This document shows, one piece after another, positions 1 to 64,000 of a stretch of 64,000 nucleotides of DNA. The stretch's first letter is position 1, and each line of letters starts with the position of its first letter. The position numbers and the translations under genes are program-made. The DNA comes from Alistipes sp. (GTDB taxonomy: Bacteria > Bacteroidota > Bacteroidia > Bacteroidales > Rikenellaceae). The notes under the pieces are model-generated. The model saw nothing but the letters and a program-made list of their open reading frames with translations. It was not told the DNA's origin and made no database searches. The DNA is taken from positions 15,442 through 79,441 of the forward strand of contig JAFLRR010000009.1 in the NCBI GenBank assembly GCA_022511345.1. Direction: 5' to 3'.

Positions 1-49
1 GCTCTTCGTCGGACATGCCCGATGCTTTTTCGTTGTCCAAATCTTCCAT
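1..49 (-). CDS. 5' part of a possible CDS running off the window edge (MEDLDNEKASGMSDEE...)
   Basis: ATG at 49 on the minus strand, open to position 1, just downstream of the ECF sigma gene. Too short to identify. Confidence 0.4.
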   Translation of the reverse strand, partial: MEDLDNEKASGMSDEE

Positions 50-105
50 AGGCTGCGTTCTGTTTACTCACATAACGTCGTGCCCCGGGGTAATATTGCG
101 TGCCG

Positions 106-690
106 TCAGCTCAAAACGAGATTTTTCTCCTTAATCATTCGCCTGAGGTTTATCAGTGCGTAACGCATGCGGCCCAATGCCGTGTTAATGCTCACGCCCG
201 TCTGCTCGGCTATCTCCTTGAAGCTCAATCCCGAGAAGTAGCGCATAACCACCACTTCGCGCTGCTCTTCCGGCAGCGCCTCGACCAGTTTTCGCACGTC
301 GGCCTCGATTTGCGCCGAGACCATTTCGTCCTCGATGCTGTCTTCGGCCATTCGCAGCGAACCGAATATGTCGTATCCGGCCTCTGTTTCGTTTATCACG
401 CGGTTCTGCTTCTGCGTTCTGAACCGGTCTATCACCTGGTTGTGTGCGATTCGCAGAATCCACGAGAGAAATTTGCCGTTGTCGGTGTAGCGGCCCGAGT
501 CTATGACGCGGACAGCCTTTATCAAGGTCTCCTGCAGGATGTCATCGGCCAGCTCGCGGTCCTTGACCAGCATGACGATGTAGTCGCGGATGCGGCGGCT
601 GTGACGCTCGATGAGTTGGGAAATGGCACTGCGATTACCCGAAAGATAGCTATTAAGCAGCATCTTGTCGCTTAATACTTCTGCGTTCAT
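106..690 (-). CDS. ECF (sigma-70 family) RNA polymerase sigma factor
   Basis: Region 2 (DDILQETLIKA...KFLSWILRIAHNQVIDRFR) and region 4 HTH (LPEEQREVVVMRYFSGLSFKEIAEQTGVSINTALGRMRYA). Confidence 0.95.
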   Translation of the reverse strand: MNAEVLSDKMLLNSYLSGNRSAISQLIERHSRRIRDYIVMLVKDRELADDILQETLIKAVRVIDSGRYTDNGKFLSWILRIAHNQVIDRFRTQKQNRVINETEAGYDIFGSLRMAEDSIEDEMVSAQIEADVRKLVEALPEEQREVVVMRYFSGLSFKEIAEQTGVSINTALGRMRYALINLRRMIKEKNLVLS

Positions 691-1018
691 ACTCTTTTCT
701 CCTTTTAGTTACAAGAGCACAAATTTTTCGATAGGCAATCCGTTTTTCAGTTGTTAATAATTCAATGCTCCGACCCGCCGGCTGCCGTACTGCGCAACCG
801 CTGTGCGTGTCGTTTACGGATGCAAGGTAGCGACTTTCGGCCAAATATCCAAATTCGTCCGTTCGGACCCCGGCCGGCATTTTCGCGCCGCATCCGCGTC
901 CGAACAGAACAAAATCCGTGCCGCAATGCGTTGTGGCTGCGTTTGGCAGTCGCATGTCATGCCCTTCCGCTCCCGGGCGAAACGGAATTTTTGACCGGTG
1001 AACCGCCCCATCCGTCTG

Positions 1019-1046
1019 TGTCATTCTGAGCGAAGTCGAAGAATCT
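1019..1046. repeat. Single REP-like palindromic element TGTCATTCTGAGCGAAGTCGAAGAATCT
   Basis: Internal ATTCT/AGAAT inverted repeat. Resembles CGTC/TGTC-tagged REP families. Only one copy in the window. Confidence 0.5.
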
Positions 1047-1059
1047 CACTCAATAGAAT

Positions 1060-1090
1060 TTTGTGGAACGCAATATTATTTCTATATTTG
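1060..1090 (+). promoter_or_regulatory. Bacteroidetes housekeeping promoter (-33 TTTG, -7 TAtaTTTG)
   Basis: TTTG 1060-1063, 19-nt spacer, TATATTTG 1083-1090. Confidence 0.75.
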
Positions 1091-1350
1091 CATTGCGTTC
1101 TGTGAGGGACGCATACATATACAATAATAAAGCATTGACTTTACTTTCGATTGAAGAAAACTTGGCGGTTTTTTATTGCGTAGAAAGGGGCAAGGTTAAT
1201 GTTCACGTCGTTTTTAGGCGTGAGCATTTCTGCATAATCTTCTACGCGGGTTCGCCAAGACCTTCTTCAGTGATGATGTTAGCATTGTTCACGCTTTTTT
1301 ATTGTTTGATTGCGAAAAACTATTATTAACCAATTAAACAATAAATATTT

Positions 1351-2148
1351 ATGAAAAAACTTTTATTAATCGGCCTGATTGCCATGCTCGGCATATCGAC
1401 CGCAGAGGCGAAAAAGAAACAGATTAAAACACAGAAAATTCGCCAAGCAGTAACAGTTACCAGCTTACCTGACGGAGCTTCGGTCTATGTGGACGGAAAG
1501 CAGGTTCTGGCTAGGACTCCGGGTGCTGTTGATATTGAATTTCAGGGCTTTATCACACCTGACAAGAAAAATATGGATGCCGCTTACAAAGAGGCCAAAC
1601 GTCTTAGCAGTGTTACTTTGACAGTTGTTAAGGATGGGTATATTCAGAAAGACGTTGTACTTGAACCGAGTATTTCGATGCAGAAAGTTTTAACAAAATC
1701 CATATATATTTTTGATTGGCCGAAAATAGTCAACGTTGACCTTGAACCGGCACGAGGCGGCGCATACGATAAAGACACAAGTATGCGGGCCGGCGAAGCT
1801 GGAAATGTTGTCAATCGCGACCGTCCGGGTCAGACTGCGTTGGAGCGCACGATTATCCGTTGGTATTTCGAATCGGCACCGCAGGGCGCACGCATCTTCT
1901 GGCGCGTGATTTCGAGCGTGCCCGACCAGGTGAAGAACACCAACGAAAACTGGTTGGGCAACACTCCGTTCGAGGAGACGCGTTCGTTTAATATTCAGGG
2001 GCTTACCTACGAGAATTCGCGCGACGTGCAGATTGAAATCAAGGTTCGCCGCCCGGGATATCTCGACCAAACCAAACGATTCAATGTCCGTCAGGCCATC
2101 GACCAGCAGGAAATCAGCAGCTTCTTCGATATGATAAAAGCTGATTAA
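1351..2148 (+). CDS. Secreted PEGA-domain protein
   Basis: Signal peptide [24 protein letters not shown]-like [14 protein letters not shown]...TP and a second PEGA-like segment [11 protein letters not shown]...LGNTP...RRPGY. Confidence 0.75.
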
Positions 2149-2177
2149 CTAAAAACCTCATTTTCGGAATCGACGTG

Positions 2178-2206
2178 CAGCCTGCCCCGACGGCAGGCTG
2201 TTTTTT
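2178..2206 (+). terminator. Intrinsic terminator
   Basis: CAGCCTGCC/GGCAGGCTG stem followed by T6. Confidence 0.85.
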
Positions 2207-2276
2207 GCGTGGCGTAGCAATACGATATATTGGAATTTTTGTTAATTTTGCGGCGGAAAAACAAAAGAATCATTAT

Positions 2277-3761
2277 ATGGCAATAGAACTCAAAGACCTG
2301 ACCAAATCCGAAGACAACTACTCGCAGTGGTACAACGATTTGGTGGTCAAAGCCGGACTGGCCGAGAACTCGGCAGTCAGGGGCTGCATGGTGATAAAGC
2401 CCTATGGATACGCCATCTGGGAGAAGATGCAGGCGGCGCTCGACGGAATGTTCAAGGCTACGGGCCACCAGAACGCATACTTCCCCCTGTTCATCCCCAA
2501 ATCGTTCTTCTCGCGCGAGGCTCACCACGTCGAGGGCTTCGCCAAGGAGTGCGCCGTGGTTACGCACTACCGCCTGAAGAACGACCCCGAGGGCAAGGGC
2601 GTGGTCGTAGACCCCGACGCCAAACTCGAGGAGGAGCTCATCGTGCGCCCCACCTCCGAGACAATCATCTGGAACACCTACAAGAACTGGATTCAGTCCT
2701 ACCGCGACCTGCCCATCCTGTGCAACCAGTGGGCCAACGTGGTCCGCTGGGAGATGCGCACGCGTCTGTTCCTGCGCACGGCCGAGTTCCTCTGGCAGGA
2801 GGGACACACGGCCCACGCCACCCGCGAGGAGGCCATAGAGGAGGCCATGAAGATGGTTCACGTCTACGAGGATTTCGCGCAGAACTGGATGGCGCTGCCC
2901 GTGGTCGTGGGTCACAAGTCGCCCAACGAGCGATTCGCAGGCGCCGAGGATACGCTCACCATCGAGGCTCTGATGCAGGACGGCAAGGCTCTGCAGAGCG
3001 GCACGTCGCACTTCCTGGGTCAGAATTTCGCCAAGGCTTTCGACGTGCAGTATGTCAACAAGGAGGGCAAGCAGGAGTATGTGTGGGCAACGTCGTGGGG
3101 CGTGTCGACCCGTCTGATGGGTGCGCTCATCATGGCCCACTCGGACAACAACGGTCTGGTGCTGCCGCCGAAACTCGCCCCCATACAGGTGGTGCTGGTA
3201 CCTATATACAAAGGCGACGAGCAGCTGGCCGACATGCGCAGCCGCCTGAACCGCATAGCCGACGAGCTGCGCGCCAAGGGACTGAGCGTCAAGGTCGACG
3301 ACCGCGACAACGTGCGTTCGGGCTTCAAGTTCGCCGAGTATGAGCTCAAGGGCGTGCCCGTGCGTCTGGCCATGGGTCCGCGCGACGTGGAGAACGGCAC
3401 CATCGAGCTGGCGCGCCGCGACACGCTGACCAAGGAGACCGTTCCGCAGGAGGGTCTGGCCGAGCGCTGCGCAGCGTTGATGGACGAGATTCAGAAGAAT
3501 ATATTCCAGAAGGCGCTGACATACCGCAACTCGATGATTACCAAGGTCGACACCTGGGACGAGTTCGTCGAGACGCTCAACACCAAGGGCGGCTTCATCT
3601 CGGCACACTGGGACGGCACGGTCGAGACCGAGGTGGCAATCAAGGATGCCACCAAGGCCACCATACGCTGCATTCCGCTGGATGCCGAGGACGAGGATGG
3701 CAAGTGCATATTCTCGGGCAAGCCCTCGAAGCGCCGCGTATTGTTCGCCCGAAGCTACTGA
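2277..3761 (+). CDS. proS: Proline--tRNA ligase (archaeal/eukaryote-like type, no INS editing domain)
   Basis: YSQWY, motif 2 [53 protein letters not shown]-terminal TIRCIP...C..SG. Start moved to ATG 2277. Confidence 0.97.
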
Positions 3762-3781
3762 TCGGGCGCCGAAGATGTCAG

Positions 3782-3812
3782 AGGCCGGAACCGGAAAGGG
3801 TTCCGGCCTTTG
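3782..3812 (+). terminator. Terminator-like hairpin after proS
   Basis: AGGCCGGAACC/GGTTCCGGCCT stem followed by TTGT. Confidence 0.75.
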
Positions 3813-3837
3813 TCGTAAAGTGCCGCGGGTTCGCAAA

Positions 3838-3928
3838 CAGGCATGCCGGCGTGCGGGCGTGCGGCAACGGATGCGTACAAGCGGCGGATGTGCGGCTGAC
3901 GGGCGTCAGGCATGCCGGCGTGCGGGCG
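3838..3928. repeat. Two exact 22-bp direct repeats CAGGCATGCCGGCGTGCGGGCG
   Basis: Copies at 3838-3859 and 3907-3928. Confidence 0.85.
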
Positions 3929-4096
3929 GCCGGGGTGCAGCAAACGGGCGGCCGGGGAGATGCCGGCAAGAGCGGCGAAAGATATAATAACGGTCGAAAA
4001 TATGTTATTTGCGAAAAAAAACTTATCTTTGAAATTCCGCGGCCTGCGTTTTGGAGCGGCCGGCGGAGAAAGAGTCAGTAATTTTTAGTGTACGAT

Positions 4097-4753
4097 ATGA
4101 AAAAAGCCAGACTGCTGGCATTTCTGCTGCTGGCGTGCTCAGCCACCGCCGAGGCGCAGAAGATGACCGACGCGGAACTATACCACAGCGACAACCGCCG
4201 CCGCAGCCGCCTGCGCACCGAATGGAGCGCTTCGGCAGGCGTGTCGTTCGCCGACTACACGGCCGACGGCAGCCAGATAAGCATTTCGCCCAAGACGGGA
4301 TACCATGCGGGATTCTCGCTCGGACTGCTGTTCGGCAAGCGCATGGCACTGATTCCCGAGCTGCGGTTCACCCACTCGGCATTCTCGATGACGGGCCGCG
4401 CGGGCGGAAAGGCAAGCATAAAGACCAACTCGATAGACTTCCCGCTGCTGTTCGAGTACCGCATACTGGCCGGACGCCTGCGATTCAGCGCCGGCCCCTC
4501 GTTCACGCTCATGAACAAGGGCCGCTACACATACGGCAGCCACACCGAGGACGGAATGCGCTTCCGCCCCACGGTGACATATGCCGTGGGCGCCACGGGC
4601 GTCATAGGGCGGCACCTGATGATAGGCGTGAGGTTCAACGGACAGTTCAACCGCACGGAGCAGATTATGGGTTTCAGCCGCGACGACGCCGACTACGAGT
4701 CGTTCCGCCTCGGGTCGCGTACCATATCGGCGGGAATAGGATATAAATTTTAG
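4097..4753 (+). CDS. Outer-membrane beta-barrel (porin/PorT-like) protein
   Basis: Signal peptide, alternating beta-strand pattern, C-terminal ISAGIGYKF ending in Phe. Start at ATG 4097. Confidence 0.8.
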   Translation: MKKARLLAFLLLACSATAEAQKMTDAELYHSDNRRRSRLRTEWSASAGVSFADYTADGSQISISPKTGYHAGFSLGLLFGKRMALIPELRFTHSAFSMTGRAGGKASIKTNSIDFPLLFEYRILAGRLRFSAGPSFTLMNKGRYTYGSHTEDGMRFRPTVTYAVGATGVIGRHLMIGVRFNGQFNRTEQIMGFSRDDADYESFRLGSRTISAGIGYKF

Positions 4754-4756
4754 CGT

Positions 4757-5770
4757 ATGGAGAGCCAGCCGACAAACAGTGAGATAGCCGTCAGCGGCGT
4801 AGACCCGCGCGAGTTGTACGGTCCGCGAAACGAGTTTCTGGAGCAGATTCGCGAGCTGCACCCGCAGCTCAAAATCGTGGCCCGCGGCTCGATGCTCAAG
4901 ACCATAGGCCCCCAGGCCGAGGTGAGCAGATTCGAGCGCCGCATGCTGCAGCTGATTCAGTACTACTCGAAATACGGCCACATATCACAGGAGGTGGTGG
5001 CGCAGTGCTTCAGTGGCGCGGCGGCCGTGGAAGAGGCCCCTACGGACCGCGACACGATACTCTTCGGAAACAGCGGCACGCCCATACGCGCCCGCACGGT
5101 AAACCAGCGGCGCATGGTCGAATCGTTCGCACAGAACGACCTGCTGTTCGCCGTGGGACCCGCCGGTTCGGGCAAGACATACACAGCCATAGCGCTGGCC
5201 GTCAGGGCTCTGCGCGAAAAGGAGGTGCGGCGCGTGATACTCACCCGTCCGGCGGTCGAGGCGGGCGAGAAGCTGGGATTTCTGCCCGGCGACATGAAGG
5301 AGAAGCTCGACCCCTATCTGCAGCCGCTCTACGATGCGCTCAACGACATGATTCCGGCCGCAAAGCTGCAGAAATACATCGAGGAGGGGACGGTGCAGAT
5401 AGCCCCGCTGGCATACATGCGCGGCCGCACGTTAGACAACGCATTCGTCATACTCGACGAGGCGCAGAACACCACGCTGCCCCAGATAAAGATGTTTCTG
5501 ACGCGCATGGGCCGCAACGCCAAATTCATAGTCACGGGCGACGTGACGCAGATAGACCTGCCACACCGCAGCGACAGCGGCCTGACGCGCGCGATGGACA
5601 TACTCGGCGGCATGGAGGGCGTGGCGACCGTCGAGTTCGACAAGCGCGACATAGTGCGCCACCCGCTGGTAAAGCACATAGTCGACGCCTTCGAGCGCCA
5701 CGACGCCCAAGTGCGCCAGGCGCTGCGCAGCAAGGATGAAAACAACAAAATCAAAACAATAGAACCATGA
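4757..5770 (+). CDS. phoH: PhoH family protein
   Basis: GPAGSGKT Walker A, LTRPAVEAGEKLGFLPGD, PLAYMRGRT, ILDEAQN, GDVTQIDLP, DIVRHPLV. Confidence 0.95.
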   Translation: MESQPTNSEIAVSGVDPRELYGPRNEFLEQIRELHPQLKIVARGSMLKTIGPQAEVSRFERRMLQLIQYYSKYGHISQEVVAQCFSGAAAVEEAPTDRDTILFGNSGTPIRARTVNQRRMVESFAQNDLLFAVGPAGSGKTYTAIALAVRALREKEVRRVILTRPAVEAGEKLGFLPGDMKEKLDPYLQPLYDALNDMIPAAKLQKYIEEGTVQIAPLAYMRGRTLDNAFVILDEAQNTTLPQIKMFLTRMGRNAKFIVTGDVTQIDLPHRSDSGLTRAMDILGGMEGVATVEFDKRDIVRHPLVKHIVDAFERHDAQVRQALRSKDENNKIKTIEP

Positions 5771-7230
5771 ACAAGAACCTTCAATCGCTCTCGCCCGCCC
5801 TCGTGTGGAAGCACTTCGCACGCATAGCGGCAATACCCCACCCCTCGTCGCACGAGGAGCGCATACGCGAGTATATAGTCGAGACCGTCAAGTCGCTGGG
5901 CCTGGAGTGCAGCGAGGATGCGGCGCACAACATACACGCATTCAAGCCCGCAACAAGCGGCATGGAGAACCGCAAGGGAATAATCCTGCAGGCACATCTG
6001 GACATGGTGCCGCAGAAGAACAACGACAAGCAGTTCGACTTCCTCAACGACCCGATCGAGGCATACATCGACGGCGACTGGGTTACGGCCGACGGAACAA
6101 CGCTCGGCGCCGACAACGGAATAGGCGCCGCGGCGATACTGGCCGTGCTCGAGGACAAGACGCTGGTTCACGGTCCCGTAGAGGCTCTGTTCACGGCTAC
6201 CGAGGAGACCGGCATGGACGGTGCCTTCGGACTCGAGGCGGGAGTGCTCAAGGGCGAGATTCTGCTGAATCTCGACTCCGAAACCGAGGGCGAGCTCTAT
6301 GTAGGATGCGCCGGCGGAATGGATGCCGACATAAGGCTGCCGTATGAGGCGGAGAAGGCTCCGCAGCAGGGTTACAAGGCTCTGAAAATCGACGTCAAAG
6401 GACTGAAGGGCGGACACTCGGGAATACAGATAGTCTGCCAGCGCGCTAACGCCAACAAGCTGCTGTTCCGCCTGCTGCTCGAGACCGAAAAGTACGGCGT
6501 GCTGCTGGCATCGGCAGACGGCGGCGGCCTGCGCAACGCAATACCGCGCGAGGCTTCGGCCACGGTGCTCGTGCCGCAGCAGCATGAGGAGCGATTCGCC
6601 CTAACGGTAGAGGAGTTCGAGAAGACGGTGCGCGCCGAATTCGAAGGCATAGAGGATTCGATTGCAGTCACGGCCGCAGCAACCGCGGCCCCGGCAGAAA
6701 TCATACCCGCCGCAACGACGGCAAAACTCATACGCGCGATTGTCGGATGTCCCGACGGCGTGCGCAAAATGTCGCCGGCAATGGAGGGTCTGGTCGAGAC
6801 CTCGACCAACCTGGCACGCGTAGTATCCGACGGCAAGTGCATAGCCGCGCAGTGTCTGCTGCGCAGCTCGGTGCGCAGCGAGAAGGAGGAGCTGGGCCAG
6901 GCCATAGCCGCAGTGTTCGAGCTGGCCGGCGCAAAGGTCACGCTCTCGGGCAGCTACGACGGCTGGAACCCCGACATGCAGTCGCCCATACTCAAGGCGA
7001 TGCGCGAATCGTACAGCGCACTCTACGGCCGCGAGCCGCAGGTGACGGCAATACACGCAGGTCTGGAGTGCGGAATCATCGGCAGCAAATATCCCGGACT
7101 GGACATGATATCGTTCGGCCCGACAATCTGCTACCCCCACTCGCCCGACGAGAAGGTAGAGATTGCATCGGTGGGCAAGTTCTACGACTTCCTGCTCCAC
7201 ACGCTCCGGAATGCACCCGTAAAGAAGTAG
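5767..7230 (+). CDS. pepD: Aminoacyl-histidine dipeptidase (M20C)
   Basis: LQAHLDMV, TTLGADNGIG, TEETGMDGA, LNLDSE, GGHSG, IHAGLECG, HSPDE. Confidence 0.95.
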   Translation: MNKNLQSLSPALVWKHFARIAAIPHPSSHEERIREYIVETVKSLGLECSEDAAHNIHAFKPATSGMENRKGIILQAHLDMVPQKNNDKQFDFLNDPIEAYIDGDWVTADGTTLGADNGIGAAAILAVLEDKTLVHGPVEALFTATEETGMDGAFGLEAGVLKGEILLNLDSETEGELYVGCAGGMDADIRLPYEAEKAPQQGYKALKIDVKGLKGGHSGIQIVCQRANANKLLFRLLLETEKYGVLLASADGGGLRNAIPREASATVLVPQQHEERFALTVEEFEKTVRAEFEGIEDSIAVTAAATAAPAEIIPAATTAKLIRAIVGCPDGVRKMSPAMEGLVETSTNLARVVSDGKCIAAQCLLRSSVRSEKEELGQAIAAVFELAGAKVTLSGSYDGWNPDMQSPILKAMRESYSALYGREPQVTAIHAGLECGIIGSKYPGLDMISFGPTICYPHSPDEKVEIASVGKFYDFLLHTLRNAPVKK

Positions 7231-7239
7231 TACTCAGAG

Positions 7240-8217
7240 TTGGTAAAGAACATTAACGTCGAACCCGCCAAGTGGTTCGCAATAGTCAACCCGGTGGCCG
7301 GCGGAGGGCGCGGACTGGACAGCTTCCCGCAGATATCGAAACTGTTGCGCGACAACGGAATATCGAGCGAGCCCGTCTTCACCGAGCACAAGTGCCACGC
7401 CACGGAGCTGACAGTAGACGCCGTGAACAGGGGCTATCGCCGCATACTGGTAATAGGCGGCGACGGCACCCTGCATGAAACGGTCAACGGATTGTTCATA
7501 CAGAAATCGGTGCCGCCCGAGCAGATTTCGCTGGCCGTGATAGCCGTAGGAACGGGAAACGACTGGGTGCGCATGTTCGGCATACCGGAGCGATTCTCGG
7601 AGGCTATAGCCGCAATACGCGAGGAGCACACATTCCTGCAGGATGTGGGTTGCGTGAGCTATGAGGAGGCACAGTTCCGCCAGAGCAGATACATGGCCAA
7701 CGTGGCCGGAGTGGGATTCGACGCCAGGGTCATCGACCGCTACAACCACCTGAGAAACAAGGGACGGCGCAGTCCGCTGCTGTATGCCCGCAGTCTGCTC
7801 AAGACTTTCTTCGGATACAAATCCACCGGAGTGAAGGTCACAGTCGACGGAGTGCAGGTCTACAACCACCTGCTCATGAGCGCCGCCATAGGAATATGTC
7901 AGTACAACGGCGGCGGAATAAGGCAGCTGCCAAAGGCCGTGGCGGATGACGGCCTGCTCGACATAACGATGATAAAGCCGGTGCACTGGTGGAACGTGGT
8001 ATTCCGCCTGCGCAAGCTATTCAACGGAAACATATATACAATAGGACACGTGATTCACGCCCAGGGGCGCAACATCAGAATAGAGTCTATACCGGCCGTG
8101 CAGCTCGAGGTCGACGGAGAACTGCTGGGGCACACGCCCGTAGAGTTCTCGGTGATAAAGCGAGCCATACGGGTGGTAGTGTCGAAATCGTTCATCGACA
8201 AGCGGCGCAACGGGTAG
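7240..8217 (+). CDS. Diacylglycerol kinase family lipid kinase
   Basis: IVNPVAG, IGGDGTLHETVNG, GTGNDW, GFDA, QYNGGG, LEVDGE. Confidence 0.92.
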   Translation: MVKNINVEPAKWFAIVNPVAGGGRGLDSFPQISKLLRDNGISSEPVFTEHKCHATELTVDAVNRGYRRILVIGGDGTLHETVNGLFIQKSVPPEQISLAVIAVGTGNDWVRMFGIPERFSEAIAAIREEHTFLQDVGCVSYEEAQFRQSRYMANVAGVGFDARVIDRYNHLRNKGRRSPLLYARSLLKTFFGYKSTGVKVTVDGVQVYNHLLMSAAIGICQYNGGGIRQLPKAVADDGLLDITMIKPVHWWNVVFRLRKLFNGNIYTIGHVIHAQGRNIRIESIPAVQLEVDGELLGHTPVEFSVIKRAIRVVVSKSFIDKRRNG

Positions 8218-9108
8218 CTAATCGCGGCGCATGCGGTAGTAGGTGCCCAGCGGCAGTCGCTTGCCGAACGAATCGGCGAAGCAGAGCTCGCCGGCCTGCT
8301 CGCGCGACGGCTCGCCGAAGAGCTGGCGCACGGCCGTGCAGGCTATCGTCGGCGACAATCCCATAGAATAGAGATTCAGCACAAGAAACGAATCGCGGGG
8401 CGCAAGCAGCCCGGCGCAGGCGGCAAGCATCTCGCCGATGTTCTCCTCGAGGACCCACTTCTCGCCCGCAGGACCGCGACCGTAGGCCGGCGGGTCGAGG
8501 ATTATGCCGTCGTAGCGGTTGCCGCGCCGCAGCTCGCGGCGAACGAACTTCAGCGCATCTTCGACAATCCACCGAACGCCGTCCAGGCCGCTCGACTCCA
8601 TATTCTCGCGTGCCCACGAGACGACCTGACGCACCGAGTCGACATGGGTCACGTCGGCGCCGGCAGCACGTGCGGCAAGGGTCGCGCCGCCCGTATAGGC
8701 GAACAGGTTCAGAACGCGCGGAGTGCGGCCCGCGGCACGAATCGAGAGGCACTCGTCGTGGATGAAGTCCCAATTGGCGGCCTGCTCGGGGAAGATGCCC
8801 ACATGCTTGAAGGCAGTGAAGCCCAGGCGCATGCGCAGCTTCATGGCTCCGTGCGAATAGTCGATGTGCCACCGTTCGGATATGCGCGGCGACGAGAAGC
8901 GCCACTCGCCGCGCTCGTCGCTGCGGCCCTCGCGAAGAAAAGATGCGTCGGCGCGACGGCGCCACTCCTCCTCAGAGAGGCTCTTGCTCCACACGGCCTG
9001 CGGCTCGGGACGCCGCAGGGTGAGGCTGCCGAAGCGTTCGAGTTTCTCGAATCCGCCCGAATCGAGCAGTTCATAGTTCTGAAACGATGGTGTAAGCTGT
9101 TCAAACAT
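8218..9108 (-). CDS. Class I SAM-dependent methyltransferase (RlmI/RlmK-like fold)
   Basis: HVGIFPEQ, VLNLFAYTGG, VTHVDS, YDGIILDPPAYGRGP. Confidence 0.85.
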   Translation of the reverse strand: MFEQLTPSFQNYELLDSGGFEKLERFGSLTLRRPEPQAVWSKSLSEEEWRRRADASFLREGRSDERGEWRFSSPRISERWHIDYSHGAMKLRMRLGFTAFKHVGIFPEQAANWDFIHDECLSIRAAGRTPRVLNLFAYTGGATLAARAAGADVTHVDSVRQVVSWARENMESSGLDGVRWIVEDALKFVRRELRRGNRYDGIILDPPAYGRGPAGEKWVLEENIGEMLAACAGLLAPRDSFLVLNLYSMGLSPTIACTAVRQLFGEPSREQAGELCFADSFGKRLPLGTYYRMRRD

Positions 9109-9110
9109 TG

Positions 9111-10907
9111 TCACTCCGATTTTTCGTCATAAAGGCTCATCTCGCAACGCCGGCAGTCGAAGGCAAGGCGGTAGCGGCTCGAGCCGTGTTCTATGTAGAG
9201 GTCGCCGCGAAGGCGCGGATTTTCACGCAGGCACTCGCCGATTTCGCGGCGGATGCAGTAGGCCGAACGCAGCACACGACGGCCGCGGGTGGAGGATTCG
9301 AGCTCCAGCGAAGGAGCGATTTCACAGACGCCGTGGCGGCGGTAGAACTCGGCAGAGAGGCGGTTGGTGACATTATCCTCGGCCGAAAGAGCGCTCTCGG
9401 GAAAGCGCGCCGAGGGGTTGTCGCCGACGATGCGGCGCTGCACGGGCCACGGCATGGCGGCAAGGCGCTCCAAAGCCTCGCGGCGCATGGCCGTCATGAC
9501 CGAGGCGGGGACGAAGTATCCGGCGCCCTCGATTTCGACGCCGACGACGCGAAAGGGCGTATCGCCGCTCTTGGAGACACAGGAGCCGATGGAGGATTCG
9601 CTGGCCGCGGCGTCGTTGGCGGCAGAAAAACGGCCCTCGCGCACGAGCGACACCGAGGCTCCGTCGTCGCGGCGCGTGAAGGTAAGCTCGGCCCGGTCGC
9701 TGCAGATGCGCACGCGGGCTTCGGCGTCGAGGCGGCGACGCGTGCGGCTGCGGTCCAGAGCCCGCGAGAAGCGCAGGTCGCAGTTGCGGAATATCTCGGT
9801 GCCGGGGGATATGCCATCCATGCGGTTGGGGGTGATGCGGCGGCCCGAGACGGCGTTGACGTTGGTGCCAGAATCGCCGAAGCAGATTCCGTCGCCGGGA
9901 GCCAGGTCGGCATCGCAGTCGAGGGTAAAGTCGCGCGAGGTGACGCTGAGGACGCGCCCTATCCTCTCGCCCACCGCCTTGGGCGTGTCGAACGAGGCAA
10001 CGCCCGCGCGTCGGCCCGAGAAGAAGTAGTCGGTCTGGCCGCGGGTGAAGCTCTTGGAGGGGTCGGGTTCGAAGTCGAAGTCGCTCTGGCCGTATGACGA
10101 GCGGGCCGCGTCGCTGCGCGAGGCGATCAAATCGTCGACAAGACGGCGGTAGAAGGCCGTGACGTTCTTGATATAGCGCTCGTCCTTGAGGCGGCCCTCG
10201 ATCTTGAACGACGTGGCGCCGGCATCGACAAGGAGGCCGAGGTGCTCCGAGAGATTAAGGTCGCGCACGGAGAGCAGATGCTTGCCCGAGAGGTATTTGC
10301 GGCCAGCGCCGTCGGTCAAATCGTAAGGCAGGCGGCAGGGCTGGCTGCACTCGCCGCGGTTGCCGCTGCGACAGCCGCGCGAACGCGACAGAAAGCAGCG
10401 GCCGCTGTAGCCGACGCATATGGCTCCGTGGATGAAACACTCGATGTCGGCAGAGGTGGCCGAACTCACGGCCCGAATCTGGTCGAGGGTAAGGTTGCGC
10501 TCGAGAACGATGCGCGAAAAGCCGCACTCGCCGAGGAAACGAGCCCGCGAGGGCGACATGTTGAACATCTGGGTGGAGGCGTGAAGCTCGACTGACAGAG
10601 ACATCGTGCGGTAGGCCATGTCCTGAACAATCAGGGCATCGGCTCCGGCGGCAACCACCTCGCGGGCAAGGCGTTCGGCCTCGGAAAGCTCGTGGTCGAA
10701 GAGCAGCGTGTTCATGGTCACGTGGAGCTTGGCGCCGAAGCGGTGGGCATAGTCGGCCGCACGGGCTATGTCGTCGACGGTGTTGACGGCGGCAGCGCGC
10801 GCACCGAAGCGCGCACCGCCCATATAGACGGCGTCGGCGCCATAGTCTATGGCGGCGTAAACGGCCTCGAGGTTGCGGGCCGGAGCGAGTAGTTCGATGC
10901 GTTTCAC
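9111..10907 (-). CDS. U32 family peptidase-like RNA hydroxylase with long C-terminus (RlhA-like)
   Basis: ELLAPA, GADAVYMG, LHASTQ, CFIHGAICVGYSGRCFLS, NRGECSQPCR, SFKIEGRLK. Likely GTG start at 10907, not the 11615 given in the ORF track. Confidence 0.88.
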   Translation of the reverse strand: MKRIELLAPARNLEAVYAAIDYGADAVYMGGARFGARAAAVNTVDDIARAADYAHRFGAKLHVTMNTLLFDHELSEAERLAREVVAAGADALIVQDMAYRTMSLSVELHASTQMFNMSPSRARFLGECGFSRIVLERNLTLDQIRAVSSATSADIECFIHGAICVGYSGRCFLSRSRGCRSGNRGECSQPCRLPYDLTDGAGRKYLSGKHLLSVRDLNLSEHLGLLVDAGATSFKIEGRLKDERYIKNVTAFYRRLVDDLIASRSDAARSSYGQSDFDFEPDPSKSFTRGQTDYFFSGRRAGVASFDTPKAVGERIGRVLSVTSRDFTLDCDADLAPGDGICFGDSGTNVNAVSGRRITPNRMDGISPGTEIFRNCDLRFSRALDRSRTRRRLDAEARVRICSDRAELTFTRRDDGASVSLVREGRFSAANDAAASESSIGSCVSKSGDTPFRVVGVEIEGAGYFVPASVMTAMRREALERLAAMPWPVQRRIVGDNPSARFPESALSAEDNVTNRLSAEFYRRHGVCEIAPSLELESSTRGRRVLRSAYCIRREIGECLRENPRLRGDLYIEHGSSRYRLAFDCRRCEMSLYDEKSE

Positions 10908-11070
10908 GGGCTCGGCAGACCGACTCCATGCGGGCAGAGCCGCCCGAAGGTCGGTTTTCGGAGACAAAAATACAAACAATTCGCAAATAATTTTATACAT
11001 TTGCATTCCGAAACGGCCCGCAGAAAACGGATGCCGCATAGATTCCGGAATTTGTAAAAAAGAGATAATC

Positions 11071-12342
11071 ATGCTCACTATCAAGCAACTGCGCAGCGAC
11101 AAGGAGCTCGCAGCAAGACGCCTGGCAAAAAAAGGCGTCGACGCGACCGCTGCAATCGAAAACATCGAGCGTCTGGATGACCGCCGCAAGGCCCTGCAGA
11201 CCGAACTCGACAACTGTCTGGCCGAACAGAACAAGGCGGCAAAGCAAATCGGCGCCCTCATGGGCCAGGGAAAGCGCGACGAGGCCGAGCAGGCGAAGCG
11301 TCTGGTGGCCGACCTGAAGGCAAAGTCGGCGGCGCTCGCGGCCGAGTCGAAGAGCGTGGCCGACGAGCTGCAGGCCGTAATAGTCACCCTGCCTAACTTC
11401 CCCGCAGACATAGTGCCCGAAGGCAAGACGGCCGAGGACAACGTGGTGGTCAAAATCGAGGAGTCGTACACGCCGCTGCCCGAGAACGCTCTGCCCCACT
11501 GGGAGCTGGCAAAGAAGTATGACATAATAGACTTCGACCTGGGCGTGAAGCTCACAGGCGCCGGATTCCCCGTATACAAGGGCAAGGGCGCACGTCTGCA
11601 GCGCGCGCTCATCAACTACTTCCTCGACTGCAACACCGCCGCCGGATATCTGGAGGTCGAGCCGCCCGTGATGGTAAACGAGGCCTCGGGATTCGGTACG
11701 GGTCAGCTGCCCGACAAGGAGGGTCAGATGTACCACGCCACGGCCGACAATTTCTATCTCGTCCCCACGGCCGAGGTGCCCGTGACCAATATCTACCGCG
11801 ACGTGATTCTCGAGGAAAAGGATTTCCCGGTAAAGATGACCGCATACACTCCCTGCTTCCGCCGCGAGGCCGGCTCCTACGGCAAGGATGTGCGCGGACT
11901 GAACCGTCTGCACCAGTTCGACAAGGTGGAAATCGTGCAGCTCGCACTGCCCGAAAAGTCATACGAGGCGCTGGACGGAATGGTGGCCCATGTGGAGAGC
12001 ATCGTCAAGTCGCTCGGCCTTCCGTACCGCATTCTGCGTCTGTGCGGCGGCGACATGTCGTTCACCTCGGCTCTGACCTACGACTTCGAGGTATACTCCG
12101 AAGCGCAGAAGCGCTGGCTGGAAGTGTCGTCGGTGTCGAACTTCGAGTCGTTCCAGGCCAACCGCCTAAAACTCAGATACAAGGACGCCGACAAGAAGAC
12201 ACAGCTGGCTCACACGCTCAACGGCTCGTCACTGGCTCTGCCGCGAATAGTGGCCGCGCTGCTCGAGAACAACCAGACACCGGAGGGTATCAAAATACCC
12301 GAGGTGCTGATTCCGTACACTGGTTTTGCAATTATCGAATAA
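11071..12342 (+). CDS. serS: Serine--tRNA ligase
   Basis: N-terminal coiled coil, YLVPTAEVP, PCFRREAGSYGKDVRGLNRLHQFDKVE, EVSSVSN, HTLNGSSLALPR. Confidence 0.98.
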   Translation: MLTIKQLRSDKELAARRLAKKGVDATAAIENIERLDDRRKALQTELDNCLAEQNKAAKQIGALMGQGKRDEAEQAKRLVADLKAKSAALAAESKSVADELQAVIVTLPNFPADIVPEGKTAEDNVVVKIEESYTPLPENALPHWELAKKYDIIDFDLGVKLTGAGFPVYKGKGARLQRALINYFLDCNTAAGYLEVEPPVMVNEASGFGTGQLPDKEGQMYHATADNFYLVPTAEVPVTNIYRDVILEEKDFPVKMTAYTPCFRREAGSYGKDVRGLNRLHQFDKVEIVQLALPEKSYEALDGMVAHVESIVKSLGLPYRILRLCGGDMSFTSALTYDFEVYSEAQKRWLEVSSVSNFESFQANRLKLRYKDADKKTQLAHTLNGSSLALPRIVAALLENNQTPEGIKIPEVLIPYTGFAIIE

Positions 12343-12406
12343 ATCATTATATTTGCAAAAAGAGAGCACACACTTTAACAAAACAATAAACTAAACTTTT
12401 ACTGCA

Positions 12407-12577
12407 ATGGCTTACAAAATCAGCGACGCGTGCGTTGCATGCGGAACATGTATCGGCGAGTGCCCGGTAGAGGCTATTTCGGCCGGTGACATCTATGTAA
12501 TCGATCCCGACAAGTGCATCGACTGCGGCACCTGCGCAGGCGTCTGCCCCAGCGAGGCAATCGCACCCGAAGCATAA
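12407..12577 (+). CDS. 2[4Fe-4S] ferredoxin, 56 aa (absent from the ORF track)
   Basis: MAYKISDACVACGTCIGECPVEAISAGDIYVIDPDKCIDCGTCAGVCPSEAIAPEA with two CxxCxxCxxxCP motifs. TATATTTG promoter element at 12348-12355. Confidence 0.96.
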   Translation: MAYKISDACVACGTCIGECPVEAISAGDIYVIDPDKCIDCGTCAGVCPSEAIAPEA

Positions 12578-12599
12578 TCGGCTTCAATATCGGAAAACG

Positions 12600-12634
12600 G
12601 ACTCCGCCTCAAATGAGGCGGAGTCTTCGTTTTT
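12600..12634. terminator. Bidirectional terminator between ferredoxin and clpB
   Basis: GACTCCGCCTC-aaat-GAGGCGGAGTC with A/T-rich flanks. Confidence 0.85.
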
Positions 12635-12649
12635 GTGGCGGCCGGCAGC

Positions 12650-15247
12650 TCAGTTGGAGAAGGTCAGGCCGCCGGGTGAGGCATCGACGCTTATGGGCCG
12701 GCTGCGGTCGACCTCGCCAGCCAAAATGCGCTTCGACAACTCGTTCACTATCTCGCGCTGGATGACTCGCTTGACGGGACGCGCACCGAACATGGCATCG
12801 AAGCCCGCGTCGGCTATCCACGACCTCGCAGCATCGGTGTAGTCGAGAGTTATGCCGTTGCCGGAGAGCATCTTGCGGATAGTGCCCATCTGGATGTCGA
12901 CAATGCGCTCGATATCCTCGCGCGTGAGCGGCTCGAACATAACAATCTCGTCGACACGGTTCAGGAACTCGGGCTTGAGCTGCTGCTTGAGAAGCTCGAT
13001 GACCTCCGCACGCGTCTGCTCGACCAGCTCAGCGGGCAGGCGGCGGCCGTCGGCAGCCGAAGCGAAGCGCTCCTGAATGATGTGCGAGCCCATGTTCGAG
13101 GTCATGATGATGATGGTGTTGCGGAAGTCGACAGTGCGGCCCTTGTTGTCGGTAAGGCGGCCGTCGTCCAGCACTTGCAGCAGGATGTTGAACACGTCGG
13201 GGTGAGCCTTCTCAATCTCGTCCAACAGCACCACCGAATAGGGCTTGCGCCGCACGGCCTCGGTCAGCTGGCCGCCCTCGTCGTAGCCGACATATCCCGG
13301 AGGCGCGCCCACAAGACGCGAGACGCTGTGGCGCTCCTGGTACTCGCTCATGTCGATGCGCGTAATCATGTTGTCGTCGTTGAACAGGAACTCGGCAAGC
13401 GCCTTCGCCAGCTCGGTCTTGCCCACGCCCGTCGTGCCGAGGAAGATGAACGAGCCTATCGGCTTGCGCGCATCGTTCAGACCCGCACGCGAGCGCCGAA
13501 CGGCATCGGAGATGGCGCTGATGGCCTGCTGCTGACCCACCACGCGGAGGTGGAGCTCATCCTCCATGCGCAGCAGCTTCTCGCGCTCGGAGGCCAGCAT
13601 CCGCGAAACGGGTATGCCCGTCCAGCGCGAGACGACCTCGGCGATATCCTGGGAGTCGACCTCCTCCTTAATCATCGAGTTGTCGGCCGACGAGGCCCGG
13701 AACTCCTCCTGAAGAGCGGCGATGCGCTGCTCGGCCTCGCGAATCTTGCCGTAGCGAATCTCGGCCACACGGCCGTAGTCGCCCTGGCGCTCGGCCTGCT
13801 GGGCCTCGATCTTCAGCTGCTCGATTGCATCCTTGTCCTGCTGGATGCGCTGCAGCATGTCGCGCTGACTCTGCCAGCGGGCACGCATCTGCGAGTCGCG
13901 CGCCTTCAGCTCGTCGATATCGCGCGAAAGGGTCTCGACTCGCTCGGGGTCGTTCTCGCGGCGGATGGCCTCGCGCTCGATTTCCAGCTGGCGGATGCGG
14001 CGGTCGAGGCTGTCGATCTCCTCGGGCACCGAATTCATCTCAAGGCGCAGGCGCGAGGCCGCCTCGTCGATGAGGTCGATGGCCTTGTCGGGCAGGAAGC
14101 GCGAGGTGATGTAGCGGTGAGACAGTTCGACCGCTGCGATGATGGCCTCGTCCTTGATGCGCACCTGGTGGTGGTTCTCGTAGCGCTCCTTAAGCCCGCG
14201 AAGGATGGAGACAGCATCGTCGGTAGAGGGCTCGTCGACCTGGACCTTCTGGAAGCGGCGCTCGAGGGCCTTGTCCTGCTCGAAATATTTCTGGAACTCG
14301 TCGAGAGTCGTGGCTCCGATGGTGCGAAGCTCGCCGCGCGCCAGCGCAGGCTTGAGGATGTTGGCCGCATCCATGGCGCCGGACGACTTGCCCGCTCCGA
14401 CCAGAGTGTGAATCTCGTCGATGAACAGAAGTATCTCGCCGTCGCTGGCGATGACCTCCTGCACCACGGCCTTCAGGCGCTCCTCGAACTCGCCCTGGTA
14501 CTTGGCGCCGGCAATCAGCGCACCCATGTCGAGCGAGAAGATGACCTTGGATTTCAGATTCTCCGGAACGTCGCCGTCGACAATGCGGTGGGCGATGCCC
14601 TCGGCGATGGCGGTCTTGCCGACACCGGCCTCGCCGACCAGAATCGGGTTGTTCTTGGTGCGGCGCGAGAGAATCTGAAGCACGCGGCGAATCTCCTCGT
14701 CGCGGCCGATTACGGGATCGAGCTTGCCGCTGCGGGCCTGTTCGTTAAGGTTGACGGCATACTTGCCCAGAGCGTCGAACTCCTGCGAAGCCGTGGGCGA
14801 ATCGACCGTGGCCCCGCGACGGAAGGTGCGGACGGCCTCGACAAGCTCGCTCTCGACAGCTCCCTCCTGCTTGAGCACATCGGAGGCGGTGCCGCGTTCG
14901 CTGACAAGCGCCAGAAGAAGGTGCTCGACGGAGGCATAGCGGTCGTTGAAGGTTTTGGTGAAGTCGACGGCACGCTGTATGACGCGCGTAGTGTCGTTGG
15001 AGAAATAGGGGTCGCCACCGCCGGAGACCTTGGGCATGGAGTCCTCAAGACGCTTCACCCTCTGGCGAAGCGAGGCGAGATTCACGCCGCAGCGGCCCAG
15101 AAGAAAGGCCGAAAGCGAGTTGTCGTCGGCAATCATGACGCCGAGAAGATGCAGCGGCTCGACGGCCTGCTGGCGATTCCCGGCTGCGCGCAGAGATGCT
15201 GCCTGCAGCACTTCCTGCGCCTTGACGGTTAAAGAGTTGATGTTCAT
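12650..15247 (-). CDS. clpB: ATP-dependent chaperone ClpB
   Basis: Clp N domain, [21 protein letters not shown], coiled-coil M domain, [31 protein letters not shown]. Confidence 0.98.
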
Positions 15248-15315
15248 ATCGAGTATTGTTTTTCGTTATTTCCGTTTCAGGGCCCCGCTCACCGAGCCCG
15301 CACGACGGGTCGATG

Positions 15316-15331
15316 CGCAAAACCCCTGCCA
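15316..15331 (-). promoter_or_regulatory. sigma54-type -24/-12 promoter upstream of clpB
   Basis: Minus strand reads TGGCAGG-GGTT-TTGCG, versus consensus TGGCACG-N4-TTGCW. Confidence 0.65.
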
Positions 15332-15533
15332 GGAGGCGGACCGTGACGGAGTGGCACCATTTGTCAGACGGCGAATGTCAAAGAGCGACAAAGAGTCCGC
15401 ACGGCGGCAGAGAGCCATGACAAAGAGTCGCATTTTCTGCCACATGACAAAAAAAGAGGCAGCGAAAAAAACGATATACGGATATTTTTCATATCTTTAC
15501 GTTGTTTTTTAATCGCGAAACGCTCAAAAACTT

Positions 15534-17018
15534 ATGAAGACTCTCGGAATTGACATGGGCTCGTCGTCGGTGAAGGTTTCGCTCATGGACGTCGAGACCG
15601 GACGATGCATAGCCTCGTCGACAAATCCTTCGGTGGAGATGCCAATAGACGCCCCGCAGAGCGGATGGGCCGAACAGGACCCCGAAATGTGGTGGAGGTA
15701 TATCTGCGACGGAATAAGGGCCGTGGGCGCAGAACACCCGCTCGCGGATGTGGCCGCCATAGGCATAACCTATCAGATGCACGGCCTGGTGGCAATAGAC
15801 AAAGCGGGAGAACCGCTCAGAAAAGCCATTATATGGTGCGACTCGCGCGCAGTAGCTACGGGTGCCGAGGCTTTGGAGGCGCTCGGGCCGCAGCGGTGCC
15901 TAAAGCACCTGCTAAACTCGCCGGGAAACTTCACCGCCTCGAAGGCCGCATGGGTCAGAAAGAACGAGCCGGAGATATTCGCGAAAATAGACAAGTTCAT
16001 GCTCCCGGGCGATTATGCCGCATACCGCCTCACGGGCGAGATTTCGACAACCGAAAGCGGATTGTCGGAGCAGATTCTATGGGACTTCGCCGAGAACCGC
16101 CGGGCTGATTTCGTGGCCGACTACTACGGCATACCGCACTCGATGATACCCCAGGCCGGAGTGTCGATAGGCATCCGGTCGCGAACGAACGCCGAGACCG
16201 AGAGGCTCTTCGGAATACCGGCAGGCACGCCCGTGTCATACCGCGCGGGTGACCAGCCGAACAACGCATTCTCGCTGAATGTGCTCGAGAAGGGAGAAAT
16301 AGCCGCCACGGGAGGAACGAGCGGTGTGGTGTACGGCGTATCGGACACGCCGAAGGCCGACCCGCAGTCGAGAGTCAACACATTCCTGCACGTGAACCAC
16401 TCGGCCGCAGCGCCGCGGTACGGAATACTGCTCTGCATAAACGGAACGGGCATAATGAACTCGTGGCTGCGCCGCAACATTGCCCGCTCAATGAGCTACG
16501 ACGAGATGAACCAGGCGGCTGCATCGGTGCCGGCAGGCTCCGACGGGCTGCTGTCGATACCATTCGGCAACGGCGCCGAACGGGTGCTCGGGAACCGTTA
16601 CACGGGAGCCTCGTTCTCGGGGATAGACCTCAACAGACACACCACAGCGCACATGATACGCTCGGTGCACGAGGGAATAGCGTACTCGTTCAGGTACGGA
16701 ATAGACATAATGCGGCAGACGGGACTGGTTCCGAACGTCATACGCGCAGGCAGGGCGAACCTGTTCCTGTCGCCGGTGTTCCGTGAGACGCTCGCAACCC
16801 TCACGGGCGCCGAAATCGAGCTCTTCAACACCGACGGCGCGCTCGGAGCGGCCCGCGGAGCGGCGCTCGGAGCAGGGCTATACTCCTCGCGCGAGCAGAC
16901 GTTCGCATCGCTCGAGAAGCTCGGCTCGGTGCGGCCGGTGCCCGAATGGAAAGAGGCGCTCGAGCAGGGTTATGCCGAATGGAAGGCCGAAGTGGAGAGT
17001 CGGCTGTCGAGGCATTGA
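15534..17018 (+). CDS. xylB: Xylulokinase (FGGY family)
   Basis: LGIDMGSSSVK, GITYQMHGLV, AIIWCDSR, GDQPNNA, GALGAARGA. Adjacent to xylA. Confidence 0.93.
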   Translation: MKTLGIDMGSSSVKVSLMDVETGRCIASSTNPSVEMPIDAPQSGWAEQDPEMWWRYICDGIRAVGAEHPLADVAAIGITYQMHGLVAIDKAGEPLRKAIIWCDSRAVATGAEALEALGPQRCLKHLLNSPGNFTASKAAWVRKNEPEIFAKIDKFMLPGDYAAYRLTGEISTTESGLSEQILWDFAENRRADFVADYYGIPHSMIPQAGVSIGIRSRTNAETERLFGIPAGTPVSYRAGDQPNNAFSLNVLEKGEIAATGGTSGVVYGVSDTPKADPQSRVNTFLHVNHSAAAPRYGILLCINGTGIMNSWLRRNIARSMSYDEMNQAAASVPAGSDGLLSIPFGNGAERVLGNRYTGASFSGIDLNRHTTAHMIRSVHEGIAYSFRYGIDIMRQTGLVPNVIRAGRANLFLSPVFRETLATLTGAEIELFNTDGALGAARGAALGAGLYSSREQTFASLEKLGSVRPVPEWKEALEQGYAEWKAEVESRLSRH

Positions 17019-17084
17019 AGCGTATGCTGGAGCAGATTTTAATTAACCGAAAACCGATAACAATCATCAAAAAAACTAAAAGCT

Positions 17085-18401
17085 ATGGCAACTAAAGAGT
17101 ATTTTCCCACAGTAGGAAAAATCCCCTTCGAGGGCAAGGATTCCAAGAATCCGATGGCCTTCCACTATTATGACCCCGAGCGCGTGGTGCGCGGCCGCAA
17201 AATGAAGGAGTGGTTCAAGTTCTCGATGGCTTGGTGGCACACCCTGTGCGCCGAGGGCGCCGACCAGTTCGGCGGCGGAACGAAGAAGTTCCCCTGGAAC
17301 CAGGAGGCATGCCCCGTGGAGCGCGCAAAGGACAAGATGGATGCAGGTTTCGAGTTCATGCAGAAGATGGGCATCGAATACTACTGCTTCCACGACGTGG
17401 ACCTGGTGGACGAGGCTGCTACGGCTGAGGAGTACGAGAAGAACCTCAAGGAGATTGTGGCATATGCAAAGCAGAAGCAGGCACAGACCGGAATAAAGCT
17501 GCTCTGGGGTACGGCAAACGTATTCTCGCACGCACGATACATGAACGGAGCCTCGACAAACCCCGACTTCGCAACAGCTGCGCGCGCAATGCTGCAAATC
17601 AAGAACGCCATAGACGCCACGATAGAGCTCGGAGGCGAGAACTATGTATTCTGGGGCGGCCGCGAGGGTTACATGTCGCTGCTGAACACCGACATGAAGC
17701 GCGAGAAGAGCCACATGGCCACCATGCTGCGCATGGCTCGCGACTATGCGCGTTCGAAGGGATTCAAGGGTAATTTCCTCATCGAGCCCAAGCCTATGGA
17801 GCCCATGAAGCACCAGTATGACGTGGATACCGAAACAGTAATAGGATTCCTGCGCGCAAACGGCCTGGACAAGGACTTCAAGGTAAACATCGAGGTAAAC
17901 CACGCAACCCTGGCAGGACACACTTTCGAGCACGAACTGCAGTGCGCAGTGGATGCCGGAATGCTCGGCTCTATAGACGCAAACCGAGGCGACTACCAGA
18001 ACGGCTGGGATACGGACCAGTTCCCCGTAGACCTCTACGAGATGGTGCAGGCCATGCTGGTAATACTCAAGGGAGGCGGCCTGCAGGGAGGCGGAACCAA
18101 CTTCGACGCAAAGACACGCCGAAACTCGACCGATCTGGAGGATATATTCATTGCCCACATCTCGGGTATGGATGTGATGGCCCGCGCGCTGCTCATAGCT
18201 GCCGACATACTCGACAACTCGCCATATGAGAAGATGCTCAAAGAGCGCTACGCTTCGTATGACTCGGGCGAGGGAAAGGATTTCGAGGAGGGCAAGCTCA
18301 CCCTCGAGCAGGCGGCAGAATACGCCCGCAAGAACGGCGAGCCCGCACAGCACAGCGGAAAGCAGGAGCTCTACGAGACCATTGTAAACATGTATATCTA
18401 A
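17085..18401 (+). CDS. xylA: Xylose isomerase (class II)
   Basis: [60 protein letters not shown]. Confidence 0.98.
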
Positions 18402-18474
18402 AAAAGATTCCGATGCCGGCGCCCGCTTTTGCGGGCGCCGGTGAAATCGGCCAATCCGAAACGCCAAACCTGAA

Positions 18475-19893
18475 ATGACAAACACAGTACAACAACAGGG
18501 AAGCCGAAGCTATCTCTTCTCGATAGTCCTCGTGGCTATCATCGGAGGTCTGCTCTTCGGTTATGACACGGCAGTGGTGTCGGGTGCCGAAAAGGCGCTC
18601 CAGACATTCTTCCGCGACGGACTCGGGGCTCTCTACACCCCCGGACTTCACGGCTTCACAGCCTCGAGCGCACTGATAGGATGCGTCATAGGAGGTGCAA
18701 TATCGGGATTCATGGCCTCGCGCCTGGGTCGCAAGCGCTCGCTGATAGCAGCCGCGCTGATGTTCTTCATATCGGCCGTGGGCTCGTGGTGCCCCGAAAG
18801 CGGAATACTGCCATACGGCGAGCCGTCGATGACGCTGCTGGCCGTATTCAACATATACCGCATACTGGGCGGCGTGGGCGTAGGTCTGGCATCGGCCGTA
18901 TGCCCGATGTACATAGCCGAAATATCGCCCGCAAGGATTCGAGGAACGCTCGTGTCGTGCAACCAGTTCGCCATAATATTCGGAATGCTGGTGGTATACT
19001 TCGTAAACTACATGATTCGCAACAACCTCGGCGAAACGGCCGAAGCGATACAGTCGGCAATGGTCAGCCTCGGCTGGCGCCGAATGTTCCTCAGCGAGGC
19101 ATTCCCCGCAGGAACGTTCTGTCTGCTGGTGATGCTCGTGCCCGAAACGCCGCGATATCTGGCACTGCGCGGAAACGAGTCGAAAGCTTTCTCAATTCTC
19201 GAAAAAATCAACGGCACGGCCGAGGCCAAGACAATACTCGGCGAAATAAAGGCCACCGTCAACGAGAAGCGCGAGAAGATTTTCACATACGGAGTGACGG
19301 TTATAGTAGTCGGAGTGCTGCTGTCGTTCTTCCAGCAGGCCGTGGGAATAAACGTGGTGCTCTACTATGCGCCGCGAATATTCGAAAACATGGGCGCCTC
19401 GGGAGATGCTTCGATGGTGCAGACCGTGGTGATGGGTATAGTGAACATAGTATTTACGGTGGTGGCAATATTCACCGTGGACAAGGTGGGACGCCGGCCG
19501 CTGCTCATAATCGGCTCGATAGGCATGACAATAGGCATGGCGGCGCTGGCCGTACTGTCGTTCACCGACTCGATAGGCGTGGCGGCGCTGGTGTTCATAA
19601 TAATATACACCGCATCGTTCATGATGTCGTGGGGTCCCATATGCTGGGTGCTCATAGCCGAAATATTCCCCAACACGATACGCTCGCAGGCCGTGGCCAT
19701 TGCCGTGGCGGCACAGTGGATATCGAACTTCCTGGTATCGTCGACATTCCCGTCGCTGAGCGAGTGGAGCGTGGGCGGAACATACTGCATATATGCGCTC
19801 ATGTCGCTGCTATCGGCACTCTTCGTATGGAGCCGCGTGCCCGAAACCAAGGGCAAGACTCTCGAGGAGATGTCGAAACTGTGGAAAAAATAG
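18475..19893 (+). CDS. xylE: D-xylose:proton symporter (sugar porter MFS)
   Basis: GGLLFGYDTAVVSG, PMYIAEISPARIRG, PETPRYL, QQAVGINVVLYY, SWGPICWVLIAEIFP, PETKGKTLEE. Confidence 0.93.
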   Translation: MTNTVQQQGSRSYLFSIVLVAIIGGLLFGYDTAVVSGAEKALQTFFRDGLGALYTPGLHGFTASSALIGCVIGGAISGFMASRLGRKRSLIAAALMFFISAVGSWCPESGILPYGEPSMTLLAVFNIYRILGGVGVGLASAVCPMYIAEISPARIRGTLVSCNQFAIIFGMLVVYFVNYMIRNNLGETAEAIQSAMVSLGWRRMFLSEAFPAGTFCLLVMLVPETPRYLALRGNESKAFSILEKINGTAEAKTILGEIKATVNEKREKIFTYGVTVIVVGVLLSFFQQAVGINVVLYYAPRIFENMGASGDASMVQTVVMGIVNIVFTVVAIFTVDKVGRRPLLIIGSIGMTIGMAALAVLSFTDSIGVAALVFIIIYTASFMMSWGPICWVLIAEIFPNTIRSQAVAIAVAAQWISNFLVSSTFPSLSEWSVGGTYCIYALMSLLSALFVWSRVPETKGKTLEEMSKLWKK

Positions 19894-19917
19894 ACTCCGC
19901 AGCCCAGAGCATTGCAA

Positions 19918-19948
19918 AACCGGGGCCGGCTGATTGCCGGCCCCGGTT
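19918..19948. terminator. Hairpin between convergent xylE and GH95
   Basis: AACCGGGGCCGGC-tgatt-GCCGGCCCCGGTT, a perfect 13-bp stem. Confidence 0.8.
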
Positions 19949-19953
19949 CGTTT

Positions 19954-22302
19954 CTATTCCATGCGGCGGCGCAGAAGCCGGCCCGCACGGCAGTCGAGCG
20001 TCAGCTCGCGGCCGTCGGCAAGACGAACCACGCAGCGGCAGTCGCGAGGCGAGAGGAGCGTGAACTCCACTACCCTGCCGTCGCGCCAGCGGCAGCCAAC
20101 CTCGACGCCTCCCTGAGCCACAAGGCCGCCGTATGCGCCGTCGGGCCATGCCGAAGGGAGCGCCGGGAGAAGCTCGATGGCTCCGTCATGGCTCTGAAGA
20201 AGCATCTCCATGATGCCGGACGAGCCGCCGAAGTTGCCGTCGATCTGGAAAGGCGGATGGGCGCAAAGCAGGTTGGGATAGGTGCCGCCGCGATGGCGCC
20301 CGTCGGGCATGATTGCAGGCTGAAGCAGGTTGCGCAGCAGACTGTAGGCGCGCTCGCCGTCGCCCGTGCGGGCGCGGAAGTTGACCTTCCAGGCGCGCGA
20401 CCAGCCCGTGCCCCCGTCGCCGCGGCGGTCGAGAGTCACGCGGCACGCCTCAATAAGTTCGGGGGTGCGGCTGCGGGTGATTTCGGTGCCGGGATGCAGG
20501 CCGAAAAGGTGGGATATGTGGCGGTGCTGGACTTCGGCCTCGCGGTAGTCCTCGAGCCACTCCATGAGGTAGCCACCCTGGCTGATGCGGTTGGGCGGCA
20601 GGCGCAGAGCCGCTGAACGAAGACGGCCAGCATAGTCTGAATCGCGGCCGAGGATGTCGGCGGCCGACGCCACGGCGCCGAACAGCTCGCGAACAATCTG
20701 GGAGTCCATGGTGGAGCCCATGCAGACGTAGGTCACGCGGCGGTCGCTCTGGTCGTAGAAGCCGTTCTCGGGCGACGAGGTGGGAGCCGTGACAAGCATG
20801 CCCGACGGCTCCTCGACAAGTATCGAGAGGAAGAAGTCGGCCGCACCGCGCAAAACGGGCCACACCGAGGCGAGCCACTGCTCGTCGAGGGTGTAGAGGT
20901 AGTGCTGCCACAGGTGAAGCGCAAGCCATGCGCCGCCGGTATTGGTAGCTCCCCACGAGGGGTCCTCGGAGGGTGCCGAGAAGTTCCAGGCATTGGCAAG
21001 CACGTGGGCGCACCAGCCGTCGGCACCGTAGAAGCTGCGGGCGGTGCGGGCACCCGACTCGGCAAGGCGGCGCGTGTACTCGAGAAGGGGTTCGTGAAGC
21101 TCGGAGAGATTGCCCTGCTCGGCAATCCAGTGGTTCATCTGGACATTTATATTAAGGTGGTAGTCGCCGCACCAGGGGGTTTTGACGGTATTGGCCCAGA
21201 TGCCCTGAAGGTTGGGAGGCAGCGAGCCGCGGCGGGCCGAGCTGATGAGCAGGTAGCGGCCGTACTGCATGTAGAGCGCAGCGAGCGAGGGGTCGGGCTC
21301 GCCGGAGGCGAAGCGCTCGAGGCGGTCGTCGGTCATCATGCCGCTCATGTCGGGACCCTCCAGCTCAAGCCATACGCGGCCGAACAGACGGCCGAAGGCC
21401 TCGCGGTGGGCACGGACATGTTCGTCGAGACGGCTGGCGCAGGCCGCCGCAAGGCATGAATCGACCCGAGAGCCGTAGTCGTCACGGCCGCCGTAGGAGG
21501 TGGCGGCAGCAAGGTAAACAATGGCCTGGTCGGCACCCGAAACGACAACGCGGCCGTCGCGGCTGCAGAGCGTGCCGCCGTCGCACAGGACTCGCGCACG
21601 GGCCATGTACTTCACTCCCCCGACGCCCGGCTGGCCGCTGTCAAGCTCGCCCGACATGGTGATTGCAGAGCCCTCGGCCGAAACAGAGGCGCGCTCAGGC
21701 CTGTCGAGGCCCACGGAGAAGTCGAGAGCGCCGCGCTCGGAGGAGCGGAGGCGAACGACGACCACATCGGAGGTCATGGAGACGAAATATTCGCGCGTGA
21801 ACTCCACGCCGCCCTTGCTGAAGCGCGTGTAGGCCTCGGCATTGCGCAGGTTAAGGCCTCGCTCGTAGCCGCTAAGCTCGCCCTCGGGCAGAGTGAAGCG
21901 CAAATCGAGGTTGCCGAGCAGCTGGTAGCTGCCGTAGGCCGCCGAGGCGGATCCTCCGCCCGCGCAGACGAAGCGCCGGGCGACCAAATCCTGAGCCTCG
22001 AGATTGCGGCCCTCGAGAAGCAGCCGCCGAATCTCGGGCAGCGAGGCCAGGGCGTCGGGGTTGGAGGTGTCGTACTCGGAGCCGCTCCACATGGACTCCT
22101 CGTTGAGCAGGATGCGTTCGTGGCCGATGCCTCCGTCGGGCATGGCGCCCAGACGTCCGTTGCCTAAAGGAAGGGTTAGCATCCAGATGTCGGCTGGTTC
22201 GTCGTAGCGCAGGACCAGGTCGTCGGGCCGCGCCGAAGCCTCGCCGCTGCAGCCGAACAGAAGCACCGACGAGAACAGAAGTATGAATGTTTTGGCGTGC
22301 AT
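19954..22302 (-). CDS. Glycoside hydrolase family 95 (alpha-L-fucosidase/galactosidase), predicted lipoprotein
   Basis: LPLGNGRLGAM, LLNEESMWSG, YGRYLLISS, NLQGIW, DYHLNINVQMNHW, HRHISHL, PPFQIDGNFG. Lipobox LFGC. Confidence 0.93.
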   Translation of the reverse strand: MHAKTFILLFSSVLLFGCSGEASARPDDLVLRYDEPADIWMLTLPLGNGRLGAMPDGGIGHERILLNEESMWSGSEYDTSNPDALASLPEIRRLLLEGRNLEAQDLVARRFVCAGGGSASAAYGSYQLLGNLDLRFTLPEGELSGYERGLNLRNAEAYTRFSKGGVEFTREYFVSMTSDVVVVRLRSSERGALDFSVGLDRPERASVSAEGSAITMSGELDSGQPGVGGVKYMARARVLCDGGTLCSRDGRVVVSGADQAIVYLAAATSYGGRDDYGSRVDSCLAAACASRLDEHVRAHREAFGRLFGRVWLELEGPDMSGMMTDDRLERFASGEPDPSLAALYMQYGRYLLISSARRGSLPPNLQGIWANTVKTPWCGDYHLNINVQMNHWIAEQGNLSELHEPLLEYTRRLAESGARTARSFYGADGWCAHVLANAWNFSAPSEDPSWGATNTGGAWLALHLWQHYLYTLDEQWLASVWPVLRGAADFFLSILVEEPSGMLVTAPTSSPENGFYDQSDRRVTYVCMGSTMDSQIVRELFGAVASAADILGRDSDYAGRLRSAALRLPPNRISQGGYLMEWLEDYREAEVQHRHISHLFGLHPGTEITRSRTPELIEACRVTLDRRGDGGTGWSRAWKVNFRARTGDGERAYSLLRNLLQPAIMPDGRHRGGTYPNLLCAHPPFQIDGNFGGSSGIMEMLLQSHDGAIELLPALPSAWPDGAYGGLVAQGGVEVGCRWRDGRVVEFTLLSPRDCRCVVRLADGRELTLDCRAGRLLRRRME

Positions 22303-22392
22303 AGTGCAAAGATAGGCAATTGCGGATAATTCGCCGCATAAGAGTTCGCGTTTTGATTAACTTTTCATATCTTTGCACCACGAGCAGATTTT

Positions 22393-24306
22393 ATGGAAAA
22401 GTTCATCGTCAGCGCACGAAAATACCGTCCCGCGACATTCGCATCGGTCGTAGGACAGAAACATATAACTTCGACGCTCAAAAATGCAATAGAGCGCAAC
22501 CAGCTCGCGCACGCATATCTGTTCTGCGGCCCGCGAGGCGTGGGAAAGACGACCTGCGCGCGAATATTCGCCAAGGCGATAAACTGTCTGAACCCAACGG
22601 GCGCCGAGGCTTGCAACGAATGCGAATCGTGCCGCAGCTTCAACGACGGCCGCTCGCTGAACATACACGAGCTCGACGCTGCTTCGAACAACTCGGTAGA
22701 CGACATCAGAACGCTCATAGAGCAGGTGCGGATAATCCCGCAGTCGGGCCGGTACTCGGTATTCATAATCGACGAGGTGCACATGCTCTCGGCGGCGGCA
22801 TTCAACGCATTCCTCAAAACGCTCGAGGAGCCGCCCGCACACGCCATATTCATCCTGGCGACAACCGAAAAGCACAAAATAATACCGACGATTCTGTCGC
22901 GCTGCCAAATCTACGACTTCAACCGCATCAGAGTCGAGGATTCGGTCGAATATCTCAAATACATAGCTGCACAGGAGGGAATAACATCGGACGACGAGTC
23001 GCTGAACCTCATAGCGCAGAAGGCTGACGGAGGTATGCGCGACGCGCTGTCGATGTTCGACAAGGCCGTATCGTTCTGCGGACAGACGCTCGACTACCGC
23101 GAAGTGGCCAAAACGCTCAACGTGCTCGACTACGACACCTATTTCAGAATAACGGACCTGCTGCTCGGCGGCGACTACCGCTCGGCGCTGCTGGAGTTCG
23201 ACTCGGTGCTCGGCCGCGGATTCTCGGCGCAGACATTCGTGACGGGATTCAACAAGCATCTGCGCGACCTGCTGGTGGCCAAAGACCGTGCGACGCTCCA
23301 TCTGATGGAGATGACAGGCACGCTGCTGGAGCGATACTGCTCGCAGGGCGGGCGATGCGAGGCGGATTTCATATTCGGCGGAATGTCTCTGCTGACCGAA
23401 ACGGACGGAAAGCTGAGGATGTCATCGAACCAGAGACTGCTGGTGGAACTCACGCTGATGAAAATCGCCGGCATGGGTCAAAAAAAAAATAGCGGACCCG
23501 ACCTCCCGTTAGCGGATTTCACGGCCGAACAACCTCGCAGACAGACTCAAAGCGAATCGCCACAGGCTCAGGAGGCAGCACATGTTAAGGCTCAGGAGGC
23601 GCCGGTTGCAGAGACGGCGGCGCTGAAGGCTCAGGCTGTGCCGGCTGAGGCACCGGTTGCGGAGCAGGCTGCAGCGAAACCTGCAGAAACGGCGGCCACG
23701 ACGGCTGTTGCGGCACCGGCTGCACAGGTACAGGCTGCGACTCAGTCTGCCGAAACGGCCTCTGCGACGGCGTTGCAGGCGGATATAAAGGCCGAGGAGT
23801 CGCGGCAGCAGAGCACGGCAGCCAGGGCGGCAAGACGGCCGTCGGTGTCGGGAACGTCGATTTCGTCGCTGCTGAACATGGCTCCGGCCGACAGCGACAA
23901 CGGCAGCGACAGCGAGCCGAAAGAGGCGGCGACGGTTGCACTGACGGTAGACCCGCAGGCCGGACAGAAGCTCGCGGCGGCCCGCAACACGATATATGAA
24001 GAGATAAGGCGCAAGCGGCCGCGCTTCACGGCTGCATTCGAGAATATGGCATTCGACGGCAGCGTAATAAAGCTCAGGGTGCCCTCGCAGGCGCTGTGCG
24101 ACGAGATACTGCGCACCAAGATGGAGCTGCTGACGCGCATAGCCGAGATGGCAAAAGTCAGCGGCTCGCTGGAGATGGAGGTGACTGTCGACGAGAGCAT
24201 CAAGGCCTCGAAACCCATAAAGCTCGAGGACAGACTGAAATACATAACTGAAAAGAATCCGCTCGTGGCCGACCTGCGCAAGGCACTCGACCTGGACATG
24301 GAGTAG
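22393..24306 (+). CDS. dnaX: DNA polymerase III subunit gamma/tau
   Basis: ARKYRP, GPRGVGKTT, CNECESC, ELDAASN, IIDEVHML, FLKTLEEPP, SRC, GGMRDALS. Confidence 0.97.
   Translation: MEKFIVSARKYRPATFASVVGQKHITSTLKNAIERNQLAHAYLFCGPRGVGKTTCARIFAKAINCLNPTGAEACNECESCRSFNDGRSLNIHELDAASNNSVDDIRTLIEQVRIIPQSGRYSVFIIDEVHMLSAAAFNAFLKTLEEPPAHAIFILATTEKHKIIPTILSRCQIYDFNRIRVEDSVEYLKYIAAQEGITSDDESLNLIAQKADGGMRDALSMFDKAVSFCGQTLDYREVAKTLNVLDYDTYFRITDLLLGGDYRSALLEFDSVLGRGFSAQTFVTGFNKHLRDLLVAKDRATLHLMEMTGTLLERYCSQGGRCEADFIFGGMSLLTETDGKLRMSSNQRLLVELTLMKIAGMGQKKNSGPDLPLADFTAEQPRRQTQSESPQAQEAAHVKAQEAPVAETAALKAQAVPAEAPVAEQAAAKPAETAATTAVAAPAAQVQAATQSAETASATALQADIKAEESRQQSTAARAARRPSVSGTSISSLLNMAPADSDNGSDSEPKEAATVALTVDPQAGQKLAAARNTIYEEIRRKRPRFTAAFENMAFDGSVIKLRVPSQALCDEILRTKMELLTRIAEMAKVSGSLEMEVTVDESIKASKPIKLEDRLKYITEKNPLVADLRKALDLDME
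23480..23492 (+). other. A10 slippery run in dnaX with TAG in the -1 frame
   Basis: GGT CAA AAA AAA AAT AGC. One extra A gives CAA AAA AAA AAA TAG. Confidence 0.75.
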
Positions 24307-24335
24307 AAAAAAATAGATGAAGAAAAAATGAAAAT

Positions 24336-25628
24336 ATGGCAAACAAGGATTTCATAAAGGAACTCGAATGGCGCGGCATGATTCACACCATCATGCCCGG
24401 CGCCGAGGAGCAGCTCGAAAAGGGCATGACCACGGCTTATCTGGGAATAGACCCCACGGCCGACTCGCTGCACATAGGTCATCTGGTGGGAGTGATGATT
24501 CTGAAGCACTTCCAGATGTGCGGCCACAGGCCGCTGGCATTGGTGGGCGGCGCAACGGGAATGATTGGCGACCCGAGCGGAAAGTCGCAGGAGCGCAACC
24601 TGCTCGACGAGGCGACGTTGCGTCACAATCAGGAGGCCATCAAACGCCAGCTCTCGAAACTGCTCGACTTCGAATCGGACGCTCCGAACGCCGCCAAGAT
24701 GGTCAACAACTACGACTGGATGAAGGACTTCACATTCCTGGACTTCATTCGCGACATAGGCAAGCTCATAACCGTGAACTACATGATGGCCAAAGATTCG
24801 GTCAAAAAGCGCTTCAACGGCGAGGGTGACGGAATGTCGTTCACCGAGTTCACATACCAGTTAGTGCAGGGATACGACTTCCTGCACCTCTACCAGACCG
24901 AGAACTGCCGCATTCAGCTCGGAGGCTCGGACCAGTGGGGAAACATAACCACCGGAACGGAACTCATACGCCGAAAGCTGGACGGCGAGGCTTATGCCAT
25001 AACCTGCCCGCTCATAACCAAGGCCGACGGTACCAAGTTCGGCAAGACCGAGAGCGGAAACGTATGGCTCGATGCCCGATACACGTCGCCATACAAGTTC
25101 TATCAGTTCTGGCTCAATGTAGGCGACGACGACGCCAAGCGTTACATCAAGATATTCACGCTGCTGGACCGCGAGACGGTCGAGAAGCTCATTGCCGAGC
25201 ATGAGACGGCACCCCACCTGCGCGTGCTGCAGAAGCGTCTGGCCGAGGAGATTACCACCATGATTCACTCGCGCCAGGAGTACGAGAAGGCGGTCGAGGC
25301 GTCGCAGATTCTGTTCGGCGGCGCGACCTCCGAGGCTCTGCACCGTCTGGACGAGCAGACGCTGCTGCAGGTGTTCGAGGGAGTGCCCCAGTTCACCGTG
25401 GCGCGGGAGGAGCTCGGGGTGTCGATTGTCGACCTGTGCGCCTACAAGACGCAGATATTCCCATCGAAGGGCGAGTGCCGCAAGATGATTCAGGGCGGCG
25501 GCGTGGCCCTCAACAAGGAGAAGGTGGCCGACCCGATGCGGTCCGTCACCGAAGAGGACCTCATAGCAGGCAAATATCTGCTCGTGCAGCGAGGAAAGAA
25601 GAACTACTACCTGATAACGGTCGAGTAA
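24336..25628 (+). CDS. tyrS: Tyrosine--tRNA ligase
   Basis: [30 protein letters not shown]-terminal S4 domain ending RGKKNY. Confidence 0.98.
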
Positions 25629-25629
25629 A

Positions 25630-26010
25630 ATGGAGTATGTCATAACGCTCTCGGAGTGCGAGTTCCGCGCACGCCACGGCTGCTACGAGCTGGAGCGCAA
25701 GGTGGGCGGAAAGTTCATCGTGGACCTGAAGATAACGGCCGAAATGGGCCAGGCCGCAGAACGCGACGACGTGAAGGCTACGGTGAGCTATTTAGAGGCA
25801 TATGAGGTGGTCAGTGAGCAGATGCAGATAACGCAGCACACCATAGAGCGCGTGGCGGAGAACATAATCGGAGCGTTGTATGAGCGTTTCCCGCAAATCA
25901 GGGCAATATCGTGCACCGTGGCAAAGGTAGCTCCGCCGCTGGGCGGCAAGGTGGCTCGCGCGGCGGTCACGCTGGAGATTCAGAACCCGAAATCAGGGGC
26001 CCGGAGCTGA
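25630..26010 (+). CDS. folB: Dihydroneopterin aldolase
   Basis: FRARHGCYELERKVGGKFIVDL, TVSY, TIERVAENI, VAKVAPPLGG. Confidence 0.92.
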   Translation: MEYVITLSECEFRARHGCYELERKVGGKFIVDLKITAEMGQAAERDDVKATVSYLEAYEVVSEQMQITQHTIERVAENIIGALYERFPQIRAISCTVAKVAPPLGGKVARAAVTLEIQNPKSGARS

Positions 26011-26132
26011 GCGGCCGGGTACAGATGAAAAAAGGTCTGCGCAATGCAGGCCTTTTTATTCAATTATTGTATCTTTGCAGCGTGTTATGTCGCAAAAGAC
26101 ACGAACGGTTACAAAATTAGGTTATTGAGAAA

Positions 26133-27491
26133 ATGGTTGACAACTCCAAACGTGCCACATTCGGAGGCAAACTGAGCGCCGTGCTCGTATCGGCCGGAGG
26201 AGCCGTAGGTTTGGGAAACATCTGGCGATTCCCATATGTGGCGGGCGAAAACGGCGGCGGAGCCTTTCTGGTTTTATATATCGTATGCGCCATACTGATA
26301 GGTCTGCCGATAATGCTCGGCGAGTTCTCGATAGGACGGCAGACAAAGAGCAATCCCGTGGGCGCATTCCGCTCGCTGAACAAGAGCTGGCGGTATTTCG
26401 GATACAACTGCATTGTGACATCGTTCCTGATTCTGGGATTCTACAGCGTGGTGTCGGGATGGACCATAGAGTACACCGTACACTCGGTAACGGGTGAAAT
26501 AACCCGCCACGCATCGGCCGGAGAACATGCCGCATTCTTCTCGTCGTTCATCGAAAACCCCTGGAAGCCCGTGGTATACACCTCGATAGCGATGCTGCTG
26601 ACACACACCGTAATAGCACTGGGCGTGCGCAAGGGAATCGAGCGCTGCTCGAAGATTCTGATGCCCGTGCTGCTGCTGATGCTCGCGGTGCTCGCGGTAA
26701 GGTCGCTGACAATGCCCGGAGGCGCCGAGGGTGTGAAATTCTTCCTGATGCCCGACTTCTCGAAGGTGACGGCCAGAACGCTGCTCGACGCAATGGGTCA
26801 GGCATTCTTCTCGCTGTCGATAGGTCTGGGTACGATGGTAACTTATGCGTCATACTTCAACGAAAAGACCAACCTGCGCACAACGGCGGTGAATGTGACA
26901 GTCATAGACACGCTGGTGGCCGTGCTGGCCGGACTGGTGATATTCCCGGCGGTGTTCTCGGCCGGAATAGAGCCCTCGGCAGGTTCGTCGCTCGTATTCA
27001 TAACGCTGCCGGGAATATTCGCCTCGATGCCGCTCGGAATGGTGTGGTCGTCGCTATTCTTCCTGCTGCTGACGGTGGCCGCCCTCACGTCGGTCATATC
27101 GCTGCACGAGGTGGTGACGGTATACATTGCCGAAGAGTGGCACATGAGCCGCAAGGCCGCAACGCGGCTGGCGACACTGTCGGTGATAGCCGTGGGCTCG
27201 CTGGCATCGCTGTCGCTCGGAGTGATGAAGCACTGGACCATATTCGGCAAGACGATATTCGACGCGCTCGACTATGTGACGGCAAACATAATGCTGCCGC
27301 TGGGCGGCTTGATGACGGCCATATTCGTCGGCGTGGTCATAGACCGCAGGGTGCTGCACGACCAGCTGACCAACTTCGGCAAGCTGCAATGCCACCAGGA
27401 GCGGACTGTAAGATTTCTGCTGAGATATGTCTGCCCCATAATGCTGGCGTTGATTTTTATAGACAATCTGGGGCTGCTGAAGTGGATTTAG
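26133..27491 (+). CDS. Sodium-dependent transporter (NSS/SNF family)
   Basis: AGGAVGLGNIWRFPY...NGGGAF, GQAFFSLSIG, SLVFITLP, multiple TM segments. Confidence 0.95.
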   Translation: MVDNSKRATFGGKLSAVLVSAGGAVGLGNIWRFPYVAGENGGGAFLVLYIVCAILIGLPIMLGEFSIGRQTKSNPVGAFRSLNKSWRYFGYNCIVTSFLILGFYSVVSGWTIEYTVHSVTGEITRHASAGEHAAFFSSFIENPWKPVVYTSIAMLLTHTVIALGVRKGIERCSKILMPVLLLMLAVLAVRSLTMPGGAEGVKFFLMPDFSKVTARTLLDAMGQAFFSLSIGLGTMVTYASYFNEKTNLRTTAVNVTVIDTLVAVLAGLVIFPAVFSAGIEPSAGSSLVFITLPGIFASMPLGMVWSSLFFLLLTVAALTSVISLHEVVTVYIAEEWHMSRKAATRLATLSVIAVGSLASLSLGVMKHWTIFGKTIFDALDYVTANIMLPLGGLMTAIFVGVVIDRRVLHDQLTNFGKLQCHQERTVRFLLRYVCPIMLALIFIDNLGLLKWI

Positions 27492-27637
27492 GCGCTTGTA
27501 CAGAGCCAGATGCCGGGGCCGGATGCTGCAACATTCGGCCCCGGCGTTTTGAGTTGTCGGAATAATTGCGTATATTTGTCGAAATGGAGCCCGCACGCGG
27601 GCCACGGACTGAAAAACAAACAAAAACCGAGACAAAT

Positions 27638-29137
27638 ATGTTAAAGCAACCCAAAGGTTTGATTGCAGCCGCGCTCGCCAACACCGGCGAACGGTTCGGC
27701 TTCTACACGATGATGGCCATCCTGACGCTGTTCCTGATGTCGAAATTCGGCATCGACGGCGAGCAGGCCGGCAAAATCTACTCGTTCTTCTACACCTCCA
27801 TTTACATCCTGGCTCTGGTCGGAGGTCTTATAGCCGACCGCCTGCGCAACTACAAGGGTGTAATCACGGCCGGAATAGCCGTAATGACGCTGGGATATGT
27901 GGTGCTGATGATTCCGTCGATTCAGTCCAAGGCCGCAATCATCGGCGCACTGATGATCATAGCCTTCGGAAACGGCCTGTTCAAGGGCAACCTCCAGGCG
28001 CTCGTGGGTCAGCTCTATGACAACGAACAGTATGCCAAGCTGCGCGACACGGGATTCCAAATCTTCTACATGTTCATAAACATCGGCGCAATGGTGGCTC
28101 CGTTCGCCGCTGTCGGCGTACGCAACTGGTGGCTCCGCTCGCAGGGATACCTCTACAACTCCGACCTGTCGGCTCTCTGCCACCAGTATATCGGCGGCGG
28201 AATGTCGACCGAAGTGGCCGAGGGACGATTCGCCGACCTGGCGGCTCAGGTGAGCCTGAACGGCGCCCCGGCAGACCTGTCGGTGTTCGCGACGGACTAC
28301 CTCAACGCATTCAACACCGGATTCCATTACGCATTCGGCGTGGCCATAGCCGCAATGCTCTTCTCGCTGGTGATATTCCTGGCCAACAAGAGCAAGCTGC
28401 CCGACCCGAAGGGTGCCGGCGCGGCAGGCAACGGCGTGACCAAAGAGGAGGTGCAGCAGTCGGCACGCGAAATAAAGCAGCGTCTGTATGCACTGTTCGC
28501 AGTATTTGCGATAGTTATCTTCTTCTGGTTCTCGTTCCACCAGAACGGATTGACGCTCACGCTGTTCGCACAGGATTACACGCATCTCGAAATATTCGGC
28601 ATACCCATCTCGGCCGAGATTTTCCAGTCGGCAAACCCGATTTGCGTAGTGGTGCTCACACCCGTTATCATAGGCATATTCGCTGCACTGCGCCAGCGCG
28701 GCAAAGAGCCCTCGACCCCGCTCAAAATCGCTATCGGCATGGGTATCGCGGCATTCGCATATGTGCTCATGGCTGTCGGCTCGCTCGGACTGCCGAAGCT
28801 GGCCGAGGTGCAGGCTCAGGGCGGTCTGGCCGACGCGGAGCGAGTGACTCCGTGGCTGCTGGCGGCGACCTATCTGATTCTGACCGTGGCCGAGCTCTTC
28901 ATCTCGCCCCTGGGTCTGTCGTTCGTATCGAAAGTGGCTCCGCAGAAGCTGCAGGGACTCATGCAGGGATGCTGGTTAGGCGCCACGGCTCTGGGCAACG
29001 GACTGCTCTTCCTCGGCCCGATTCTCTACAACAACATCTCGATTTCGGCTACGTGGTGCGTATTCGTTACCGTCTGCGGAATCTCGATGGTGGCGATGCT
29101 CGCCATGGTAAAGTGGCTCGAGCGCGTGACGGCATAA
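27638..29137 (+). CDS. POT/PTR family proton-dependent oligopeptide transporter
   Basis: GERFGFYTM (ExxERFxYY-like), GNGLFKGN, FYMFINIG, AELFISPLGLS. Start at ATG 27638. Confidence 0.93.
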   Translation: MLKQPKGLIAAALANTGERFGFYTMMAILTLFLMSKFGIDGEQAGKIYSFFYTSIYILALVGGLIADRLRNYKGVITAGIAVMTLGYVVLMIPSIQSKAAIIGALMIIAFGNGLFKGNLQALVGQLYDNEQYAKLRDTGFQIFYMFINIGAMVAPFAAVGVRNWWLRSQGYLYNSDLSALCHQYIGGGMSTEVAEGRFADLAAQVSLNGAPADLSVFATDYLNAFNTGFHYAFGVAIAAMLFSLVIFLANKSKLPDPKGAGAAGNGVTKEEVQQSAREIKQRLYALFAVFAIVIFFWFSFHQNGLTLTLFAQDYTHLEIFGIPISAEIFQSANPICVVVLTPVIIGIFAALRQRGKEPSTPLKIAIGMGIAAFAYVLMAVGSLGLPKLAEVQAQGGLADAERVTPWLLAATYLILTVAELFISPLGLSFVSKVAPQKLQGLMQGCWLGATALGNGLLFLGPILYNNISISATWCVFVTVCGISMVAMLAMVKWLERVTA

Positions 29138-29156
29138 GAAAAAGAAGTCAGACAAA

Positions 29157-29190
29157 ACACGGCTCTCCCCAATGCGGGGAGGGCCGTGTT
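29157..29190 (+). terminator. Terminator-like hairpin after the POT gene
   Basis: ACACGGCTCTCCC.../...GGGAGGGCCGTGT stem. Confidence 0.75.
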
Positions 29191-29420
29191 CGTATTAAAG
29201 GACAGCTTCGGATATTAGTTAGGATGCTGTCCGAGGCCTTATAGGCAGGTGATTACGGTAAACCGCCCGGAGCAGCATCAGCTGCTCCGGGATTTTATTT
29301 GCTCGCATTCAGGCTCGCAGAGGATGCTCAATGAACCGCTGGCCGCAAAGCGGCCGTGAGGACATGTTAAAAAGATATTAAAAATCGGGCGGGCGTATTG
29401 CGCAGACGGAATATTTGAAT

Positions 29421-29428
29421 TATCTTTG
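29421..29428 (+). promoter_or_regulatory. -7 promoter element upstream of the TonB-receptor leader
   Basis: TATCTTTG, with ATTG ending 20 nt upstream. Confidence 0.65.
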
Positions 29429-29577
29429 CGACCGTTAAGAGCAGAGTCTGCGACAAATTGTGTTATGCTTATGATTGCGGCAAATAATGGTATGGAGAAG
29501 CGCCGATATTGCAATGTTGCGATGTCGAGCAAGTTCCGACGCCGCAATTGCGTGTACACGCTTGTTTAATGAAATAA

Positions 29578-29620
29578 GAGAGGGAGCGCCCGCGTTAGGG
29601 TCGCTCCCTCTCCACTTTTT
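29578..29620 (+). terminator. Terminator-like hairpin inside the 5' leader of the TonB-dependent receptor
   Basis: GAGAGGGAGCG/CGCTCCCTCTC stem with an inner CCC/GGG, followed by CACTTTTT. Confidence 0.7.
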
Positions 29621-29767
29621 CGCCGGGGTGAAAAAGGCCCCGAAAAAAGGATGAGGCGGCAAGTCCGAATCCGGGCGGAAAAGCAAGGAGAGCAGGACGA
29701 TGCCCGGATGTTGGATCGATTGGAATGAAACGGACAAACTTTATTTATTAACTTAAAAATCGTATTT

Positions 29768-32700
29768 ATGAAGAAGCTTTTTGCTCTGATTCTCTCGATT
29801 TTCGCCGTCTGCACGGTATCGGCGCAGGTGACCAACTCGGGTATGAACGGTACGGTTACTGACCAGGACGGACAGCCGCTCATCGGCGCGACCGTCATAG
29901 CAGTACACACCGCATCGGGTACCGAGTACGGAACAGCGACCGACCTCAACGGCCGTTACTACATTCAGGGTATGCGCCCCGGCGGTCCCTACAAGGTGAC
30001 CATGTCGTATGTGGGCTGCCAGAGTGTAGAGTTCACCGACATTACCCTCCCGCTCGGTGAGACCGTGACCCGCAATGGATACCTCAAGGCAAGCCTCGAC
30101 ATCGACGAGGTTGTCGTAGTGGCCGAAGGCCGCAACAGCTCGATGAACGTGCACCGCTCGGGCACCTCGACCAACATCTCCAAGGAGATGATGGAGCTCA
30201 TTCCGTCGGTGAACCGCAGCATGAACGACCTGATGCGTCTGGCTCCGCAGTCGAGCACTACTACCAACGGTTTCGCTGTCGGCGGCGGTAACTACCGCCA
30301 GTCGTATGTGACCGTCGACGGTGCCGCATTCAACAACGCATTCGGTATCGGCCAGAACCTGCCCGCAAACGGCTCGCCCATATCGCTCGACGCTCTGGAC
30401 CAGATTTCGGTGTCGGTAACCCCCTATGACGTTCGTCAGAGCGGATTCACCGGCGGCGCTATCAACGCCGTGACCAAGTCGGGTGACAACGAGTTCCGCG
30501 GCTCGGTATACACCTATCTTAAGAGCAACAGCCTGCGCGGTACCAAGGCCGGCGACCAGACCATTCCCGTAGAGGAGGCTCACTCGTACACCTACGGAGC
30601 AAGCTTCGGCGGCGCGATTGTCAAGAACAAGCTCTTCTTCTTCGTCAACGGCGAGTATGACGACGAGGTAACGGCCGGCCCCTCGGGCATATGCCGCACC
30701 TCGGAGGATCAGGCTTTCGGCCAGAACGGCGTGAAGCGTCCCACGGTGAGCGACATGGACATGATGCGCAACTTCCTCAAGGAGAAGTACAACTACGACC
30801 CGGGCCGCTACAGCGGATACTCGCTCAAGACTCCCGGTTACAAGCTGCTCGCGCGTATGGACTGGAACATTTCCAACGACCACAAGCTCAACGTTCGCTT
30901 CTCGCGCACCCACTCGAAGGATTCGAGCGCTCCCTCGACCTCGGTGAACCCGCTGACCGCAAACTCCATATATCCCGGTAACACCGATCTGAACATCGGT
31001 AAGGGTCAGTCGATTACGTCGAACTATGCGATGTACTTCGAGAGCCAGCGCTACTACACCATCCGCGACTTTACGTCGGTGGCTGCCGAGCTCAACTCGC
31101 GATTCCTGAACGGCCGCATGAACAACACGCTGCGCTACACCTTCTCCTACCAGGATGAGCCCCGCGACAACGTGGGCGGTATGTTCCCCACCGTACATAT
31201 CCTCAAGGACGGTGCTCCCTACATGGCATTCGGTCCCGATGTGTTCACCGTCGGCAACCTCCGCCAGGTGGCTACCCACGTCATTACCGACGAGGTGACC
31301 TACAACTCGGGCGACCACAACATCATTGCCGGTCTGCAGTTCGAGAGCAACGACGCTGTCAACGGCTACCAGCAGGGCGGCGCAGGATTCTACGTGTTCA
31401 ACTCGATGGAGGCATTCATGAACGGCGAGAAGCCGTCGGCATTCGGCATTACCCACTCGAACTCGGCCGACCTGAAGCAGTTCCAGTCGAGAATGCAGTA
31501 TCGCCAGCTGTCGTTCTACGTGCAGGATGAGATGAACCTCCACCAGAACTTCAAGCTCACGGCAGGTCTGCGCTTCGAGGTGCCCATGTATCCCTCGCTG
31601 GCAAACAACTACAACGCTGCATATGCCGACCTCGACTTCAACGGCAAACACTACTCGACCGACCAGCTGCCCAAGGCGCGTCTGACCGTTTCGCCCCGAG
31701 TTGGATTCAACTGGGATATGACCGGCGAGCGCAAGTATGTGCTGCGCGGCGGTACGGGTTACTTCATCGGCCGCATGCCCTTCGTATGGCTCGTATCGGC
31801 AGTAGGTAACTCGAACGTGGGCCAGACCAGCTACTACTACAACGACGCTGCAACGGCTACCGGCCCGCAGCCCGACTTCCACACCAAGGTCGAGGATATC
31901 CTCAAGGACCTCTACCCCAACGGTTTCGACCCGCAGACTCCGGTCGCTCCCTCGAGCCCCACGATTCTCGACAAGAACCTCAAGATGCCCGCAGCTTGGA
32001 AGAGCTCGCTGGCAATGGATATCAAGCTCCCGGGCAACATCGACTTCACAATGGAGGGCATCTACTCGCGCGACTACAACCCCACGGTAATCTCGAACCT
32101 CAACTACATGCCCGCAGGCACTCCCGAGGAGATTATCAAAGGCTCGGGCGACATGCGCGGCAAGACGCAGGGTACATATACCAAGTACAACAACTTCTTC
32201 ATCACCAACGGTGACAACGGAGCTTACTCCTACTCGGTGACCGCTCAGCTGCACAAGCGTTTCAACTTCGGTCTGGATGTGGCATTCTCCTACACCCACG
32301 CAGGCGCCCGCAGCTACGGCGACGGTATCGGCGACCAGGTGACCTCGGCATACAAGACCAACACCTACTCGCGCGGAATGGTCAACGAGCATGAGCTCGG
32401 CTACGGTACCTATGTGGCTCCCGACCGCATACTGCTCTCGCTCAACTACCGCAAGGAGTATGCGAAGCACTTCGCAACCAACGTGGGTCTGATCTACGAG
32501 GGTTCGCAGCACGCCTTCATCGGCGGTTACTCGTACACCCGCTTCTCGTACACCTTCGACGGCTGCGTGACCGGTGACGGCGGCGCAAACAGCCTGCTCT
32601 TCATCCCCGCATCGCGCGAGGATCTGGACAAGTGGAACTTCCTGGGCACCGAAACCTACACGGCCGAGCAGCAGAAAGACGACTTCTGGGCATACATCAA

Positions 32701-33058
32701 CCAGGATTCCTATCTGAAGACCCGCAAGGGCAAGTACACCGAGCGCGGCGGCGCTATCATGCCGTGGCACCACCAGGTAGACCTCCACTTCGGTCAGGAG
32801 TTCTTCATCACCACCAAGAGCGGCAAGCGCAATACGCTCGAGTTCGGCGTGGACATTCAGAACCTGCCCAACCTGCTCAGCAAGAACTGGGGTACCTACA
32901 AGCAGATTCGCAACACCTCGCTGCTCAAGCTCAACAGCGACGGCTCCTGCCAGTACAACATGGTCAACAACCAGCGCAACACGACCACCTCGCAGACATA
33001 CAGCAGCCTGTGGTCGACGTATCGCGTGATGTTCAACGTTCGCTACCGTTTCAACTAA
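29768..33058 (+). CDS. TonB-dependent receptor, Oar-like, with N-terminal carboxypeptidase-regulatory-like domain
   Basis: Signal peptide, GTVTDQDGQPLIGATV, plug with DVRQSGFTGGAINAVTKSG, SPRVGFNWD, C-terminal FNVRYRFN. Confidence 0.93.
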   Translation: MKKLFALILSIFAVCTVSAQVTNSGMNGTVTDQDGQPLIGATVIAVHTASGTEYGTATDLNGRYYIQGMRPGGPYKVTMSYVGCQSVEFTDITLPLGETVTRNGYLKASLDIDEVVVVAEGRNSSMNVHRSGTSTNISKEMMELIPSVNRSMNDLMRLAPQSSTTTNGFAVGGGNYRQSYVTVDGAAFNNAFGIGQNLPANGSPISLDALDQISVSVTPYDVRQSGFTGGAINAVTKSGDNEFRGSVYTYLKSNSLRGTKAGDQTIPVEEAHSYTYGASFGGAIVKNKLFFFVNGEYDDEVTAGPSGICRTSEDQAFGQNGVKRPTVSDMDMMRNFLKEKYNYDPGRYSGYSLKTPGYKLLARMDWNISNDHKLNVRFSRTHSKDSSAPSTSVNPLTANSIYPGNTDLNIGKGQSITSNYAMYFESQRYYTIRDFTSVAAELNSRFLNGRMNNTLRYTFSYQDEPRDNVGGMFPTVHILKDGAPYMAFGPDVFTVGNLRQVATHVITDEVTYNSGDHNIIAGLQFESNDAVNGYQQGGAGFYVFNSMEAFMNGEKPSAFGITHSNSADLKQFQSRMQYRQLSFYVQDEMNLHQNFKLTAGLRFEVPMYPSLANNYNAAYADLDFNGKHYSTDQLPKARLTVSPRVGFNWDMTGERKYVLRGGTGYFIGRMPFVWLVSAVGNSNVGQTSYYYNDAATATGPQPDFHTKVEDILKDLYPNGFDPQTPVAPSSPTILDKNLKMPAAWKSSLAMDIKLPGNIDFTMEGIYSRDYNPTVISNLNYMPAGTPEEIIKGSGDMRGKTQGTYTKYNNFFITNGDNGAYSYSVTAQLHKRFNFGLDVAFSYTHAGARSYGDGIGDQVTSAYKTNTYSRGMVNEHELGYGTYVAPDRILLSLNYRKEYAKHFATNVGLIYEGSQHAFIGGYSYTRFSYTFDGCVTGDGGANSLLFIPASREDLDKWNFLGTETYTAEQQKDDFWAYINQDSYLKTRKGKYTERGGAIMPWHHQVDLHFGQEFFITTKSGKRNTLEFGVDIQNLPNLLSKNWGTYKQIRNTSLLKLNSDGSCQYNMVNNQRNTTTSQTYSSLWSTYRVMFNVRYRFN

Positions 33059-33081
33059 CGAATATGGTTGCCAACGCTCCC

Positions 33082-33115
33082 ACGGGACAGACTTTAGGGT
33101 CTGTCCCGTTTTTTT
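33082..33115 (+). terminator. Intrinsic terminator
   Basis: ACGGGACAGAC/GTCTGTCCCGT stem followed by a T run. Confidence 0.88.
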
Positions 33116-33209
33116 GCGCCGGTAATTTTGGTATTCGGGAAAATAATCGTTAAATTTGTTTAACGGAACAATTCCGGCAACCGAAGTTCAACCAAACAAC
33201 CCAAACACC

Positions 33210-34175
33210 ATGAAAGAGACTGTCAACGACATTCTTGCATTCAAGGATTCGCGCGAAAAAAGAATCCGAGAATTCATCCACAAAAAGACAACTGTAGGAA
33301 ACATAGCGATTTACAAAATCGCGGTTGCATCGTTATTCTTGCTGGCACTGCTAATCATTATGTACTGCATCGGCAACACGGAAATTTGCAAGTGCAGCTT
33401 TTTGAAATTAAAATGCGTAAGGATGTGGTTTAAGATTTCAATGATGTTCATATCGGTTATATCTGCTGCATCGGGAGTATATACCTATAGGTCGCATTAT
33501 ATCAAAATCTATATTTACAAATGCAATGTTATTTTGATAAAATTCGAAAAATACATCTGTCACTATGCCGAATTATTCGCTTTGCGTGAAAGGCTTAAAA
33601 ATGTTGAAAAAGAGATAGACGATATAGATGTGGATATGGCAATATCAGATTTGAAGAAGGATATGGCCCATCGTATTTATTATTCGCATGTTGATAAACT
33701 TAAAGAAATATCTGATTTGTTACACAAACGCGAACAAGATATAATGAAATTGTTGGAGAATAGCGATGCAAGCGAAAAATATACTCTGAATACGGAGTGC
33801 AAGCAGCTGTTCAAAGACAGAATAGAAAATGTTGAGAAAAAGCACGATATCAGAGAGCAGCATTATCGGGATATATTCGAGTGCGAGTCTGAGGAGCTGA
33901 AAGCAAAGAAGAAAGCAGAGTCACTCAAGATAGAGAAAAACGAGCTGGAGACAAGAGAAAAAGAATTTGCCAAGGAAATACAAGAAGTTTACAAAATCGA
34001 CAAGATATCATTCGAAAATTCATTCGACAAGATTTATGATAAATTCCACGATGAAATCATCAATGGAATAGATGAAGCAAGACTATTATGCACAACTAAA
34101 TCAGAGCTGAAGATTCTTTTCAGCGAACTGATACAGAAAGCTTCGCAGCTGAAGAATCCGGATATGCAATTTTAG
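33210..34175 (+). CDS. AT-rich hypothetical membrane protein (2 TM + K/E-rich coiled coil)
   Basis: Long ORF with its own promoter (TTTG 33127-33130, N20, TAAATTTG 33151-33158). Two hydrophobic stretches followed by a charged helical region. Confidence 0.75.
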   Translation: MKETVNDILAFKDSREKRIREFIHKKTTVGNIAIYKIAVASLFLLALLIIMYCIGNTEICKCSFLKLKCVRMWFKISMMFISVISAASGVYTYRSHYIKIYIYKCNVILIKFEKYICHYAELFALRERLKNVEKEIDDIDVDMAISDLKKDMAHRIYYSHVDKLKEISDLLHKREQDIMKLLENSDASEKYTLNTECKQLFKDRIENVEKKHDIREQHYRDIFECESEELKAKKKAESLKIEKNELETREKEFAKEIQEVYKIDKISFENSFDKIYDKFHDEIINGIDEARLLCTTKSELKILFSELIQKASQLKNPDMQF

Positions 34176-34375
34176 CGGCGGCACTCCGGGCGGGAACGAT
34201 TCCCGCCCGGATTCGTTTGGCGGACCGGGCTGGCCGCAGCAAACAGGCAGAAATGACGATATGCTTCAGCAAGAGGAGCGCAGAGCGATTTTCGGCGCGG
34301 AATTTGGCGATTCACGAAAAAAATCATAACTTTAGAATAGCGAACGGCTAACATTAATTAAAAAATATTAGAATT

Positions 34376-35479
34376 ATGATTATCGGTATTCCTAAAGAGA
34401 TCAAAAACAACGAGAATCGCGTGTCGATGACCCCCGCAGGCGTGAGCGAACTTGTAAAGCGCGGACACACGGTCTACATACAGACTTCGGCCGGAGCGAA
34501 CAGCGGATTCCCGGATGAGGCCTACACGGCTGTGGGTGCACAGCTGCTGCCAACCATAGAGGAGGTATATGCCAAGGCCGAGATGATTGTCAAGGTCAAG
34601 GAACCGATAGCGCCCGAATATCCGCTGATACGTCCCGACCAGCTGGTATTCACCTATTTCCATTTCGCAAGCAGCGAACCGCTGACGCACGCCATGATAA
34701 AGAGCGGCGCGATATGCTGCGCTTACGAGACTGTAGAGCGTGACGACCGCTCGCTGCCGCTGCTCATTCCCATGTCCGAGGTGGCAGGACGCATGGCTAC
34801 GCAGGAGGGATGCTACTTCCTGGAGCGTCCGCACGGCGGAAAAGGCAAGCTCATAGGAGGCGTGCCGGGTGTGCCGCCCGCGAAGGTATTCGTCATAGGT
34901 GCCGGCGTGGTGGGTACGGCTGCCGCACGCACCGCAGCAGGAATGGGTGCCGATGTGACCATATGCGACATATCGCTGCCGCGTCTGGCATATCTGGCCG
35001 ACACGATGCCGCGCGTGAAGACGCTCATGTCGTCGGAGTACAACATACGCATGGCTCTGCGCGAGGCCGACATAGTAATCGGCTCGGTACTCATACCCGG
35101 AGCCAAGGCGCCCAAGCTGGTCACAAGCGACATGCTCAAAGAGATGCAGCCCGGCTCGGTGATGGTCGACGTGGCCATAGACCAGGGCGGATGCTTCGAG
35201 ACCTCGAGACCCACGACGCACGAGGAGCCTACATACTACGTGGACGGAATACTCCACTACTGCGTTGCCAACATACCCGGAGCGGTGCCATACACCTCTA
35301 CCCTCGCGCTGACCAACGCTACGCTGCCCTATGTGCTGGCGCTGGCCGACAAGGGATGGCGTCAGGCATGCCGCGAGCGTGCCGACCTGGCGCGCGGCCT
35401 GAACATCGTAAAGGGCGAAGTGGTATCGCGCTCGGTGGCCGAAGCGTGGGGACTGCCTTACAAGGAGTTCACCTGCTGA
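34376..35479 (+). CDS. ald: Alanine dehydrogenase
   Basis: [63 protein letters not shown]. Confidence 0.97.
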
Positions 35480-35589
35480 CAGGCAAGAGTGCATGAGTAA
35501 AGAACCGCCGCGCGTGAATGTGCGGCGGTTTTGTTTTCGCAGCTGGCAACTTTTTGCTATTTTTACGGTTGAATCATCCGAACGGCACA

Positions 35590-35999
35590 ATGAAAAGAGC
35601 GATACTGGCGGCCATGCTGGCCGCAGCAGCAACAACCGCAAAATCGAAGAGCTGGAGCGCAGCGGAGCAACGGTCATAAGGTGCGATCTGGGCCAGTGCG
35701 TGGCCGAGAGGGTCGTACAGGCCGGAATTGCGCCCGACATGGCATTCACGAGCGCTGCCGAACCCGACGACAGGCTCTGCTTCTTCCACCGCAGCACCGG
35801 CACGGCGGATATATACTTCGTCTACAACCATTCGGGCAGAGCGTTCGATTCACCCATAACGCTGCGCACGCCGTGCCGGAACGTCGAGGCATGGAATCCG
35901 CTCACGGCCGAGCGCACACCCGCAGAGGCTGCGGCAGGCACTCTGCAGCTGAAGCTGGAGCCCTATCAAAGCATGTTTCTGATTGCCCGAAAGATGTAA
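35590..35999 (+). pseudogene. Probable gene remnant: signal peptide in one frame joined to a glycoside-hydrolase-like (GH106/GH2-associated) internal fragment in another
   Basis: ATG 35590 gives MKRAILAAMLAAAATTA... and stops at 35679. The -1 frame gives KIEELERSGATVI...IAPD...FFHRSTGTADIYFVYN...EAWNPLT...LKLEPYQSMFLI to 35999. Confidence 0.55.
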
Positions 36000-36065
36000 G
36001 CCGCAGTTAAGCCGTGATGAGGCGGCGGAAAGATTGTAGTTTAGCGGCTACGAGGCGGCGAGGAA

Positions 36066-37142
36066 CTATCGCAGGCGAAGGTAGCTGCAGGACATCATGC
36101 TGCCGTCGTTGTCGCGAAGGTGCATGCCTCCGCCCTTGCAGTAGCGGAACATGCCGCATGCGGCGCACTCGTCACGGCGCATCCAGTCGCGGTCGCGGAA
36201 CGGCCCGAAGCGGTTCTCCCAGACATCGTGGAAGCTGTCGCGGTAGATGTTGCCCTGCGTGAAGTCGGAGCGGACGCTCGTGCAGCCCGAAATGGAGCCG
36301 TCGACACGCACCGAGGCAACAGAAACGCCCGCAGTGCACTCGTAGAAGTGGTCGCGGACCTCGGTCTCGTAGCTGCCGAGAAAGCCTTCGCACGCATAGG
36401 AAAGGTCGAGGCCGCAGCCGCTGCGGCGCGTGTCGCGGATGAAGTCGAGGACGCGGCGGAAATCGTCGTCGCCAAGGACCAGCGACGAGTCGTTGCGGGC
36501 GCGGCCAGAAGGGAAGATGGAGAATATGCGCCAGTAGCCTACCCCCTCGCTGAGAAGAAAGTCGCGGAACTCACCCAGGCGCGGAACCATGGCGGGAGTC
36601 ACGCACGTTATGACGTCGTAGGCAAGGCCACGGACGCGGACGATGCGCCGTATGGCATCGACGGCTCGGCGCCAGCTTTGGGGATTGCAGCGGATGTAGT
36701 TGTGCTCGGCCTCGAAGCCGTCGAGGCTGACCGACACGGAGCGCAGGCCCGAAAGAAGCAGAGAGTCGAGGCGCCGCTGAGTCAGGGCCATGCCGTTGGT
36801 AACCATGCCCCACGGATAGCCGCGGCGGGTGACCTCGGCGCCGGCAAGCTCCAAATCGTCGCGAACGAGAACCTCGCCGCCGGAGAAGATTATCAGCACA
36901 TCGGCCGGATTGACATAGGGCGTAACCTCGCAGTCGAGCACATGCAGGAAGTCGTCCAAAGGCATATCCTTAAGTGCCGGGTCGACACGGCAGTCGCTGC
37001 CGCAGTGGCGGCAGGCGAGATTGCAGCGAAGGGTGCACTCCCAGAAGAGAGTGTCGAGACGGTGAGCGGCGACCCGCTCGTCGCGAAGACGTGAGAAGAT
37101 TTCAAGTCCCAGCCGTTTCCTGAGACCCGGGCGGCAGGACAT
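36066..37142 (-). CDS. Radical SAM/SPASM enzyme (rSAM/lipoprotein-system type)
   Basis: FWECTLRCNLACRHCGSDC (CxxxCxxC), FSGGEVLVR, MVTNG, SVSLDG. SPASM C-x12-G-x4-C ... CxxC-x5-C ... C. Confidence 0.93.
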   Translation of the reverse strand: MSCRPGLRKRLGLEIFSRLRDERVAAHRLDTLFWECTLRCNLACRHCGSDCRVDPALKDMPLDDFLHVLDCEVTPYVNPADVLIIFSGGEVLVRDDLELAGAEVTRRGYPWGMVTNGMALTQRRLDSLLLSGLRSVSVSLDGFEAEHNYIRCNPQSWRRAVDAIRRIVRVRGLAYDVITCVTPAMVPRLGEFRDFLLSEGVGYWRIFSIFPSGRARNDSSLVLGDDDFRRVLDFIRDTRRSGCGLDLSYACEGFLGSYETEVRDHFYECTAGVSVASVRVDGSISGCTSVRSDFTQGNIYRDSFHDVWENRFGPFRDRDWMRRDECAACGMFRYCKGGGMHLRDNDGSMMSCSYLRLR

Positions 37143-37145
37143 GGG

Positions 37146-37505
37146 CTACTCTTTGGTATCCTCGCCCTCGCGCACGGCCTCCAGGCGGGCCTGGGCCTGT
37201 TTGAGAGAGTCGAGGTCGATGTTTTGCAGCGGAACACGAACGCCATACATCACCACATGGCCTGGAGCGGACATGCGCACCGTGTCGACGACATCGCCGC
37301 GAACAATCTCGACGGACGAAACGACAGAATCGGGCGCCTCGATGCGCACGGGACGGCGCACGCCGTACATGACATGGATGCGGGGATTGACAATCACCGT
37401 ATCGCCCGCAGGCGCGGGTTCGCTCTTGGCGCTATTTTTAGCGCCCGAGCATGCTGCCGAGAATCCCAGCAGCGACAGAATCATGAGTTTGAAACTGCGG
37501 TTCAT
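37146..37505 (-). CDS. Small lipoprotein with two (H/V)VMYGVR repeats; putative substrate of the adjacent rSAM enzyme
   Basis: MNRSFKLMILSLLGFSAAC (Cys19 lipobox-like). MYG codons at 37362-37370 and 37242-37250. TATCTTTG promoter element at 37529-37536 (minus). 3-nt gap to the rSAM ATG. Confidence 0.85.
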   Translation of the reverse strand: MNRSFKLMILSLLGFSAACSGAKNSAKSEPAPAGDTVIVNPRIHVMYGVRRPVRIEAPDSVVSSVEIVRGDVVDTVRMSAPGHVVMYGVRVPLQNIDLDSLKQAQARLEAVREGEDTKE

Positions 37506-37575
37506 GGCCTTCGTCGTTTGTAACACGGCAAAGATAGTGATTTTTTCGCAAATCCGCCCTCTCGCGCCGGCAGAA

Positions 37576-38073
37576 TCAATCGCCCGAAGCAACGGCTATG
37601 TCGGCCACGCAGGCGGCGACGAACGATATCAAATCGGCCGGAGCGATTTTGATTTGCAGGCCCCTGACGCCGGCGCTGATGTAGATGTGACTGTGCTGCT
37701 GGCAGCTCGAGTGGATGAAGGTCGGAAAATGCTTGCGCATGCCTATGGGCGAGCAGCCGCCGCGGATGTAGCCCGTAACGGGCAGCAGCTCCTTCATGGG
37801 TATCAGCTCGCAGCGCTTGTTGCCCGAGACGCGCGCCGCAGCCTTCAGGTCGACCTCGCAGTCGCCCGGAACCACGCAGACGAAGTAGCCGCTGCGGTCG
37901 CCGCGAAGCACCAGAGTCTTGAAAACGGTGCGGATATCCTCGCCCAGCTCGGCGGCCACGTGGGCAGCGGCCAGGTCTGACTCATCGACACGGTAAGGCA
38001 CCGTTCCGTAGTCTATGCCGGCCTTTTCGAGCAGGCGAACGGCATTGGTTTTGGTTATTTTGTCGTTTGCCAC
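37576..38073 (-). CDS. ybaK: Cys-tRNA(Pro) deacylase
   Basis: KTNAVRLL, VFKTLVL, GYIRGGCSPIGMRK, ISAGVRGLQI. Confidence 0.95.
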   Translation of the reverse strand: MANDKITKTNAVRLLEKAGIDYGTVPYRVDESDLAAAHVAAELGEDIRTVFKTLVLRGDRSGYFVCVVPGDCEVDLKAAARVSGNKRCELIPMKELLPVTGYIRGGCSPIGMRKHFPTFIHSSCQQHSHIYISAGVRGLQIKIAPADLISFVAACVADIAVASGD

Positions 38074-38166
38074 GATGACATATTGTGTTAGAGCCGCACA
38101 AATTTACTAAATAGGAGAATAAAAAAGACAGGACTGCCGAATTTTATATATTTTTGCAACGCAGTT

Positions 38167-40656
38167 ATGTTAATGAGAACCTCGATAGCCATAATATTCG
38201 CGGTGATGAGCATTGCCGTACAGGCACAGCCTACACGTGTGCGCGGCCGGGTCACCGACGCCAACACTGGAGAGCCGCTGCCATTCGTGAGCGTCATATT
38301 CCCCGGCACGACCGTCGGAACAACCACCGACGACGAGGGTATATACTCGGTCGAAAGCCGCGAACAGGCAGACTCGGTGCAGGCAATATACATAGGATAC
38401 AGGACTCAGACGCTGCCCGTGCAGCCGCACCGGTTCAACAACATAGACATCAGATTAGAGCAGGAAGGCTTCAGCATAGACGACGTGGTGGTACTGTCGG
38501 GGCCAAACCCGGCGCATCCGCTGCTCGACAGCGTGAACCGATACAAATACAGGAACGACCCGGCCAATCTGGACAAATACTCGGTGTCCACATACACCAA
38601 AATGCAGCTCGACCTGTCGAACATAAAGCGCCGCAGCTTCAAGAACAAGCGCATGCAGCGCAACTTCGGATTCATATTCGACCATGTGGACACCTCGGCA
38701 ATGACCGGACAGAGCTATCTGCCCGTGATGATTTCGGAGTCGGCAGCAGACTACTACCACAGCAAGAACCCCGCTGTATCGCGCGAAATAATACGCGCCA
38801 GCCGGACCTCGGGATTCTCGGACAACTACACCATAGCCCAGTTCACCGGACAGCTATATGCCGACGTGAATCCATACGACAACTACATAGAGCTGTTCAA
38901 GATAAAATTCGCCGGACCGCTGTCGGGACACGGGCGAATGATATACAACTACTTCCTCGTGGACAGCATGAATATAGAGGGCCGCAAGACTTACAAGGTG
39001 AGATTCCACCCAAAGAGCCTCGCCACGCCGGTGCTGGACGGCGAGATAAACATCGACTCGGCCACATATGCCCTGCGCTCGGCCCATATGCACATGCCCA
39101 AGGGAAACAATGTCAACTGGATAAGGCATCTGCAGATAGACAACGAAAATAGGCCGGTGAACGACACATTATGGTTCCGAAAGAACGACCGGCTGTCGGC
39201 CGACTTCTCGATTGTCATGTCCGACTCGTCGAAGCTCACATCGTTCATAGGCACGCGCGAAATAGCCTACTCCGACTTCCGCCCGGGAGCGGAACTGCCG
39301 GCAAACGTGCGGGCCATGGACAACCGGATAGTGGTCGACGAGGATGTCACGCACAACGACGAGAAGTTCTGGGACAGCATAAGACCCTACGAGCTGAGCC
39401 AGAAGGAGAAGTCGATATACCGCATGGTGGACTCGGTGCAGAGCACTCCCCTGTACCGCAATATATACACGATAATAAACACAATAATAGGCGGTTACTA
39501 CAACACCAAATATGTGGGCATAGGACCCTACTCGCGAATATTCAGCTTCAACAAAATCGAGGGCGCCAGATTCCAGATAGGCGGCCGAACGACCGAGAAC
39601 CTCAGCAACCGGGTGCGACTGTCGGGATATGCGGCATACGGCACGCGCGACGAGGCGTTCAAGGGCGGAGTCGGAGTGGAGCTGATGTTCCGCCGCTCGC
39701 TCACGCGCAAGTTGGAGCTGCGATACATGCACGACATGCAGCAGCTCGGCGAGAGCGACAAGGCAATATCGTCGGCGAATCTGCTGGGGTCGATATTCTC
39801 GCGCGGAAACAAGCGCATGAGCATCATAGACCGCGCCGACATAATCTACGAACACGAGTGGCGGCACGGATTGAGCAACTTCCTGGCCCTGCAGGGACAG
39901 CGCATACAAGCCAACGCCTTCGTGCCGATGATTCGCCCCGACGGCCGAATGATGGAGTCGGTGGGCAACGTCTCGCTGCGGGTGGGAATGCGCATGTCGT
40001 TCAACGAGACGATTGTGCGGCGGCCATTCGACAAGTATCACCTCAGCTCGAAATACCCGATAGTGGGAATAGACTTCACGACGGGATTCAAGGGACTGCT
40101 GCACAACGATTTCGAATACTACCGATTGGAGGGCGAGATGCGTTACAGAATCCCGGTCCCGCCGCTCGGTTACTCGACCGTAACGCTACAGGGAGGACAC
40201 ATATTCGGGCATGTGCCCTATGTGCTGCTGAAGCTGCCCGAGGGCAACGGCACATATTTTTACGACTCGACGGCATTCTCGTGCATGGATTTCTATGAGT
40301 TTGCGGCCGACTCGTGGCTGTCGCTATTCTATGAGCACCACTTCAACGGATTTTTCCTCGGACGCATACCCTTCATGAAGCGTATGAAGATGCGCGAGGT
40401 GATAACGTTCAAAGGTATATACGGCACTCTGTCGAAGGGCAATGACGGCTCGCTGCCCGACACGCAGGCCGTGCTGCTATTCCCAGAGGGCATGACATCG
40501 GTGTCGGACCCTTACCTCGAGGCGGGATTCGGCATAGAGAACATATTCAGGCTGCTGCGCGTGGACTTCGTGTGGCGCCTCACGCACCGCGACCGCACCC
40601 GATATGACAATGTTCAGAATTTTGCAGTAAATTTGAGCCTGAGAATGCAGTTCTAA
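38167..40656 (+). CDS. Outer-membrane protein, carboxypeptidase-regulatory-like domain + DUF5686-type barrel
   Basis: RVRGRVTDANTGEPLPFVSV...GTTTDDEGIY, SFNKIEGARFQIGG, PYLEAGFGIENIFRLLRVDFVWRLT, terminal Phe. Confidence 0.85.
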   Translation: MLMRTSIAIIFAVMSIAVQAQPTRVRGRVTDANTGEPLPFVSVIFPGTTVGTTTDDEGIYSVESREQADSVQAIYIGYRTQTLPVQPHRFNNIDIRLEQEGFSIDDVVVLSGPNPAHPLLDSVNRYKYRNDPANLDKYSVSTYTKMQLDLSNIKRRSFKNKRMQRNFGFIFDHVDTSAMTGQSYLPVMISESAADYYHSKNPAVSREIIRASRTSGFSDNYTIAQFTGQLYADVNPYDNYIELFKIKFAGPLSGHGRMIYNYFLVDSMNIEGRKTYKVRFHPKSLATPVLDGEINIDSATYALRSAHMHMPKGNNVNWIRHLQIDNENRPVNDTLWFRKNDRLSADFSIVMSDSSKLTSFIGTREIAYSDFRPGAELPANVRAMDNRIVVDEDVTHNDEKFWDSIRPYELSQKEKSIYRMVDSVQSTPLYRNIYTIINTIIGGYYNTKYVGIGPYSRIFSFNKIEGARFQIGGRTTENLSNRVRLSGYAAYGTRDEAFKGGVGVELMFRRSLTRKLELRYMHDMQQLGESDKAISSANLLGSIFSRGNKRMSIIDRADIIYEHEWRHGLSNFLALQGQRIQANAFVPMIRPDGRMMESVGNVSLRVGMRMSFNETIVRRPFDKYHLSSKYPIVGIDFTTGFKGLLHNDFEYYRLEGEMRYRIPVPPLGYSTVTLQGGHIFGHVPYVLLKLPEGNGTYFYDSTAFSCMDFYEFAADSWLSLFYEHHFNGFFLGRIPFMKRMKMREVITFKGIYGTLSKGNDGSLPDTQAVLLFPEGMTSVSDPYLEAGFGIENIFRLLRVDFVWRLTHRDRTRYDNVQNFAVNLSLRMQF

Positions 40657-40668
40657 AGATCAGACACG

Positions 40669-41328
40669 ATGATAAAAGGTGTAATTTTCGACATGGACGG
40701 AGTGTTGGTCGACAACCGCGACATCCACTTCAGGGCCTTCGAGATATTCTGCAGCCGCTACGGCGCGGACGGCAGCAGCGAGAGGCTCGTGCCGCTGTTC
40801 GGCATGGGCAACGACGACATAATGCGAACGCTGATGCCGCCCGAAGTCGTCCAGGCCCGCGGAACGGCGGCCCTGTCGGATGAGAAAGAGGCCATATACC
40901 GCCAGATATATGAACCCGTAATAGAGCCCGTACGGGGCCTGCGCGAGTTTCTCGCATCGCTCAAAGAGGCCGGAATAAGGTGTGCGGTGGGTTCGTCGGG
41001 TTGTGCCGACAACGTGCGCTTCGTGCTCGAGAAGTGCTCCATAGGCCAATATTTCGACGCATGCATAAGCGGCGACATGGTAACCCGCTGCAAGCCCGAC
41101 CCGGAGATATATCTCACAGCCGCAGCGAGCCTGGGGTTGCCCGCCGGGGAGTGTCTCGTATTCGAAGATGCGCTGGCGGGAATCGAGGCCGCCGAGAGGG
41201 CCGGAATGCATGTCACGGCAGTGGCCACTACCCTGCCGCGCGAGGTGCTCGAAAAGCGCGTAGGGACCGAGAATGTAATAGACGACTTCACCCAGACGAA
41301 TGCAGCAAGAGTGGCTGCAATACAGTGA
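40669..41328 (+). CDS. HAD family phosphatase (beta-phosphoglucomutase-like)
   Basis: IFDMDGVLVD, VGSS, CKPDPEIY, LVFEDALAGIEAA. Confidence 0.93.
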   Translation: MIKGVIFDMDGVLVDNRDIHFRAFEIFCSRYGADGSSERLVPLFGMGNDDIMRTLMPPEVVQARGTAALSDEKEAIYRQIYEPVIEPVRGLREFLASLKEAGIRCAVGSSGCADNVRFVLEKCSIGQYFDACISGDMVTRCKPDPEIYLTAAASLGLPAGECLVFEDALAGIEAAERAGMHVTAVATTLPREVLEKRVGTENVIDDFTQTNAARVAAIQ

Positions 41329-41352
41329 TTAAAACGAAAAACCCGGACGAAT

Positions 41353-41718
41353 ATGTGGAGAGGAATATTGACAATAGTGCTGCTCGTATGTTCCAATGCG
41401 CTCATGACGCTGGCCTGGTACGGGCACATAGCCTTCAAATCGAAAACCGAGCGGCTGGGAATGGCTGCCATAGTATTGATCAGCTGGGGAATAGCGCTGT
41501 TCGAATACAGCTTCATGATTCCGGCAAACCGGCTGGGAAGCTCACAGCTCGGAGGTCCGTTCACCATATGGCAGCTGAAGGTGATTCAGGAGGTAATATC
41601 GCTGGCGGTATTCACGGTATTCGTGGTAGTGTTCATGAAGTCTGAAACGCTCAGGTGGAACCATCTGGTGGGATTCGCACTTCTGATAGCGGCAGTATAC
41701 TTCATATTCAAGAAATAG
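41353..41718 (+). CDS. DMT family small membrane protein (DUF486-like)
   Basis: SNALMTLAWYGH, SWGIALFEYSFMIPANRLG, QLKVIQEVISL. Confidence 0.88.
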   Translation: MWRGILTIVLLVCSNALMTLAWYGHIAFKSKTERLGMAAIVLISWGIALFEYSFMIPANRLGSSQLGGPFTIWQLKVIQEVISLAVFTVFVVVFMKSETLRWNHLVGFALLIAAVYFIFKK

Positions 41719-41858
41719 CGCTTCAAGAAAAAAAGCAAAAAAAAGAATCCGGACGCAGCCGCACGGAAAAATTATCACCACCCCCAAAGTGCACGGCCGA
41801 ATCGCCCGGATTCGCGGTATGTACCGAATGCCCGCAATCTTTTGAACCGCAGAAAGGT

Positions 41859-42058
41859 GAAAAAGAGAGGCGCAGGCATCGGACTTAATGATTCACGGTT
41901 CCGGCAAAACCGTTCGGTATCAAGTACGTATAACCTGCGCCGCCATTACTGCCGGAAATCCGATGCCGAATAAATCGGAGCGGATACACATACTTAATCA
42001 CCGAATCAAAATATGCCGGATTCTGAATCGATTAAGGCAACCCAATGCGTCGGATTGC
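41859..42058 (-). ncRNA. Candidate orphan structured small RNA
   Basis: Canonical promoter on the minus strand (TTTG 42090-42093, N19, TATATTTG 42063-42070), four helices and a final U-rich tract. No convincing ORF. Confidence 0.45.
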
Positions 42059-42101
42059 TCGACAAATATACACGTTTTTTTCATTACGGCAAAATTAGCC
42101 G

Positions 42102-42137
42102 AAAAAAAGTCGCGTCTTTTCGGCTGAAAAGACGCGA
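42102..42137 (-). terminator. Terminator of tRNA-Gln
   Basis: TCGCGTCTTTT/AAAAGACGCGA perfect 11-bp stem with a T7 tract on the minus strand. Confidence 0.9.
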
Positions 42138-42144
42138 GATGATG

Positions 42145-42215
42145 TTGAACTGCCCGGATTCGAACCGGGAACGACAGAACCAAAATCTGCTGTGTTACCG
42201 TTACACCACAGTTCA
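42145..42215 (-). tRNA. tRNA-Gln (anticodon TTG), CCA not encoded
   Basis: TGAACTG/CAGTTCA acceptor stem, anticodon arm GCAGA-TTTTGGT-TCTGT, T arm GGTTCGAATCC. -7 element at 42239-42246. Confidence 0.96.
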
Positions 42216-42387
42216 GACCCTGCGCTCGAAAGCGCACGCAAATATAGAAAAAATTTCACAGACGCCCCAACGGCACGGATTTATTTCTCGGCCGACGGCT
42301 TAAAAGAGCTGTCGGCGGTAGACTCAGACGCAAAAAAACGGCGGCACCCGCACATGCGAATGCCGCCGAAGAAGATGCCGCAAGGCC

Positions 42388-43722
42388 TCAGAGCCCTGCC
42401 GCCGCAGGCGAGGTGAAGCGCTGCAGACGGTCGCTGTTCCACTCGCCGCCGGCCCCGTCGTAGATTACGGGGCGCGCATCGCCGAAGGATTTAAGGCGCA
42501 GATAGGTCTCATACAGCGCGATTCCGTTGGACGACTCCTCGGCAATGGAGAATGCCACAACCGAAGGATGGATTTTCAGAGTGTGGTATATTCCCTCGGC
42601 GCGGTCGACGAACGACTCGGTCCAGGTTGCGTCGTTGGAGGGATTCCCGCCAACGCGGCGCGAATCGCCCCAGCGCGAGGTGGAGACGGGGGACTGGGCG
42701 ATGGCGTACATGCCTATCGAGTCGCACAAATCGAACAGCCGGCGGTTGACAGCCCCGGCGCGCGGGTGCAGCGCATTGTAACCCTGCTCGCGCAGAGCGA
42801 CAATCTCGTCGGCCGAGATCGACGGGTCGACATCGGCGACGATGAGCGCCGTGAGGTTTCCGTTGACCGACACAAGGCCGCGCTCGGAAACGGATATGTT
42901 GCGCACTCCAAGACGGAACGTAAGGCACTCCTGGTAGCGGCCGGCATTGCGCGTGCGAACATCGAGGCGCAGCATGCAGGGGCGCCGCAGCCTCCAAAGG
43001 CAGCTGTCGGGAAGAAGTGTGGCAAAGCGCACGGTATCCTCGCCGCGCATGTCGAGCGTGAGCTCCTTATAGCCGTAGTGCAGACGGATGCTGTCGTTGA
43101 CGAAAAGCTCGTAGTCGACGCGCGTGCTCTTGGGGTTGAGCATCTCGCTCTTGAGAACGATGCCGAACTCGGCCGAGGCGCCTCCGTCGGCTGAGATGAC
43201 GGTGTTGGTGACTATGTCGCGCACCCTGACGGCTGCAGGCGACTGTACATAGCAGCGGCCGGTGGTGAACTCGTCGCTCTCGCGGCTCAGAACGCCGGCC
43301 ATATCATCGGCAAAGGGGACCAGACGGACCTGGTTGCGGCCCTCCTTGACGAACTTGGTGATGACGAACTCTGACGGCAGCATGCCGCTGCGGGTGAAGC
43401 CGACACGGCGGCCGTCGATTTCGACGGCATAGCCGCGCGAGGCCGACTCGACATGCAGCACAACCTGGCGGTTGACCCACGCGAAGGGTACGGCGAAGTC
43501 GCACGTGCGCGCGCCGTCCGCTGCCACGCTCCACTCCTCGAGAGGACGGATATACTTGGATTGCGGGAAGCCTGCCGCCGACGATTCGGCGACCGTAGAA
43601 CAGACGAGCATCTCGCCGCCGTAGGGGGCGCGTCCTTCGGATACAGCACCCGACGCCGCGGGAGGCGCCGCACAAAGAGCGGTGCAAGAAAACAGGGCCG
43701 CAATAAGGAGAATACGCTTCAT
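42388..43722 (-). CDS. Degenerate glycoside hydrolase family 2-like protein (truncated TIM barrel)
   Basis: GH2-like N-domain (VVLHVESASRGYAVEIDG...SEFVITKFVKEGRNQV), GVRNISV, GYNALHP...LCDSIGMY, HPSVVAFSIAEES. Ends early and is followed by a terminator (42331-42368). Confidence 0.75.
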   Translation of the reverse strand: MKRILLIAALFSCTALCAAPPAASGAVSEGRAPYGGEMLVCSTVAESSAAGFPQSKYIRPLEEWSVAADGARTCDFAVPFAWVNRQVVLHVESASRGYAVEIDGRRVGFTRSGMLPSEFVITKFVKEGRNQVRLVPFADDMAGVLSRESDEFTTGRCYVQSPAAVRVRDIVTNTVISADGGASAEFGIVLKSEMLNPKSTRVDYELFVNDSIRLHYGYKELTLDMRGEDTVRFATLLPDSCLWRLRRPCMLRLDVRTRNAGRYQECLTFRLGVRNISVSERGLVSVNGNLTALIVADVDPSISADEIVALREQGYNALHPRAGAVNRRLFDLCDSIGMYAIAQSPVSTSRWGDSRRVGGNPSNDATWTESFVDRAEGIYHTLKIHPSVVAFSIAEESSNGIALYETYLRLKSFGDARPVIYDGAGGEWNSDRLQRFTSPAAAGL

Positions 43723-43768
43723 AATTCGTATATTTGTCTCGGCAAAGTTACTCTTTTTTCCGGATATT

Positions 43769-44230
43769 ATGACTCAGCAGCTGCCGATACTCGATTTCCC
43801 GCCCGTAAGGCTGCGTGCGCGCCGCAACGGCGACCGCACGGAGATATGGGACGCCGTGCGAGGGATGTATCTGGTGCTCACGCCCGAAGAGTGGGTGCGG
43901 CAGCATCTGACGGCATTTCTGGTGTCGCACTGCGGAGTGCCGCCCCACCGCATAGTGGCCGAATATCCCGTGCCGCTGAACGGTCAGCCGCAGAGAGCCG
44001 ACATTGTGGCCGTGGACGACCGCGGAGAGCCGGCCATACTGGCCGAATGCAAGGCTGCGGATGTAAAGCTCGACCAGAGCGTACTCGCGCAGGCGGTGCG
44101 CTACAACTCGGTGCTCAGGGCCAGATACATAATACTCACGAACGGTCTGAAACACCGCTGCTACGAATATTCCGACGGACAGTACCGGCCGGCCGGATTT
44201 CCAGTGATGCGGCCCGGAGCCGAGCGTTAG
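43769..44230 (+). CDS. Stand-alone HsdR N-terminal (PD-D/ExK nuclease-like) domain protein
   Basis: LTPEEWVRQH, RADIV, LAECKA, QAVRYN, ILTNG. No motor domain and no hsdM/hsdS nearby. Confidence 0.88.
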   Translation: MTQQLPILDFPPVRLRARRNGDRTEIWDAVRGMYLVLTPEEWVRQHLTAFLVSHCGVPPHRIVAEYPVPLNGQPQRADIVAVDDRGEPAILAECKAADVKLDQSVLAQAVRYNSVLRARYIILTNGLKHRCYEYSDGQYRPAGFPVMRPGAER

Positions 44231-44955
44231 GGCTGCTGAGGAAACACCCTGCTCACATAGGCCATGAAGGCTTCGCGGTAGTTGTCGCCCACCGGAAGCG
44301 GCTGCTCCACGCCGTCAAGATAGACGCACCCCTTGGCATAGCCGCTGATGCGGCGCAGATTGACGATGCACGAGCGGTGCACGCGCATGAACATCTCCGA
44401 CGGCAGCATGATCTCGACATTCTTGAGACGGCACAGCGACATGATACGCGTGCCGTCCTGCAGCACGAAGCGGACATACTCGCTGTCGCTCTCGACATAG
44501 ACGATGTCGGCGTGGCGCACGAGCATCACCTTGTGGTCGGCACGCACCGAGATGCAGTCGCTCTCAGACGACGGCTCGCGGCCCGGGCGGGTAAGCTCGG
44601 CCATGGAGCGGGCCTTCTCGGCCGCGTGCAGAAACTCGTCGTAGCTGAAAGGCTTGAGCAGGTAGCCCGTGGCATCGAGGCGGAAGCCGTCGACGGCGAA
44701 CTGAGGATAGGCCGTGGTGAAGACCACCAGCGGGCGGTTCTCCTCGGGCAGGGAGCGGATGAACTCCATACCGTTGACGTCGGGCATGTTTATATCGGTG
44801 AATATCAAATCTATATCCTCGGTCTGCAGGACCTGCTGCGCATCGGCGGCGCTCATGCAGAGGGCTGCCAGTTCGAGAAATGGCGTCTTGGCTATGTAGG
44901 CGCGAATCTGCTTGAGAGCCAGAGGCTCGTCGTCAACGGCAATGCATCTAATCAT
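44227..44955 (-). CDS. LytTR family response regulator
   Basis: AVDDEPLA, IFTDINMPDVNG, FTTAY, YLLKP, FMRVHRSCIVN. Confidence 0.95.
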   Translation of the reverse strand: MIRCIAVDDEPLALKQIRAYIAKTPFLELAALCMSAADAQQVLQTEDIDLIFTDINMPDVNGMEFIRSLPEENRPLVVFTTAYPQFAVDGFRLDATGYLLKPFSYDEFLHAAEKARSMAELTRPGREPSSESDCISVRADHKVMLVRHADIVYVESDSEYVRFVLQDGTRIMSLCRLKNVEIMLPSEMFMRVHRSCIVNLRRISGYAKGCVYLDGVEQPLPVGDNYREAFMAYVSRVFPQQP

Positions 44956-46018
44956 GGAGAACGGGTATTGACAGATAGACTTCGTAGCGGTCGGGCTTCG
45001 AGTCGTCGATTTTGAGTGTGAAGTCGTCGCCGTAGATCAGCTCCAGGCGCTTGCGGGCGTTGTCCAGACCGATGCCGTGCTTGACGCCGGCAGGCTCGCG
45101 ATGGCGGCTGTTGGCGATAAGGCAGCGAACCCTGTCGCCCTCGACCGCGATGTCGATATCGACGAACGACGGATGGCGGTAGCTGATGCCGTGCTTGAAG
45201 GCATTCTCGACGAAGACAATCAACAGCAGCGGCGGAATGACAATCTTGCGCCCCACGTCCGCAGGACGGCTGAAGCGGATGTCGACATCGTCGTCGTAGC
45301 GGATGCGCATGAGCCGTATGTAGTTGTCGATGAACTCCAAATCGCGTGTGAGCGATATGTCCTGCGACTCTGAGTCGTAGAGCACGTAGCGCATCATGCG
45401 CGAGAGGTCGATGACGCTCTTCTTGGCCATCTCGGCGTCGATGTCTATGAGCGCATGGATGTTGTTGAGCGTGTTCATGAAGAAGTGAGGATTGATCTGG
45501 TACTTCAGATAATCCATCTCGGTCTGCAGATTCTGACGCTGCAGGGCCTCCATGGCCTGCTCGTCGCGCATGGATTTGTACATGAATTTGATGGCCGCGT
45601 TCATTCCCGTCATGAAGAAGCCCAGCAGCACGTTCCAGTAGAGGGCCAAATCGGTGAACGACGCCTTGCGGTAGCCGATGACGGCCTCGGCATCGTCGAC
45701 CGAGACAGGTGTCGAAAAATAGCGCTCGTAGGAGTCTATGACGGTGAAGATGACAACTATGGCCAGCAGATCGACAGCAAGATAGCGCACATACTTGCGC
45801 TCAAGAAGCAGTTTGGGCGCAATGAGCGAGTTATGGATGAGGAAGAGGATGAAGTAGGGGCATATCCTCCGCCACGCCTGCAGCAGGTCCTCGATGTCGA
45901 CATGCAGCTCGGTGACCATCTCCGAGTTGAGCACGGGCACCAGAAAGATGGCCGACCAGACAAGAAAATAGAGCAGGTTCTCGCCGATGGTCTGTTTGCG
46001 GGGCAGGTTTACTTTCAC
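44948..46018 (-). CDS. LytS/YehU-type sensor histidine kinase
   Basis: N-terminal TMs, LKYQINPHFFMNTLNNIHALI, PPLLLIVFVENAFKHG, GIGLDNARKRLELIY. Confidence 0.95.
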   Translation of the reverse strand: MKVNLPRKQTIGENLLYFLVWSAIFLVPVLNSEMVTELHVDIEDLLQAWRRICPYFILFLIHNSLIAPKLLLERKYVRYLAVDLLAIVVIFTVIDSYERYFSTPVSVDDAEAVIGYRKASFTDLALYWNVLLGFFMTGMNAAIKFMYKSMRDEQAMEALQRQNLQTEMDYLKYQINPHFFMNTLNNIHALIDIDAEMAKKSVIDLSRMMRYVLYDSESQDISLTRDLEFIDNYIRLMRIRYDDDVDIRFSRPADVGRKIVIPPLLLIVFVENAFKHGISYRHPSFVDIDIAVEGDRVRCLIANSRHREPAGVKHGIGLDNARKRLELIYGDDFTLKIDDSKPDRYEVYLSIPVLHD

Positions 46019-46050
46019 GCTGTGCGACTATTTGGGTTGCAGGCCGTCCG

Positions 46051-46515
46051 TCAGCGGATGCGGTCGAGCGAACGGACCATTATCTCGTCGTGCATGATGC
46101 CGCGCGCAGCCAGCCAGCAGAAGAGGATGGCGGCGACGGGCAGGAATGCAGTGACGCGTATGCTCGAGGCATGGAACGCCAGCTCGGAGAACATGCGGTT
46201 GGCCAGAAAGCAGTAAATCAGCATGATGACCTGCGCCCCTACGAGCAGCACAATCTCGGCCACGCACAGGCGGAACTGGAGCATGCGGCGGTTGTAGAGG
46301 AAGATTATGACCAGCGGGAGCACGCAGGCCGCATCGAGCAGCATGGCCATATAGTTGGTGCGGATAAGAATCTGCCCGTCGGAATCTTTCAGTCCGTAGG
46401 CGCAGAGGTCGAACGACTCGGCGCCGGCGGCGAACTGGGCCAGCGGCAGGAATATCGACACGGCGCACATGGCCGCAGCGATAAAGAGGTAGAGAGTCTG
46501 AATGCGTTGTATCAT
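46051..46515 (-). CDS. DUF4293 family membrane protein
   Basis: MIQRIQTLYL start, IFLYNRRMLQ, C-terminal LAARGIMHDEIMVRSLDRIR. Confidence 0.88.
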   Translation of the reverse strand: MIQRIQTLYLFIAAAMCAVSIFLPLAQFAAGAESFDLCAYGLKDSDGQILIRTNYMAMLLDAACVLPLVIIFLYNRRMLQFRLCVAEIVLLVGAQVIMLIYCFLANRMFSELAFHASSIRVTAFLPVAAILFCWLAARGIMHDEIMVRSLDRIR

Positions 46516-46520
46516 AATGT

Positions 46521-47483
46521 TCAGTCTATTTTTTCGTCAACGGGATAGTCGTTGCGGCCAGGAGCCGCACGGTTGATCAGCTCGCCGATGAATCCGGCCA
46601 GGAAGAGCTGCACGCCCAGAACCACGGCCAGCATCGAGAGGTAGAACAGAGGCTGCTCGGTGACAGGGCGAATGGGCAGCGCGTGGGCCTGCTTGTAGAG
46701 CTTGGCGGCGATAATCCACACCGTGGAGAAGCCTCCGGCCAGGAACATCAGCGTGCCCAGGCCGCCGAAGAAGTACATCGGCGAACGGCCGAAGCGCGAC
46801 AGGAACGATACAGTGATGAGGTCGAGGTAGCCCTTGACCATGCGTTCGATGCCGAACTTGGATTTGCCGTACTTGCGGGCCCGGTGGCAGACCTCCTTCT
46901 CGCCTATGCGGCCGAAACCGGCCCTCTTGGCCAGGATGGGTATGTAGCGGTGCATCTCGCCGTAGACCTCGATGGACTTCACTACCTTGCGGCGGTAGGC
47001 CTTCAGGCCGCAGTTGAAGTCGTGCAGGCGGATGCCCGAAACCAGCCGCGCGGTGAAGTTGAAGAACTTGCTCGGCCAGCGCTTGCCGGCAGGGTCGTGG
47101 CGGTCGCGCTTCCAGCCCGACACGAGGTCGTAGCCCTCGTCGACTATCATGCGGCGCATCTGCGGAATCTCGTCGGGAGAGTCCTGCAGGTCGGCATCCA
47201 TGGTAAAGACCACCTCGCCCCGCGCCGCAGCGAAACCGCAGTAGAGGGCTGCCGACTTGCCGCAGTTGTAGGCGAAGCGTATGGCCCGCAGCGACTCGTA
47301 TTCGGACTTCAGGCGCACGATTTCGGCCCACGAAGCATCCGTGGAGCCGTCGTCGACCATTATAATCTCATAGGCAAACGACTCGGCGCGGGCCACGCGG
47401 TCGATCCACGCTACCAGCTCGGCGAGCGACTCCTCCTCGTTGTAGAGGGGCACGACGACCGATATGTCGGGAGTCGTCTGCAT
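46521..47483 (-). CDS. Glycosyltransferase family 2 (DPM1/GtrB-like, C-terminal TMs)
   Basis: ISVVVPLYNEEES, VDDGSTD, NCGKSAAL, TMDADLQD, HDFNCGLKAY, GEMHRYIP. Confidence 0.95.
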   Translation of the reverse strand: MQTTPDISVVVPLYNEEESLAELVAWIDRVARAESFAYEIIMVDDGSTDASWAEIVRLKSEYESLRAIRFAYNCGKSAALYCGFAAARGEVVFTMDADLQDSPDEIPQMRRMIVDEGYDLVSGWKRDRHDPAGKRWPSKFFNFTARLVSGIRLHDFNCGLKAYRRKVVKSIEVYGEMHRYIPILAKRAGFGRIGEKEVCHRARKYGKSKFGIERMVKGYLDLITVSFLSRFGRSPMYFFGGLGTLMFLAGGFSTVWIIAAKLYKQAHALPIRPVTEQPLFYLSMLAVVLGVQLFLAGFIGELINRAAPGRNDYPVDEKID

Positions 47484-47485
47484 AA

Positions 47486-48016
47486 TCAGTTGTTGTCGTT
47501 GTTATCGGGGAACACCGGCGCCTCACGCTTGGTGAACGCAGCGATGAACAATCCGTAGAACGCGCCGCGCAGAGCTGCTCCCAGAACATTGGTCAGCACG
47601 ACCCACAAGGGCGAGAAGAAGAGCTTCTCGTACATGCCGCTAAGGCCGCGGAGCATGTCGTCGGAGTAGATGCCCGTCTGGGCGACCACGGACAAACTGC
47701 GGCTCACCAGCTCGCGGTATTTCTCGGGAAAGAGGAAGTTGGAGGCCACGACCGAGTAGGCTCCCAGCAGAATGCCGGCGAATACCGACACGAAGAAGAT
47801 GTATTTCCAGCACTGTCCGTAGGAGTAGCCTTCGGCGCCGTAGAGAGCCACGCGGCGCTTGGTGAACATGACCAGAAGCGTCACAATGACGACTATATGC
47901 ACAAGCGACAACAGCCCGGACGGCTTCCAGGTGTTGAGAAGCTGAAATGCGGCATCAGCAAGGCCGAGGTATGCGCCGTAACGTGCGGCGTCCTCCCAGA
48001 ATTTAGTCTTTACCAT
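47486..48016 (-). CDS. DUF4199-like membrane protein
   Basis: Four-TM pattern with YGQCWKYIFFVSVFAG and C-terminal IAAFTKRE. Conserved position next to a GT2 gene. Start at ATG 48016. Confidence 0.75.
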   Translation of the reverse strand: MVKTKFWEDAARYGAYLGLADAAFQLLNTWKPSGLLSLVHIVVIVTLLVMFTKRRVALYGAEGYSYGQCWKYIFFVSVFAGILLGAYSVVASNFLFPEKYRELVSRSLSVVAQTGIYSDDMLRGLSGMYEKLFFSPLWVVLTNVLGAALRGAFYGLFIAAFTKREAPVFPDNNDNN

Positions 48017-48257
48017 AAATATTCCAAAATTTATAAATTTCACTCGTTTACGCCTGCGGCACCCGCCTCAAGCCTGCCCGCAGCTGCCTGCGGCCGGTTC
48101 GAAATGCGGCAAACCGCGCTCCGAATTGATGCGCGCGGCGGGTGCGCACGAACACAATCGTACAAAGATAGTGAAAATTTCATTTATGCTATGCCGGCGT
48201 TTTTATTTAAGGTATTAAATAAGTATATTTGCACTCCGAACAAAGAAACTAATCGAT

Positions 48258-49586
48258 ATGTTTGAAAATCTTACCGACAAATTAGAACGGTCGTTCAAAA
48301 TACTCAAGGGCGAGGGCCGCATAACCGAAATCAATGTGGCCGAGACCCTCAAGGAGATTCGCCGTGCGTTAATCGATGCCGACGTCAACTACAAGGTGGC
48401 CAAGTCGTTCACCGACGAAGTGAAGGCCAAGGCGCTGGGTCAGAACGTGCTGACGGCCGTAAAGCCCGGTCAGATGATGACCAAGATAGTACGCGACGAA
48501 CTGGCGGCCCTCATGGGCGGCACGGCCTCGGACATAAAACTCGAGGGTACGCCCGCGGTGATTCTGGTGGCCGGTCTGCAGGGCTCGGGAAAGACCACCT
48601 TCTCGGGCAAGCTCGCCTCGTACATCAAGAGCAAAAAGGGCCGAAAGGTGCTGCTGGTGGCCGGCGACGTATATCGCCCGGCGGCTATCGACCAGCTCAA
48701 GGTGCTGGCTTCGCAGATAGGCGTGGACGTCTACACCGAGGACGGCAACATGAACCCCGTGGCCATAGCCGAAAACGCCATAAAGCATGCGCGCCAGCAA
48801 TTCTACAACGTGGTCATCGTCGACACCGCCGGCCGTCTGGCTGTAGATGAGGCGATGATGCAGGAGATTACGGCGATAAAGGCTGCCGTGAACCCCTCGG
48901 AGACTCTGTTCGTGGTCGACGCCATGACGGGCCAGGATGCGGTCAACACCGCCCGCGAGTTCGACCAGAGACTCGACTTCGACGGCGTGGTGCTCACAAA
49001 GCTCGACGGCGATACGCGCGGCGGTGCCGCCATATCGATACGGTCGGTGGTAAACAAGCCGCTCAAGTTCATATCGAACGGCGAAAAGATGGATGCCCTG
49101 CAGGTGTTCCACCCCGAACGAATGGCCGACCGAATCCTGGGCATGGGCGATGTCGTGTCGCTGGTGGAGCGCGCGCAGGAGCAGTTCGACGAGGAGGAGG
49201 CGCGCCGCCTGAAGAAGAAGATTGCAAAGAACAAATTCGACTTCAACGACTTCATATCGCAGATAAACCAGATAAAGAAGATGGGCAATCTGAAGGATCT
49301 GGCCTCGATGATTCCCGGAATGGGCAAGATGCTCAAGAATGTGGACATACCCGACGACGTGTTCAAGCAGGCCGAGGCAATCATAGGCTCCATGACGCCC
49401 GCCGAGAGAGAGAATCCCGACATACTGAATGCCCGCCGCCGAGAGAGGATTGCCAAGGGAAGCGGCACGACGATGGCCGACGTGAACCGTCTGCTGAAGC
49501 AGTTCGAGGATACGCGAAAGATGATGAAGATGGTTGCCGGCGGCAACATGAAGATGCCCCGCGGCGGCATGCCTTTCCGCCGCTAA
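48258..49586 (+). CDS. ffh: Signal recognition particle protein
   Basis: GLQGSGKTT, DVYRPAAIDQL, DTAGRL, TKLDGDTRGGAA, M domain with RRERIAKGSG. Confidence 0.98.
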   Translation: MFENLTDKLERSFKILKGEGRITEINVAETLKEIRRALIDADVNYKVAKSFTDEVKAKALGQNVLTAVKPGQMMTKIVRDELAALMGGTASDIKLEGTPAVILVAGLQGSGKTTFSGKLASYIKSKKGRKVLLVAGDVYRPAAIDQLKVLASQIGVDVYTEDGNMNPVAIAENAIKHARQQFYNVVIVDTAGRLAVDEAMMQEITAIKAAVNPSETLFVVDAMTGQDAVNTAREFDQRLDFDGVVLTKLDGDTRGGAAISIRSVVNKPLKFISNGEKMDALQVFHPERMADRILGMGDVVSLVERAQEQFDEEEARRLKKKIAKNKFDFNDFISQINQIKKMGNLKDLASMIPGMGKMLKNVDIPDDVFKQAEAIIGSMTPAERENPDILNARRRERIAKGSGTTMADVNRLLKQFEDTRKMMKMVAGGNMKMPRGGMPFRR

Positions 49587-49611
49587 GGAGCGCATAACAA
49601 GCGTCTGAACA

Positions 49612-50496
49612 ATGCACAAGGCCGGATTCGTAAATATCATAGGCAACCCCAACGTCGGAAAATCGACGCTCATGAATGCCCTGGTGGGCGAGCGGCTCTC
49701 GATAATCACTTCGAAAGCTCAGACCACCCGCCACAGAATAACGGGAATAGTCAACGGCGAGGATTTTCAGATAGTATACTCCGACACGCCCGGAATACTC
49801 AAGCCCGGATACAAGCTCCAGGAGTCGATGATGAAGTTCGTGCGCGGCGCGCTGACCGACGCCGACGTGATACTCTACGTCACCGACACGGTCGAGAAGA
49901 ACGAGGAGCGAAGCGCCGGAATCGTGGAGCGCATACGCCGCAGCGGCATACCCACCGTGGCTGTAATCAACAAGATAGACCTGACAACGCAGCAGGAGCT
50001 GGAGGCTCTGGTCGACAAGTGGCGCGCCGAGCTGCCCGAGGCGGTCATACTGCCCGTGTCGGCCAAGGAGAAATTCAACCTCGAGACGCTGGTGCGGCTG
50101 ATAGTCGAGCGGCTGCCCGAAGGCGAGCCCTACTACCCAAAGGATACGCTGACGGACAAGACGCTGCGATTCTTCGCATCGGAGATAATACGCGAAAAGA
50201 TACTGCTCAACTACGACAAGGAGATACCCTACTGCTGCGAGATTGCCGTGGAGACCTACAAGGAGGAGCCGACAATAGACCGCATAGCGGCAACGATATA
50301 TGTCTCGCGCGACTCGCAGAAGGGAATACTCATAGGACGCAAGGGCGAACGGCTCAAACGCACCGGAACGCAGGCGCGCGAAGAGCTCGAGCGGTTCCTC
50401 GGCAAGAAGGTATTCCTGCAGCTATTCGTCAAGGTGAGCGACGACTGGCGCAACGACGAGAAGCAGCTGCGCAGATTCGGGTACGAGCAGGACTAA
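49612..50496 (+). CDS. era: GTPase Era
   Basis: GNPNVGKSTL, QTTR, DTPG, NKID, EIIREK, KH domain GILIGRKG. Confidence 0.98.
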   Translation: MHKAGFVNIIGNPNVGKSTLMNALVGERLSIITSKAQTTRHRITGIVNGEDFQIVYSDTPGILKPGYKLQESMMKFVRGALTDADVILYVTDTVEKNEERSAGIVERIRRSGIPTVAVINKIDLTTQQELEALVDKWRAELPEAVILPVSAKEKFNLETLVRLIVERLPEGEPYYPKDTLTDKTLRFFASEIIREKILLNYDKEIPYCCEIAVETYKEEPTIDRIAATIYVSRDSQKGILIGRKGERLKRTGTQAREELERFLGKKVFLQLFVKVSDDWRNDEKQLRRFGYEQD

Positions 50497-50540
50497 CCGA
50501 CCGCACAATGCAATAAAAGAGGTCTGGCCACGTTAATGCA

Positions 50541-52565
50541 ATGAAAAGAGGGATTCGGATGAGGAGATTTGTACTGCCCATAATCACGCTGGCGGCAATG
50601 TTGTGCAGCCTGTCGGTGCAGGCGCAGCACAACCGGGAGTACTACTTCTGGATGGGCCGCTCGCTGATGATGCGCAGCGACTACCGCGAGGCAATCCGAA
50701 CGCTGAACACTCTGCTGCGCGTGGACGAAGATGCCTATGAAGCATATTTTCTGCGCGGCATAGCCAAGTACAACCTCGACGATCTGATAGGCGCCGAAGC
50801 CGATTTCTCGACGGCCATAGAGCAGAATCCGGTATTCACCAACGCATATACCTACCGCGCCATAACGCGCTCGCGTCTGGGCAACTACGACGACGCCCTC
50901 GGCGACTTCCGCGAGGCCATAGAGCTGCGGCCCGACCGTCCGGGGCCGTACTACAGCCGCGGCGTGACACGCCTGCTGAACCGTCAGTTCGACGAGGCCA
51001 TAGAGGACTTCAACACATTCATTCTCTACGAGAAGAAGGTATCGGAGGCATATCTCAACCGGGGAATATGCTATCTCTATCTCAAAGATACGCTGCAGGC
51101 ATACGAAAACTTCGACACGGCCATACGTACCAACCGCGAGAATCCCGACGGATACAACCGCCGAGGCTCGCTTCTGATGGAGCAGAAGCGTTACGCCGAG
51201 GCCGAGGCCGACTTCGACAAGGCCGTGTCCTGCGACTCGACCTATGTGGTATCGTTCTTCAACCGCGCACTGGTCTACTCCGACACCAACCGCCCGATGA
51301 AGGCTTTGGGCGACTTCGACCGCGTGCTGTCGATAGACTCGACAAATGCCATAACATACTTCAACCGCGCCATAGTGCGTGCGCAGATAGGCGACTATCA
51401 CCACTCGCTCGAGGATTTCGACCGGCTGGCAGATTATGTGCCCGACAATGTGCTGGTATTCTACAACCGCGCCAACGTTCACGCTCAGCTGGGAAATGCC
51501 CAGCAGGCCGTGGCCGACTACTCGCGCGCCATAGAGCTCTATCCCGACTTTGCAAACGCATACATAAACCGCAGTTTCATGCGTGCGGCGCTAAACGACA
51601 TGCGCGGCGCCCGCAGCGACCGCACCGTGGCCGACAAAAAAATCGCCGCCTACAAAGCGCGTCTGAAGAGCGACAGCACCTACTCGATTTATGCCGACAC
51701 GGCCCAGCGCTTCGACCGTCTGCTGTCGTTCGACAGCAAATTCTCGGGCGCCGTCAAGCTCGACCGTCTGGCCCGCGGCGAGACCGGAGGACGCGAACCG
51801 GCCCTGCTGCCAATGTTCGGATTCACGCTCATGAAGCCCGACACGGCCGCCGTGGCCACACAGACATATGCATACCGCTCGCAGCGCGCCGACGACTTCA
51901 TAGGCCGCGTGGGCAATCCGCTGCTGACGATAACGGCCGAACGCAGCAACATCGACACCGACTCGCTGCCGTCGGTGGACCGCGCCGTGGCTGAACGCAT
52001 CAAGCGCGGCGACACGGAGTGGACGACGCTCTTCGAGCGAGGCGTGACGCAGGCGCTAATCAAGCAGTACACCAGCTCAGTGACCAGCTACACATCGGCC
52101 ATCGATGCCAACCCAGCCAATCCGTTCCTGTACATGAACCGCGCGACCACGCGCGCCGAGATGATAGACTTCATATCGTCGATAGACAACAGCTACCGCC
52201 GCATAAGCATCGACTCCGACCCTGCAAACCGCCTGGACGGAGGACACCGCCGCACATACGACTACGAGGAGGCGATAGAGGATATGAACAAGGCCATAAA
52301 GCTGTATGCCGACTATCCCTACTTCTGGTACAACCGCGCCAACCTCCAGGCGCTCTCGGGACGTCTGCCTGAGGCATTCGCCGACTACTCGCGCGCCATA
52401 GAGCTCAACCCCTCGTTCGCCGAGGCATACTACAACCGCGGTCTGGTGCAGATATTCATGAAGGACACCCGCAAGGGAATACTCGACATATCGAAGGCCG
52501 GCGAGCTGGGCATAGAGAGAGCTTACGAGGTGCTGAAAAACTACTCGCAGATAAAGCACGAGTGA
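50541..52565 (+). CDS. Secreted multi-TPR protein
   Basis: Signal peptide and many 34-aa repeats such as AYFLRGIAKYNLDDLIGAEADFSTAIEQNP. Confidence 0.92.
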   Translation: MKRGIRMRRFVLPIITLAAMLCSLSVQAQHNREYYFWMGRSLMMRSDYREAIRTLNTLLRVDEDAYEAYFLRGIAKYNLDDLIGAEADFSTAIEQNPVFTNAYTYRAITRSRLGNYDDALGDFREAIELRPDRPGPYYSRGVTRLLNRQFDEAIEDFNTFILYEKKVSEAYLNRGICYLYLKDTLQAYENFDTAIRTNRENPDGYNRRGSLLMEQKRYAEAEADFDKAVSCDSTYVVSFFNRALVYSDTNRPMKALGDFDRVLSIDSTNAITYFNRAIVRAQIGDYHHSLEDFDRLADYVPDNVLVFYNRANVHAQLGNAQQAVADYSRAIELYPDFANAYINRSFMRAALNDMRGARSDRTVADKKIAAYKARLKSDSTYSIYADTAQRFDRLLSFDSKFSGAVKLDRLARGETGGREPALLPMFGFTLMKPDTAAVATQTYAYRSQRADDFIGRVGNPLLTITAERSNIDTDSLPSVDRAVAERIKRGDTEWTTLFERGVTQALIKQYTSSVTSYTSAIDANPANPFLYMNRATTRAEMIDFISSIDNSYRRISIDSDPANRLDGGHRRTYDYEEAIEDMNKAIKLYADYPYFWYNRANLQALSGRLPEAFADYSRAIELNPSFAEAYYNRGLVQIFMKDTRKGILDISKAGELGIERAYEVLKNYSQIKHE

Positions 52566-52600
52566 CGAAACGAAAAACAAACTTAAAAAAACGATAAAAG

Positions 52601-54007
52601 ATGACAGAAGTATTACAGAAAAAACTGAACGACTCGGCAGCCGTGAGATGGACGGCGCTGATTCTCATCGCGCTGACGATGTTCTTCGGCTACATGTTCG
52701 TCGATCTCATGTCGCCGCTGCAGAGCCTCATCGAGGTCGAGCGCGACTGGACACCCGACGTGTTCGGAAAATACGGCTCGTCGGAGTTTATACTCAACGT
52801 CTGGGGATTCCTCATTCTGGCGGGCATAATACTCGACAAGATGGGCGTGCGATTCACCGGAATGCTCTCCGCATCGCTCATGTTGGCCGGCGCCTGCATC
52901 AAGTACTACGGCATCAGCAGCAGTATGATAGGCTCGGGTCTGGACCAGTGGCTCAACTCGTGGTGGACGACCATGCCGTCGAGCGCCAAGCTGGCTTGCC
53001 TGGGATTCATGATATTCGGCTGCGGAATGGAGATGGCCGGAATCACCGTCTCGAAGGCTATAGCCAAATGGTTCAAGGGCAAGGAGATGGCTCTGGCAAT
53101 GGGCCTTGAGATGGCCATAGCCCGCGTGGGCGTGTTCGCCGTATTCTCGCTCTCGCCCTGGCTGGCCAACCTCGGCACGCCGACCGTAGTGCGTCCGGTG
53201 GCATTCTGCACGCTGCTGCTGCTCATCGGATGGGTTACGTTCGCCGTATTCTGCATCCTCGACCGCAAGCTCGACAGACAGCTCGGCGACATCAAGGACG
53301 AAGGTCCTTCGGAGGAGTTCAAGGCCAGCGACATAGGCAAGATTTTCAGCAGCAAGGTGTTCTGGATAGTGGCTGCGCTGTGCGTGCTCTACTACTCGGC
53401 AATCTTCCCCTTCCAGCGCTTTGCGACCAACATGCTCGAGAGCAATCTGGGCGTATCGGCAGCTACGGCGGCCAACATATTCCGCTGGTTCCCCATGGGT
53501 GCCGCGGCAATCACTCCCCTGCTCGGCAACTTCCTCGACCGCAGAGGCAAGGGCGCGACGATGCTCATATTCGGCGCACTGCTGATGATTGTCTGCCACA
53601 TGACCTTCGCGCTGGTGCTGCCCGTATGCAAGAGCACCGCGCTGGCATATCTGGCAATCGTGATTCTCGGCATATCGTTCTCGCTGGTGCCCGCGGCGCT
53701 GTGGCCCTCGGTTCCCAAAATCGTCGAGGAGCGCTACCTGGGTTCGGCCTACTCGCTCATATTCTGGATTCAGAACATAGGCCTCTGTCTCTTCCCGCTC
53801 ATCATAGGCCTTGCGCTGACCGCATGCAACCCCGGTGTTGCCGAGGCTATCAGGGCCGGCGAGGAGGGTGTGGCATACAACTACACCGTTCCGATGCTTA
53901 TATTCTCGGCTTGCGGCGGCGCAGCGCTGCTGTTCGGTCTGTGGCTGAAGCACGAGGACAAAGTCCACGGCTACGGCCTCGAGGAACCCAACATCAAGCA
54001 GGAGTAA
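52601..54007 (+). CDS. MFS transporter
   Basis: About 12 TM segments, GIILDKMGVRF, KAIAKWFKGKEMALAMG, GNFLDRRG. Confidence 0.9.
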   Translation: MTEVLQKKLNDSAAVRWTALILIALTMFFGYMFVDLMSPLQSLIEVERDWTPDVFGKYGSSEFILNVWGFLILAGIILDKMGVRFTGMLSASLMLAGACIKYYGISSSMIGSGLDQWLNSWWTTMPSSAKLACLGFMIFGCGMEMAGITVSKAIAKWFKGKEMALAMGLEMAIARVGVFAVFSLSPWLANLGTPTVVRPVAFCTLLLLIGWVTFAVFCILDRKLDRQLGDIKDEGPSEEFKASDIGKIFSSKVFWIVAALCVLYYSAIFPFQRFATNMLESNLGVSAATAANIFRWFPMGAAAITPLLGNFLDRRGKGATMLIFGALLMIVCHMTFALVLPVCKSTALAYLAIVILGISFSLVPAALWPSVPKIVEERYLGSAYSLIFWIQNIGLCLFPLIIGLALTACNPGVAEAIRAGEEGVAYNYTVPMLIFSACGGAALLFGLWLKHEDKVHGYGLEEPNIKQE

Positions 54008-54025
54008 AAAGAAGTGCATACATAC

Positions 54026-54064
54026 GGCAGCGCCTCCGCCCGAAAGCGGAGGCGCTGTCTTTTT
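54026..54064. terminator. Bidirectional terminator
   Basis: GGCAGCGCCTCCGC/GCGGAGGCGCTGTC stem followed by T5. Confidence 0.85.
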
Positions 54065-54075
54065 CATGAGGCAGG

Positions 54076-55215
54076 CTAAAGAGTCATGCGGTAGACCTCC
54101 TCGAGGCGGTCGCACATCTCCTCCCACGAAAAACGACGCTTCTCGACGGCGAAATTGCTGCGCAGCATCTCGAGCGTATCGCCCGACCAGAGACGCTCGA
54201 CGGCATCGGCCACAGAATCGGCATCGGGGCGGCATACTATGCCTGAACGGCCGTCGGGCACTATCTCGGGAAGACCGCCGACATCGGTGACAATCATCGG
54301 CAGGTCGAATTTGTAGGCTATCTGCGTCACGCCGCTCTGCGTGGCCGTACGGTAAGGCAGAGCGAGGGCATCGGCCGCCGAGAAGAACCAGCGCACCTCA
54401 CCGTCGGGGATGAAGCGGTCGCAGAGGATGACCTCGTCCTGCAGGCCGTTGTCGGCGATGAGCTTAAGGTAGGGCTCCTTGGGGATGTAGAACTCGCCGG
54501 CAACGAGCAGACGGCGCGAGGGGGCGATGCGGCCCTCGCGGCGCAGGCGGGCCCACGCCTCGATGAGCATGTCGAGGCCCTTGTATTCGCGAATCAGTCC
54601 GAAGAAGAGCAAGTAGCTGCACGCAGGGTCGAGGCCCAGCATGCGGCACGCCTCGCTGCGGTCGGCCGGTTCGCCGAAATTCTCGAACATGGGATGCGGC
54701 GAGAATATCGACGGTGCCGAAGTGTAGGCTGCCAACTCGCGGCCCACCTGCCCGGACATGTAGACGAAGCCGTCGACAGAAGAGAGGTAGTAGCGGTTGA
54801 ACATGCGGTCGAAGAAGTGGTGCTCGTGCGGCTCGACATTGTCTATCTGGCAGATTACGCGCGTGTGGCCGTTGCCGCGGGCGATGCGGGCGATGGTGCC
54901 GAAGCAGGGCGCCATGAATGGAGTCCAGTACTTCATGAGGATGATGTCGGGACACGCTCGGCGCAACTGACGGCCTACGGAAATCCAGTTGAAGGGATTA
55001 ACCGTATCGACGCGGCGCTCGATTCGCAAATCGCCCGGAGGCGGCGTGTCGACCGTCTGGCTCTTTCCCGGAAAGAGAAATTCGGGATACTGACGCGAGA
55101 AAGTCAGCATGTCGACCTGGTGGCCGCGCCGGCTGTAGGTGCGCGCCATGGTCTCCATAATCGAGGCCAGACCACCGCGGTAAGGGTGTGCAGGGCCGAG
55201 AAGAGTGATTTTCAT
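54076..55215 (-). CDS. Glycosyltransferase family 4
   Basis: GPAHPYRGGL, LLFFGLIREYKGLD, LPYRTATQSGV, VTDVGGLPEIV. Confidence 0.93.
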   Translation of the reverse strand: MKITLLGPAHPYRGGLASIMETMARTYSRRGHQVDMLTFSRQYPEFLFPGKSQTVDTPPPGDLRIERRVDTVNPFNWISVGRQLRRACPDIILMKYWTPFMAPCFGTIARIARGNGHTRVICQIDNVEPHEHHFFDRMFNRYYLSSVDGFVYMSGQVGRELAAYTSAPSIFSPHPMFENFGEPADRSEACRMLGLDPACSYLLFFGLIREYKGLDMLIEAWARLRREGRIAPSRRLLVAGEFYIPKEPYLKLIADNGLQDEVILCDRFIPDGEVRWFFSAADALALPYRTATQSGVTQIAYKFDLPMIVTDVGGLPEIVPDGRSGIVCRPDADSVADAVERLWSGDTLEMLRSNFAVEKRRFSWEEMCDRLEEVYRMTL

Positions 55216-55317
55216 AATTCAAATATACGAATTTTCCCGCGACAATCAGCCTTGCGGCCCACGAAAAAAAAGCCGGCACGAGGCCGGCTCAACACAACAG
55301 ATATGCTCAGCGGAGGA

Positions 55318-55881
55318 TTACTCGCCCTCCTTTTCGTGCTGTTCGTGTATGCGGTGAAGCTCGCGGGCTGCCTGCCGGCTGCCGGCAACGGACTGCATGG
55401 CCAGGTAGTCGGCGCCGTAATCCTCGAGATTCTTCAGCTCGGTGCGGAAGGTGTCGAGGTGCTGCTCCTCCTCGGCTATCAGGTCCTGGAACATCTTGTG
55501 AGTCACGGCATCGCCGTACTCGGTGGCCAGCCGCGAGGCTTTGTTGTAGCTCTCGATGGTTGAAGCTTCGAGCTCGGCAGCCATACTCAGCATCTCGCGC
55601 GGGTCGGTGACGCGGCGCGTGCGGAACGAGGGGTTCATATCCACGTCGCCCTCGAGGTAGAGTATGCGGTCGGCAAGCTCCTCGATGTGGCGCATCTCGG
55701 CTATCGACGTCTCGCGCATGATGCGCGACAGATAGAGGTAGCGCGAGTCCTCGAAATGGGTGTGGAAGTACATATACTGCAGCGATGTGGCAATCTCCTT
55801 GCCTATGGCATCGTTGAGCAGCTCGACGCTGGCGGCATAGCGCGCGGCGGCCTTTTTCTCTTTGGTTTCGACTCTCTCCAT
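55318..55881 (-). CDS. bfr: Bacterioferritin
   Basis: Ferroxidase ligands (KEIATSLQY, AEMRH, AELE, EEEQH) and the heme-ligand Met in EMRH. ADRILYLEG. Confidence 0.88.
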   Translation of the reverse strand: MERVETKEKKAAARYAASVELLNDAIGKEIATSLQYMYFHTHFEDSRYLYLSRIMRETSIAEMRHIEELADRILYLEGDVDMNPSFRTRRVTDPREMLSMAAELEASTIESYNKASRLATEYGDAVTHKMFQDLIAEEEQHLDTFRTELKNLEDYGADYLAMQSVAGSRQAARELHRIHEQHEKEGE

Positions 55882-55913
55882 AGCAAAATGTTATTTTTTC
55901 GAGAGAGTGAGCC

Positions 55914-55929
55914 TGCAAATCGCGGGCCG
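55914..55929 (-). promoter_or_regulatory. sigma54-type -24/-12 promoter upstream of bfr
   Basis: Minus strand reads CGGCCCG-CGAT-TTGCA. Confidence 0.5.
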
Positions 55930-55991
55930 CTAATTAACCGATGACGGCGGCGGGCCCGCAAAAGGTCCGCCGCCGTCATTGATAGCCCCGT

Positions 55992-56153
55992 TCAGTCTAC
56001 GGGTTCGAAATCGCTCTTGTCGGCGCCGCACAGAGGACATGCCCAGTCGGCGGGGATATCCTCGAACGGAGTGCCCGGAGCTATGCCGCTCTCGGGGTCG
56101 CCCTCGGCAGGGTCGTAGACCCAGCCGCATGGAATGCAACGGTATTTTTTCAT
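55992..56153 (-). CDS. Rubredoxin (53 aa)
   Basis: [20 protein letters not shown]...[14 protein letters not shown]. Start at ATG 56153. Confidence 0.96.
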
Positions 56154-56199
56154 AGCAACAACTCTTTGTCGCCCTGCCCCGCTGCAATTAACATACCGT

Positions 56200-56931
56200 T
56201 CAGACGGCAAAACTTATGGCTGCCCGCAGACACTCCGCACCGTCGGCCGAGACGGCGAAGCGCCACTCGCCATCCTGCTCGGCACAGCCGAGCGTGAGCA
56301 TCTGTCCGTAGCGCGACTCGCGCAGGAAGTTGACGTCGAAACGCACGCCGCGGTCCGAAGCGACCAAATCGACGGGCAGCATGTCGAGCATCAGCTCGAT
56401 ATAGCGCATGGTGTTCATGTGTCGGTTGAAGTCGATGTCGCTGTAGGCCACACGGTGCTCGGATGTCAGAGCCGCATCGCCCAGCGGGCCGATTTTGCGC
56501 GGGCGCTCCGCCGGGGGCGGCGCATCGACAATCCACTGTGCGTGCATGCCGGCCGTGGAGGTCATGTCGACAGCCGTGCGGGTGGTCAAATCGAGCATGC
56601 ACCACTGCGACACGGCGCGGCCGAAGATGCGGCCGTCGCTGCCGGTGAGGGTGAAGTTGCGTGTCGACATGAGGCGGTTGTAGTCGCTTATCCACGTGGC
56701 GATGACGTAGCTGCCGTACTGCTCGGGGCGGCTGTCGAACTCCATGGCGAAGCGCGACAGCACCCACGAGAGGTTGCTGCGGCCCAGAACATCGACGCCA
56801 AAGCCCTTGGTCTGCGCGTCGGTGCCCGCAATGTTGAGTATGCTGCCGCCCAGCGAGGCGAGGGTTGCGCGGAGCGTGAAGTCGACATCCTGCGGTTCGA
56901 CGCGAATGTCGTAGAGTGTCTTGTCGGCCAT
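56200..56931 (-). CDS. Acyl-ACP thioesterase
   Basis: [38 protein letters not shown]. Start at ATG 56931. Confidence 0.88.
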
Positions 56932-57109
56932 AGGCTTCAAAAAAATAGATATGCGGATACAAAAATAATCATTTTCAGGACAAATCGAAATCCCGGCCGA
57001 TGCGTGGCAGCACATCGGGGAAAGATCGAATAATATCGTTTTTCGATAAAAAATATTTGTTTTTCGGAAATTTGTTTTTATATTTGCAGACAGCAAACAC
57101 AACATCATC

Positions 57110-57826
57110 ATGGATAAAAAAGACAAGCAATCGCTCAACCGCAGACTTCTGCTGATATATGTCTGCTACTTCGTGGTCATAGGATTGGGGTTCTTTCTCA
57201 GCTACATGCCCGTATTCTCGCGCGGATTCGCCGCAGGGATGGACGCCGCCCAGCAGGAGATAGAGTCGTCGAGCCATGGAATCGAAAAGCGATGGTATCT
57301 CTTCTCGGTACACCCCTCTCTATTCTCGGAACACAGCATCGCCATAGACTCGCGCTACGAGAACATCGGAATAGAGCTCAGCGGATACGACGCATTGGCA
57401 GCGGTGACCGTCAGCAGCACCGACCCGGACAACGACCCGGCATTCGCAATGGTCTCGCGCAACTACACCAAGACCATGTTCATCTCGATGGGCATATCGC
57501 TCTCGTGGCTGGCGATTCTCATACTCATAGGAGTCATTATCAACTCGCTGCGGCGCAGCATACGCGACCAGCGCCCGCTGCCCGACAGCAATATACTTTA
57601 CATGCGAATCATCGGAATACTGATAATAGCCAGCGAGCTGCTCAAGGCCTTAGCCTACCACATAGGCCAGCAGACCGTGCAGCAGATAGCAGACCGGACG
57701 ATGTCGTTCATCAACTCCTATCCCATCGAATACGGAAACATAGTGCTGGGTCTGCTGGTGCTCTTCTCGGCCGAGGTATTCGCCATAGGCGTGCGGCTCG
57801 GCGAGGAGCAGAGACTAACGATTTAG
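57110..57826 (+). CDS. DUF2975 family membrane protein
   Basis: TM segments and C-terminal LFSAEVFAIGVRLGEEQRLTI. Typical pairing with a downstream HTH gene. Confidence 0.85.
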   Translation: MDKKDKQSLNRRLLLIYVCYFVVIGLGFFLSYMPVFSRGFAAGMDAAQQEIESSSHGIEKRWYLFSVHPSLFSEHSIAIDSRYENIGIELSGYDALAAVTVSSTDPDNDPAFAMVSRNYTKTMFISMGISLSWLAILILIGVIINSLRRSIRDQRPLPDSNILYMRIIGILIIASELLKALAYHIGQQTVQQIADRTMSFINSYPIEYGNIVLGLLVLFSAEVFAIGVRLGEEQRLTI

Positions 57827-57922
57827 AACACGCCGCCGGCAAGCCCGAGGCGGACCGAAGGCTTGAAAACAGCGGTTGAAAAACGCCAAGATTATGAAAC
57901 ACTATATGATACATATACCCGA

Positions 57923-57931
57923 GGGGGGGGG
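57923..57931 (+). repeat. G9 homopolymer 6 nt upstream of the HTH start codon
   Basis: CCCGA-GGGGGGGGG-TAAGCG-ATG. Confidence 0.9.
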
Positions 57932-57937
57932 TAAGCG

Positions 57938-58165
57938 ATGCCTATAATAATAAACATAGACGTAATGATGGCCAAGCGCAAAATGTCGCTCGGCGAACTG
58001 TCGGAGCGTGTAGACATAACCCCTGCGAACATGTCGATTCTCAAGAACGGCAAGGCCAAGGCCATACGTTTTTCGACACTGGAGGCCGTATGCCGCGTGC
58101 TCGACTGCCAACCCGGCGACATAATAGAGTACCGCCCCGACGGCGAAGATAAGTCAAATCAATAA
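57938..58165 (+). CDS. Cro/C1-type (YozG-like) HTH transcriptional regulator
   Basis: MPIIINIDVMMAKRKMSLGELSERVDITPANMSILKNGKAKAIRFSTLEAVC...CQPGDI. Confidence 0.93.
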   Translation: MPIIINIDVMMAKRKMSLGELSERVDITPANMSILKNGKAKAIRFSTLEAVCRVLDCQPGDIIEYRPDGEDKSNQ

Positions 58166-58201
58166 AAATCAATAAAAACCAATAACAAACAATTTCGTAT
58201 T

Positions 58202-61021
58202 ATGAAGCGATTTCTGATTTCGGCGGCAGCGTTGCTGACAGCAGCAACCTCCGTCCTGGCGCAGAATGCACCGATTCCCCTCGACCCTGCCGTCCGTTAC
58301 GGCAAGCTGGAGAACGGCATGACGTACTACGTGCGCCACAACGAGAAGCCCAAGGGACAGGCCGATTTCTACATCCTGCACAACGTGGGCGCCATTCAGG
58401 AGAATGACGACCAGCAGGGTCTGGCCCACTTCCTGGAGCACATGGCATTCAACGGAACCAAAAACCTGCCCGACAAGATGCTCATCGAGTATCTGGAGAA
58501 AGTGGGTGTGAAGTTCGGCGCGAACCTCAACGCCGGCACCTCGTGGGACTACACGCTCTACAACATGAGCGACGTGCCCACCACTCGCGAAGGCATAATC
58601 GATTCGGCGCTGCTGATTCTGCACGACTGGTCGTCGTTCATAACCCTCGCACCCGAGGAGATAGACAAGGAGCGCGGCGTAATCATGGAGGAGCTGCGCA
58701 CGCGCGACGGCGCGCAGTGGCGCTCGACAATCCAGATGCTCAAGGCTATAGGCAAAGGCACCAAGTATGCCGAGCGTAACCTGATAGGCTACCTCGACGG
58801 TCTGAAGTCGTTCGGTCACGACCAGCTGGAGGCTTTCTACCACACGTGGTACCGCCCGGACTACCAGGCCGTTATCGTCGTGGGTGACGTGGATGCCGAC
58901 GCCGTTGTAGGCAAAATCAAGACGCTCATGGCCGATGTGCCGGCTCCGGCGGCAGACGCCCCGCAGAAGGAGGTGATAGTAGCGCCCGTCAACGAAGAGC
59001 CCATAGTCTCGATATTCACCGACCCCGAGATGATCCGTTCGTCGGCCTCGCTCTACATCAAGCACCAGGCGATGCCCAACGAACTGAAGGGCACCATGGC
59101 CGGATATTCGGTCAACGTACTGACCAACTACATCGGCATGATGGCCAACTCGCGCCTGCGCGACATAGCCCAGAAGCCCGACGCGCCCTTCCTGGCAGCA
59201 TCGCTGCGCTACGGCAGCATGGGCATCTGCCCCACTGCCGACATGCTGACGCTCGGAGTTGTTACCGAGGACGGCAAGCTCATCGAAGGTTTCGAGGCCG
59301 CTTATGCCGAGCTTGAGAAGATTCGCCGCTACGGATTCACCGACAGCGAGTTCGAGCGCGCGCGCAACGAGATGATGCGCTATGCCGAGCAGGAGTATGC
59401 AAACCGCAACGACCGCAAAAACGAGTCCTACGTACACGACTACGTGTCGCACTACCAGTCGAACGACCCGACACCCGACGCCGAGACCATGTGGAAGATA
59501 GACAGCATGCTTATCAGCTCGATACCCGTCGAGGCAGTCAACAACATAGCCTCGCAGCTGGTAACGCCCGAAAACCGCGTGGTAATAGTCAACGCCCCCG
59601 AGAAGGAGGGTCTGGTAAATCCCACTGCCGAGCAGCTTACAGCCGTGCTGGCCAAGGTCGATGCCGCTGAGCTCGCAGCTCACCAGGACAACGCCGTAAA
59701 CGAGCCTCTGATTGCCGACGAGAGCCTGCTGAAGGGTTCGCCCGTGGTGAGCGAGAGCAGCAACGAGGCATACGGCACTACGGAGTGGACGCTCAAGAAC
59801 GGAATCCGCATAATCGTCAAGCCCACAAAGTTCAAGGCCGACGAGGTGCTCTTCCAGGCCGAGTCGTTCGGCGGAACGTCGGTGCTCGACAATGTCGACT
59901 ACTACACCGGAAAATACATCTCGTTGTTCGAGTCGACCGGCGGCGTGTCGAAATTCTCGGCTGCCGACCTTCGCAAGATGCTCTCGGGCAAAAATGCCAA
60001 CGTGATGGTCAACGCCGACGATTACAGCAGCTACATGTCGGGCTCCTGCTCGCCCAAGGATATCGAAACCATGCTTCAGCTGGCATATCTGCGCTTCACC
60101 GAACCCCGCTTCACCGAGGACGACTTCGCAACCGCCATGAAGAGCATGCGTTCGCAGACCGCCAACCTGCGCGCAAACCCCATGTACATCCTGCAGGACC
60201 AGTTCTACAAGACACTCTACAACGACAACTTCCGTCAGCAGGTGCTGAGCGACGATGTGCTCAACATGATAGACTTCACGCGTCTGGGCGCCGTTCATGC
60301 ACAGCTCTTCCCCAGCGCCAACAGCTTCCTGTTCACCTTCGTGGGCAATGTCGACACCGAGACGCTCAAGCCTCTGGTCGAGAAATACCTCGGTTCGCTG
60401 CCCACAAGCAAGGATTACCTCAACTTCGCCGATGACGGCGTACACAAGGTAAGCGGCATTGTCGTAAACGACTTCAAGACCCCGATGCAGCAGCCCAAGG
60501 TGAGCGTGCTCTATGCGTTCAACGGCCCGGCTGACTACACCATCGAGAACCGTCTGGCCATGACGTTCCTCTCGCAGGCACTCTCCTCGCGCTATTTAGA
60601 GTCCATCCGCGAGGAGAAGGGCGGCACCTACGGCGTACATGTCAACGGAGGCATCTCGCCGCTGCTCGACCGCCGCTACGACATGATAATACAGTTCGAC
60701 ACCAACGAGCAGATGGCTGACGAGCTGTGCGAGATAATCATGGAGGAGTTCGAGAAGATTGCCGCCGAGGGTCCCCGCGACGACGACTTCAACAAGACGC
60801 GCGAATACCTGCTCAAGGAGTGGGACAACTCGCTCGAGGAGAACCGCCGCTGGGTAAGCCGCATCGGCGAGTACAACTTCTACGGTCTGGACTACATAGC
60901 CGACTACCCTGCCGAGCTGAAGGCCATGAACAAGGAGAAGGTAGGCAAGCTGGCCCGCACGATTCTCGACAACAAGAACATGGTCAAGATAATCATGCGC
61001 CCCGAGGCTGCCGCCGAGTAG
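58202..61021 (+). CDS. M16 family zinc peptidase (PqqL-like), secreted
   Basis: Signal peptide, GKLENGMTYYVRHN, GLAHFLEHMAFNGT (HxxEH), EEIDKERGVIMEE, SIREEKGGTYGV. Confidence 0.94.
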   Translation: MKRFLISAAALLTAATSVLAQNAPIPLDPAVRYGKLENGMTYYVRHNEKPKGQADFYILHNVGAIQENDDQQGLAHFLEHMAFNGTKNLPDKMLIEYLEKVGVKFGANLNAGTSWDYTLYNMSDVPTTREGIIDSALLILHDWSSFITLAPEEIDKERGVIMEELRTRDGAQWRSTIQMLKAIGKGTKYAERNLIGYLDGLKSFGHDQLEAFYHTWYRPDYQAVIVVGDVDADAVVGKIKTLMADVPAPAADAPQKEVIVAPVNEEPIVSIFTDPEMIRSSASLYIKHQAMPNELKGTMAGYSVNVLTNYIGMMANSRLRDIAQKPDAPFLAASLRYGSMGICPTADMLTLGVVTEDGKLIEGFEAAYAELEKIRRYGFTDSEFERARNEMMRYAEQEYANRNDRKNESYVHDYVSHYQSNDPTPDAETMWKIDSMLISSIPVEAVNNIASQLVTPENRVVIVNAPEKEGLVNPTAEQLTAVLAKVDAAELAAHQDNAVNEPLIADESLLKGSPVVSESSNEAYGTTEWTLKNGIRIIVKPTKFKADEVLFQAESFGGTSVLDNVDYYTGKYISLFESTGGVSKFSAADLRKMLSGKNANVMVNADDYSSYMSGSCSPKDIETMLQLAYLRFTEPRFTEDDFATAMKSMRSQTANLRANPMYILQDQFYKTLYNDNFRQQVLSDDVLNMIDFTRLGAVHAQLFPSANSFLFTFVGNVDTETLKPLVEKYLGSLPTSKDYLNFADDGVHKVSGIVVNDFKTPMQQPKVSVLYAFNGPADYTIENRLAMTFLSQALSSRYLESIREEKGGTYGVHVNGGISPLLDRRYDMIIQFDTNEQMADELCEIIMEEFEKIAAEGPRDDDFNKTREYLLKEWDNSLEENRRWVSRIGEYNFYGLDYIADYPAELKAMNKEKVGKLARTILDNKNMVKIIMRPEAAAE

Positions 61022-61045
61022 CGCACGGCCATAAAGCAAAACAAG

Positions 61046-61080
61046 GAGCGGACCTCTCGTCGAGGTCCGCTCTTTCGTTT
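61046..61080. terminator. Bidirectional terminator
   Basis: GAGCGGACCTC-tcgtc-GAGGTCCGCTC with A-rich and T-rich flanks. Confidence 0.85.
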
Positions 61081-61089
61081 GCGGCAAGA

Positions 61090-61242
61090 CTATCGCTTGT
61101 CGGTCTTTCTGGTGTACTGGTTAATCCCGGTGGGATTGTTGCCGTGCGACTTGGTCTGCGACGAGGTCGAGGCTGTGGTTTTGGATGCGGACTTGCTCTG
61201 CGAAGTGCGGCCGCATGTCGAATTCTTGGTAGACTCTTTCAT
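61090..61242 (-). CDS. 50-aa hydrophilic Ser/Thr/Lys-rich small protein (absent from the ORF track)
   Basis: MKESTKNSTCGRTSQSKSASKTTASTSSQTKSHGNNPTGINQYTRKTDKR. A-rich leader, lies between Mn-catalase and a terminator. Confidence 0.7.
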   Translation of the reverse strand: MKESTKNSTCGRTSQSKSASKTTASTSSQTKSHGNNPTGINQYTRKTDKR

Positions 61243-61302
61243 GATTCAACCGATTTTTTTGTTTAACATTATTTACAGCGCCGGACATGCCGGCCGGTGT
61301 TG

Positions 61303-62289
61303 TCAGTGCTGTTCGACGGGCTGGCGCTTAGTGCGGCCCGGCTGGCGCTCGTAGTCGCACCACTCCTGCGCGCCCTCGCCTGTAACGGCGCGACGAATCT
61401 CGCCGCTGCGCTCACGCGCAAGTTTGCGGTCGGCGGTGCGCACCGAGGCCAGCGTGCGGTCGGAGCCGGTGACCTTCAGTTCGGTCAGGCCGTCGGTGGC
61501 GAGCACTTGCTCGCGCGGGTTGTCGACATACTGCCACTGCTCGTGCAGCTGCGTGCTCTCGCCCTTGCACCAGGGTGCCGAAGTAGTATCCGCAGAGCCC
61601 TCGCAGCCCGCCGAATGGTTGGAGTAGAGATTGCTGTAACGGGGGTCGGACTGAAGCACTCCCGGCGGGAAATTGGGTCGGATGGTACAGAGCGCCGCCT
61701 CGAACTGCTGGTAGTGCGCCACCTCGCGGGTCATCAGATAGTTGAGCGTATCGAGGACCCACTTGTCGTCGGTAAACTGCATGAGATATTCGTAGACTAT
61801 CTTCGCGCGCGACTCCGAAGCCAGATTCGAGCGCAGGTCGACAGTCAGATCGCCGTTGGCATTGATGTAGGTCGCCTGCCACGGTGCGCCGGCGCTGTTC
61901 ACCAGCATGGGACCGCCGGCCGAGATGGTGCCGAACTGCGGGTTGACGCAGAATGCCGAGTGGATGAAGTCGTCCTTGCAGAACTTCTCGCCGAAGACGT
62001 CGTTGGTCTCGACGGCATCCTTCATGTTGCCGTTCACGCCGGCCAGAAGCATCTGAATAGTTGCGCCGACAATCTCGAGGTGGCCGAGCTCCTCGGCAGC
62101 TATATCCATGAGCATGTCGTATTTGTCCGGATAGGGATTGTGGCAGGCGAAGGCCTGTACGAAATACTGCATCGAGGCCGACAGCTCGCCGTTGCCGCCG
62201 CCGAACTGCTCGAGCATAAGAGAGGCGAAACGCGCGTCGGGTCGCGATACGCGGGCCTTGAAATGGAGCTCTTTGGAGTGGTAAAACAT
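61303..62289 (-). CDS. Manganese catalase family protein
   Basis: MFYHSKEL, LEQFGGGNGELSASMQY, DIAAEELGHLE, DLRSNLASESRA, LMTREVAHYQQF. Start at ATG 62289. Confidence 0.93.
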   Translation of the reverse strand: MFYHSKELHFKARVSRPDARFASLMLEQFGGGNGELSASMQYFVQAFACHNPYPDKYDMLMDIAAEELGHLEIVGATIQMLLAGVNGNMKDAVETNDVFGEKFCKDDFIHSAFCVNPQFGTISAGGPMLVNSAGAPWQATYINANGDLTVDLRSNLASESRAKIVYEYLMQFTDDKWVLDTLNYLMTREVAHYQQFEAALCTIRPNFPPGVLQSDPRYSNLYSNHSAGCEGSADTTSAPWCKGESTQLHEQWQYVDNPREQVLATDGLTELKVTGSDRTLASVRTADRKLARERSGEIRRAVTGEGAQEWCDYERQPGRTKRQPVEQH

Positions 62290-62414
62290 GGTCGTTACTC
62301 TTTTTGTTAAACATCCCGCTGCAAGTCCCAGGCACGCAGCAGCCGGCAGAGGCCGCATAGCAGTGCCTGTGGAGCGTCAGAAAGCTCCCGAAAGACCGCA
62401 GCATGACGCATTCG

Positions 62415-62430
62415 AGCAAAAGGCTTGCCA
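62415..62430 (-). promoter_or_regulatory. sigma54-type -24/-12 promoter upstream of Mn-catalase
   Basis: Minus strand reads TGGCAAG-CCTT-TTGCT, one mismatch to TGGCACG-N4-TTGCW. Confidence 0.7.
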
Positions 62431-62534
62431 AAAAAAGAGCCGCGCACTTGTCAAAACAGAACAGGACAGCTGCCGCCGCCCCGCAATCAGCCCGATGCCG
62501 CGGGCATCGTCCTGCCTTCGGCACCGGCTGGCAG

Positions 62535-62576
62535 AAAACAAGCCGAGGGCCGGACTGCGCGGTCCGGCCCTCGGCT
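62535..62576 (-). terminator. Terminator of the nqr operon
   Basis: AGCCGAGGGCCGGAC/GTCCGGCCCTCGGCT perfect 15-bp stem followed by TGTTTT on the minus strand. Confidence 0.9.
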
Positions 62577-62593
62577 CAGTTATCTTGGAATCA

Positions 62594-63859
62594 CTACGAA
62601 CCGAAGTTGTCGTAGAGAATGTTCTCAGGCGGCACGCCGAGGCTGTCGAGCATCTTTACCACCGACGAAATCATCATCGGGGGTCCGCACATGAGGTAGA
62701 TGCAGCCCTCGGGGTCCTCGTGATTCTTGAGATAGTTCTCGTAGAGCACGTTGTGAACGAAGCCCGCCGTATACTTCACGCCTGCGGCATCGGCCTCGGG
62801 GTCGGGACGGTCCAGTGCCAGGTTGAACGAGAAGTTGGGGAACTCGGCGCCTATCTCGGCGAAATCCTCCATGTAGGGAGCCTCCTTCAGGGCGCGGGCG
62901 CCGTACCAGAACGATACGGGGCGCTTGGTCTTCTCGGTCTTGAACAGGTGCATGATGTGGCTGCGCATGGGAGCCATGCCGGCACCGCCGCCGATGAATA
63001 TCAGCTCCTGCGTATCGGGCAGGTTGTCGGGCAGGAAGAACTCGCCGTAGGGACCCGAGATGGTCACCTTGTCGCCCGGCTTGCGCGAGAAGACATAGGA
63101 CGAGCAGATACCCGGGTTGACATTCATGAAGCCGCCCGTAGCACGGTCGAACGGCGGCGTGGCGATACGTATGTTGAGCATGATGATGTTGCCCTCGGCC
63201 GGATGGTTGGCCATGGAGTAGGCACGGAACGTAGGCTCGGGGTTCTTCGTCACCAGGTCCCACATCTTGAACTTGTCCCAATCCTCGCGGAAGCGCTCGT
63301 CGATATCCATGTCCGAGAATTTGATTTCGTCGTACTTCGGGATGTCGATCTGGATGTAGCCGCCGCTGCGGAAGTTGAGCGTCTCGCCTTCGGGAAGCTT
63401 GACGACAAACTCCTTGAGGAAGGTCGAGATGTTGCGGTTGGAAACAACCTCGCACTCCCACTTCTTAACGCCCAGGACAGCCTCGGGAACCTTGATTTTC
63501 ATGTTCTCCTTGACCTTGACCTGGCAGCCGAGGCGCCAGTGCTCCTTGGCCATCTTGCGCGAGATGAAGCCGGTCTCGGTGGGAAGCAGCTCGCCGCCGC
63601 CCTCCATTACCTGACACTTGCACATGCCGCACGCGCCGCCTCCGCCGCAGGCCGACGGCAGAAATACGCTGTTGTCGGCAAGCGTGGCGAGCAGCGTCGA
63701 GCCGCTCTCGGCGGTGAGAATCTTTTCGCCGCCGTTGATATCGATTGTAACGGCACCCGATACGGTGAGCTTGGCTTTAGCCACCAGCAGCAGAGCCACC
63801 AGCAGCAGTATCACCACGAGAAATGCCGCAATCGCCGCTATTATAGTTGTCAATTCCAT
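62594..63859 (-). CDS. nqrF: Na+-translocating NADH:quinone reductase subunit F
   Basis: N-terminal TM, 2Fe-2S SACGGGGACGMCKC, RAYSMANHPAE, IGGGAGMAPMRSHI, YLMCGPP, YDNFGS. Confidence 0.97.
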   Translation of the reverse strand: MELTTIIAAIAAFLVVILLLVALLLVAKAKLTVSGAVTIDINGGEKILTAESGSTLLATLADNSVFLPSACGGGGACGMCKCQVMEGGGELLPTETGFISRKMAKEHWRLGCQVKVKENMKIKVPEAVLGVKKWECEVVSNRNISTFLKEFVVKLPEGETLNFRSGGYIQIDIPKYDEIKFSDMDIDERFREDWDKFKMWDLVTKNPEPTFRAYSMANHPAEGNIIMLNIRIATPPFDRATGGFMNVNPGICSSYVFSRKPGDKVTISGPYGEFFLPDNLPDTQELIFIGGGAGMAPMRSHIMHLFKTEKTKRPVSFWYGARALKEAPYMEDFAEIGAEFPNFSFNLALDRPDPEADAAGVKYTAGFVHNVLYENYLKNHEDPEGCIYLMCGPPMMISSVVKMLDSLGVPPENILYDNFGS

Positions 63860-63880
63860 TTTCGTAAATCGATTTGAAGA

Positions 63881-64000
63881 TTAGAATTGTATGCCCGAGA
63901 ATATCATGAATGCGATACCCATCAGGCCCGTGATGATGAAGGTGATGCCGGGACCCTTGAGTGCGGCCGGGATGTGCGAGTAGGTGATTCTCTCGCGGAT
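63881..64000 (-). CDS. nqrE: Na+-NQR subunit E, C-terminal part (partial)
   Basis: ...[39 protein letters not shown], directly upstream of nqrF. Confidence 0.93.

What the first reader, a model, noticed from the sequence alone, without database searches (positions are those of the whole stretch)
15316..62430. Putative sigma54 stress regulon: clpB, bacterioferritin and Mn-catalase share -24/-12 promoters
Seen: three unlinked stress genes each have a GG-N10-GC element at a plausible distance and orientation. clpB has TGGCAGG-GGTT-TTGCG (15316-15331), bfr has CGGCCCG-CGAT-TTGCA (55914-55929) and Mn-catalase has TGGCAAG-CCTT-TTGCT (62415-62430). I found no TAnnTTTG housekeeping element upstream of any of the three, whereas many other transcription units here have one. 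Established: the RpoN consensus is TGGCACG-N4-TTGCW and needs an enhancer-binding activator. Inference: heat, iron and peroxide defence are wired to sigma54 in this lineage instead of sigma32/HrcA/OxyR/Fur-type control. I cannot say whether this has been described.
Basis: partly seen in the sequence, partly recalled or inferred. Interest (0 to 1): 0.7.

Follow-up and report, generated by a model that had tools for sequence, protein, structure and literature searches.

The report
Sigma-54 promoters on Alistipes stress genes
In this gut Alistipes genome the chaperone gene clpB, a manganese catalase gene and probably a bacterioferritin gene sit behind conserved sigma-54 type promoters; this extends a heat-shock wiring already published for the phylum to two oxidative and iron defence genes.

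Summary
The three motifs are on the minus strand at the stated coordinates. No TAnnTTTG box lies upstream of any of them. The window is from an Alistipes species (Rikenellaceae, Bacteroidales).

A weight matrix built only from clpB orthologues ranks the Mn-catalase site (24.5 bits) and the clpB site (21.0 bits) as the top two hits in 128 kb. About 0.025 hits of at least 20 bits are expected by chance. The bfr site scores 4.7 bits, which is chance level on its own.

All three elements are conserved at the same position in orthologous upstream regions whose flanks have diverged. In related species, metatranscriptome contigs for clpB and Mn-catalase begin 26-38 nt downstream of the -12 GC.

Only clpB carries an upstream enhancer-like palindrome, TGACA-N3-TGTCA. 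So the genes share a sigma factor, not one activator regulon.

Sigma-54 control of clpB and other chaperone genes in Bacteroidota is already published, from a Flavobacterium TSS map (2021) and in silico surveys. I found no report of Mn-catalase or bacterioferritin as sigma-54 targets. The claim of control "instead of OxyR/Fur" is untested.

Verdict: real, conserved, mostly known in kind, with new members.

The parts
12650..15247 (-). clpB (865 aa ClpB disaggregase)
   Evidence: Pfam Clp_N, AAA, AAA_lid_9, AAA_2, ClpB_D2-small. 62-86% identical orthologues in Alistipes and other Bacteroidales.
15316..15331 (-). clpB -24/-12 promoter TGGCAGGGGTTTTGCG (GG 15330-15329, GC 15318-15317; predicted TSS about 15306-15304)
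   Evidence: 21.0 bits with an orthologue-derived matrix, second best of 128 kb. Conserved in 61 of 67 orthologous loci. In orthologue L004, RNA contigs start 26-38 nt after the GC.
15387..15397 (-). Candidate enhancer (UAS) copy 1, GACTCTTTGTC
   Evidence: Matches GACA-N3-TGTC with one mismatch. This motif is 34-fold enriched upstream of clpB promoters across Bacteroidales.
15419..15429 (-). Candidate enhancer (UAS) copy 2, GACTCTTTGTC, 32 nt from copy 1
   Evidence: Spacings of 31-33 and 42 nt recur in orthologues.
55318..55881 (-). Bacterioferritin-family gene (187 aa)
   Evidence: Pfam Ferritin and Rubrerythrin. Best PDB sequence matches are bacterioferritins, E about 6e-17. Homologues are named bacterioferritin [Alistipes sp.].
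55914..55929 (-). bfr -24/-12-like element CGGCCCGCGATTTGCA (degenerate -24 half)
   Evidence: 4.7 bits, chance level alone. It is positionally orthologous to [TC]GG-N9-TTTGC in all 10 loci. That includes the invariant TGGAACGGGTTTTGC, 13-19 bits, in six loci.
55941..55979 (-). Hairpin downstream of the rubredoxin gene (likely terminator), separating it from the bfr promoter
   Evidence: Predicted -32.7 kcal/mol; sequence.
55992..56153 (-). Rubredoxin gene (53 aa) directly upstream of bfr
   Evidence: Translation [15 protein letters not shown]...[15 protein letters not shown]. The orthologous 53-aa gene hits PF00301.
61303..62289 (-). Manganese catalase gene (328 aa from ATG 62289)
   Evidence: Pfam Mn_catalase, E 8e-65, starting at residue 24 of the longer ORF. 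PDB matches to Anabaena Alr3090 and Lactobacillus pseudocatalase.
62290..62404 (-). Predicted long 5' leader of the Mn-catalase mRNA (about 115 nt)
   Evidence: Distance from the predicted TSS to the ATG. Single-sequence folds are more stable than shuffles in most lineages, z -2 to -3.2. The consensus fold is inconclusive. In orthologue L141 the equivalent leader is transcribed.
62415..62430 (-). Mn-catalase -24/-12 promoter TGGCAAGCCTTTTGCT (predicted TSS about 62404)
   Evidence: 24.5 bits, the best hit in the window with a matrix built from clpB sites only. It is the only conserved island in aligned upstream regions and is present in further lineages. RNA contigs in L141 start 26-27 nt after the GC.
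62542..62575 (-). Hairpin after the upstream NqrF-like gene, bounding the Mn-catalase intergenic region
   Evidence: Sequence. The upstream gene has Fer2, FAD_binding_6 and NAD_binding_1 domains.
909..923 (-). Possible fourth -24/-12-like element, CGGCACGGATTTTGT, about 220 nt upstream of an ECF-type sigma factor gene (106..690)
   Evidence: 14.0 bits, third best hit but at chance level alone. Conserved in 3 of 4 orthologous loci. Gene identity from Pfam Sigma70_r2, r4 and ECF.

Best explanation
The clpB and Mn-catalase elements are promoters read by RNA polymerase carrying sigma-54 (RpoN). The bfr element probably is too.

How it would work:
- The holoenzyme binds the GG (-24) and GC (-12) boxes as a closed complex.
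- It fires only when an AAA+ enhancer-binding activator hydrolyses ATP.
- These genes therefore stay off until a stress-sensing activator switches them on.

clpB belongs to the proteostasis (heat-shock) sigma-54 regulon already described in Bacteroidota. Its activator most likely binds the TGACA-N3-TGTCA palindromes. In this window there are two copies, 32 nt apart, about 55-100 nt upstream of the -24 box.

Mn-catalase and bfr lack those palindromes. They are most likely switched on by a different activator, possibly one without a DNA-binding domain, that responds to oxygen, peroxide or iron.

Shown here: motif presence, statistics, conservation, enhancer enrichment, and RNA 5' boundaries in relatives.

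Inferred: sigma-54 dependence, activator identity, and the inducing signals.
For: Motif statistics:
- The two strong sites are the top two matrix hits in 128 kb. About 0.025 hits of at least 20 bits are expected.

Conservation:
- clpB: 61 of 67 loci from Alistipes to Muribaculaceae, Prevotellaceae and Saprospiraceae carry the element.
- Mn-catalase: the element is the only conserved block in otherwise diverged upstream regions. It recurs in further clades, including 25-bit sites in L128 and L140-153 and a low-GC Bacteroidetes contig, L155.
- bfr: [TC]GG-N9-TTTGC lies 27-33 nt from the ATG in 10 of 10 loci.

sigmaA box:
- No TAnnTTTG is present at any of the three sites.

RNA:
- In mouse-gut metatranscriptomes, clpB contigs of orthologue L004 start at 2984, 2993 and 2996. 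The GC is at 2957-2958, and there is no cover over 2736-2983.
- In chicken-gut metatranscriptomes, Mn-catalase contigs of L141 start at 1029 and 1030. The GC is at 1002-1003, the ATG is at 1202, and no RNA lies over 528-1028. A DNA-like run covers the whole stretch.

Enhancer:
- GACA-N3-TGTC with at most one mismatch occurs 82 times against 2.4 expected upstream of clpB promoters.
- TGACA is 10-fold enriched there.

Literature:
- The F. psychrophilum TSS map assigns clpB, groESL, dnaK, grpE-dnaJ, htpG and lon to a -24/-12 motif (PMC9723704).
- Chaperone COGs and COG0542 are enriched for predicted sigma-54 promoters in Bacteroidia (PMC12316311).
- A supplementary table of that paper lists a sigma-54 protein, Alfi_2344, for Alistipes finegoldii.
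- RpoN is present in 24 of 26 Bacteroidetes species surveyed (PMC3372290).
Against: - No rpoN or activator gene lies in the window or in any fetched flank. Their presence in this genome rests on genus-level literature.
- No RNA data exist for this organism.
- The RNA evidence from relatives comes from assembled contigs, not 5'-end reads. It cannot separate a start 11-13 nt after the GC from one a few bases away. One run (X7) and one low-depth contig (X23) cross the promoter regions.
- The bfr site in the window is at chance level by score.
- In six bfr orthologues the element is the 5' arm of a strong hairpin followed by a T run. That could be a terminator and not a promoter.
- Many Alistipes place Mn-catalase behind other small genes, with no such motif within 1.5 kb.
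Confidence: 0.75

Rival explanations
1. The bfr element is not a promoter. It would be the upstream arm of an intrinsic terminator for the preceding gene. In that case bfr is transcribed by read-through or from a promoter not recognised here, and its likeness to -24/-12 is a coincidence.
For: - In L164-166 and L170-172, GGTTTTGC pairs with GCAAAACC and a T run follows. Predicted stability is -16 to -28 kcal/mol.
- The other clade shows the matching pair GATTTGC / GCAAATC, which is one compensatory change.
- The window site scores only 4.7 bits.
Against: - The 15-nt TGGAACGGGTTTTGC is invariant across six species whose loops differ. That is unusual for a purely structural terminator.
- The GG of the -24 box lies outside the core stem and is kept in all 10 loci, including those without the hairpin (the window, and weakly L161-163).
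- Only about 20 nt separate the hairpin from the ATG, so a bfr promoter would have to overlap it anyway.
- A start inside the loop would escape termination, so both functions can coexist.
Confidence: 0.3
2. The motifs are read by another sigma factor, not sigma-54. Candidates are an ECF-type sigma, or sigmaA using the TTTG of the -12 box as a weak -7 box with TGGCA as a regulator site.
For: - The -12 half contains TTTG, the most conserved part of the Bacteroidetes -7 box.
- The RNA contig boundaries cannot tell the two start positions apart.
- B. thetaiotaomicron has an unassigned second promoter motif (PM2) linked to oxidative stress genes (PMC7366714).
Against: - The TA of TAnnTTTG is absent and not conserved, whereas TGGCA at exact spacing is.
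- In F. psychrophilum a TSS-anchored analysis separates this motif class from the sigmaA variants and assigns clpB to it.
- PM2 is centred at -10 and -30 and is common at internal and antisense starts. That does not fit a -24/-12 element.
Confidence: 0.08
3. All three genes form a single regulon under one stress-sensing activator.
For: The three genes share the same promoter class and all have a defence function. The third-best matrix hit precedes an ECF sigma factor gene, which hints at a wider stress network.
Against: - The palindrome so strongly enriched upstream of clpB is absent from all Mn-catalase and bfr upstream regions examined. There are 0-1 weak matches there, against a mean of 2.4 TGACA/TGTCA pentamers per clpB region.
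- F. psychrophilum sigma-54 promoters fall into separate co-expression clusters, with three activators in the genome.
Confidence: 0.12
4. The matches are chance occurrences with no function.
For: - GG-N10-GC alone is at the chance level.
- The bfr site (4.7 bits) and the ECF sigma site (14.0 bits) are within chance expectation by score.
Against: - About 0.025 hits of at least 20 bits are expected and 2 are observed. Both are intergenic and correctly oriented.
- The elements are conserved in position across tens of species.
Confidence: 0.03

Closest known systems
Sigma-54 (SM4 motif) promoters of Flavobacterium psychrophilum, from a genome-wide TSS map (Guerin et al. 2021, PMC9723704)
   Same: Same phylum and the same -24/-12 motif class. 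clpB is a listed member, with groESL, dnaK, grpE-dnaJ, htpG, lon and skp. Activation by a few enhancer-binding proteins was proposed there too.
   Different: A different class (Flavobacteriia against Bacteroidia). No catalase or ferritin gene appears in the paper's main text, and only a selection of SM4 promoters is tabulated. No enhancer sequence is described in the passages I read. Here there is no TSS map for the organism itself.
   Same: Chaperone COGs, HtpG and COG0542 (ClpA/ClpB) are enriched for predicted sigma-54 promoters in Bacteroidia and Flavobacteriia. Alistipes finegoldii is among the genomes with one sigma-54.
   Different: The work is purely in silico at COG level. The terms catalase and ferritin, and COG3546 and COG2193, do not occur in the text or in the held supplements.
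PexR / sigma-54 peroxide response of Myxococcus xanthus (PMC12754779)
   Same: Sigma-54 promoters drive peroxide defence genes (ahpC, katB), with a dedicated enhancer-binding protein as the H2O2 sensor. This is the nearest precedent for a sigma-54-driven catalase.
   Different: A different phylum and a haem catalase, not a Mn-catalase. pexR sits next to its targets, whereas no activator gene lies near the Alistipes genes. The reported PexR homologues are in Acidobacteriota, Nitrospirota, Planctomycetota and Pseudomonadota, not Bacteroidota.
RprY binding to the clpB, groES, dnaK and ahpC promoter regions in Porphyromonas gingivalis (PMC3646045)
   Same: A Bacteroidales response regulator binds the upstream regions of the same chaperone genes. 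No CIRCE element is found there.
   Different: RprY was proposed to act as a repressor. No binding motif is given in the paper. Whether it recognises TGACA-N3-TGTCA is unknown. From memory it is not a sigma-54 activator.
Classical heat-shock control (sigma-32 in Proteobacteria; HrcA/CIRCE in Firmicutes and others)
   Same: The same target genes and the same logic of keeping chaperones off until stress.
   Different: A different sigma family and mechanism: ATP-dependent activation of a closed complex, as opposed to sigma competition or repressor release.

Membership tests
Sigma-54 (RpoN) dependent -24/-12 promoter | GG and GC dinucleotides exactly 10 nt apart within a TGGCAC-N5-TTGCW-like context | tested here: met
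   clpB is TGGCAGG-GGTT-TTGCG and Mn-catalase is TGGCAAG-CCTT-TTGCT. Both are exact for TGGCA-N6-TTGC, at 21.0 and 24.5 bits. bfr is CGGCCCG-CGAT-TTGCA. It keeps GG and TTGCA only (4.7 bits), so for bfr this feature is only partly met.
Sigma-54 (RpoN) dependent -24/-12 promoter | The element is conserved at the same position in orthologous upstream regions while the flanks diverge | tested here: met
   clpB in 61 of 67 loci. Mn-catalase as the only conserved island, plus further clades. bfr in 10 of 10 loci at 27-33 nt from the ATG.
Sigma-54 (RpoN) dependent -24/-12 promoter | An rpoN gene in the same genome | not testable with these tools
At genus level, A. finegoldii has Alfi_2344, and all 27 Bacteroidia genomes in the table appear to have sigma-54 (PMC12316311 supplement).
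Sigma-54 (RpoN) dependent -24/-12 promoter | An enhancer-binding AAA+ activator, usually with upstream binding sites | tested here: inconclusive
   The clpB upstream regions carry strongly enriched TGACA-N3-TGTCA palindromes: 82 against 2.4 expected, with two copies in the window. None lie upstream of Mn-catalase or bfr. No activator gene was identified.
Sigma-54 (RpoN) dependent -24/-12 promoter | Transcription start about 11-13 nt downstream of the GC | tested here: inconclusive
   No RNA runs exist for this organism. In orthologues, RNA contigs start 26-38 nt (clpB, L004) and 26-27 nt (Mn-catalase, L141) after the GC, with no RNA upstream. This is compatible with the feature, but assembled contigs lose the extreme 5' end. 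bfr could not be tested.
Bacteroidetes sigmaA housekeeping promoter | A TAnnTTTG box about 7 nt upstream of the start | tested here: not met
   No exact match within 200 nt upstream of clpB, bfr or Mn-catalase. It is present upstream of 10 of 27 other intergenic regions.
Bacteroidota sigma-54 proteostasis (heat-shock) regulon | The gene is an orthologue of a member with a TSS-supported -24/-12 promoter (clpB, groESL, dnaK, grpE, htpG, lon) | tested here: met
   The window gene is a full-length ClpB, and clpB is listed under motif SM4 in F. psychrophilum. Mn-catalase and bfr do not appear in that paper's main text.
Bacteroidota sigma-54 proteostasis (heat-shock) regulon | Induction by heat or protein-folding stress, dependent on rpoN | not testable with these tools
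   This needs expression data from a cultured Alistipes.
Single activator regulon containing clpB, bfr and Mn-catalase | A shared upstream activator-binding motif | tested here: not met
   GACA-N3-TGTC and the TGACA/TGTCA pentamers are abundant upstream of clpB promoters. They are absent or at background upstream of Mn-catalase (6 lineages) and bfr (7 loci).
PexR-type sigma-54 peroxide regulon | A GAF-AAA+ activator gene adjacent to the peroxide defence genes | tested here: not met
   No GAFTGA-type motif is encoded in the 64-kb window, or within 1.5 kb of 80 Mn-catalase loci, or within 1-2 kb of the bfr loci.
Intrinsic terminator (rival for the bfr element) | A G+C-containing hairpin followed by a T run downstream of a gene | tested here: inconclusive
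   Met in six bfr orthologues, at -16 to -28 kcal/mol with a T run. Not met in the window. There the element does not pair (-7 kcal/mol, unrelated pairing), and a separate hairpin follows the rubredoxin gene.

The most novel reading that the evidence does not exclude
In Alistipes (Rikenellaceae), oxidative and iron defence genes (Mn-catalase, bacterioferritin) would be switched on through sigma-54 by an unidentified oxygen-, peroxide- or iron-sensing activator. That activator would be distinct from the heat-shock activator that binds TGACA-N3-TGTCA. This would be a Bacteroidales counterpart of the myxobacterial PexR system. It would give an obligate gut anaerobe an OxyR/PerR-independent route to peroxide defence.
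Probability: 0.35. Interest if true: 0.55.

Novelty: new member of a known kind. Interest (0 to 1): 0.35.

Why it matters
Alistipes is a common gut genus with almost no experimental genetics. Its tolerance of oxygen and of inflammation-derived oxidants bears on how it persists in the host.

This work gives three things that can be tested directly:
- Sigma-54 promoters on clpB and Mn-catalase, and probably on bfr.
- A sharply defined enhancer palindrome upstream of clpB that is conserved across Bacteroidales.
- A set of about seven candidate activators per genome, on my reading of a published table.

If the Mn-catalase and bfr promoters are sigma-54 dependent, the sigma-54 stress network of Bacteroidota reaches beyond protein quality control into oxidative and iron stress. 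The general principle, sigma-54-driven chaperone genes in this phylum, is already published, so the gain is incremental.

Tried and rejected
- Bare GG-N10-GC as evidence: rejected, 916 matches against 894 expected.
- rpoN or activator genes in the window and in all fetched flanks: none found by signature search.
- RNA runs for the window organism: none. Only three DNA runs hold part of it. The chicken-gut RNA runs do not contain this species.
- Replication attempts on L018 and L126: uninformative or empty. A second study on L141 had too little depth at the 5' end.
- Rfam scan of the window: only one tRNA, and no known RNA family in the leaders.
- Consensus structure of the Mn-catalase leader: the alignment was too poor and the result inconclusive.
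- Equating these motifs with the B. thetaiotaomicron PM2 motif: rejected as unsupported.
- DPS-like identity for the ferritin gene: rejected. The best solved relatives are bacterioferritins, and a DPS-like chain ranks far lower.
- Sabree et al. 2009, the source cited for sigma-54-dependent grpE and groES in B. thetaiotaomicron: not held and could not be read.
- Searching the 2025 sigma-54 survey and its supplements for catalase or ferritin COGs: nothing found.

Full report
**1. What the window is**

ClpB from the window is 72-86% identical to proteins from many Alistipes genomes and 62-65% identical to proteins from other Bacteroidales. G+C content is about 58%. The window therefore comes from an Alistipes species (Rikenellaceae). 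No representative genome was closer than 86% at ClpB.

All three genes of the finding lie on the minus strand.
- clpB: 12650..15247.
- A bacterioferritin-family gene: 55318..55881.
- A manganese catalase gene.

Identities rest on Pfam and on solved relatives. The catalase ORF opens at 62358. The Mn_catalase domain and the conserved N-terminus MFYHSKEL begin at the in-frame ATG at 62289, which I take as the start.

**2. The observation**

As a criterion, GG-N10-GC is worthless. It gives 916 matches against 894 expected.

The stricter TGGCA-N6-TTGC occurs three times against 0.72 expected. Two of the three are the clpB and Mn-catalase sites. The third lies antisense inside the ferritin gene.

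I built a weight matrix from 61 sites upstream of clpB orthologues, leaving the window out, and scanned both strands.

| Site | Score (bits) | Rank or expectation |
|---|---|---|
| Mn-catalase | 24.5 | best hit |
| clpB | 21.0 | second-best hit |
| 909-923 (ECF sigma gene upstream) | 14.0 | third-best hit |
| bfr | 4.7 | about 38 such sites expected per window |

In 200 random sequences with the same dinucleotide make-up, hits of at least 20 bits occur 0.025 times per window and hits of at least 14 bits occur 0.78 times. Two sites are therefore far beyond chance on sequence alone. The bfr site is not.

An exact TAnnTTTG lies in the right orientation upstream of 10 of 27 other intergenic regions, and of none of these three.

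**3. Conservation**

*clpB.* Of 67 orthologous loci with an intact gene start, 61 carry TGGCA-N6-T[TG]G[CTA], usually 45-90 nt before the ATG. They span Alistipes, Tidjanibacter, Muribaculaceae, Prevotellaceae, Dysgonomonadaceae and a Saprospiraceae genome.

*Mn-catalase.* In an alignment of diverged upstream regions, the only conserved block is TTTGGCA[AG]NNNTTTTGC[AC].
- A further abundant clade has a 25-bit site about 200 nt before the ATG.
- A low-GC Bacteroidetes contig has a 17-bit site.
- In many other Alistipes the catalase follows small membrane and disordered "stress" protein genes. No such motif lies within 1.5 kb there. The arrangement is lineage-specific.

*bfr.* All ten loci examined have [TC]GG-N9-TTTGC ending 27-33 nt before the ATG.
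- Six share an invariant TGGAACGGGTTTTGC that scores 13-19 bits.
- Four, including the window, have [TC]GG..[CT]GCGATTTGC.

The window copy is thus a degenerate but positionally orthologous version of a good site.

**4. A complication at bfr**

In the six loci where bfr directly follows an acyl-ACP thioesterase gene, the -12 half (GGTTTTGC) pairs with GCAAAACC about 10 nt downstream. A T run follows, and predicted stability is -16 to -28 kcal/mol.

The other clade shows the matching pair GATTTGC / GCAAATC.

This looks like the terminator of the upstream gene overlapping the promoter. A start inside the loop would yield a transcript lacking the first arm, so it would not terminate.

In the window a rubredoxin gene with its own strong hairpin (-32.7 kcal/mol) sits between the two genes, and the overlapping hairpin is gone.

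I cannot exclude that the conserved element is only a terminator. Against that:
- The 15-nt element is invariant while the loops vary.
- The -24 GG is kept in loci without the hairpin.
- There is no room for another promoter.

**5. RNA evidence from relatives**

No RNA run holds the window's organism. Two orthologous loci could be checked against assembled metatranscriptome contigs.

*clpB, locus L004 (a mouse-gut isolate).* The motif is at 2944-2958 and the ATG at 3001.
- Contigs from three runs start at 2984, 2993 and 2996.
- There is no cover over 2736-2983.
- A fourth run has a contig through the intergenic region.

*Mn-catalase, locus L141.* The motif is at 989-1003 and the ATG at 1202.
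- The two best-covered chicken-gut runs start at 1029 and 1030, at depths 19 and 63.
- Nothing lies over 528-1028.
- A low-depth contig in another run crosses the site.
- A DNA-like run covers everything evenly.

In both cases the transcript begins within about 30 nt downstream of the -12 GC and excludes the motif. For the catalase, a leader of about 170 nt is transcribed.

Assembled contigs lose the extreme 5' end. This is therefore compatible with a start 11-13 nt after the GC but does not prove it.

**6. The enhancer**

Upstream of the clpB promoters the pentamer TGACA/TGTCA is 10-fold enriched. GACA-N3-TGTC with at most one mismatch occurs 82 times in 61 regions against 2.4 expected.
- The consensus is TGACA-www-TGTCA.
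- Copies cluster about 25 nt and about 80 nt upstream of the -24 box.
- Spacings of 31-33 and 42 nt recur.
- The window has two copies, GACTCTTTGTC at 15387-15397 and at 15419-15429, plus further half-sites.

None of the Mn-catalase or bfr upstream regions carries this motif. The three genes therefore do not share an activator site. A published survey notes that many Bacteroidetes sigma-54 activators lack a DNA-binding domain (PMC3372290). That would fit promoters without an enhancer.

**7. What is already known**

- A TSS map of Flavobacterium psychrophilum found a -24/-12 motif upstream of groESL, lon, dnaK, grpE-dnaJ, htpG, skp and clpB. It validated the motif class by mutagenesis at another operon (PMC9723704).
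- A 2025 survey predicts enrichment of sigma-54 promoters at chaperone COGs, HtpG, COG0542, Lon and COG1066 in Bacteroidia and Flavobacteriia. It cites earlier work for grpE and groES in B. thetaiotaomicron (PMC12316311).
- The supplements of that survey list one sigma-54 protein for Alistipes finegoldii. On my reading, they also list seven activators for that species.
- RprY of P. gingivalis binds the clpB, groES and dnaK upstream regions (PMC3646045).
- Sigma-54 control of peroxide defence is known in Myxococcus through PexR (PMC12754779).

I found no report of a Mn-catalase or a bacterioferritin gene behind a sigma-54 promoter in Bacteroidota.

**8. Verdict**

The core interpretation, sigma-54 promoters, is well supported for clpB and Mn-catalase and probable for bfr.

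The "single regulon" reading is not supported. The "instead of OxyR/Fur" reading is untested.

The heat-shock part is published. The catalase and ferritin members and the clpB enhancer palindrome are modest additions.

I rate the finding as a new member of a known kind, with interest 0.35.

Noticed in passing
window 106-1100 (-): An ECF-type sigma factor gene (106..690) is 78-86% identical across Alistipes. Three conserved blocks lie upstream of it. The first is a -24/-12-like CGGCA[CT]GGATTTTG (909-923), present in 3 of 4 orthologous loci. The second is a sigmaA-like TTTGG...TA[CT]CTTGC block. The third is a block AAAACGGATTGCCTATCGAAAAATT just before the start codon. This may be a sigma-54 to ECF sigma cascade.
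   Followed up: partly
window 15340-15460 (-) and L001-L079 upstream of clpB: A TGACA-N3-TGTCA palindrome array lies upstream of the clpB sigma-54 promoters and is conserved across Bacteroidales. The binding protein is unknown.
   Followed up: yes
L046-L048, L051, L053, L058: In several Alistipes MAGs the clpB homologue is about 716-719 aa and lacks the N-terminal domain. A strong -24/-12 site lies directly upstream of this shorter gene in most of them (22-23 bits; 15 bits in L051). From memory this resembles the internally initiated short ClpB form of E. coli, but here it is the whole gene.
   Followed up: no
L164-L166, L170-L172 upstream of bfr: The -12 half of the bfr promoter is also the 5' arm of a terminator-like hairpin for the upstream thioesterase gene. 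One compensatory change separates the two clades (GTTTTGC/GCAAAAC against GATTTGC/GCAAATC). This looks like an overlapping terminator and promoter.
   Followed up: partly
window 62290-62404 (-) and orthologues: The Mn-catalase mRNA has a long leader (about 100-190 nt). A short block GTC[CT]TTTCGG is conserved in most lineages. Single-sequence folds are stable (z -2 to -3.2), but no consensus structure could be established.
   Followed up: partly
L126 2616-2640 and L132 1104-1126: Directly downstream of Mn-catalase in two loci lies a 72-aa Ser/Asn/Gly-rich protein gene. A -24/-12-like site of its own (15.7 bits) sits about 120 nt upstream of it. In other Alistipes, similar disordered proteins and a small membrane protein precede the catalase in one cluster.
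   Followed up: no
window 62594-63859 (-): The gene upstream of Mn-catalase has an N-terminal membrane helix plus 2Fe-2S, FAD and NAD domains. This looks like NqrF of the sodium-pumping NADH:quinone reductase. From memory, the nqr promoter is a reported RprY target in P. gingivalis.
   Followed up: no
window 55788-55802 (+): The third exact TGGCA-N6-TTGC match lies antisense inside the bacterioferritin gene. It scores 7.8 bits and is most likely chance.
   Followed up: no
L068 (-) about 490: In a Muribaculaceae locus, a 16-bit -24/-12-like site lies 183 nt upstream of what looks like the primary sigma factor gene (MRQLKITKSITNRES...).
   Followed up: no
window 42144-42215 (-): A single tRNA-Gln(TTG) gene is the only Rfam or ARAGORN hit in the window.
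   Followed up: no

Follow-up and report, generated by a model that had tools for sequence, protein, structure and literature searches.

A conserved ten-adenine run in dnaX of an Alistipes sp. as a probable programmed transcriptional slippage site

The stretch of Alistipes sp. (Rikenellaceae) DNA analyzed here, 64,000 nucleotides in length and referred to as the window, contains a dnaX gene whose coding strand carries ten consecutive adenines. This raises the question of whether the single gene gives rise to both the full-length tau and a shorter gamma form of DnaX and, if so, by what means. In E. coli, domains I–III of DnaX suffice for clamp loading, and the tau-only part of the protein tethers Pol III alpha and DnaB. 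We consider it probable (roughly 0.65) that the run is a programmed transcriptional slippage site of the Thermus type, through which one dnaX would yield tau and gamma. The preliminary description of this DNA had suggested tau/gamma recoding at the run, with slippage of RNA polymerase as the likelier route, and every prediction of that proposal which could be tested at the level of sequence (no AAG within the run in close orthologs, constant run length, closure of both other frames and lack of a hairpin) was borne out.

The A10 run, its reading frames and its predicted products

The features of the locus are listed by window position:

22393–24306, + strand: dnaX ORF, tau-like DnaX, 637 aa, 69.5 kDa (ORF list, Pfam, PDB chains)
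22393–23489, + strand: part common to tau and the predicted gamma, clamp-loader domains I–III including the A run (alignment to E. coli DnaX residues 3 to ~364)
23480–23489, + strand: A10 slippery run within CAA AAA AAA AAT, codons 363–366 (sequence)
23490–23492, + strand: TAG ending the predicted 366-aa gamma (...GQKKK), in the frame of one extra A (or 4, 7 and so on) or of a −1 ribosomal shift
23494–23937, + strand: tau-only low-complexity linker rich in Ala, Gln, Pro and Glu, ~residues 368–515 (translation)
23510–23512, + strand: TAG ending the predicted 372- and 373-aa gamma variants (...QKK(K)IADPTSR), in the frame of one A fewer or two extra
23938–24303, + strand: tau-only folded C-terminal domain, residues 516–637, absent from gamma (conservation, AlphaFold2)

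The DnaX protein possesses matches to the Pfam families DNA_pol3_delta2 (1.3e-46), DnaX ATPase lid (2.2e-13) and AAA, and its residues 4–410 match the E. coli tau/gamma chains in the PDB (E ~1e-66). An AAA+ clamp-loader module (domains I–III) homologous to E. coli gamma is thus present.

At the run the sequence is CAAAAAAAAAAT, which reads as the codons GGT (362) CAA (363) AAA AAA AAT (366) AGC. This base-by-base reading confirmed the ten As at codon 363 and both of the alternative-frame products previously proposed. If the mRNA gained a single A, or the ribosome shifted by −1, QKKK followed by TAG would be read, giving a product of 366 aa and 40.8 kDa; one A less, or a +1 shift, would specify QKKIADPTSR followed by TAG and a product of 372 aa. 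The masses of the predicted short products are 40.8–41.6 kDa. The run is the longest homopolymer of the 64-kb window, in which the only others of at least eight nucleotides (three A8 and one G9) all lie between long ORFs.

The run aligns to approximately residue 364 of E. coli DnaX, that is, to the end of domain III, and the crystallized E. coli gamma constructs stop at residues 368–373. Among 120 DnaX homologs the sequence is near-invariant through GQKKN, which is kept in all of these best 120 protein matches, and conservation collapses beyond it. The earlier placement of the run where the clamp loader ends and the linker begins is therefore supported both by the homologs and by the E. coli alignment. 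The linker itself could not be aligned among relatives, and a Pfam search of the linker and tau-only part revealed no family.

The C-terminal tau-only domain displays a mean column identity of 70% across 14 relatives, and its core is modelled by AlphaFold2 with a pLDDT of ~84. Neither a Pfam search of this domain, even at E 10, nor a PDB sequence search gave a match. Foldseek returned weak matches to DciA (E 0.035, TM 0.45) and DnaA domain I, with E. coli tau (5fku) a weak match at rank 23. Since none of these is stronger than E 0.035, we do not claim identity with tau domain V, and correspondence to domains IV/V of E. coli tau is tentative.

Selection on the run and closure of the other frames

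Based upon codon usage in the 33 long ORFs of the window (genome 58% GC), CAA accounts for 7.4% of Gln, AAA for 28% of Lys and AAT for 21% of Asn codons. Given the peptide QKKN, the chance of its being written CAA AAA AAA AAT is with these shares ~0.0012. Of 80 dnaX loci from Bacteroidales, 52 have an A run at the border of domain III and the linker, so that the conservation which the preliminary description had made a test of its proposal is indeed seen. The run consists of ten As in 40 of these loci and of eleven in 12, and lengths of 8, 9 or 12 occur in none. All three codon phases are represented, and the residues around the run vary (QKKN, EKKKD, LKKKD, GKKKT and others), the total of As staying at 10 or 11. 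In the closest genome loci, dominated by Rikenellaceae, the run is A10 or A11 and unbroken in 37 of 37, and the interrupting AAG codons which had been named as evidence against recoding are absent from them. Elsewhere in 537 kb of related loci only 14 runs of at least nine As or Ts were encountered, against 52 loci with a run at the dnaX site. On this comparative evidence the dnaX A run is under selection at the nucleotide level.

Might this selection have nothing to do with recoding? Tau could be the only product, and the run be retained as a Lys-Lys(-Lys) hinge, as an A-tract with a role in DNA or mRNA, or through mutational bias. A K-K(-K) peptide is indeed specified by every run-bearing locus. 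A constraint on the protein would, however, permit AAG, which makes up 72% of Lys codons, yet the lysines of the run are written AAA in 52 of 52 loci; moreover the neighboring codons (CAA, GAA, TTA, ATA, AAT, AAC) are those which lengthen the run to 10–11, and the DnaX proteins of the Bacteroides type do without KK(K) altogether. We give this explanation little credence, and it also leaves unaccounted for the closure of both other frames directly after the run.

This closure had been described as near-immediate stops in both frames. In the window, stops follow the run after 0 codons in the extra-A frame and after 6 codons in the one-fewer-A frame. As the control we took codon positions from the N-terminal portion of dnaX; their median distance to a stop is 94 codons in the extra-A frame, and only 0.3% of them have a stop so near. 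In the one-fewer-A frame 38% of control positions have a stop at least as near as the 6-codon one, which is for that reason not unusual in the window's dnaX taken alone. The abutting TAG is thus unusual, whereas the second stop is ordinary within this gene and becomes significant only across lineages. In all 53 sequences (52 loci and the window) both non-tau frames are closed within 11 codons past the run (median 3), and in 33 of the 53 a stop adjoins the run in the extra-A frame. After thinning by lineage to 35 representatives, the approximate combined p values by Fisher's method were ~3e-17 (extra-A frame) and ~5e-7 (one-fewer-A frame). Among 121 metagenome contigs over the run, the base following it is T in 113, forming TGA in 93, TAA in 13 and TAG in 7.

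The same contigs bear on a further explanation, according to which the tract is a contingency locus and replication slippage toggles the DNA between A10 (tau on) and A9 or A11 (gamma only), as in phase variation. Homopolymers of ten are hypermutable (PMC1088944), and in 10 of the 121 metagenome contigs and 5 of the 52 genome loci the length or frame of the run closes the zero frame. Against this, the run is exactly A10 in 111 of the 121 contigs (92%), and this stability of the DNA indicates that switching in the DNA is not the main function of the tract. The variants reside mostly on contigs of low coverage or possibly of long-read origin, where homopolymer errors are expected, and in contigs from four sequencing runs the tract of a related Alistipes (locus L003) is spanned as A10, free of listed indels. 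Furthermore, tau is essential in the bacteria studied (bioRxiv 10.1101/2022.11.10.516041), and the off state would therefore be lethal in the absence of slippage. We regard such a switch as very improbable.

The five genome loci in question are reversed, the zero frame being closed straight after the run and tau lying in another frame. Their MAG contigs have 2–28x coverage, and misassembly of the homopolymer may account for them. If real, they would imply slippage efficient enough to supply the essential tau.

Slippage of RNA polymerase or of the ribosome

Ten or eleven As correspond to the length of the full RNA:DNA hybrid, and a ribosomal slippery heptamer needs just seven. With RNA polymerase on a T10 template, the entire hybrid of 9–10 bp would be rA:dT, and because of this the nascent RNA could slip by one or several bases and pair again free of mismatches. 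A mixed pool of A10, A11 and A12 mRNAs, with some A9, would be the outcome. From A10 and A13 mRNAs full-length tau (637 or 638 aa) would be translated, with its disordered linker and conserved C-terminal domain; A11 mRNAs would stop at the abutting TAG and specify a 366-aa, 40.8-kDa gamma ending in GQKKK; and A9 and A12 mRNAs would run to the second TAG, giving 372- or 373-aa products. Gamma would in this way retain domains I–III and lack the tau-only part. A minor share of −1 ribosomal slippage on A_AAA_AAA, which may also occur, would yield the same 366-aa product.

Could the ribosome be the main agent instead? Gamma would then arise chiefly by programmed −1 frameshifting on A_AAA_AAA (23481–23487), terminating at the TAG of 23490–23492, from an mRNA that is homogeneously A10. 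The window and all of the loci do contain A_AAA_AAA in phase, regardless of how the run is set against the codons; for most lineages the abutting stop is one that a −1 shift would reach (the 33 of 53 sequences above), and the 366-aa product expected is identical. The usual stimulators of frameshifting were, however, missing. No stem-loop was detected downstream of the run, folds of 61 and 101 nt being no better than those of shuffled sequences (z +0.70 and +0.93), which agrees with the earlier remark that a strong 3' hairpin is lacking. Direct reading of ATCGCCGGCATGGGTC showed no upstream Shine-Dalgarno-like motif of the GGAG type. An in-phase A_AAA_AAG heptamer is likewise absent from the window, and in no locus does AAG form the last codon of the minimal seven-A motif. 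In E. coli, A_AAA_AAA is reported to shift far less readily than A_AAA_AAG does (PMC5009743). Nor would frameshifting call for the three or four As in excess of the heptamer, or for closure across lineages (p ~5e-7) of the frame that a −1 shift leaves unused. We consider ribosomal frameshifting as the main source of gamma unlikely.

Other signals were also sought around the run. An inverted repeat, GGGTC...GACCC, which brackets it was rejected as a functional element since it is not conserved in relatives. Neither an intrinsic terminator nor a promoter was found at the A10 run, and no Rfam family was detected near dnaX, the sole match in the window being a tRNA at 42145–42215.

According to Baranov et al. 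2005 (PMC1088944), transcriptional slippage that serves a purpose can be recognized by a run length conserved among homologs. That is what is observed here, the run in its 52 of 80 loci being always A10 or A11. The window's dnaX also has the coding-strand run of at least nine As following the clamp-loader core and, as in Thermus, stops near the run in both non-tau frames. Closure of both frames has been used as an argument for slippage in T. thermophilus (PMC5009743; PMC1088944). Taken together, the anatomy of the site and its comparison among relatives lead us to infer transcriptional rather than ribosomal slippage. The maintenance of 10–11 As in many Bacteroidales would then most likely reflect the production of gamma and tau from one gene.

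Sequencing data from related organisms were of limited bearing. A search for sequencing runs containing the window's dnaX turned up no RNA run. Coverage of the dnaX locus in DNA runs X1–X4 was too thin to speak to run length, and the sequencing runs matching an A. senegalensis locus (L001) yielded contigs of related species only. Many metatranscriptome runs contain the mouse Alistipes locus L003, all as assembled contigs; these read A10 at the run, and no indel is listed for them. Since contigs drop variants they are uninformative on heterogeneity of the mRNA. Joints from 4100 to 4989 at L003, considered as a possible deletion of the tau-only part, were rejected as chained contigs of co-occurring divergent Alistipes with unalignable linkers; one 1590-nt contig crosses the whole region intact. 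A search of the literature found no measurement of the slippage propensity of Bacteroidota RNA polymerase.

Relation to other dnaX genes and significance

The closest parallel is the A9 run of T. thermophilus dnaX, for which transcriptional slippage was shown experimentally (Larsen et al. 2000, as summarized in PMC1088944 and PMC5009743). Both genes have a single-ORF tau, a sense-strand A run after the clamp-loader core and nearby stops in the two non-zero frames; neither needs ribosomal stimulators, and the short product, predicted in the case of the window, lacks the C-terminal part of tau. They differ in that the run is A10 in the window (A10 or A11 in its relatives) and that slippage, experimental in Thermus, is inferred for the window. 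Unlike that of Thermus, the window's run is located at the end of domain III (codon 363 of 637), with the consequence that the predicted gamma would be devoid of any linker.

Slippage at A10 in dnaX has been predicted, as transcriptional realignment, from conservation in Flavobacterium, Cytophaga, Capnocytophaga, Chlorobi and Coraliomargarita (Antonov et al. 2013, PMC3711429, Supplementary Fig. S3). The gene, the A10 and the broad neighborhood (Bacteroidetes/Chlorobi) are the same as here, but Rikenellaceae and other Bacteroidales are outside that set. In the two-ORF genes of Antonov et al. standard decoding stops past the run and yields gamma, and tau is obtained through a shift; the window and 47 of the 52 run-bearing loci show the opposite arrangement, with tau as the product of standard decoding. 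The five reversed loci need a +1 change, as against −1 in the Antonov set. Apart from that study and the Atkins 2016 review, our literature search found no report on recoding of dnaX in Alistipes, Bacteroidales or Bacteroides. Slippage in dnaX is already known in kind, and its probable range is here extended to Rikenellaceae and other Bacteroidales.

The likeness to E. coli lies in the product, a C-terminally truncated gamma which ends, in the window by prediction, one codon past a Lys-rich slippery site. The E. coli gene, in which gamma arises by programmed −1 ribosomal frameshifting, has A_AAA_AAG, an upstream Shine-Dalgarno-like motif and a downstream stem-loop, all three lacking in the window, and its slippery site is at ~codon 430 inside the linker, as opposed to codon 363 at the end of domain III. 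In Caulobacter crescentus, gamma arises by ClpXP proteolysis of tau (bioRxiv 10.1101/2022.11.10.516041). Two DnaX forms come from one gene there, as predicted for the window; the Caulobacter route is, in contrast, post-translational and without a slippery nucleotide signal.

The dnaX genes of the Bacteroides and Prevotella types do not have the A run. At the same border they carry a conserved GGGC-NNN-GCCC motif (codons 371–374), and the −1 frame there usually holds a TAG or TAA.

One might speculate, although we think it quite doubtful, that the dnaX border in Bacteroidota is a site of exchange among gamma-making devices. An A10/A11 tract would serve most families, with occasional flips between tau in frame and gamma in frame, and Bacteroidaceae and Prevotellaceae would have replaced the tract by a GGGC-NNN-GCCC mini-hairpin, an undescribed signal acting in recoding, pausing or mRNA processing.

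If transcriptional slippage does operate at the A10 run, Rikenellaceae, a major gut family, and many other Bacteroidales would obtain tau and gamma through slippage of their RNA polymerase. Two products would be due in the dnaX annotation of their genomes, and the two-ORF variants of dnaX in MAGs should not be labelled pseudogenes. It would also follow that the RNA polymerase of Bacteroidota slips efficiently on A10, which would bear on other homopolymer-interrupted genes and on the engineering of these bacteria, with the dnaX run as a natural, conserved reporter of slippage efficiency. Lastly, a densely sampled clade would be added to the evidence for selection on keeping both forms of DnaX.

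The dnaX A10 run and its predicted products

The window has a GC content of 58% and its best protein relatives carry the name Alistipes; the genome loci closest to it are mostly from Alistipes and other Rikenellaceae. The dnaX product has Pfam matches to DNA_pol3_delta2 (1.3e-46), the DnaX ATPase lid and AAA, and matches the E. coli tau/gamma PDB chains at E ~1e-66. Tau is here the full-length protein and gamma the predicted short form ending at stops just after the run.

22393..24306, + strand: dnaX ORF, 637-aa DnaX (ORF list, Pfam, PDB chain matches)
23480-23489, + strand: A10 run in GGT CAA AAA AAA AAT AGC (sequence), Gln363 being the first codon touched
23490-23492, + strand: TAG in the extra-A (or -1) frame, read QKKK-TAG; predicted product 366 aa, 40.8 kDa
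23510-23512, + strand: TAG in the one-fewer-A (or +1) frame, read QKKIADPTSR-TAG; predicted product 372 aa
23938-24303: tau-only C-terminal domain, DnaX residues 516-637 (~120 residues), conserved and confidently folded

The preliminary description had read the run, its frames and their stops from the bases, and all of these readings proved correct. From mRNA with two extra A's a 373-aa product is predicted. The A10 is the longest homopolymer of the window and, among runs of at least 8, the only one within a long ORF; the others, three A8 and one G9, all lie between long ORFs. The G9 (57923-57931), the sole long G/C homopolymer of the window, sits between ORFs 57110..57826 (+) and 58202..61021 (+, 939 aa), and is a candidate for phase variation by strand slippage within a promoter or leader.

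Counted over 33 long window ORFs, CAA accounts for 7.4% of Gln, AAA for 28% of Lys and AAT for 21% of Asn codons. Because these are minority codons, the probability of finding QKKN written as CAA AAA AAA AAT is ~0.0012; the A10 run is beyond chance. The near-immediate stops initially noted in both alternative frames fared differently. The TAG adjoining the run is indeed unusual, a stop this near in the extra-A frame occurring at 0.3% of control codon positions in the N-terminal part of dnaX (median distance 94 codons), but the second stop was overstated, as 38% of control positions have a one-fewer-A-frame stop within 6 codons, which makes it unremarkable in the window alone. Both stops fall inside a repeated heptamer, TAGCGGA (23490-23496 and 23510-23516, 20 nt apart; tagcgga cccgacctcccgt tagcgga), which may have arisen by a small duplication or by chance; none was seen among the relatives inspected.

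The best 120 homologues are near-invariant through ...GLGQKKN and diverge completely beyond it. When aligned to E. coli DnaX with HMMER, VELTLMKIAGMGQK faces VEMTLLRALAFHPR (residues ~351-364), which is the end of domain III; crystallised gamma constructs stop at 368-373. The tau-only linker after the run is a low-complexity stretch of ~150 residues without a Pfam family. The C-terminal domain displays a mean column identity of 70% in 14 relatives and an AlphaFold2 core with pLDDT ~84, and has no match in Pfam and none by PDB sequence search. Its weak fold matches include DciA (8a3v_D, E 0.035, TM 0.45) and DnaA domain I, the best of them pointing to KH-like replication-protein domains; E. coli tau in 5fku ranks 23 among them. 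This is a genuine tau-only domain, though its fold matches are too weak to equate it with E. coli domain V. The Bacteroidales tau C-terminus may represent an uncatalogued domain family.

Conservation of the run and closure of both frames

One scan of species-representative genomes provided 80 Bacteroidales dnaX loci, in each of which the border was found by tblastn. Conservation in relatives, named in the preliminary description as a check, was borne out: an A run is present at codons 362-372 in 52 of the 80, including 37/37 of the closest. The latter are mostly Alistipes, Tidjanibacter, Rikenella and other Rikenellaceae, with a few Paludibacter and unclassified Bacteroidales MAGs; further run-bearing loci belong to more Paludibacter, Tenuifilaceae, Dysgonomonas and unclassified Bacteroidales. 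Of the 52, 40 have A10 and 12 have A11, and no other length occurs. All three codon phases are represented (CAA AAA AAA AAT; AAA AAA AAA AAT; GAA AAA AAA AAC; TTA AAA AAA AAA G; GGT AAA AAA AAA ACT). Flanking residues vary by lineage, yet the total of A's is always 10 or 11, so what is constrained is the nucleotides and not a peptide. Elsewhere in 537 kb of these loci, runs of at least 9 A or T number just 14. One Bacteroidales MAG (L036) carries a second A10 ~40 nt past the A11 run in dnaX (…CCGGTAAAAAAAAAACAGTACA).

A pattern scan of metagenome contigs, requiring at least A8 following the conserved ...GGYC, returned 121 matches, namely A10 (111), A11 (4), A9 (3) and A8 (3). A T directly follows the run in 113 (TGA 93, TAA 13, TAG 7). 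From these counts the tract is stable at A10, the extra-A-frame stop normally adjoining it; phase variation of the run at the DNA level we consider highly improbable.

For the relatives A. senegalensis (L001) and a mouse-gut Alistipes (L003), contigs assembled from RNA and DNA sequencing runs read A10 across the site and list no indel; since contigs drop minority variants, they neither support nor refute slippage. A search with the window dnaX found no RNA sequencing run that contains it, and coverage in the matching DNA runs is too thin to bear on run length. Apparent deletion joints in L003 were rejected as artefacts, arising from chained contigs of co-occurring divergent Alistipes. Over the 200 nt upstream of dnaX in L003 (L003:2801-2994), contig depth in two sequencing runs (X10, X11) is 200-570 versus ~20 over dnaX and several contigs branch there; a repeat is one possible explanation, a highly expressed small RNA another. 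Rfam gave no family in L003, and the equivalent gap in the window is 90 nt only.

In the 52 run-bearing loci and the window, both non-tau frames are closed within 11 codons after the run in 53/53 (median 3). The extra-A-frame stop adjoins the run in 33, and the one-fewer-A frame is closed within 5 codons in 46. The set was thinned until the members kept differed from one another at over half of the 36 nt downstream, which left 35 representatives; per-locus control fractions were then pooled by Fisher's method, giving p ~3e-17 for the extra-A and ~5e-7 for the one-fewer-A frame, values which are approximate as the lineages are not fully independent. That the run is conserved for a reason other than recoding seems quite unlikely.

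Transcriptional and ribosomal slippage as candidate mechanisms

A -1 ribosomal shift would give the same reading as one extra A. The window run lacks the E. coli frameshift cassette. The heptamer is A_AAA_AAA, not A_AAA_AAG, and is reported to be far less shift-prone in E. coli (PMC5009743). No GGAG-like motif was found upstream by direct reading of the window sequence, and folding of the 61 and 101 nt downstream of the run was no better than that of shuffled sequences (z +0.70 and +0.93), in agreement with the earlier failure to see a strong 3' hairpin. Furthermore, a length of 10-11 exceeds the need of ribosomal slippage by three or four bases. Closure of the one-fewer-A frame is expected if mRNAs with more and with fewer A's arise and is superfluous for a -1 ribosomal shift; closure of both frames has been argued likewise for Thermus slippage (PMC5009743; PMC1088944). 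All these features count against a -1 ribosomal shift being the principal route, which we regard as rather unlikely.

Transcriptional slippage is ranked first because the E. coli cassette is lacking, because a run of 10-11 corresponds to the full RNA:DNA hybrid of the elongation complex, and because its length is conserved. According to Baranov et al., homologue-conserved run length very likely denotes purposeful transcriptional slippage (PMC1088944). Judged from sequence, transcriptional slippage would probably operate at the dnaX run (probability roughly 0.65).

An inverted repeat around the run, GGGTC (23475-23479)/GACCC (23495-23499), whose pairing would leave the A10 in a 15-nt loop, was discarded, being unconserved in other Rikenellaceae; its local fold does not exceed that of shuffles (z -0.9). 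There is no terminator-like or promoter-like site at the run in the window.

Other Bacteroidales borders and known systems

The run is absent in 21 loci of Bacteroides, Phocaeicola and Prevotellaceae type (L038, L042-L047, L054, L055, L057, L059, L062, L065, L066, L068, L070, L071, L073, L075, L076, L078), in which GGG CNN NGC CCN, that is GGGC-NNN-GCCC, is conserved at codons 371-374 of the domain III/linker border (for example L046:4114-4124). The Gly codon is GGG in 21/21, while elsewhere in the same genes GGG usually makes up 0-30% of Gly codons; at the third codon the amino acid varies (Ser, Gly, Cys, Arg) and GC is kept. Two changes in the motif are G·U-compatible, and a hairpin is unproven because there is no covariation. 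A TAG or TAA occurs in the -1 frame of most, not all, of these loci, and a conserved (I/L)KP(I/V)F peptide follows the motif. Such conservation of nucleotides at this border suggests a further, undescribed signal, perhaps a different one for making gamma or for pausing.

Among experimentally established cases T. thermophilus dnaX comes closest: its run is A9, tau is encoded by one ORF, and each of the other two frames has a stop (PMC1088944, PMC5009743). The window has the same architecture, tau in the zero frame, within the Bacteroidetes lineage. Antonov et al. (2013) predicted transcriptional realignment at a dnaX A10 in Flavobacterium johnsoniae, F. psychrophilum, Cytophaga hutchinsonii, Capnocytophaga ochracea, several Chlorobi and Coraliomargarita (PMC3711429). 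In those genomes the zero frame closes after the run and tau requires a shift (PMC3711429), whereas in the window tau is the zero-frame product. Among the run-bearing loci, five of the 52 (L025, L026, L051, L061, L069) are reversed, with the tau C-terminal region in the +1 frame: the zero frame stops 1-4 codons past the run, and either the loss of one A or the gain of two is needed for tau, a direction opposite to the -1 cases of Antonov et al. They may be real alleles or homopolymer assembly errors, lying on MAG contigs at ~2-28x coverage.

Our literature search found no paper on dnaX recoding in Alistipes, Rikenellaceae or Bacteroidales. The interpretation of the run as a recoding site is supported by strong comparative evidence. 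The window case would add to an already known dnaX slippage, well supported by comparison and no surprise to a recoding specialist.

Follow-up and report, generated by a model that had tools for sequence, protein, structure and literature searches.

A two-gene unit in Alistipes sp. pairs a short lipoprotein carrying two Met-Tyr-Gly motifs with a radical SAM/SPASM enzyme of the TIGR04133 family, and the lipoprotein is probably the enzyme's substrate. The best explanation overall, to which we give an even chance, is an autonomous enzyme-substrate pair in which the cytoplasmic enzyme would modify the Tyr of each X-Tyr-Gly (XYG) motif by splicing, followed by export. The pair lies in a window of 64,000 nt of DNA (GCA_022511345.1, contig JAFLRR010000009.1, positions 15,442 to 79,441 of the forward strand), and the positions given below are those of the window.

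37529..37536, minus strand: TATCTTTG, which fits the Bacteroidetes -7 promoter consensus TAnnTTTG and lies 23 nt before the lipoprotein ATG
37146..37505, minus strand: lipoprotein gene, putative substrate/precursor (ORF and translation, 119 aa)
36066..37142, minus strand: gene for the TIGR04133-family radical SAM/SPASM enzyme (358 aa; TIGR04133, PF04055, and PF13186 matches)

A single codon, CCC, separates the TAG stop of the lipoprotein gene from the ATG of the 358-aa radical SAM ORF; the gap is thus 3 nt, and both genes are in the same reading frame. Both ORFs are present as an earlier note on this DNA had claimed. The TATCTTTG element sits in a 70-nt gap after an upstream tRNA-editing (YbaK-like) gene and is the putative promoter of the two-gene unit. 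The window contains 39 copies of TAnnTTTG versus 12.7 expected, a 3-fold enrichment that indicates use of this element in the genome. A well-spaced -33 TTTG was not found for this promoter candidate, and a sigma-70 promoter and terminator scan gave nothing useful, the sigma-70 model not being applicable to Bacteroidetes. The neighbors of the pair are the tRNA-editing protein, a GH106 remnant, and alanine dehydrogenase, and they include no protease, exporter, RRE, or Y-protein gene. The earlier remark that protease, exporter, and RRE genes are not adjacent holds, and none is conserved beside the pair on other contigs either. The lipoprotein-enzyme order recurs on unrelated contigs with differing flanks, is kept in about 80 genomes, and the two-gene unit occurs throughout the Bacteroidales. 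Parabacteroides distasonis is among the carriers.

The enzyme scores 561.2 bits against TIGR04133 (cutoff 425), with residues 7–357 aligned to positions 1–349 of the 350-position profile, which confirms the radical SAM/SPASM identity and the family membership that the earlier note had suggested. Pfam matches are to PF04055 (52.7 bits) and PF13186 (30.4 bits, residues 269–329). The cysteines of both domains are conserved, and C251 lies just upstream of the SPASM region.

37002..37025, minus strand: CX3CX2C radical SAM cluster motif, C40 N L A C44 R H C47, invariant among 15 homologs
36087..36338, minus strand: SPASM region with auxiliary-cluster cysteines C269, C287, C326, C329, C335, and C352 (PF13186), invariant in 15 homologs

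The enzyme has no signal peptide and is predicted to be cytoplasmic. A sequence search of solved structures returned distant radical SAM enzymes only (BlsE at 50 bits, anSME at 34 bits) and no splicease structure.

The lipoprotein begins with MNRSFKLMILSLLGFSAAC, and Cys19 falls within a PROSITE-type lipobox. A public collection holds the identical 119-aa protein and 28 homologs. Conservation across these 29 sequences is limited to the signal peptide and the XYG motif, and the remainder varies freely.

37449..37505, minus strand: signal peptide with lipobox, residues 1–19 (ending LSLLGFSAAC), Cys19 being the lipidation site (homolog conservation)
37350..37379, minus strand: motif 1, IHVMYGVRRP, residues 43–52, Tyr47 being the proposed modification site; all 29 homologs keep M46, Y47, G48, and P52
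37230..37259, minus strand: motif 2, HVVMYGVRVP, residues 83–92, Tyr87 being the proposed second site (long-form homologs)

Signal peptide residues S11, L12, L13, G14, F15, A18, and C19 are invariant in the 29 homologs, and M1, K6, S16, S20, and N24 of the lipoprotein each reach 90% conservation or more. Of 150 distant representatives, 126 carry a signal of the LLG[FL]..C type. The signal peptide is unusually conserved and may double as a recognition (leader) element. The mature protein had been described as mostly low-complexity, and is better described as variable and probably disordered. In Bacteroidetes lipoproteins, an acidic signal after the lipidated Cys specifies surface export. The residues that follow Cys19 are SGAKNSAK and lack this signal, so the lipoprotein may face the periplasm, which casts doubt on the earlier suggestion that it is kept on the membrane exposed to host or competitor proteases. 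Sactipeptide or ranthipeptide thioether chemistry was rejected because the lipidated Cys is the sole Cys of the mature protein.

The Met codons of the two motifs lie at 37370 and 37250, a spacing of 120 nt that bears out the earlier description of two near-identical motifs exactly 40 codons apart. A search with a 7-nt seed found no DNA-level repeat between the motifs, which argues against a recent duplication and indicates that the repeat is kept at the peptide level. MYGVRVP (motif 2) is present in 20 of 20 long-form homologs and missing from the short forms. Distant representatives give the family consensus [IV]x[VL][ML]YGV[RP]xP. A profile search recovered 196 homolog clusters in which both the signal peptide and the motif recur, and 149 of the 150 representatives obtained by clustering at 50% identity contain YG, counts that are partly circular as a test of conservation because the search profile includes the motif. 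Tyr is preceded by Met or Leu in all 161 YGx(1-3)P instances in these 150 representatives. X-Y-G is present in nearly all lipoproteins encoded upstream of TIGR04133 genes (83 genomes), and 75 of 120 lipoprotein-like ORFs at this position contain YGx(1-3)P, versus 9 of 333 background ORFs. X-Y-G conservation is far above chance. The earlier note had proposed YG invariance among homologs as a test of its reading, and YG is essentially invariant. Only Y and G are constant family-wide; residue +2 can be V, T, S, C, or P, while residue +3 can be P or R. Y-A or Y-Y replaces Y-G in some paralogous partner lipoproteins. The family also includes lipoprotein genes in multiple tandem copies, and a single protein can hold as many as three motifs, an organization that resembles RiPP precursor arrays.

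The lipoprotein matches no Pfam or NCBIfam family, as would be seen if the small ORF were not a real gene or its motif repeat were a coincidence. The probability of this reading is close to nil. The 196 homolog clusters share both the signal peptide and the motif, the ORF always lies upstream of the enzyme gene, and the peptide is kept while the codons differ. Homolog conservation and the upstream position of the lipoprotein ORFs refute a spurious origin.

TIGR04133 ("rSAM_w_lipo") and TIGR04134 ("lipo_with_rSAM", a "radical SAM-associated putative lipoprotein") are NCBIfam hypothetical equivalogs. The window pair shares full-length enzyme membership and lipoprotein-then-enzyme order with these pairs, but the lipoprotein has no match to TIGR04134 at E ≤ 0.1 (cutoff 39.8 bits) and is not a member of the family to which the earlier note had linked it. 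Parabacteroides- and Paludibacter-type partners, by contrast, are recognized by TIGR04134, with scores of 91–100 bits. These partners share with the window lipoprotein a signal peptide, a lipobox Cys, and then X-Y-G-[VTS]-P. They differ in having a ~100-aa Ig-like/CarboxypepD_reg-like body (...KGKV...DxDGxENG), whereas the window lipoprotein is short and variable, and in carrying one motif 5–12 residues after the Cys, whereas the window lipoprotein carries two, 27 and 67 residues after it. The otherwise unrelated TIGR04134-type partners carry EYGTP and MYGTP, and a Treponema pair has the motif too.

Known backbone spliceases act on Met-Tyr-Gly-like X-Tyr-Gly motifs. The tyramine spliceases, which generate spliceotides, are of the PlpX/PcpX/RhaX type and correspond to TIGR04103 (Morinaka 2018, Scott 2022, Richter 2024). 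Natural splicease sites have Met or Leu as X (PMC9811515), known splice tags are LYGLPI and xYGVVFPG (PMC10533398), and two-component splicease systems that function without a Y protein have been described (PMC11414181). A Nostoc TIGR04103 locus carries SIALYGLPP. The lipoprotein consensus [ML]-Y-G-V-[PR]-x-P resembles LYGLP and xYGVVFPG, in keeping with the motif context noted earlier. Tyramine splicease systems and the window pair share a radical SAM plus SPASM enzyme and a substrate with one or several copies of X-Y-G, X being Met or Leu, followed by [VL]-P. They also differ. Tyramine spliceases have a C-terminal extension, whereas the window enzyme is shorter than TIGR04103 enzymes and lacks it. 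Their substrates have a Nif11/NHLP-type leader in place of a Sec/lipoprotein signal peptide, and their systems include a leader protease/exporter, whereas the window pair has neither, nor a Y protein or RRE. Spliceotides are released peptides, whereas the window product would stay lipid-anchored.

The enzyme scores 100.9 bits against TIGR04103 (cutoff 725), 104 bits against TIGR03913, 106 bits against AhbD, and 100 bits against NirJ2 (AhbD/NirJ cutoff 500). TIGR04133 is among the families closest to the splicease families TIGR04103 and TIGR03913, and its similarity to AhbD and NirJ2 is just as high, so sequence comparison of the enzyme cannot by itself decide between them. The specific clustering with spliceases that had been anticipated was not seen, the TIGR04103 score being no better than those of AhbD and NirJ2. 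In the reciprocal test, TIGR04133 was the third-best foreign family of a TIGR04103 enzyme, which matched the whole profile at 152 bits; this enzyme is 28% identical to the window enzyme over 296 aa. The start of the window enzyme was correctly called splicease-like: its WE.TL.CNLAC.HCGS stretch resembles that of the TIGR04103 enzyme. TIGR03913 ("GDL motif peptide-associated" rSAM/SPASM) has a similar score and small neighbors with an N-terminal xYG (MLYGG, KPYGV), but its enzyme is about 515 aa and is partnered by cytoplasmic helical DUF1843 proteins of Proteobacteria rather than by lipoproteins.

The scores of the heme b and heme d1 radical SAM enzymes AhbD and NirJ2, level with those of the peptide-modifying families, would fit an enzyme that acts on a tetrapyrrole or other cofactor, with the lipoprotein as a carrier or receptor partner and XYG as a binding or sorting motif. 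The high conservation of the enzyme also looks like that of a housekeeping function. This alternative is improbable. Both scores are far below their cutoffs, and no conserved tetrapyrrole or cofactor genes occur near the pair; in place of a tetrapyrrole context there is a conserved pairing with an XYG lipoprotein. A cytoplasmic enzyme and an exported lipoprotein can meet before export only, and an invariant motif, a freely varying remainder, and tandem multi-copy partners form a pattern typical of a substrate.

A different radical reaction at the same XYG motif is unlikely, though it carries more weight. SPASM enzymes catalyze varied Tyr-directed reactions, among them those of PqqE, MftC, RrrB, and the cyclophane-forming enzymes, and the window enzyme is far under the TIGR04103 cutoff (101 versus 725 bits). 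Candidate reactions are a Tyr C-C or C-O crosslink (a Y-G-V cyclophane or a ryptide-like Tyr-Arg bond), epimerization, β-hydroxylation, and Tyr Cα/Cβ cleavage. The +2 Val and +3 Arg/Pro are well conserved in the Alistipes-type motif, so a neighboring residue could participate. Across the family, by contrast, the variable +2 and +3 positions leave no fixed crosslink partner. The cyclophane, WGK, and dynobactin families score 38–61 bits with the same enzyme versus 101–104 bits for the splicease families, and known splice sites have the same X-Y-G-[VL]-P context. Tyramine splicing is the candidate chemistry, with chances that we judge to be evenly balanced.

The proposed splicing pathway begins with co-transcription of the two genes from their own promoter and synthesis of the pre-lipoprotein with its Sec/lipoprotein signal peptide. 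The radical SAM/SPASM enzyme would bind the cytoplasmic, unfolded pre-lipoprotein, probably via LSLLGFSAAC in the manner of a RiPP leader, and would act on Tyr47 and Tyr87, the Tyr of each Met-Tyr-Gly. Excision of tyramine (the Tyr side chain and the Cα/N unit, C8H9NO, about -135 Da per site) would leave a backbone α-keto-β-methionine amide, a chemistry suggested by the motif and by family relatedness. Export of the modified protein, its lipidation on Cys19, and its anchoring in the envelope would come next, as in established lipoprotein biology. A precedent for the proposed modify-then-export order is the anaerobic sulfatase-maturating enzyme anSME/ChuR, which is found in Bacteroides too. This SPASM enzyme works in the cytoplasm, where it modifies a residue of a protein that Sec has yet to export. 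It is only distantly similar to the window enzyme (34 bits to PDB 4K37). An anSME function for the window enzyme itself was rejected because the lipoprotein lacks the C/S-x-P-x-R sulfatase motif; TIGR03942 is not among the 25 best families.

AlphaFold2 was run on the lipoprotein and enzyme as a single fused lipoprotein-X-P-enzyme chain with an alignment of 36 enzyme homologs. The mean pLDDT was 64.7, with values of 22–49 for the lipoprotein part and 40–66 for the SPASM part, and this fused-chain model gave no confident docking or motif placement. The electrophilic ketoamides might, speculatively, bind Ser or Cys hydrolases or another nucleophile. A role of the modified product as a putative protease inhibitor is doubtful. 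The combined proposal that the signal peptide acts as a RiPP-style leader and that electrophilic backbone modification is widespread in the envelopes of gut commensals is put forward tentatively, at somewhat less than even probability. If XYG lipoproteins are spliced, ribosomal β-amino acid and ketoamide chemistry would reach beyond secreted peptides to envelope-anchored proteins through a compact two-gene system that works without an accessory protein. Electrophilic backbone modification, so far a property of released peptides, would then be a widespread cell-envelope feature in dominant gut commensals, and the question would arise of what the electrophilic sites bind in the periplasm or at the cell surface.

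The enzyme family is very large, yet has no assigned function. Its homologs form >7,800 clusters at 90% identity and occur in >586 species-representative genomes. The literature searched contained no experimental work on TIGR04133 members, and the splicease survey of Scott et al. 2022 may already cover the family. The public sequencing runs that matched the locus were three gut-metagenome DNA runs only, with no RNA runs among them. Enzyme identity is about 70% across Alistipes and 52–55% to Parabacteroides, and the TIGR04133 family is strongly conserved in major gut genera.

The lipoprotein and enzyme genes lie on the reverse strand with one codon between the lipoprotein TAG stop and the enzyme ATG. 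ORF translation and searches place the pair and its surroundings as follows.

37529–37536, minus strand: promoter-like element TATCTTTG, 23 nt before the lipoprotein ATG, in the 70-nt gap downstream of the preceding gene
37146–37505, minus strand: lipoprotein gene, 119 aa, start MNRSFKLMILSLLGFSAAC
Lipoprotein residues 43–52, minus strand: motif 1, IHVMYGVRRP
Lipoprotein residues 83–92, minus strand: motif 2, HVVMYGVRVP
36066–37142, minus strand: radical SAM/SPASM enzyme gene, 358 aa, ATG start
37576–38073, minus strand: YbaK-type tRNA-editing protein
35493–35999, plus strand: GH106 rhamnosidase remnant, final ~75 residues
34376–35479, plus strand: alanine dehydrogenase

The translated lipoprotein begins with basic residues, a hydrophobic stretch and a lipobox with Cys19. 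The motif Met codons at 37370 and 37250 are 40 codons apart. Codon usage differs between the two motifs and a repeat search detected no DNA-level repeat covering them, which indicates that the MYG repeat is kept up at the peptide level. The Bacteroidetes −7 promoter consensus is TAnnTTTG, which occurs 39 times in the whole window against 12.7 expected. The window neighbors of the pair include no protease, transporter or RRE gene. The two-ORF arrangement, the TATCTTTG element, the motif spacing and the lack of an adjacent protease, exporter or RRE gene were all as the earlier note had described them.

The GH106 α-L-rhamnosidase remnant, between alanine dehydrogenase and the operon, covers profile positions 664–737 of 743. 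A low-GC island at 33150–34200 (32–40% GC; window mean 58%) was probably acquired horizontally and holds an orphan 339-aa ORF (33156–34175, plus strand) with no Pfam match and TAnnTTTG motifs just upstream. Two flanking outer-membrane proteins, a DUF5686 protein (38167–40656, plus strand) and a TonB-dependent-type barrel (29768–33058, plus strand), start with CarboxypepD_reg-like domains, and the TIGR04134-type lipoprotein body weakly matches the N-terminal region of the SusC/RagA model (E = 0.00043); this resemblance may be coincidence.

The enzyme is a full-length TIGR04133 member (561 bits against an NCBIfam cutoff of 425) with Radical_SAM and SPASM Pfam matches, confirming the proposed class. 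Its CX3CX2C motif is C40/C44/C47, and seven more cysteines are invariant across homologs. It has no signal peptide and is therefore cytoplasmic. TIGR04133 and TIGR04134 are an existing curated pair in NCBIfam with no function assigned, and a literature search turned up no paper on them. The earlier note's assignment to this pair holds for the enzyme and not for the lipoprotein, which matches no Pfam or NCBIfam model, TIGR04134 included, and is a partner type outside that model's coverage.

Conservation in the lipoprotein is confined to two parts. In an alignment of 29 close homologs, only the signal peptide (S11, L12, L13, G14, F15, A18, C19) and the first motif (M46, Y47, G48, P52) are conserved, both invariantly at these positions. 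The second motif, MYGVRVP, is present in 20 of 20 long-form homologs, and short Alistipes forms (75–91 aa) have a single motif. A profile search with the lipoprotein family against 1.84 billion representatives returned 196 clusters. YG is present in 149 of the 150 clusters listed, a count that is partly circular since the profile contains the motif, and the single exception is MYCVRPP. The consensus in these 150 is [IV]-x-[VL]-[ML]-Y-G-V-[RP]-x-P, at one to three copies per protein. The YG dipeptide, whose conservation the earlier note had proposed to check, is thus retained in close and distant homologs.

An analysis from the enzyme side, independent of the lipoprotein profile, used 80 genome loci (Alistipes, other Rikenellaceae, Parabacteroides, Paludibacter and Azobacteroides), supplemented by Parabacteroides distasonis and Treponema saccharophilum loci. 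The gene or genes immediately upstream of TIGR04133 enzymes encode lipoproteins with X-Y-G-[VTSCP]-[PR] soon after the lipobox. Genuine TIGR04134 proteins also carry XYG there (EEYGTPYATFQIKG, MEYGTPNADYTVKG, SCYGMPENYYSIKG) and have nothing further in common with the window lipoprotein. Among 120 lipoprotein-like ORFs upstream of the enzyme genes, 75 contain YGx(1-3)P and many of those lacking it are spurious; in the background set, 9 of 333 ORFs contain it. Tandem arrays of two to four lipoprotein genes are common among the loci, and one protein carries MYGPAPDMYGPPMPMYGPAPS. Comparison of neighborhoods revealed no third conserved gene, extending the absence of a protease, exporter or RRE gene to other loci, and two contigs with homologs of the window lipoprotein have the same pair in very different flanks. 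The pair is a real, strongly conserved module of enzyme and putative substrate. A non-peptide substrate, as for the AhbD/NirJ-like enzymes, is unlikely because the lipoprotein conservation is substrate-like and cofactor genes are absent near the pair.

After TIGR04133, the window enzyme's best profile scores cluster near 100 bits, for AhbD (106 bits), the TIGR03913 'GDL motif' maturases (104), TIGR04103 (101), NirJ2 (100) and TIGR04053 (98), with the YhhB cyclophane (38), WGK (47) and dynobactin (61) families lower. TIGR04103 is the PlpX splicease family (IPR026482; PMC11002830). Reciprocally, a TIGR04103 enzyme encoded on a Nostoc plasmid scored 414 bits with TIGR03913, 154 with AhbD, 152 over the full length with TIGR04133 and 148 with NirJ2. 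It is 28% identical to the window enzyme over 296 residues, and both contain WE.TL.CNLAC.HCGS, bearing out the suggested N-terminal likeness to spliceases. By the scores in both directions, TIGR04133 shares a SPASM subgroup with the spliceases; judged by sequence, it is equally near spliceases and tetrapyrrole enzymes and not nearer to spliceases. Sequence searches of solved structures found no close structure for the enzyme, and a single-chain AlphaFold model of the fused pair, built from a shallow alignment, gave no confident docking of the lipoprotein.

At X-Y-G, spliceases remove the equivalent of tyramine and leave an α-keto-β-amino amide (PMC11414181; PMC10533398). The natural X in the first systems is Met or Leu (PMC9811515), the RcsA and RasA sites are MYG and LYG (PMC11626197), and published splice tags are GGPIRP(L/G)YGLPI and GAVAA(G)YGVVFPG (PMC10533398). 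The Nif11 precursor adjoining the Nostoc enzyme ends in SIALYGLPPELF, and DUF1843 proteins adjoining a TIGR03913 enzyme begin IRMLYGG and IKPYGV. By comparison, the lipoprotein motif [ML]-Y-G-V-[PR]-x-P contains the dipeptide that spliceases need, in the sequence context typical of their sites, in line with the likeness first proposed. Another radical reaction at the same XYG motif is a less probable alternative. Upstream ORFs vary at −1 (M, E or C), +2 (V, T, C or S) and +3 (P or R), leaving only Y and G constant, and the lack of a constant partner residue argues against crosslinks. Tyramine excision is the best available reading, and we give it an even chance.

The cytoplasmic enzyme would meet the pre-lipoprotein ahead of Sec export, just as anSME acts on sulfatases prior to Sec export. 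Recognition would depend at least partly on the unusually conserved signal peptide. Tyr47 and Tyr87 would then be modified, most probably by tyramine excision, and the product exported, lipidated and anchored. Acidic residues are the Bacteroidetes lipoprotein surface-export signal; they follow the Cys in several TIGR04134-type partners, and the residues after Cys19 here are the basic SGAKNSAK. The window lipoprotein may therefore face the periplasm and not the cell exterior, which weakens the earlier suggestion that host or competitor proteases are its targets. A protease-inhibitor role, drawn by analogy with spliceotides (PMC11626197), has no local support.

Two-component spliceases without a Y protein exist, in which the leader helix fills the Y-protein site (PMC11414181). 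The proposed system would have a lipoprotein substrate, a signal peptide in place of the leader and an anchored product. Scott et al. 2022 reportedly searched the surroundings of all rSAM-SPASM proteins in UniProt reference proteomes for YG-rich neighbors and arrived at 939 predicted and 27 characterized systems across 189 genera. The TIGR04133 pair family may already be among them; if it is absent, these three features would make it a new splicease variant.

Several Alistipes genomes have two TIGR04133 loci (L039 and L054, L025 and L067, L042 and L057, L020 and L069). One enzyme, 63–72% identical to the window enzyme, pairs with short MYGVP-type lipoproteins, and the other (57–60%) with TIGR04134-like lipoproteins. 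In expanded clusters of some Alistipes (L068:1128-5538, L053 and L058), TIGR04134-like lipoproteins occur as a tandem of three, together with a 169-aa membrane protein and a second SPASM rSAM of unrelated type (348 aa; top NCBIfam match GeoRSP, 102 bits) that lies directly upstream of a TIGR04133 paralog; one further lipoprotein comes after the paralog. Paralogous partners with Y-A (CYAPYDAEF, PAYAPLHEEY) or Y-Y (PYYVL) in place of Y-G (L053, L057, L058, L060, L073; L054, L064, L069) are either non-substrates or reflect a relaxed Gly requirement. In one paralog group (L054, L064, L069, L052 and others), Tyr-Gly directly follows the predicted lipidated Cys (LTCVAC-YG), and splicing would make the lipid-bearing Cys the β-amino acid. 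A TIGR04133/TIGR04134 pair outside Bacteroidota, on Treponema saccharophilum pTS1 (L082:2616-4092), adjoins an Mpi-family DNA invertase gene, which suggests transfer and possibly phase-variable expression.
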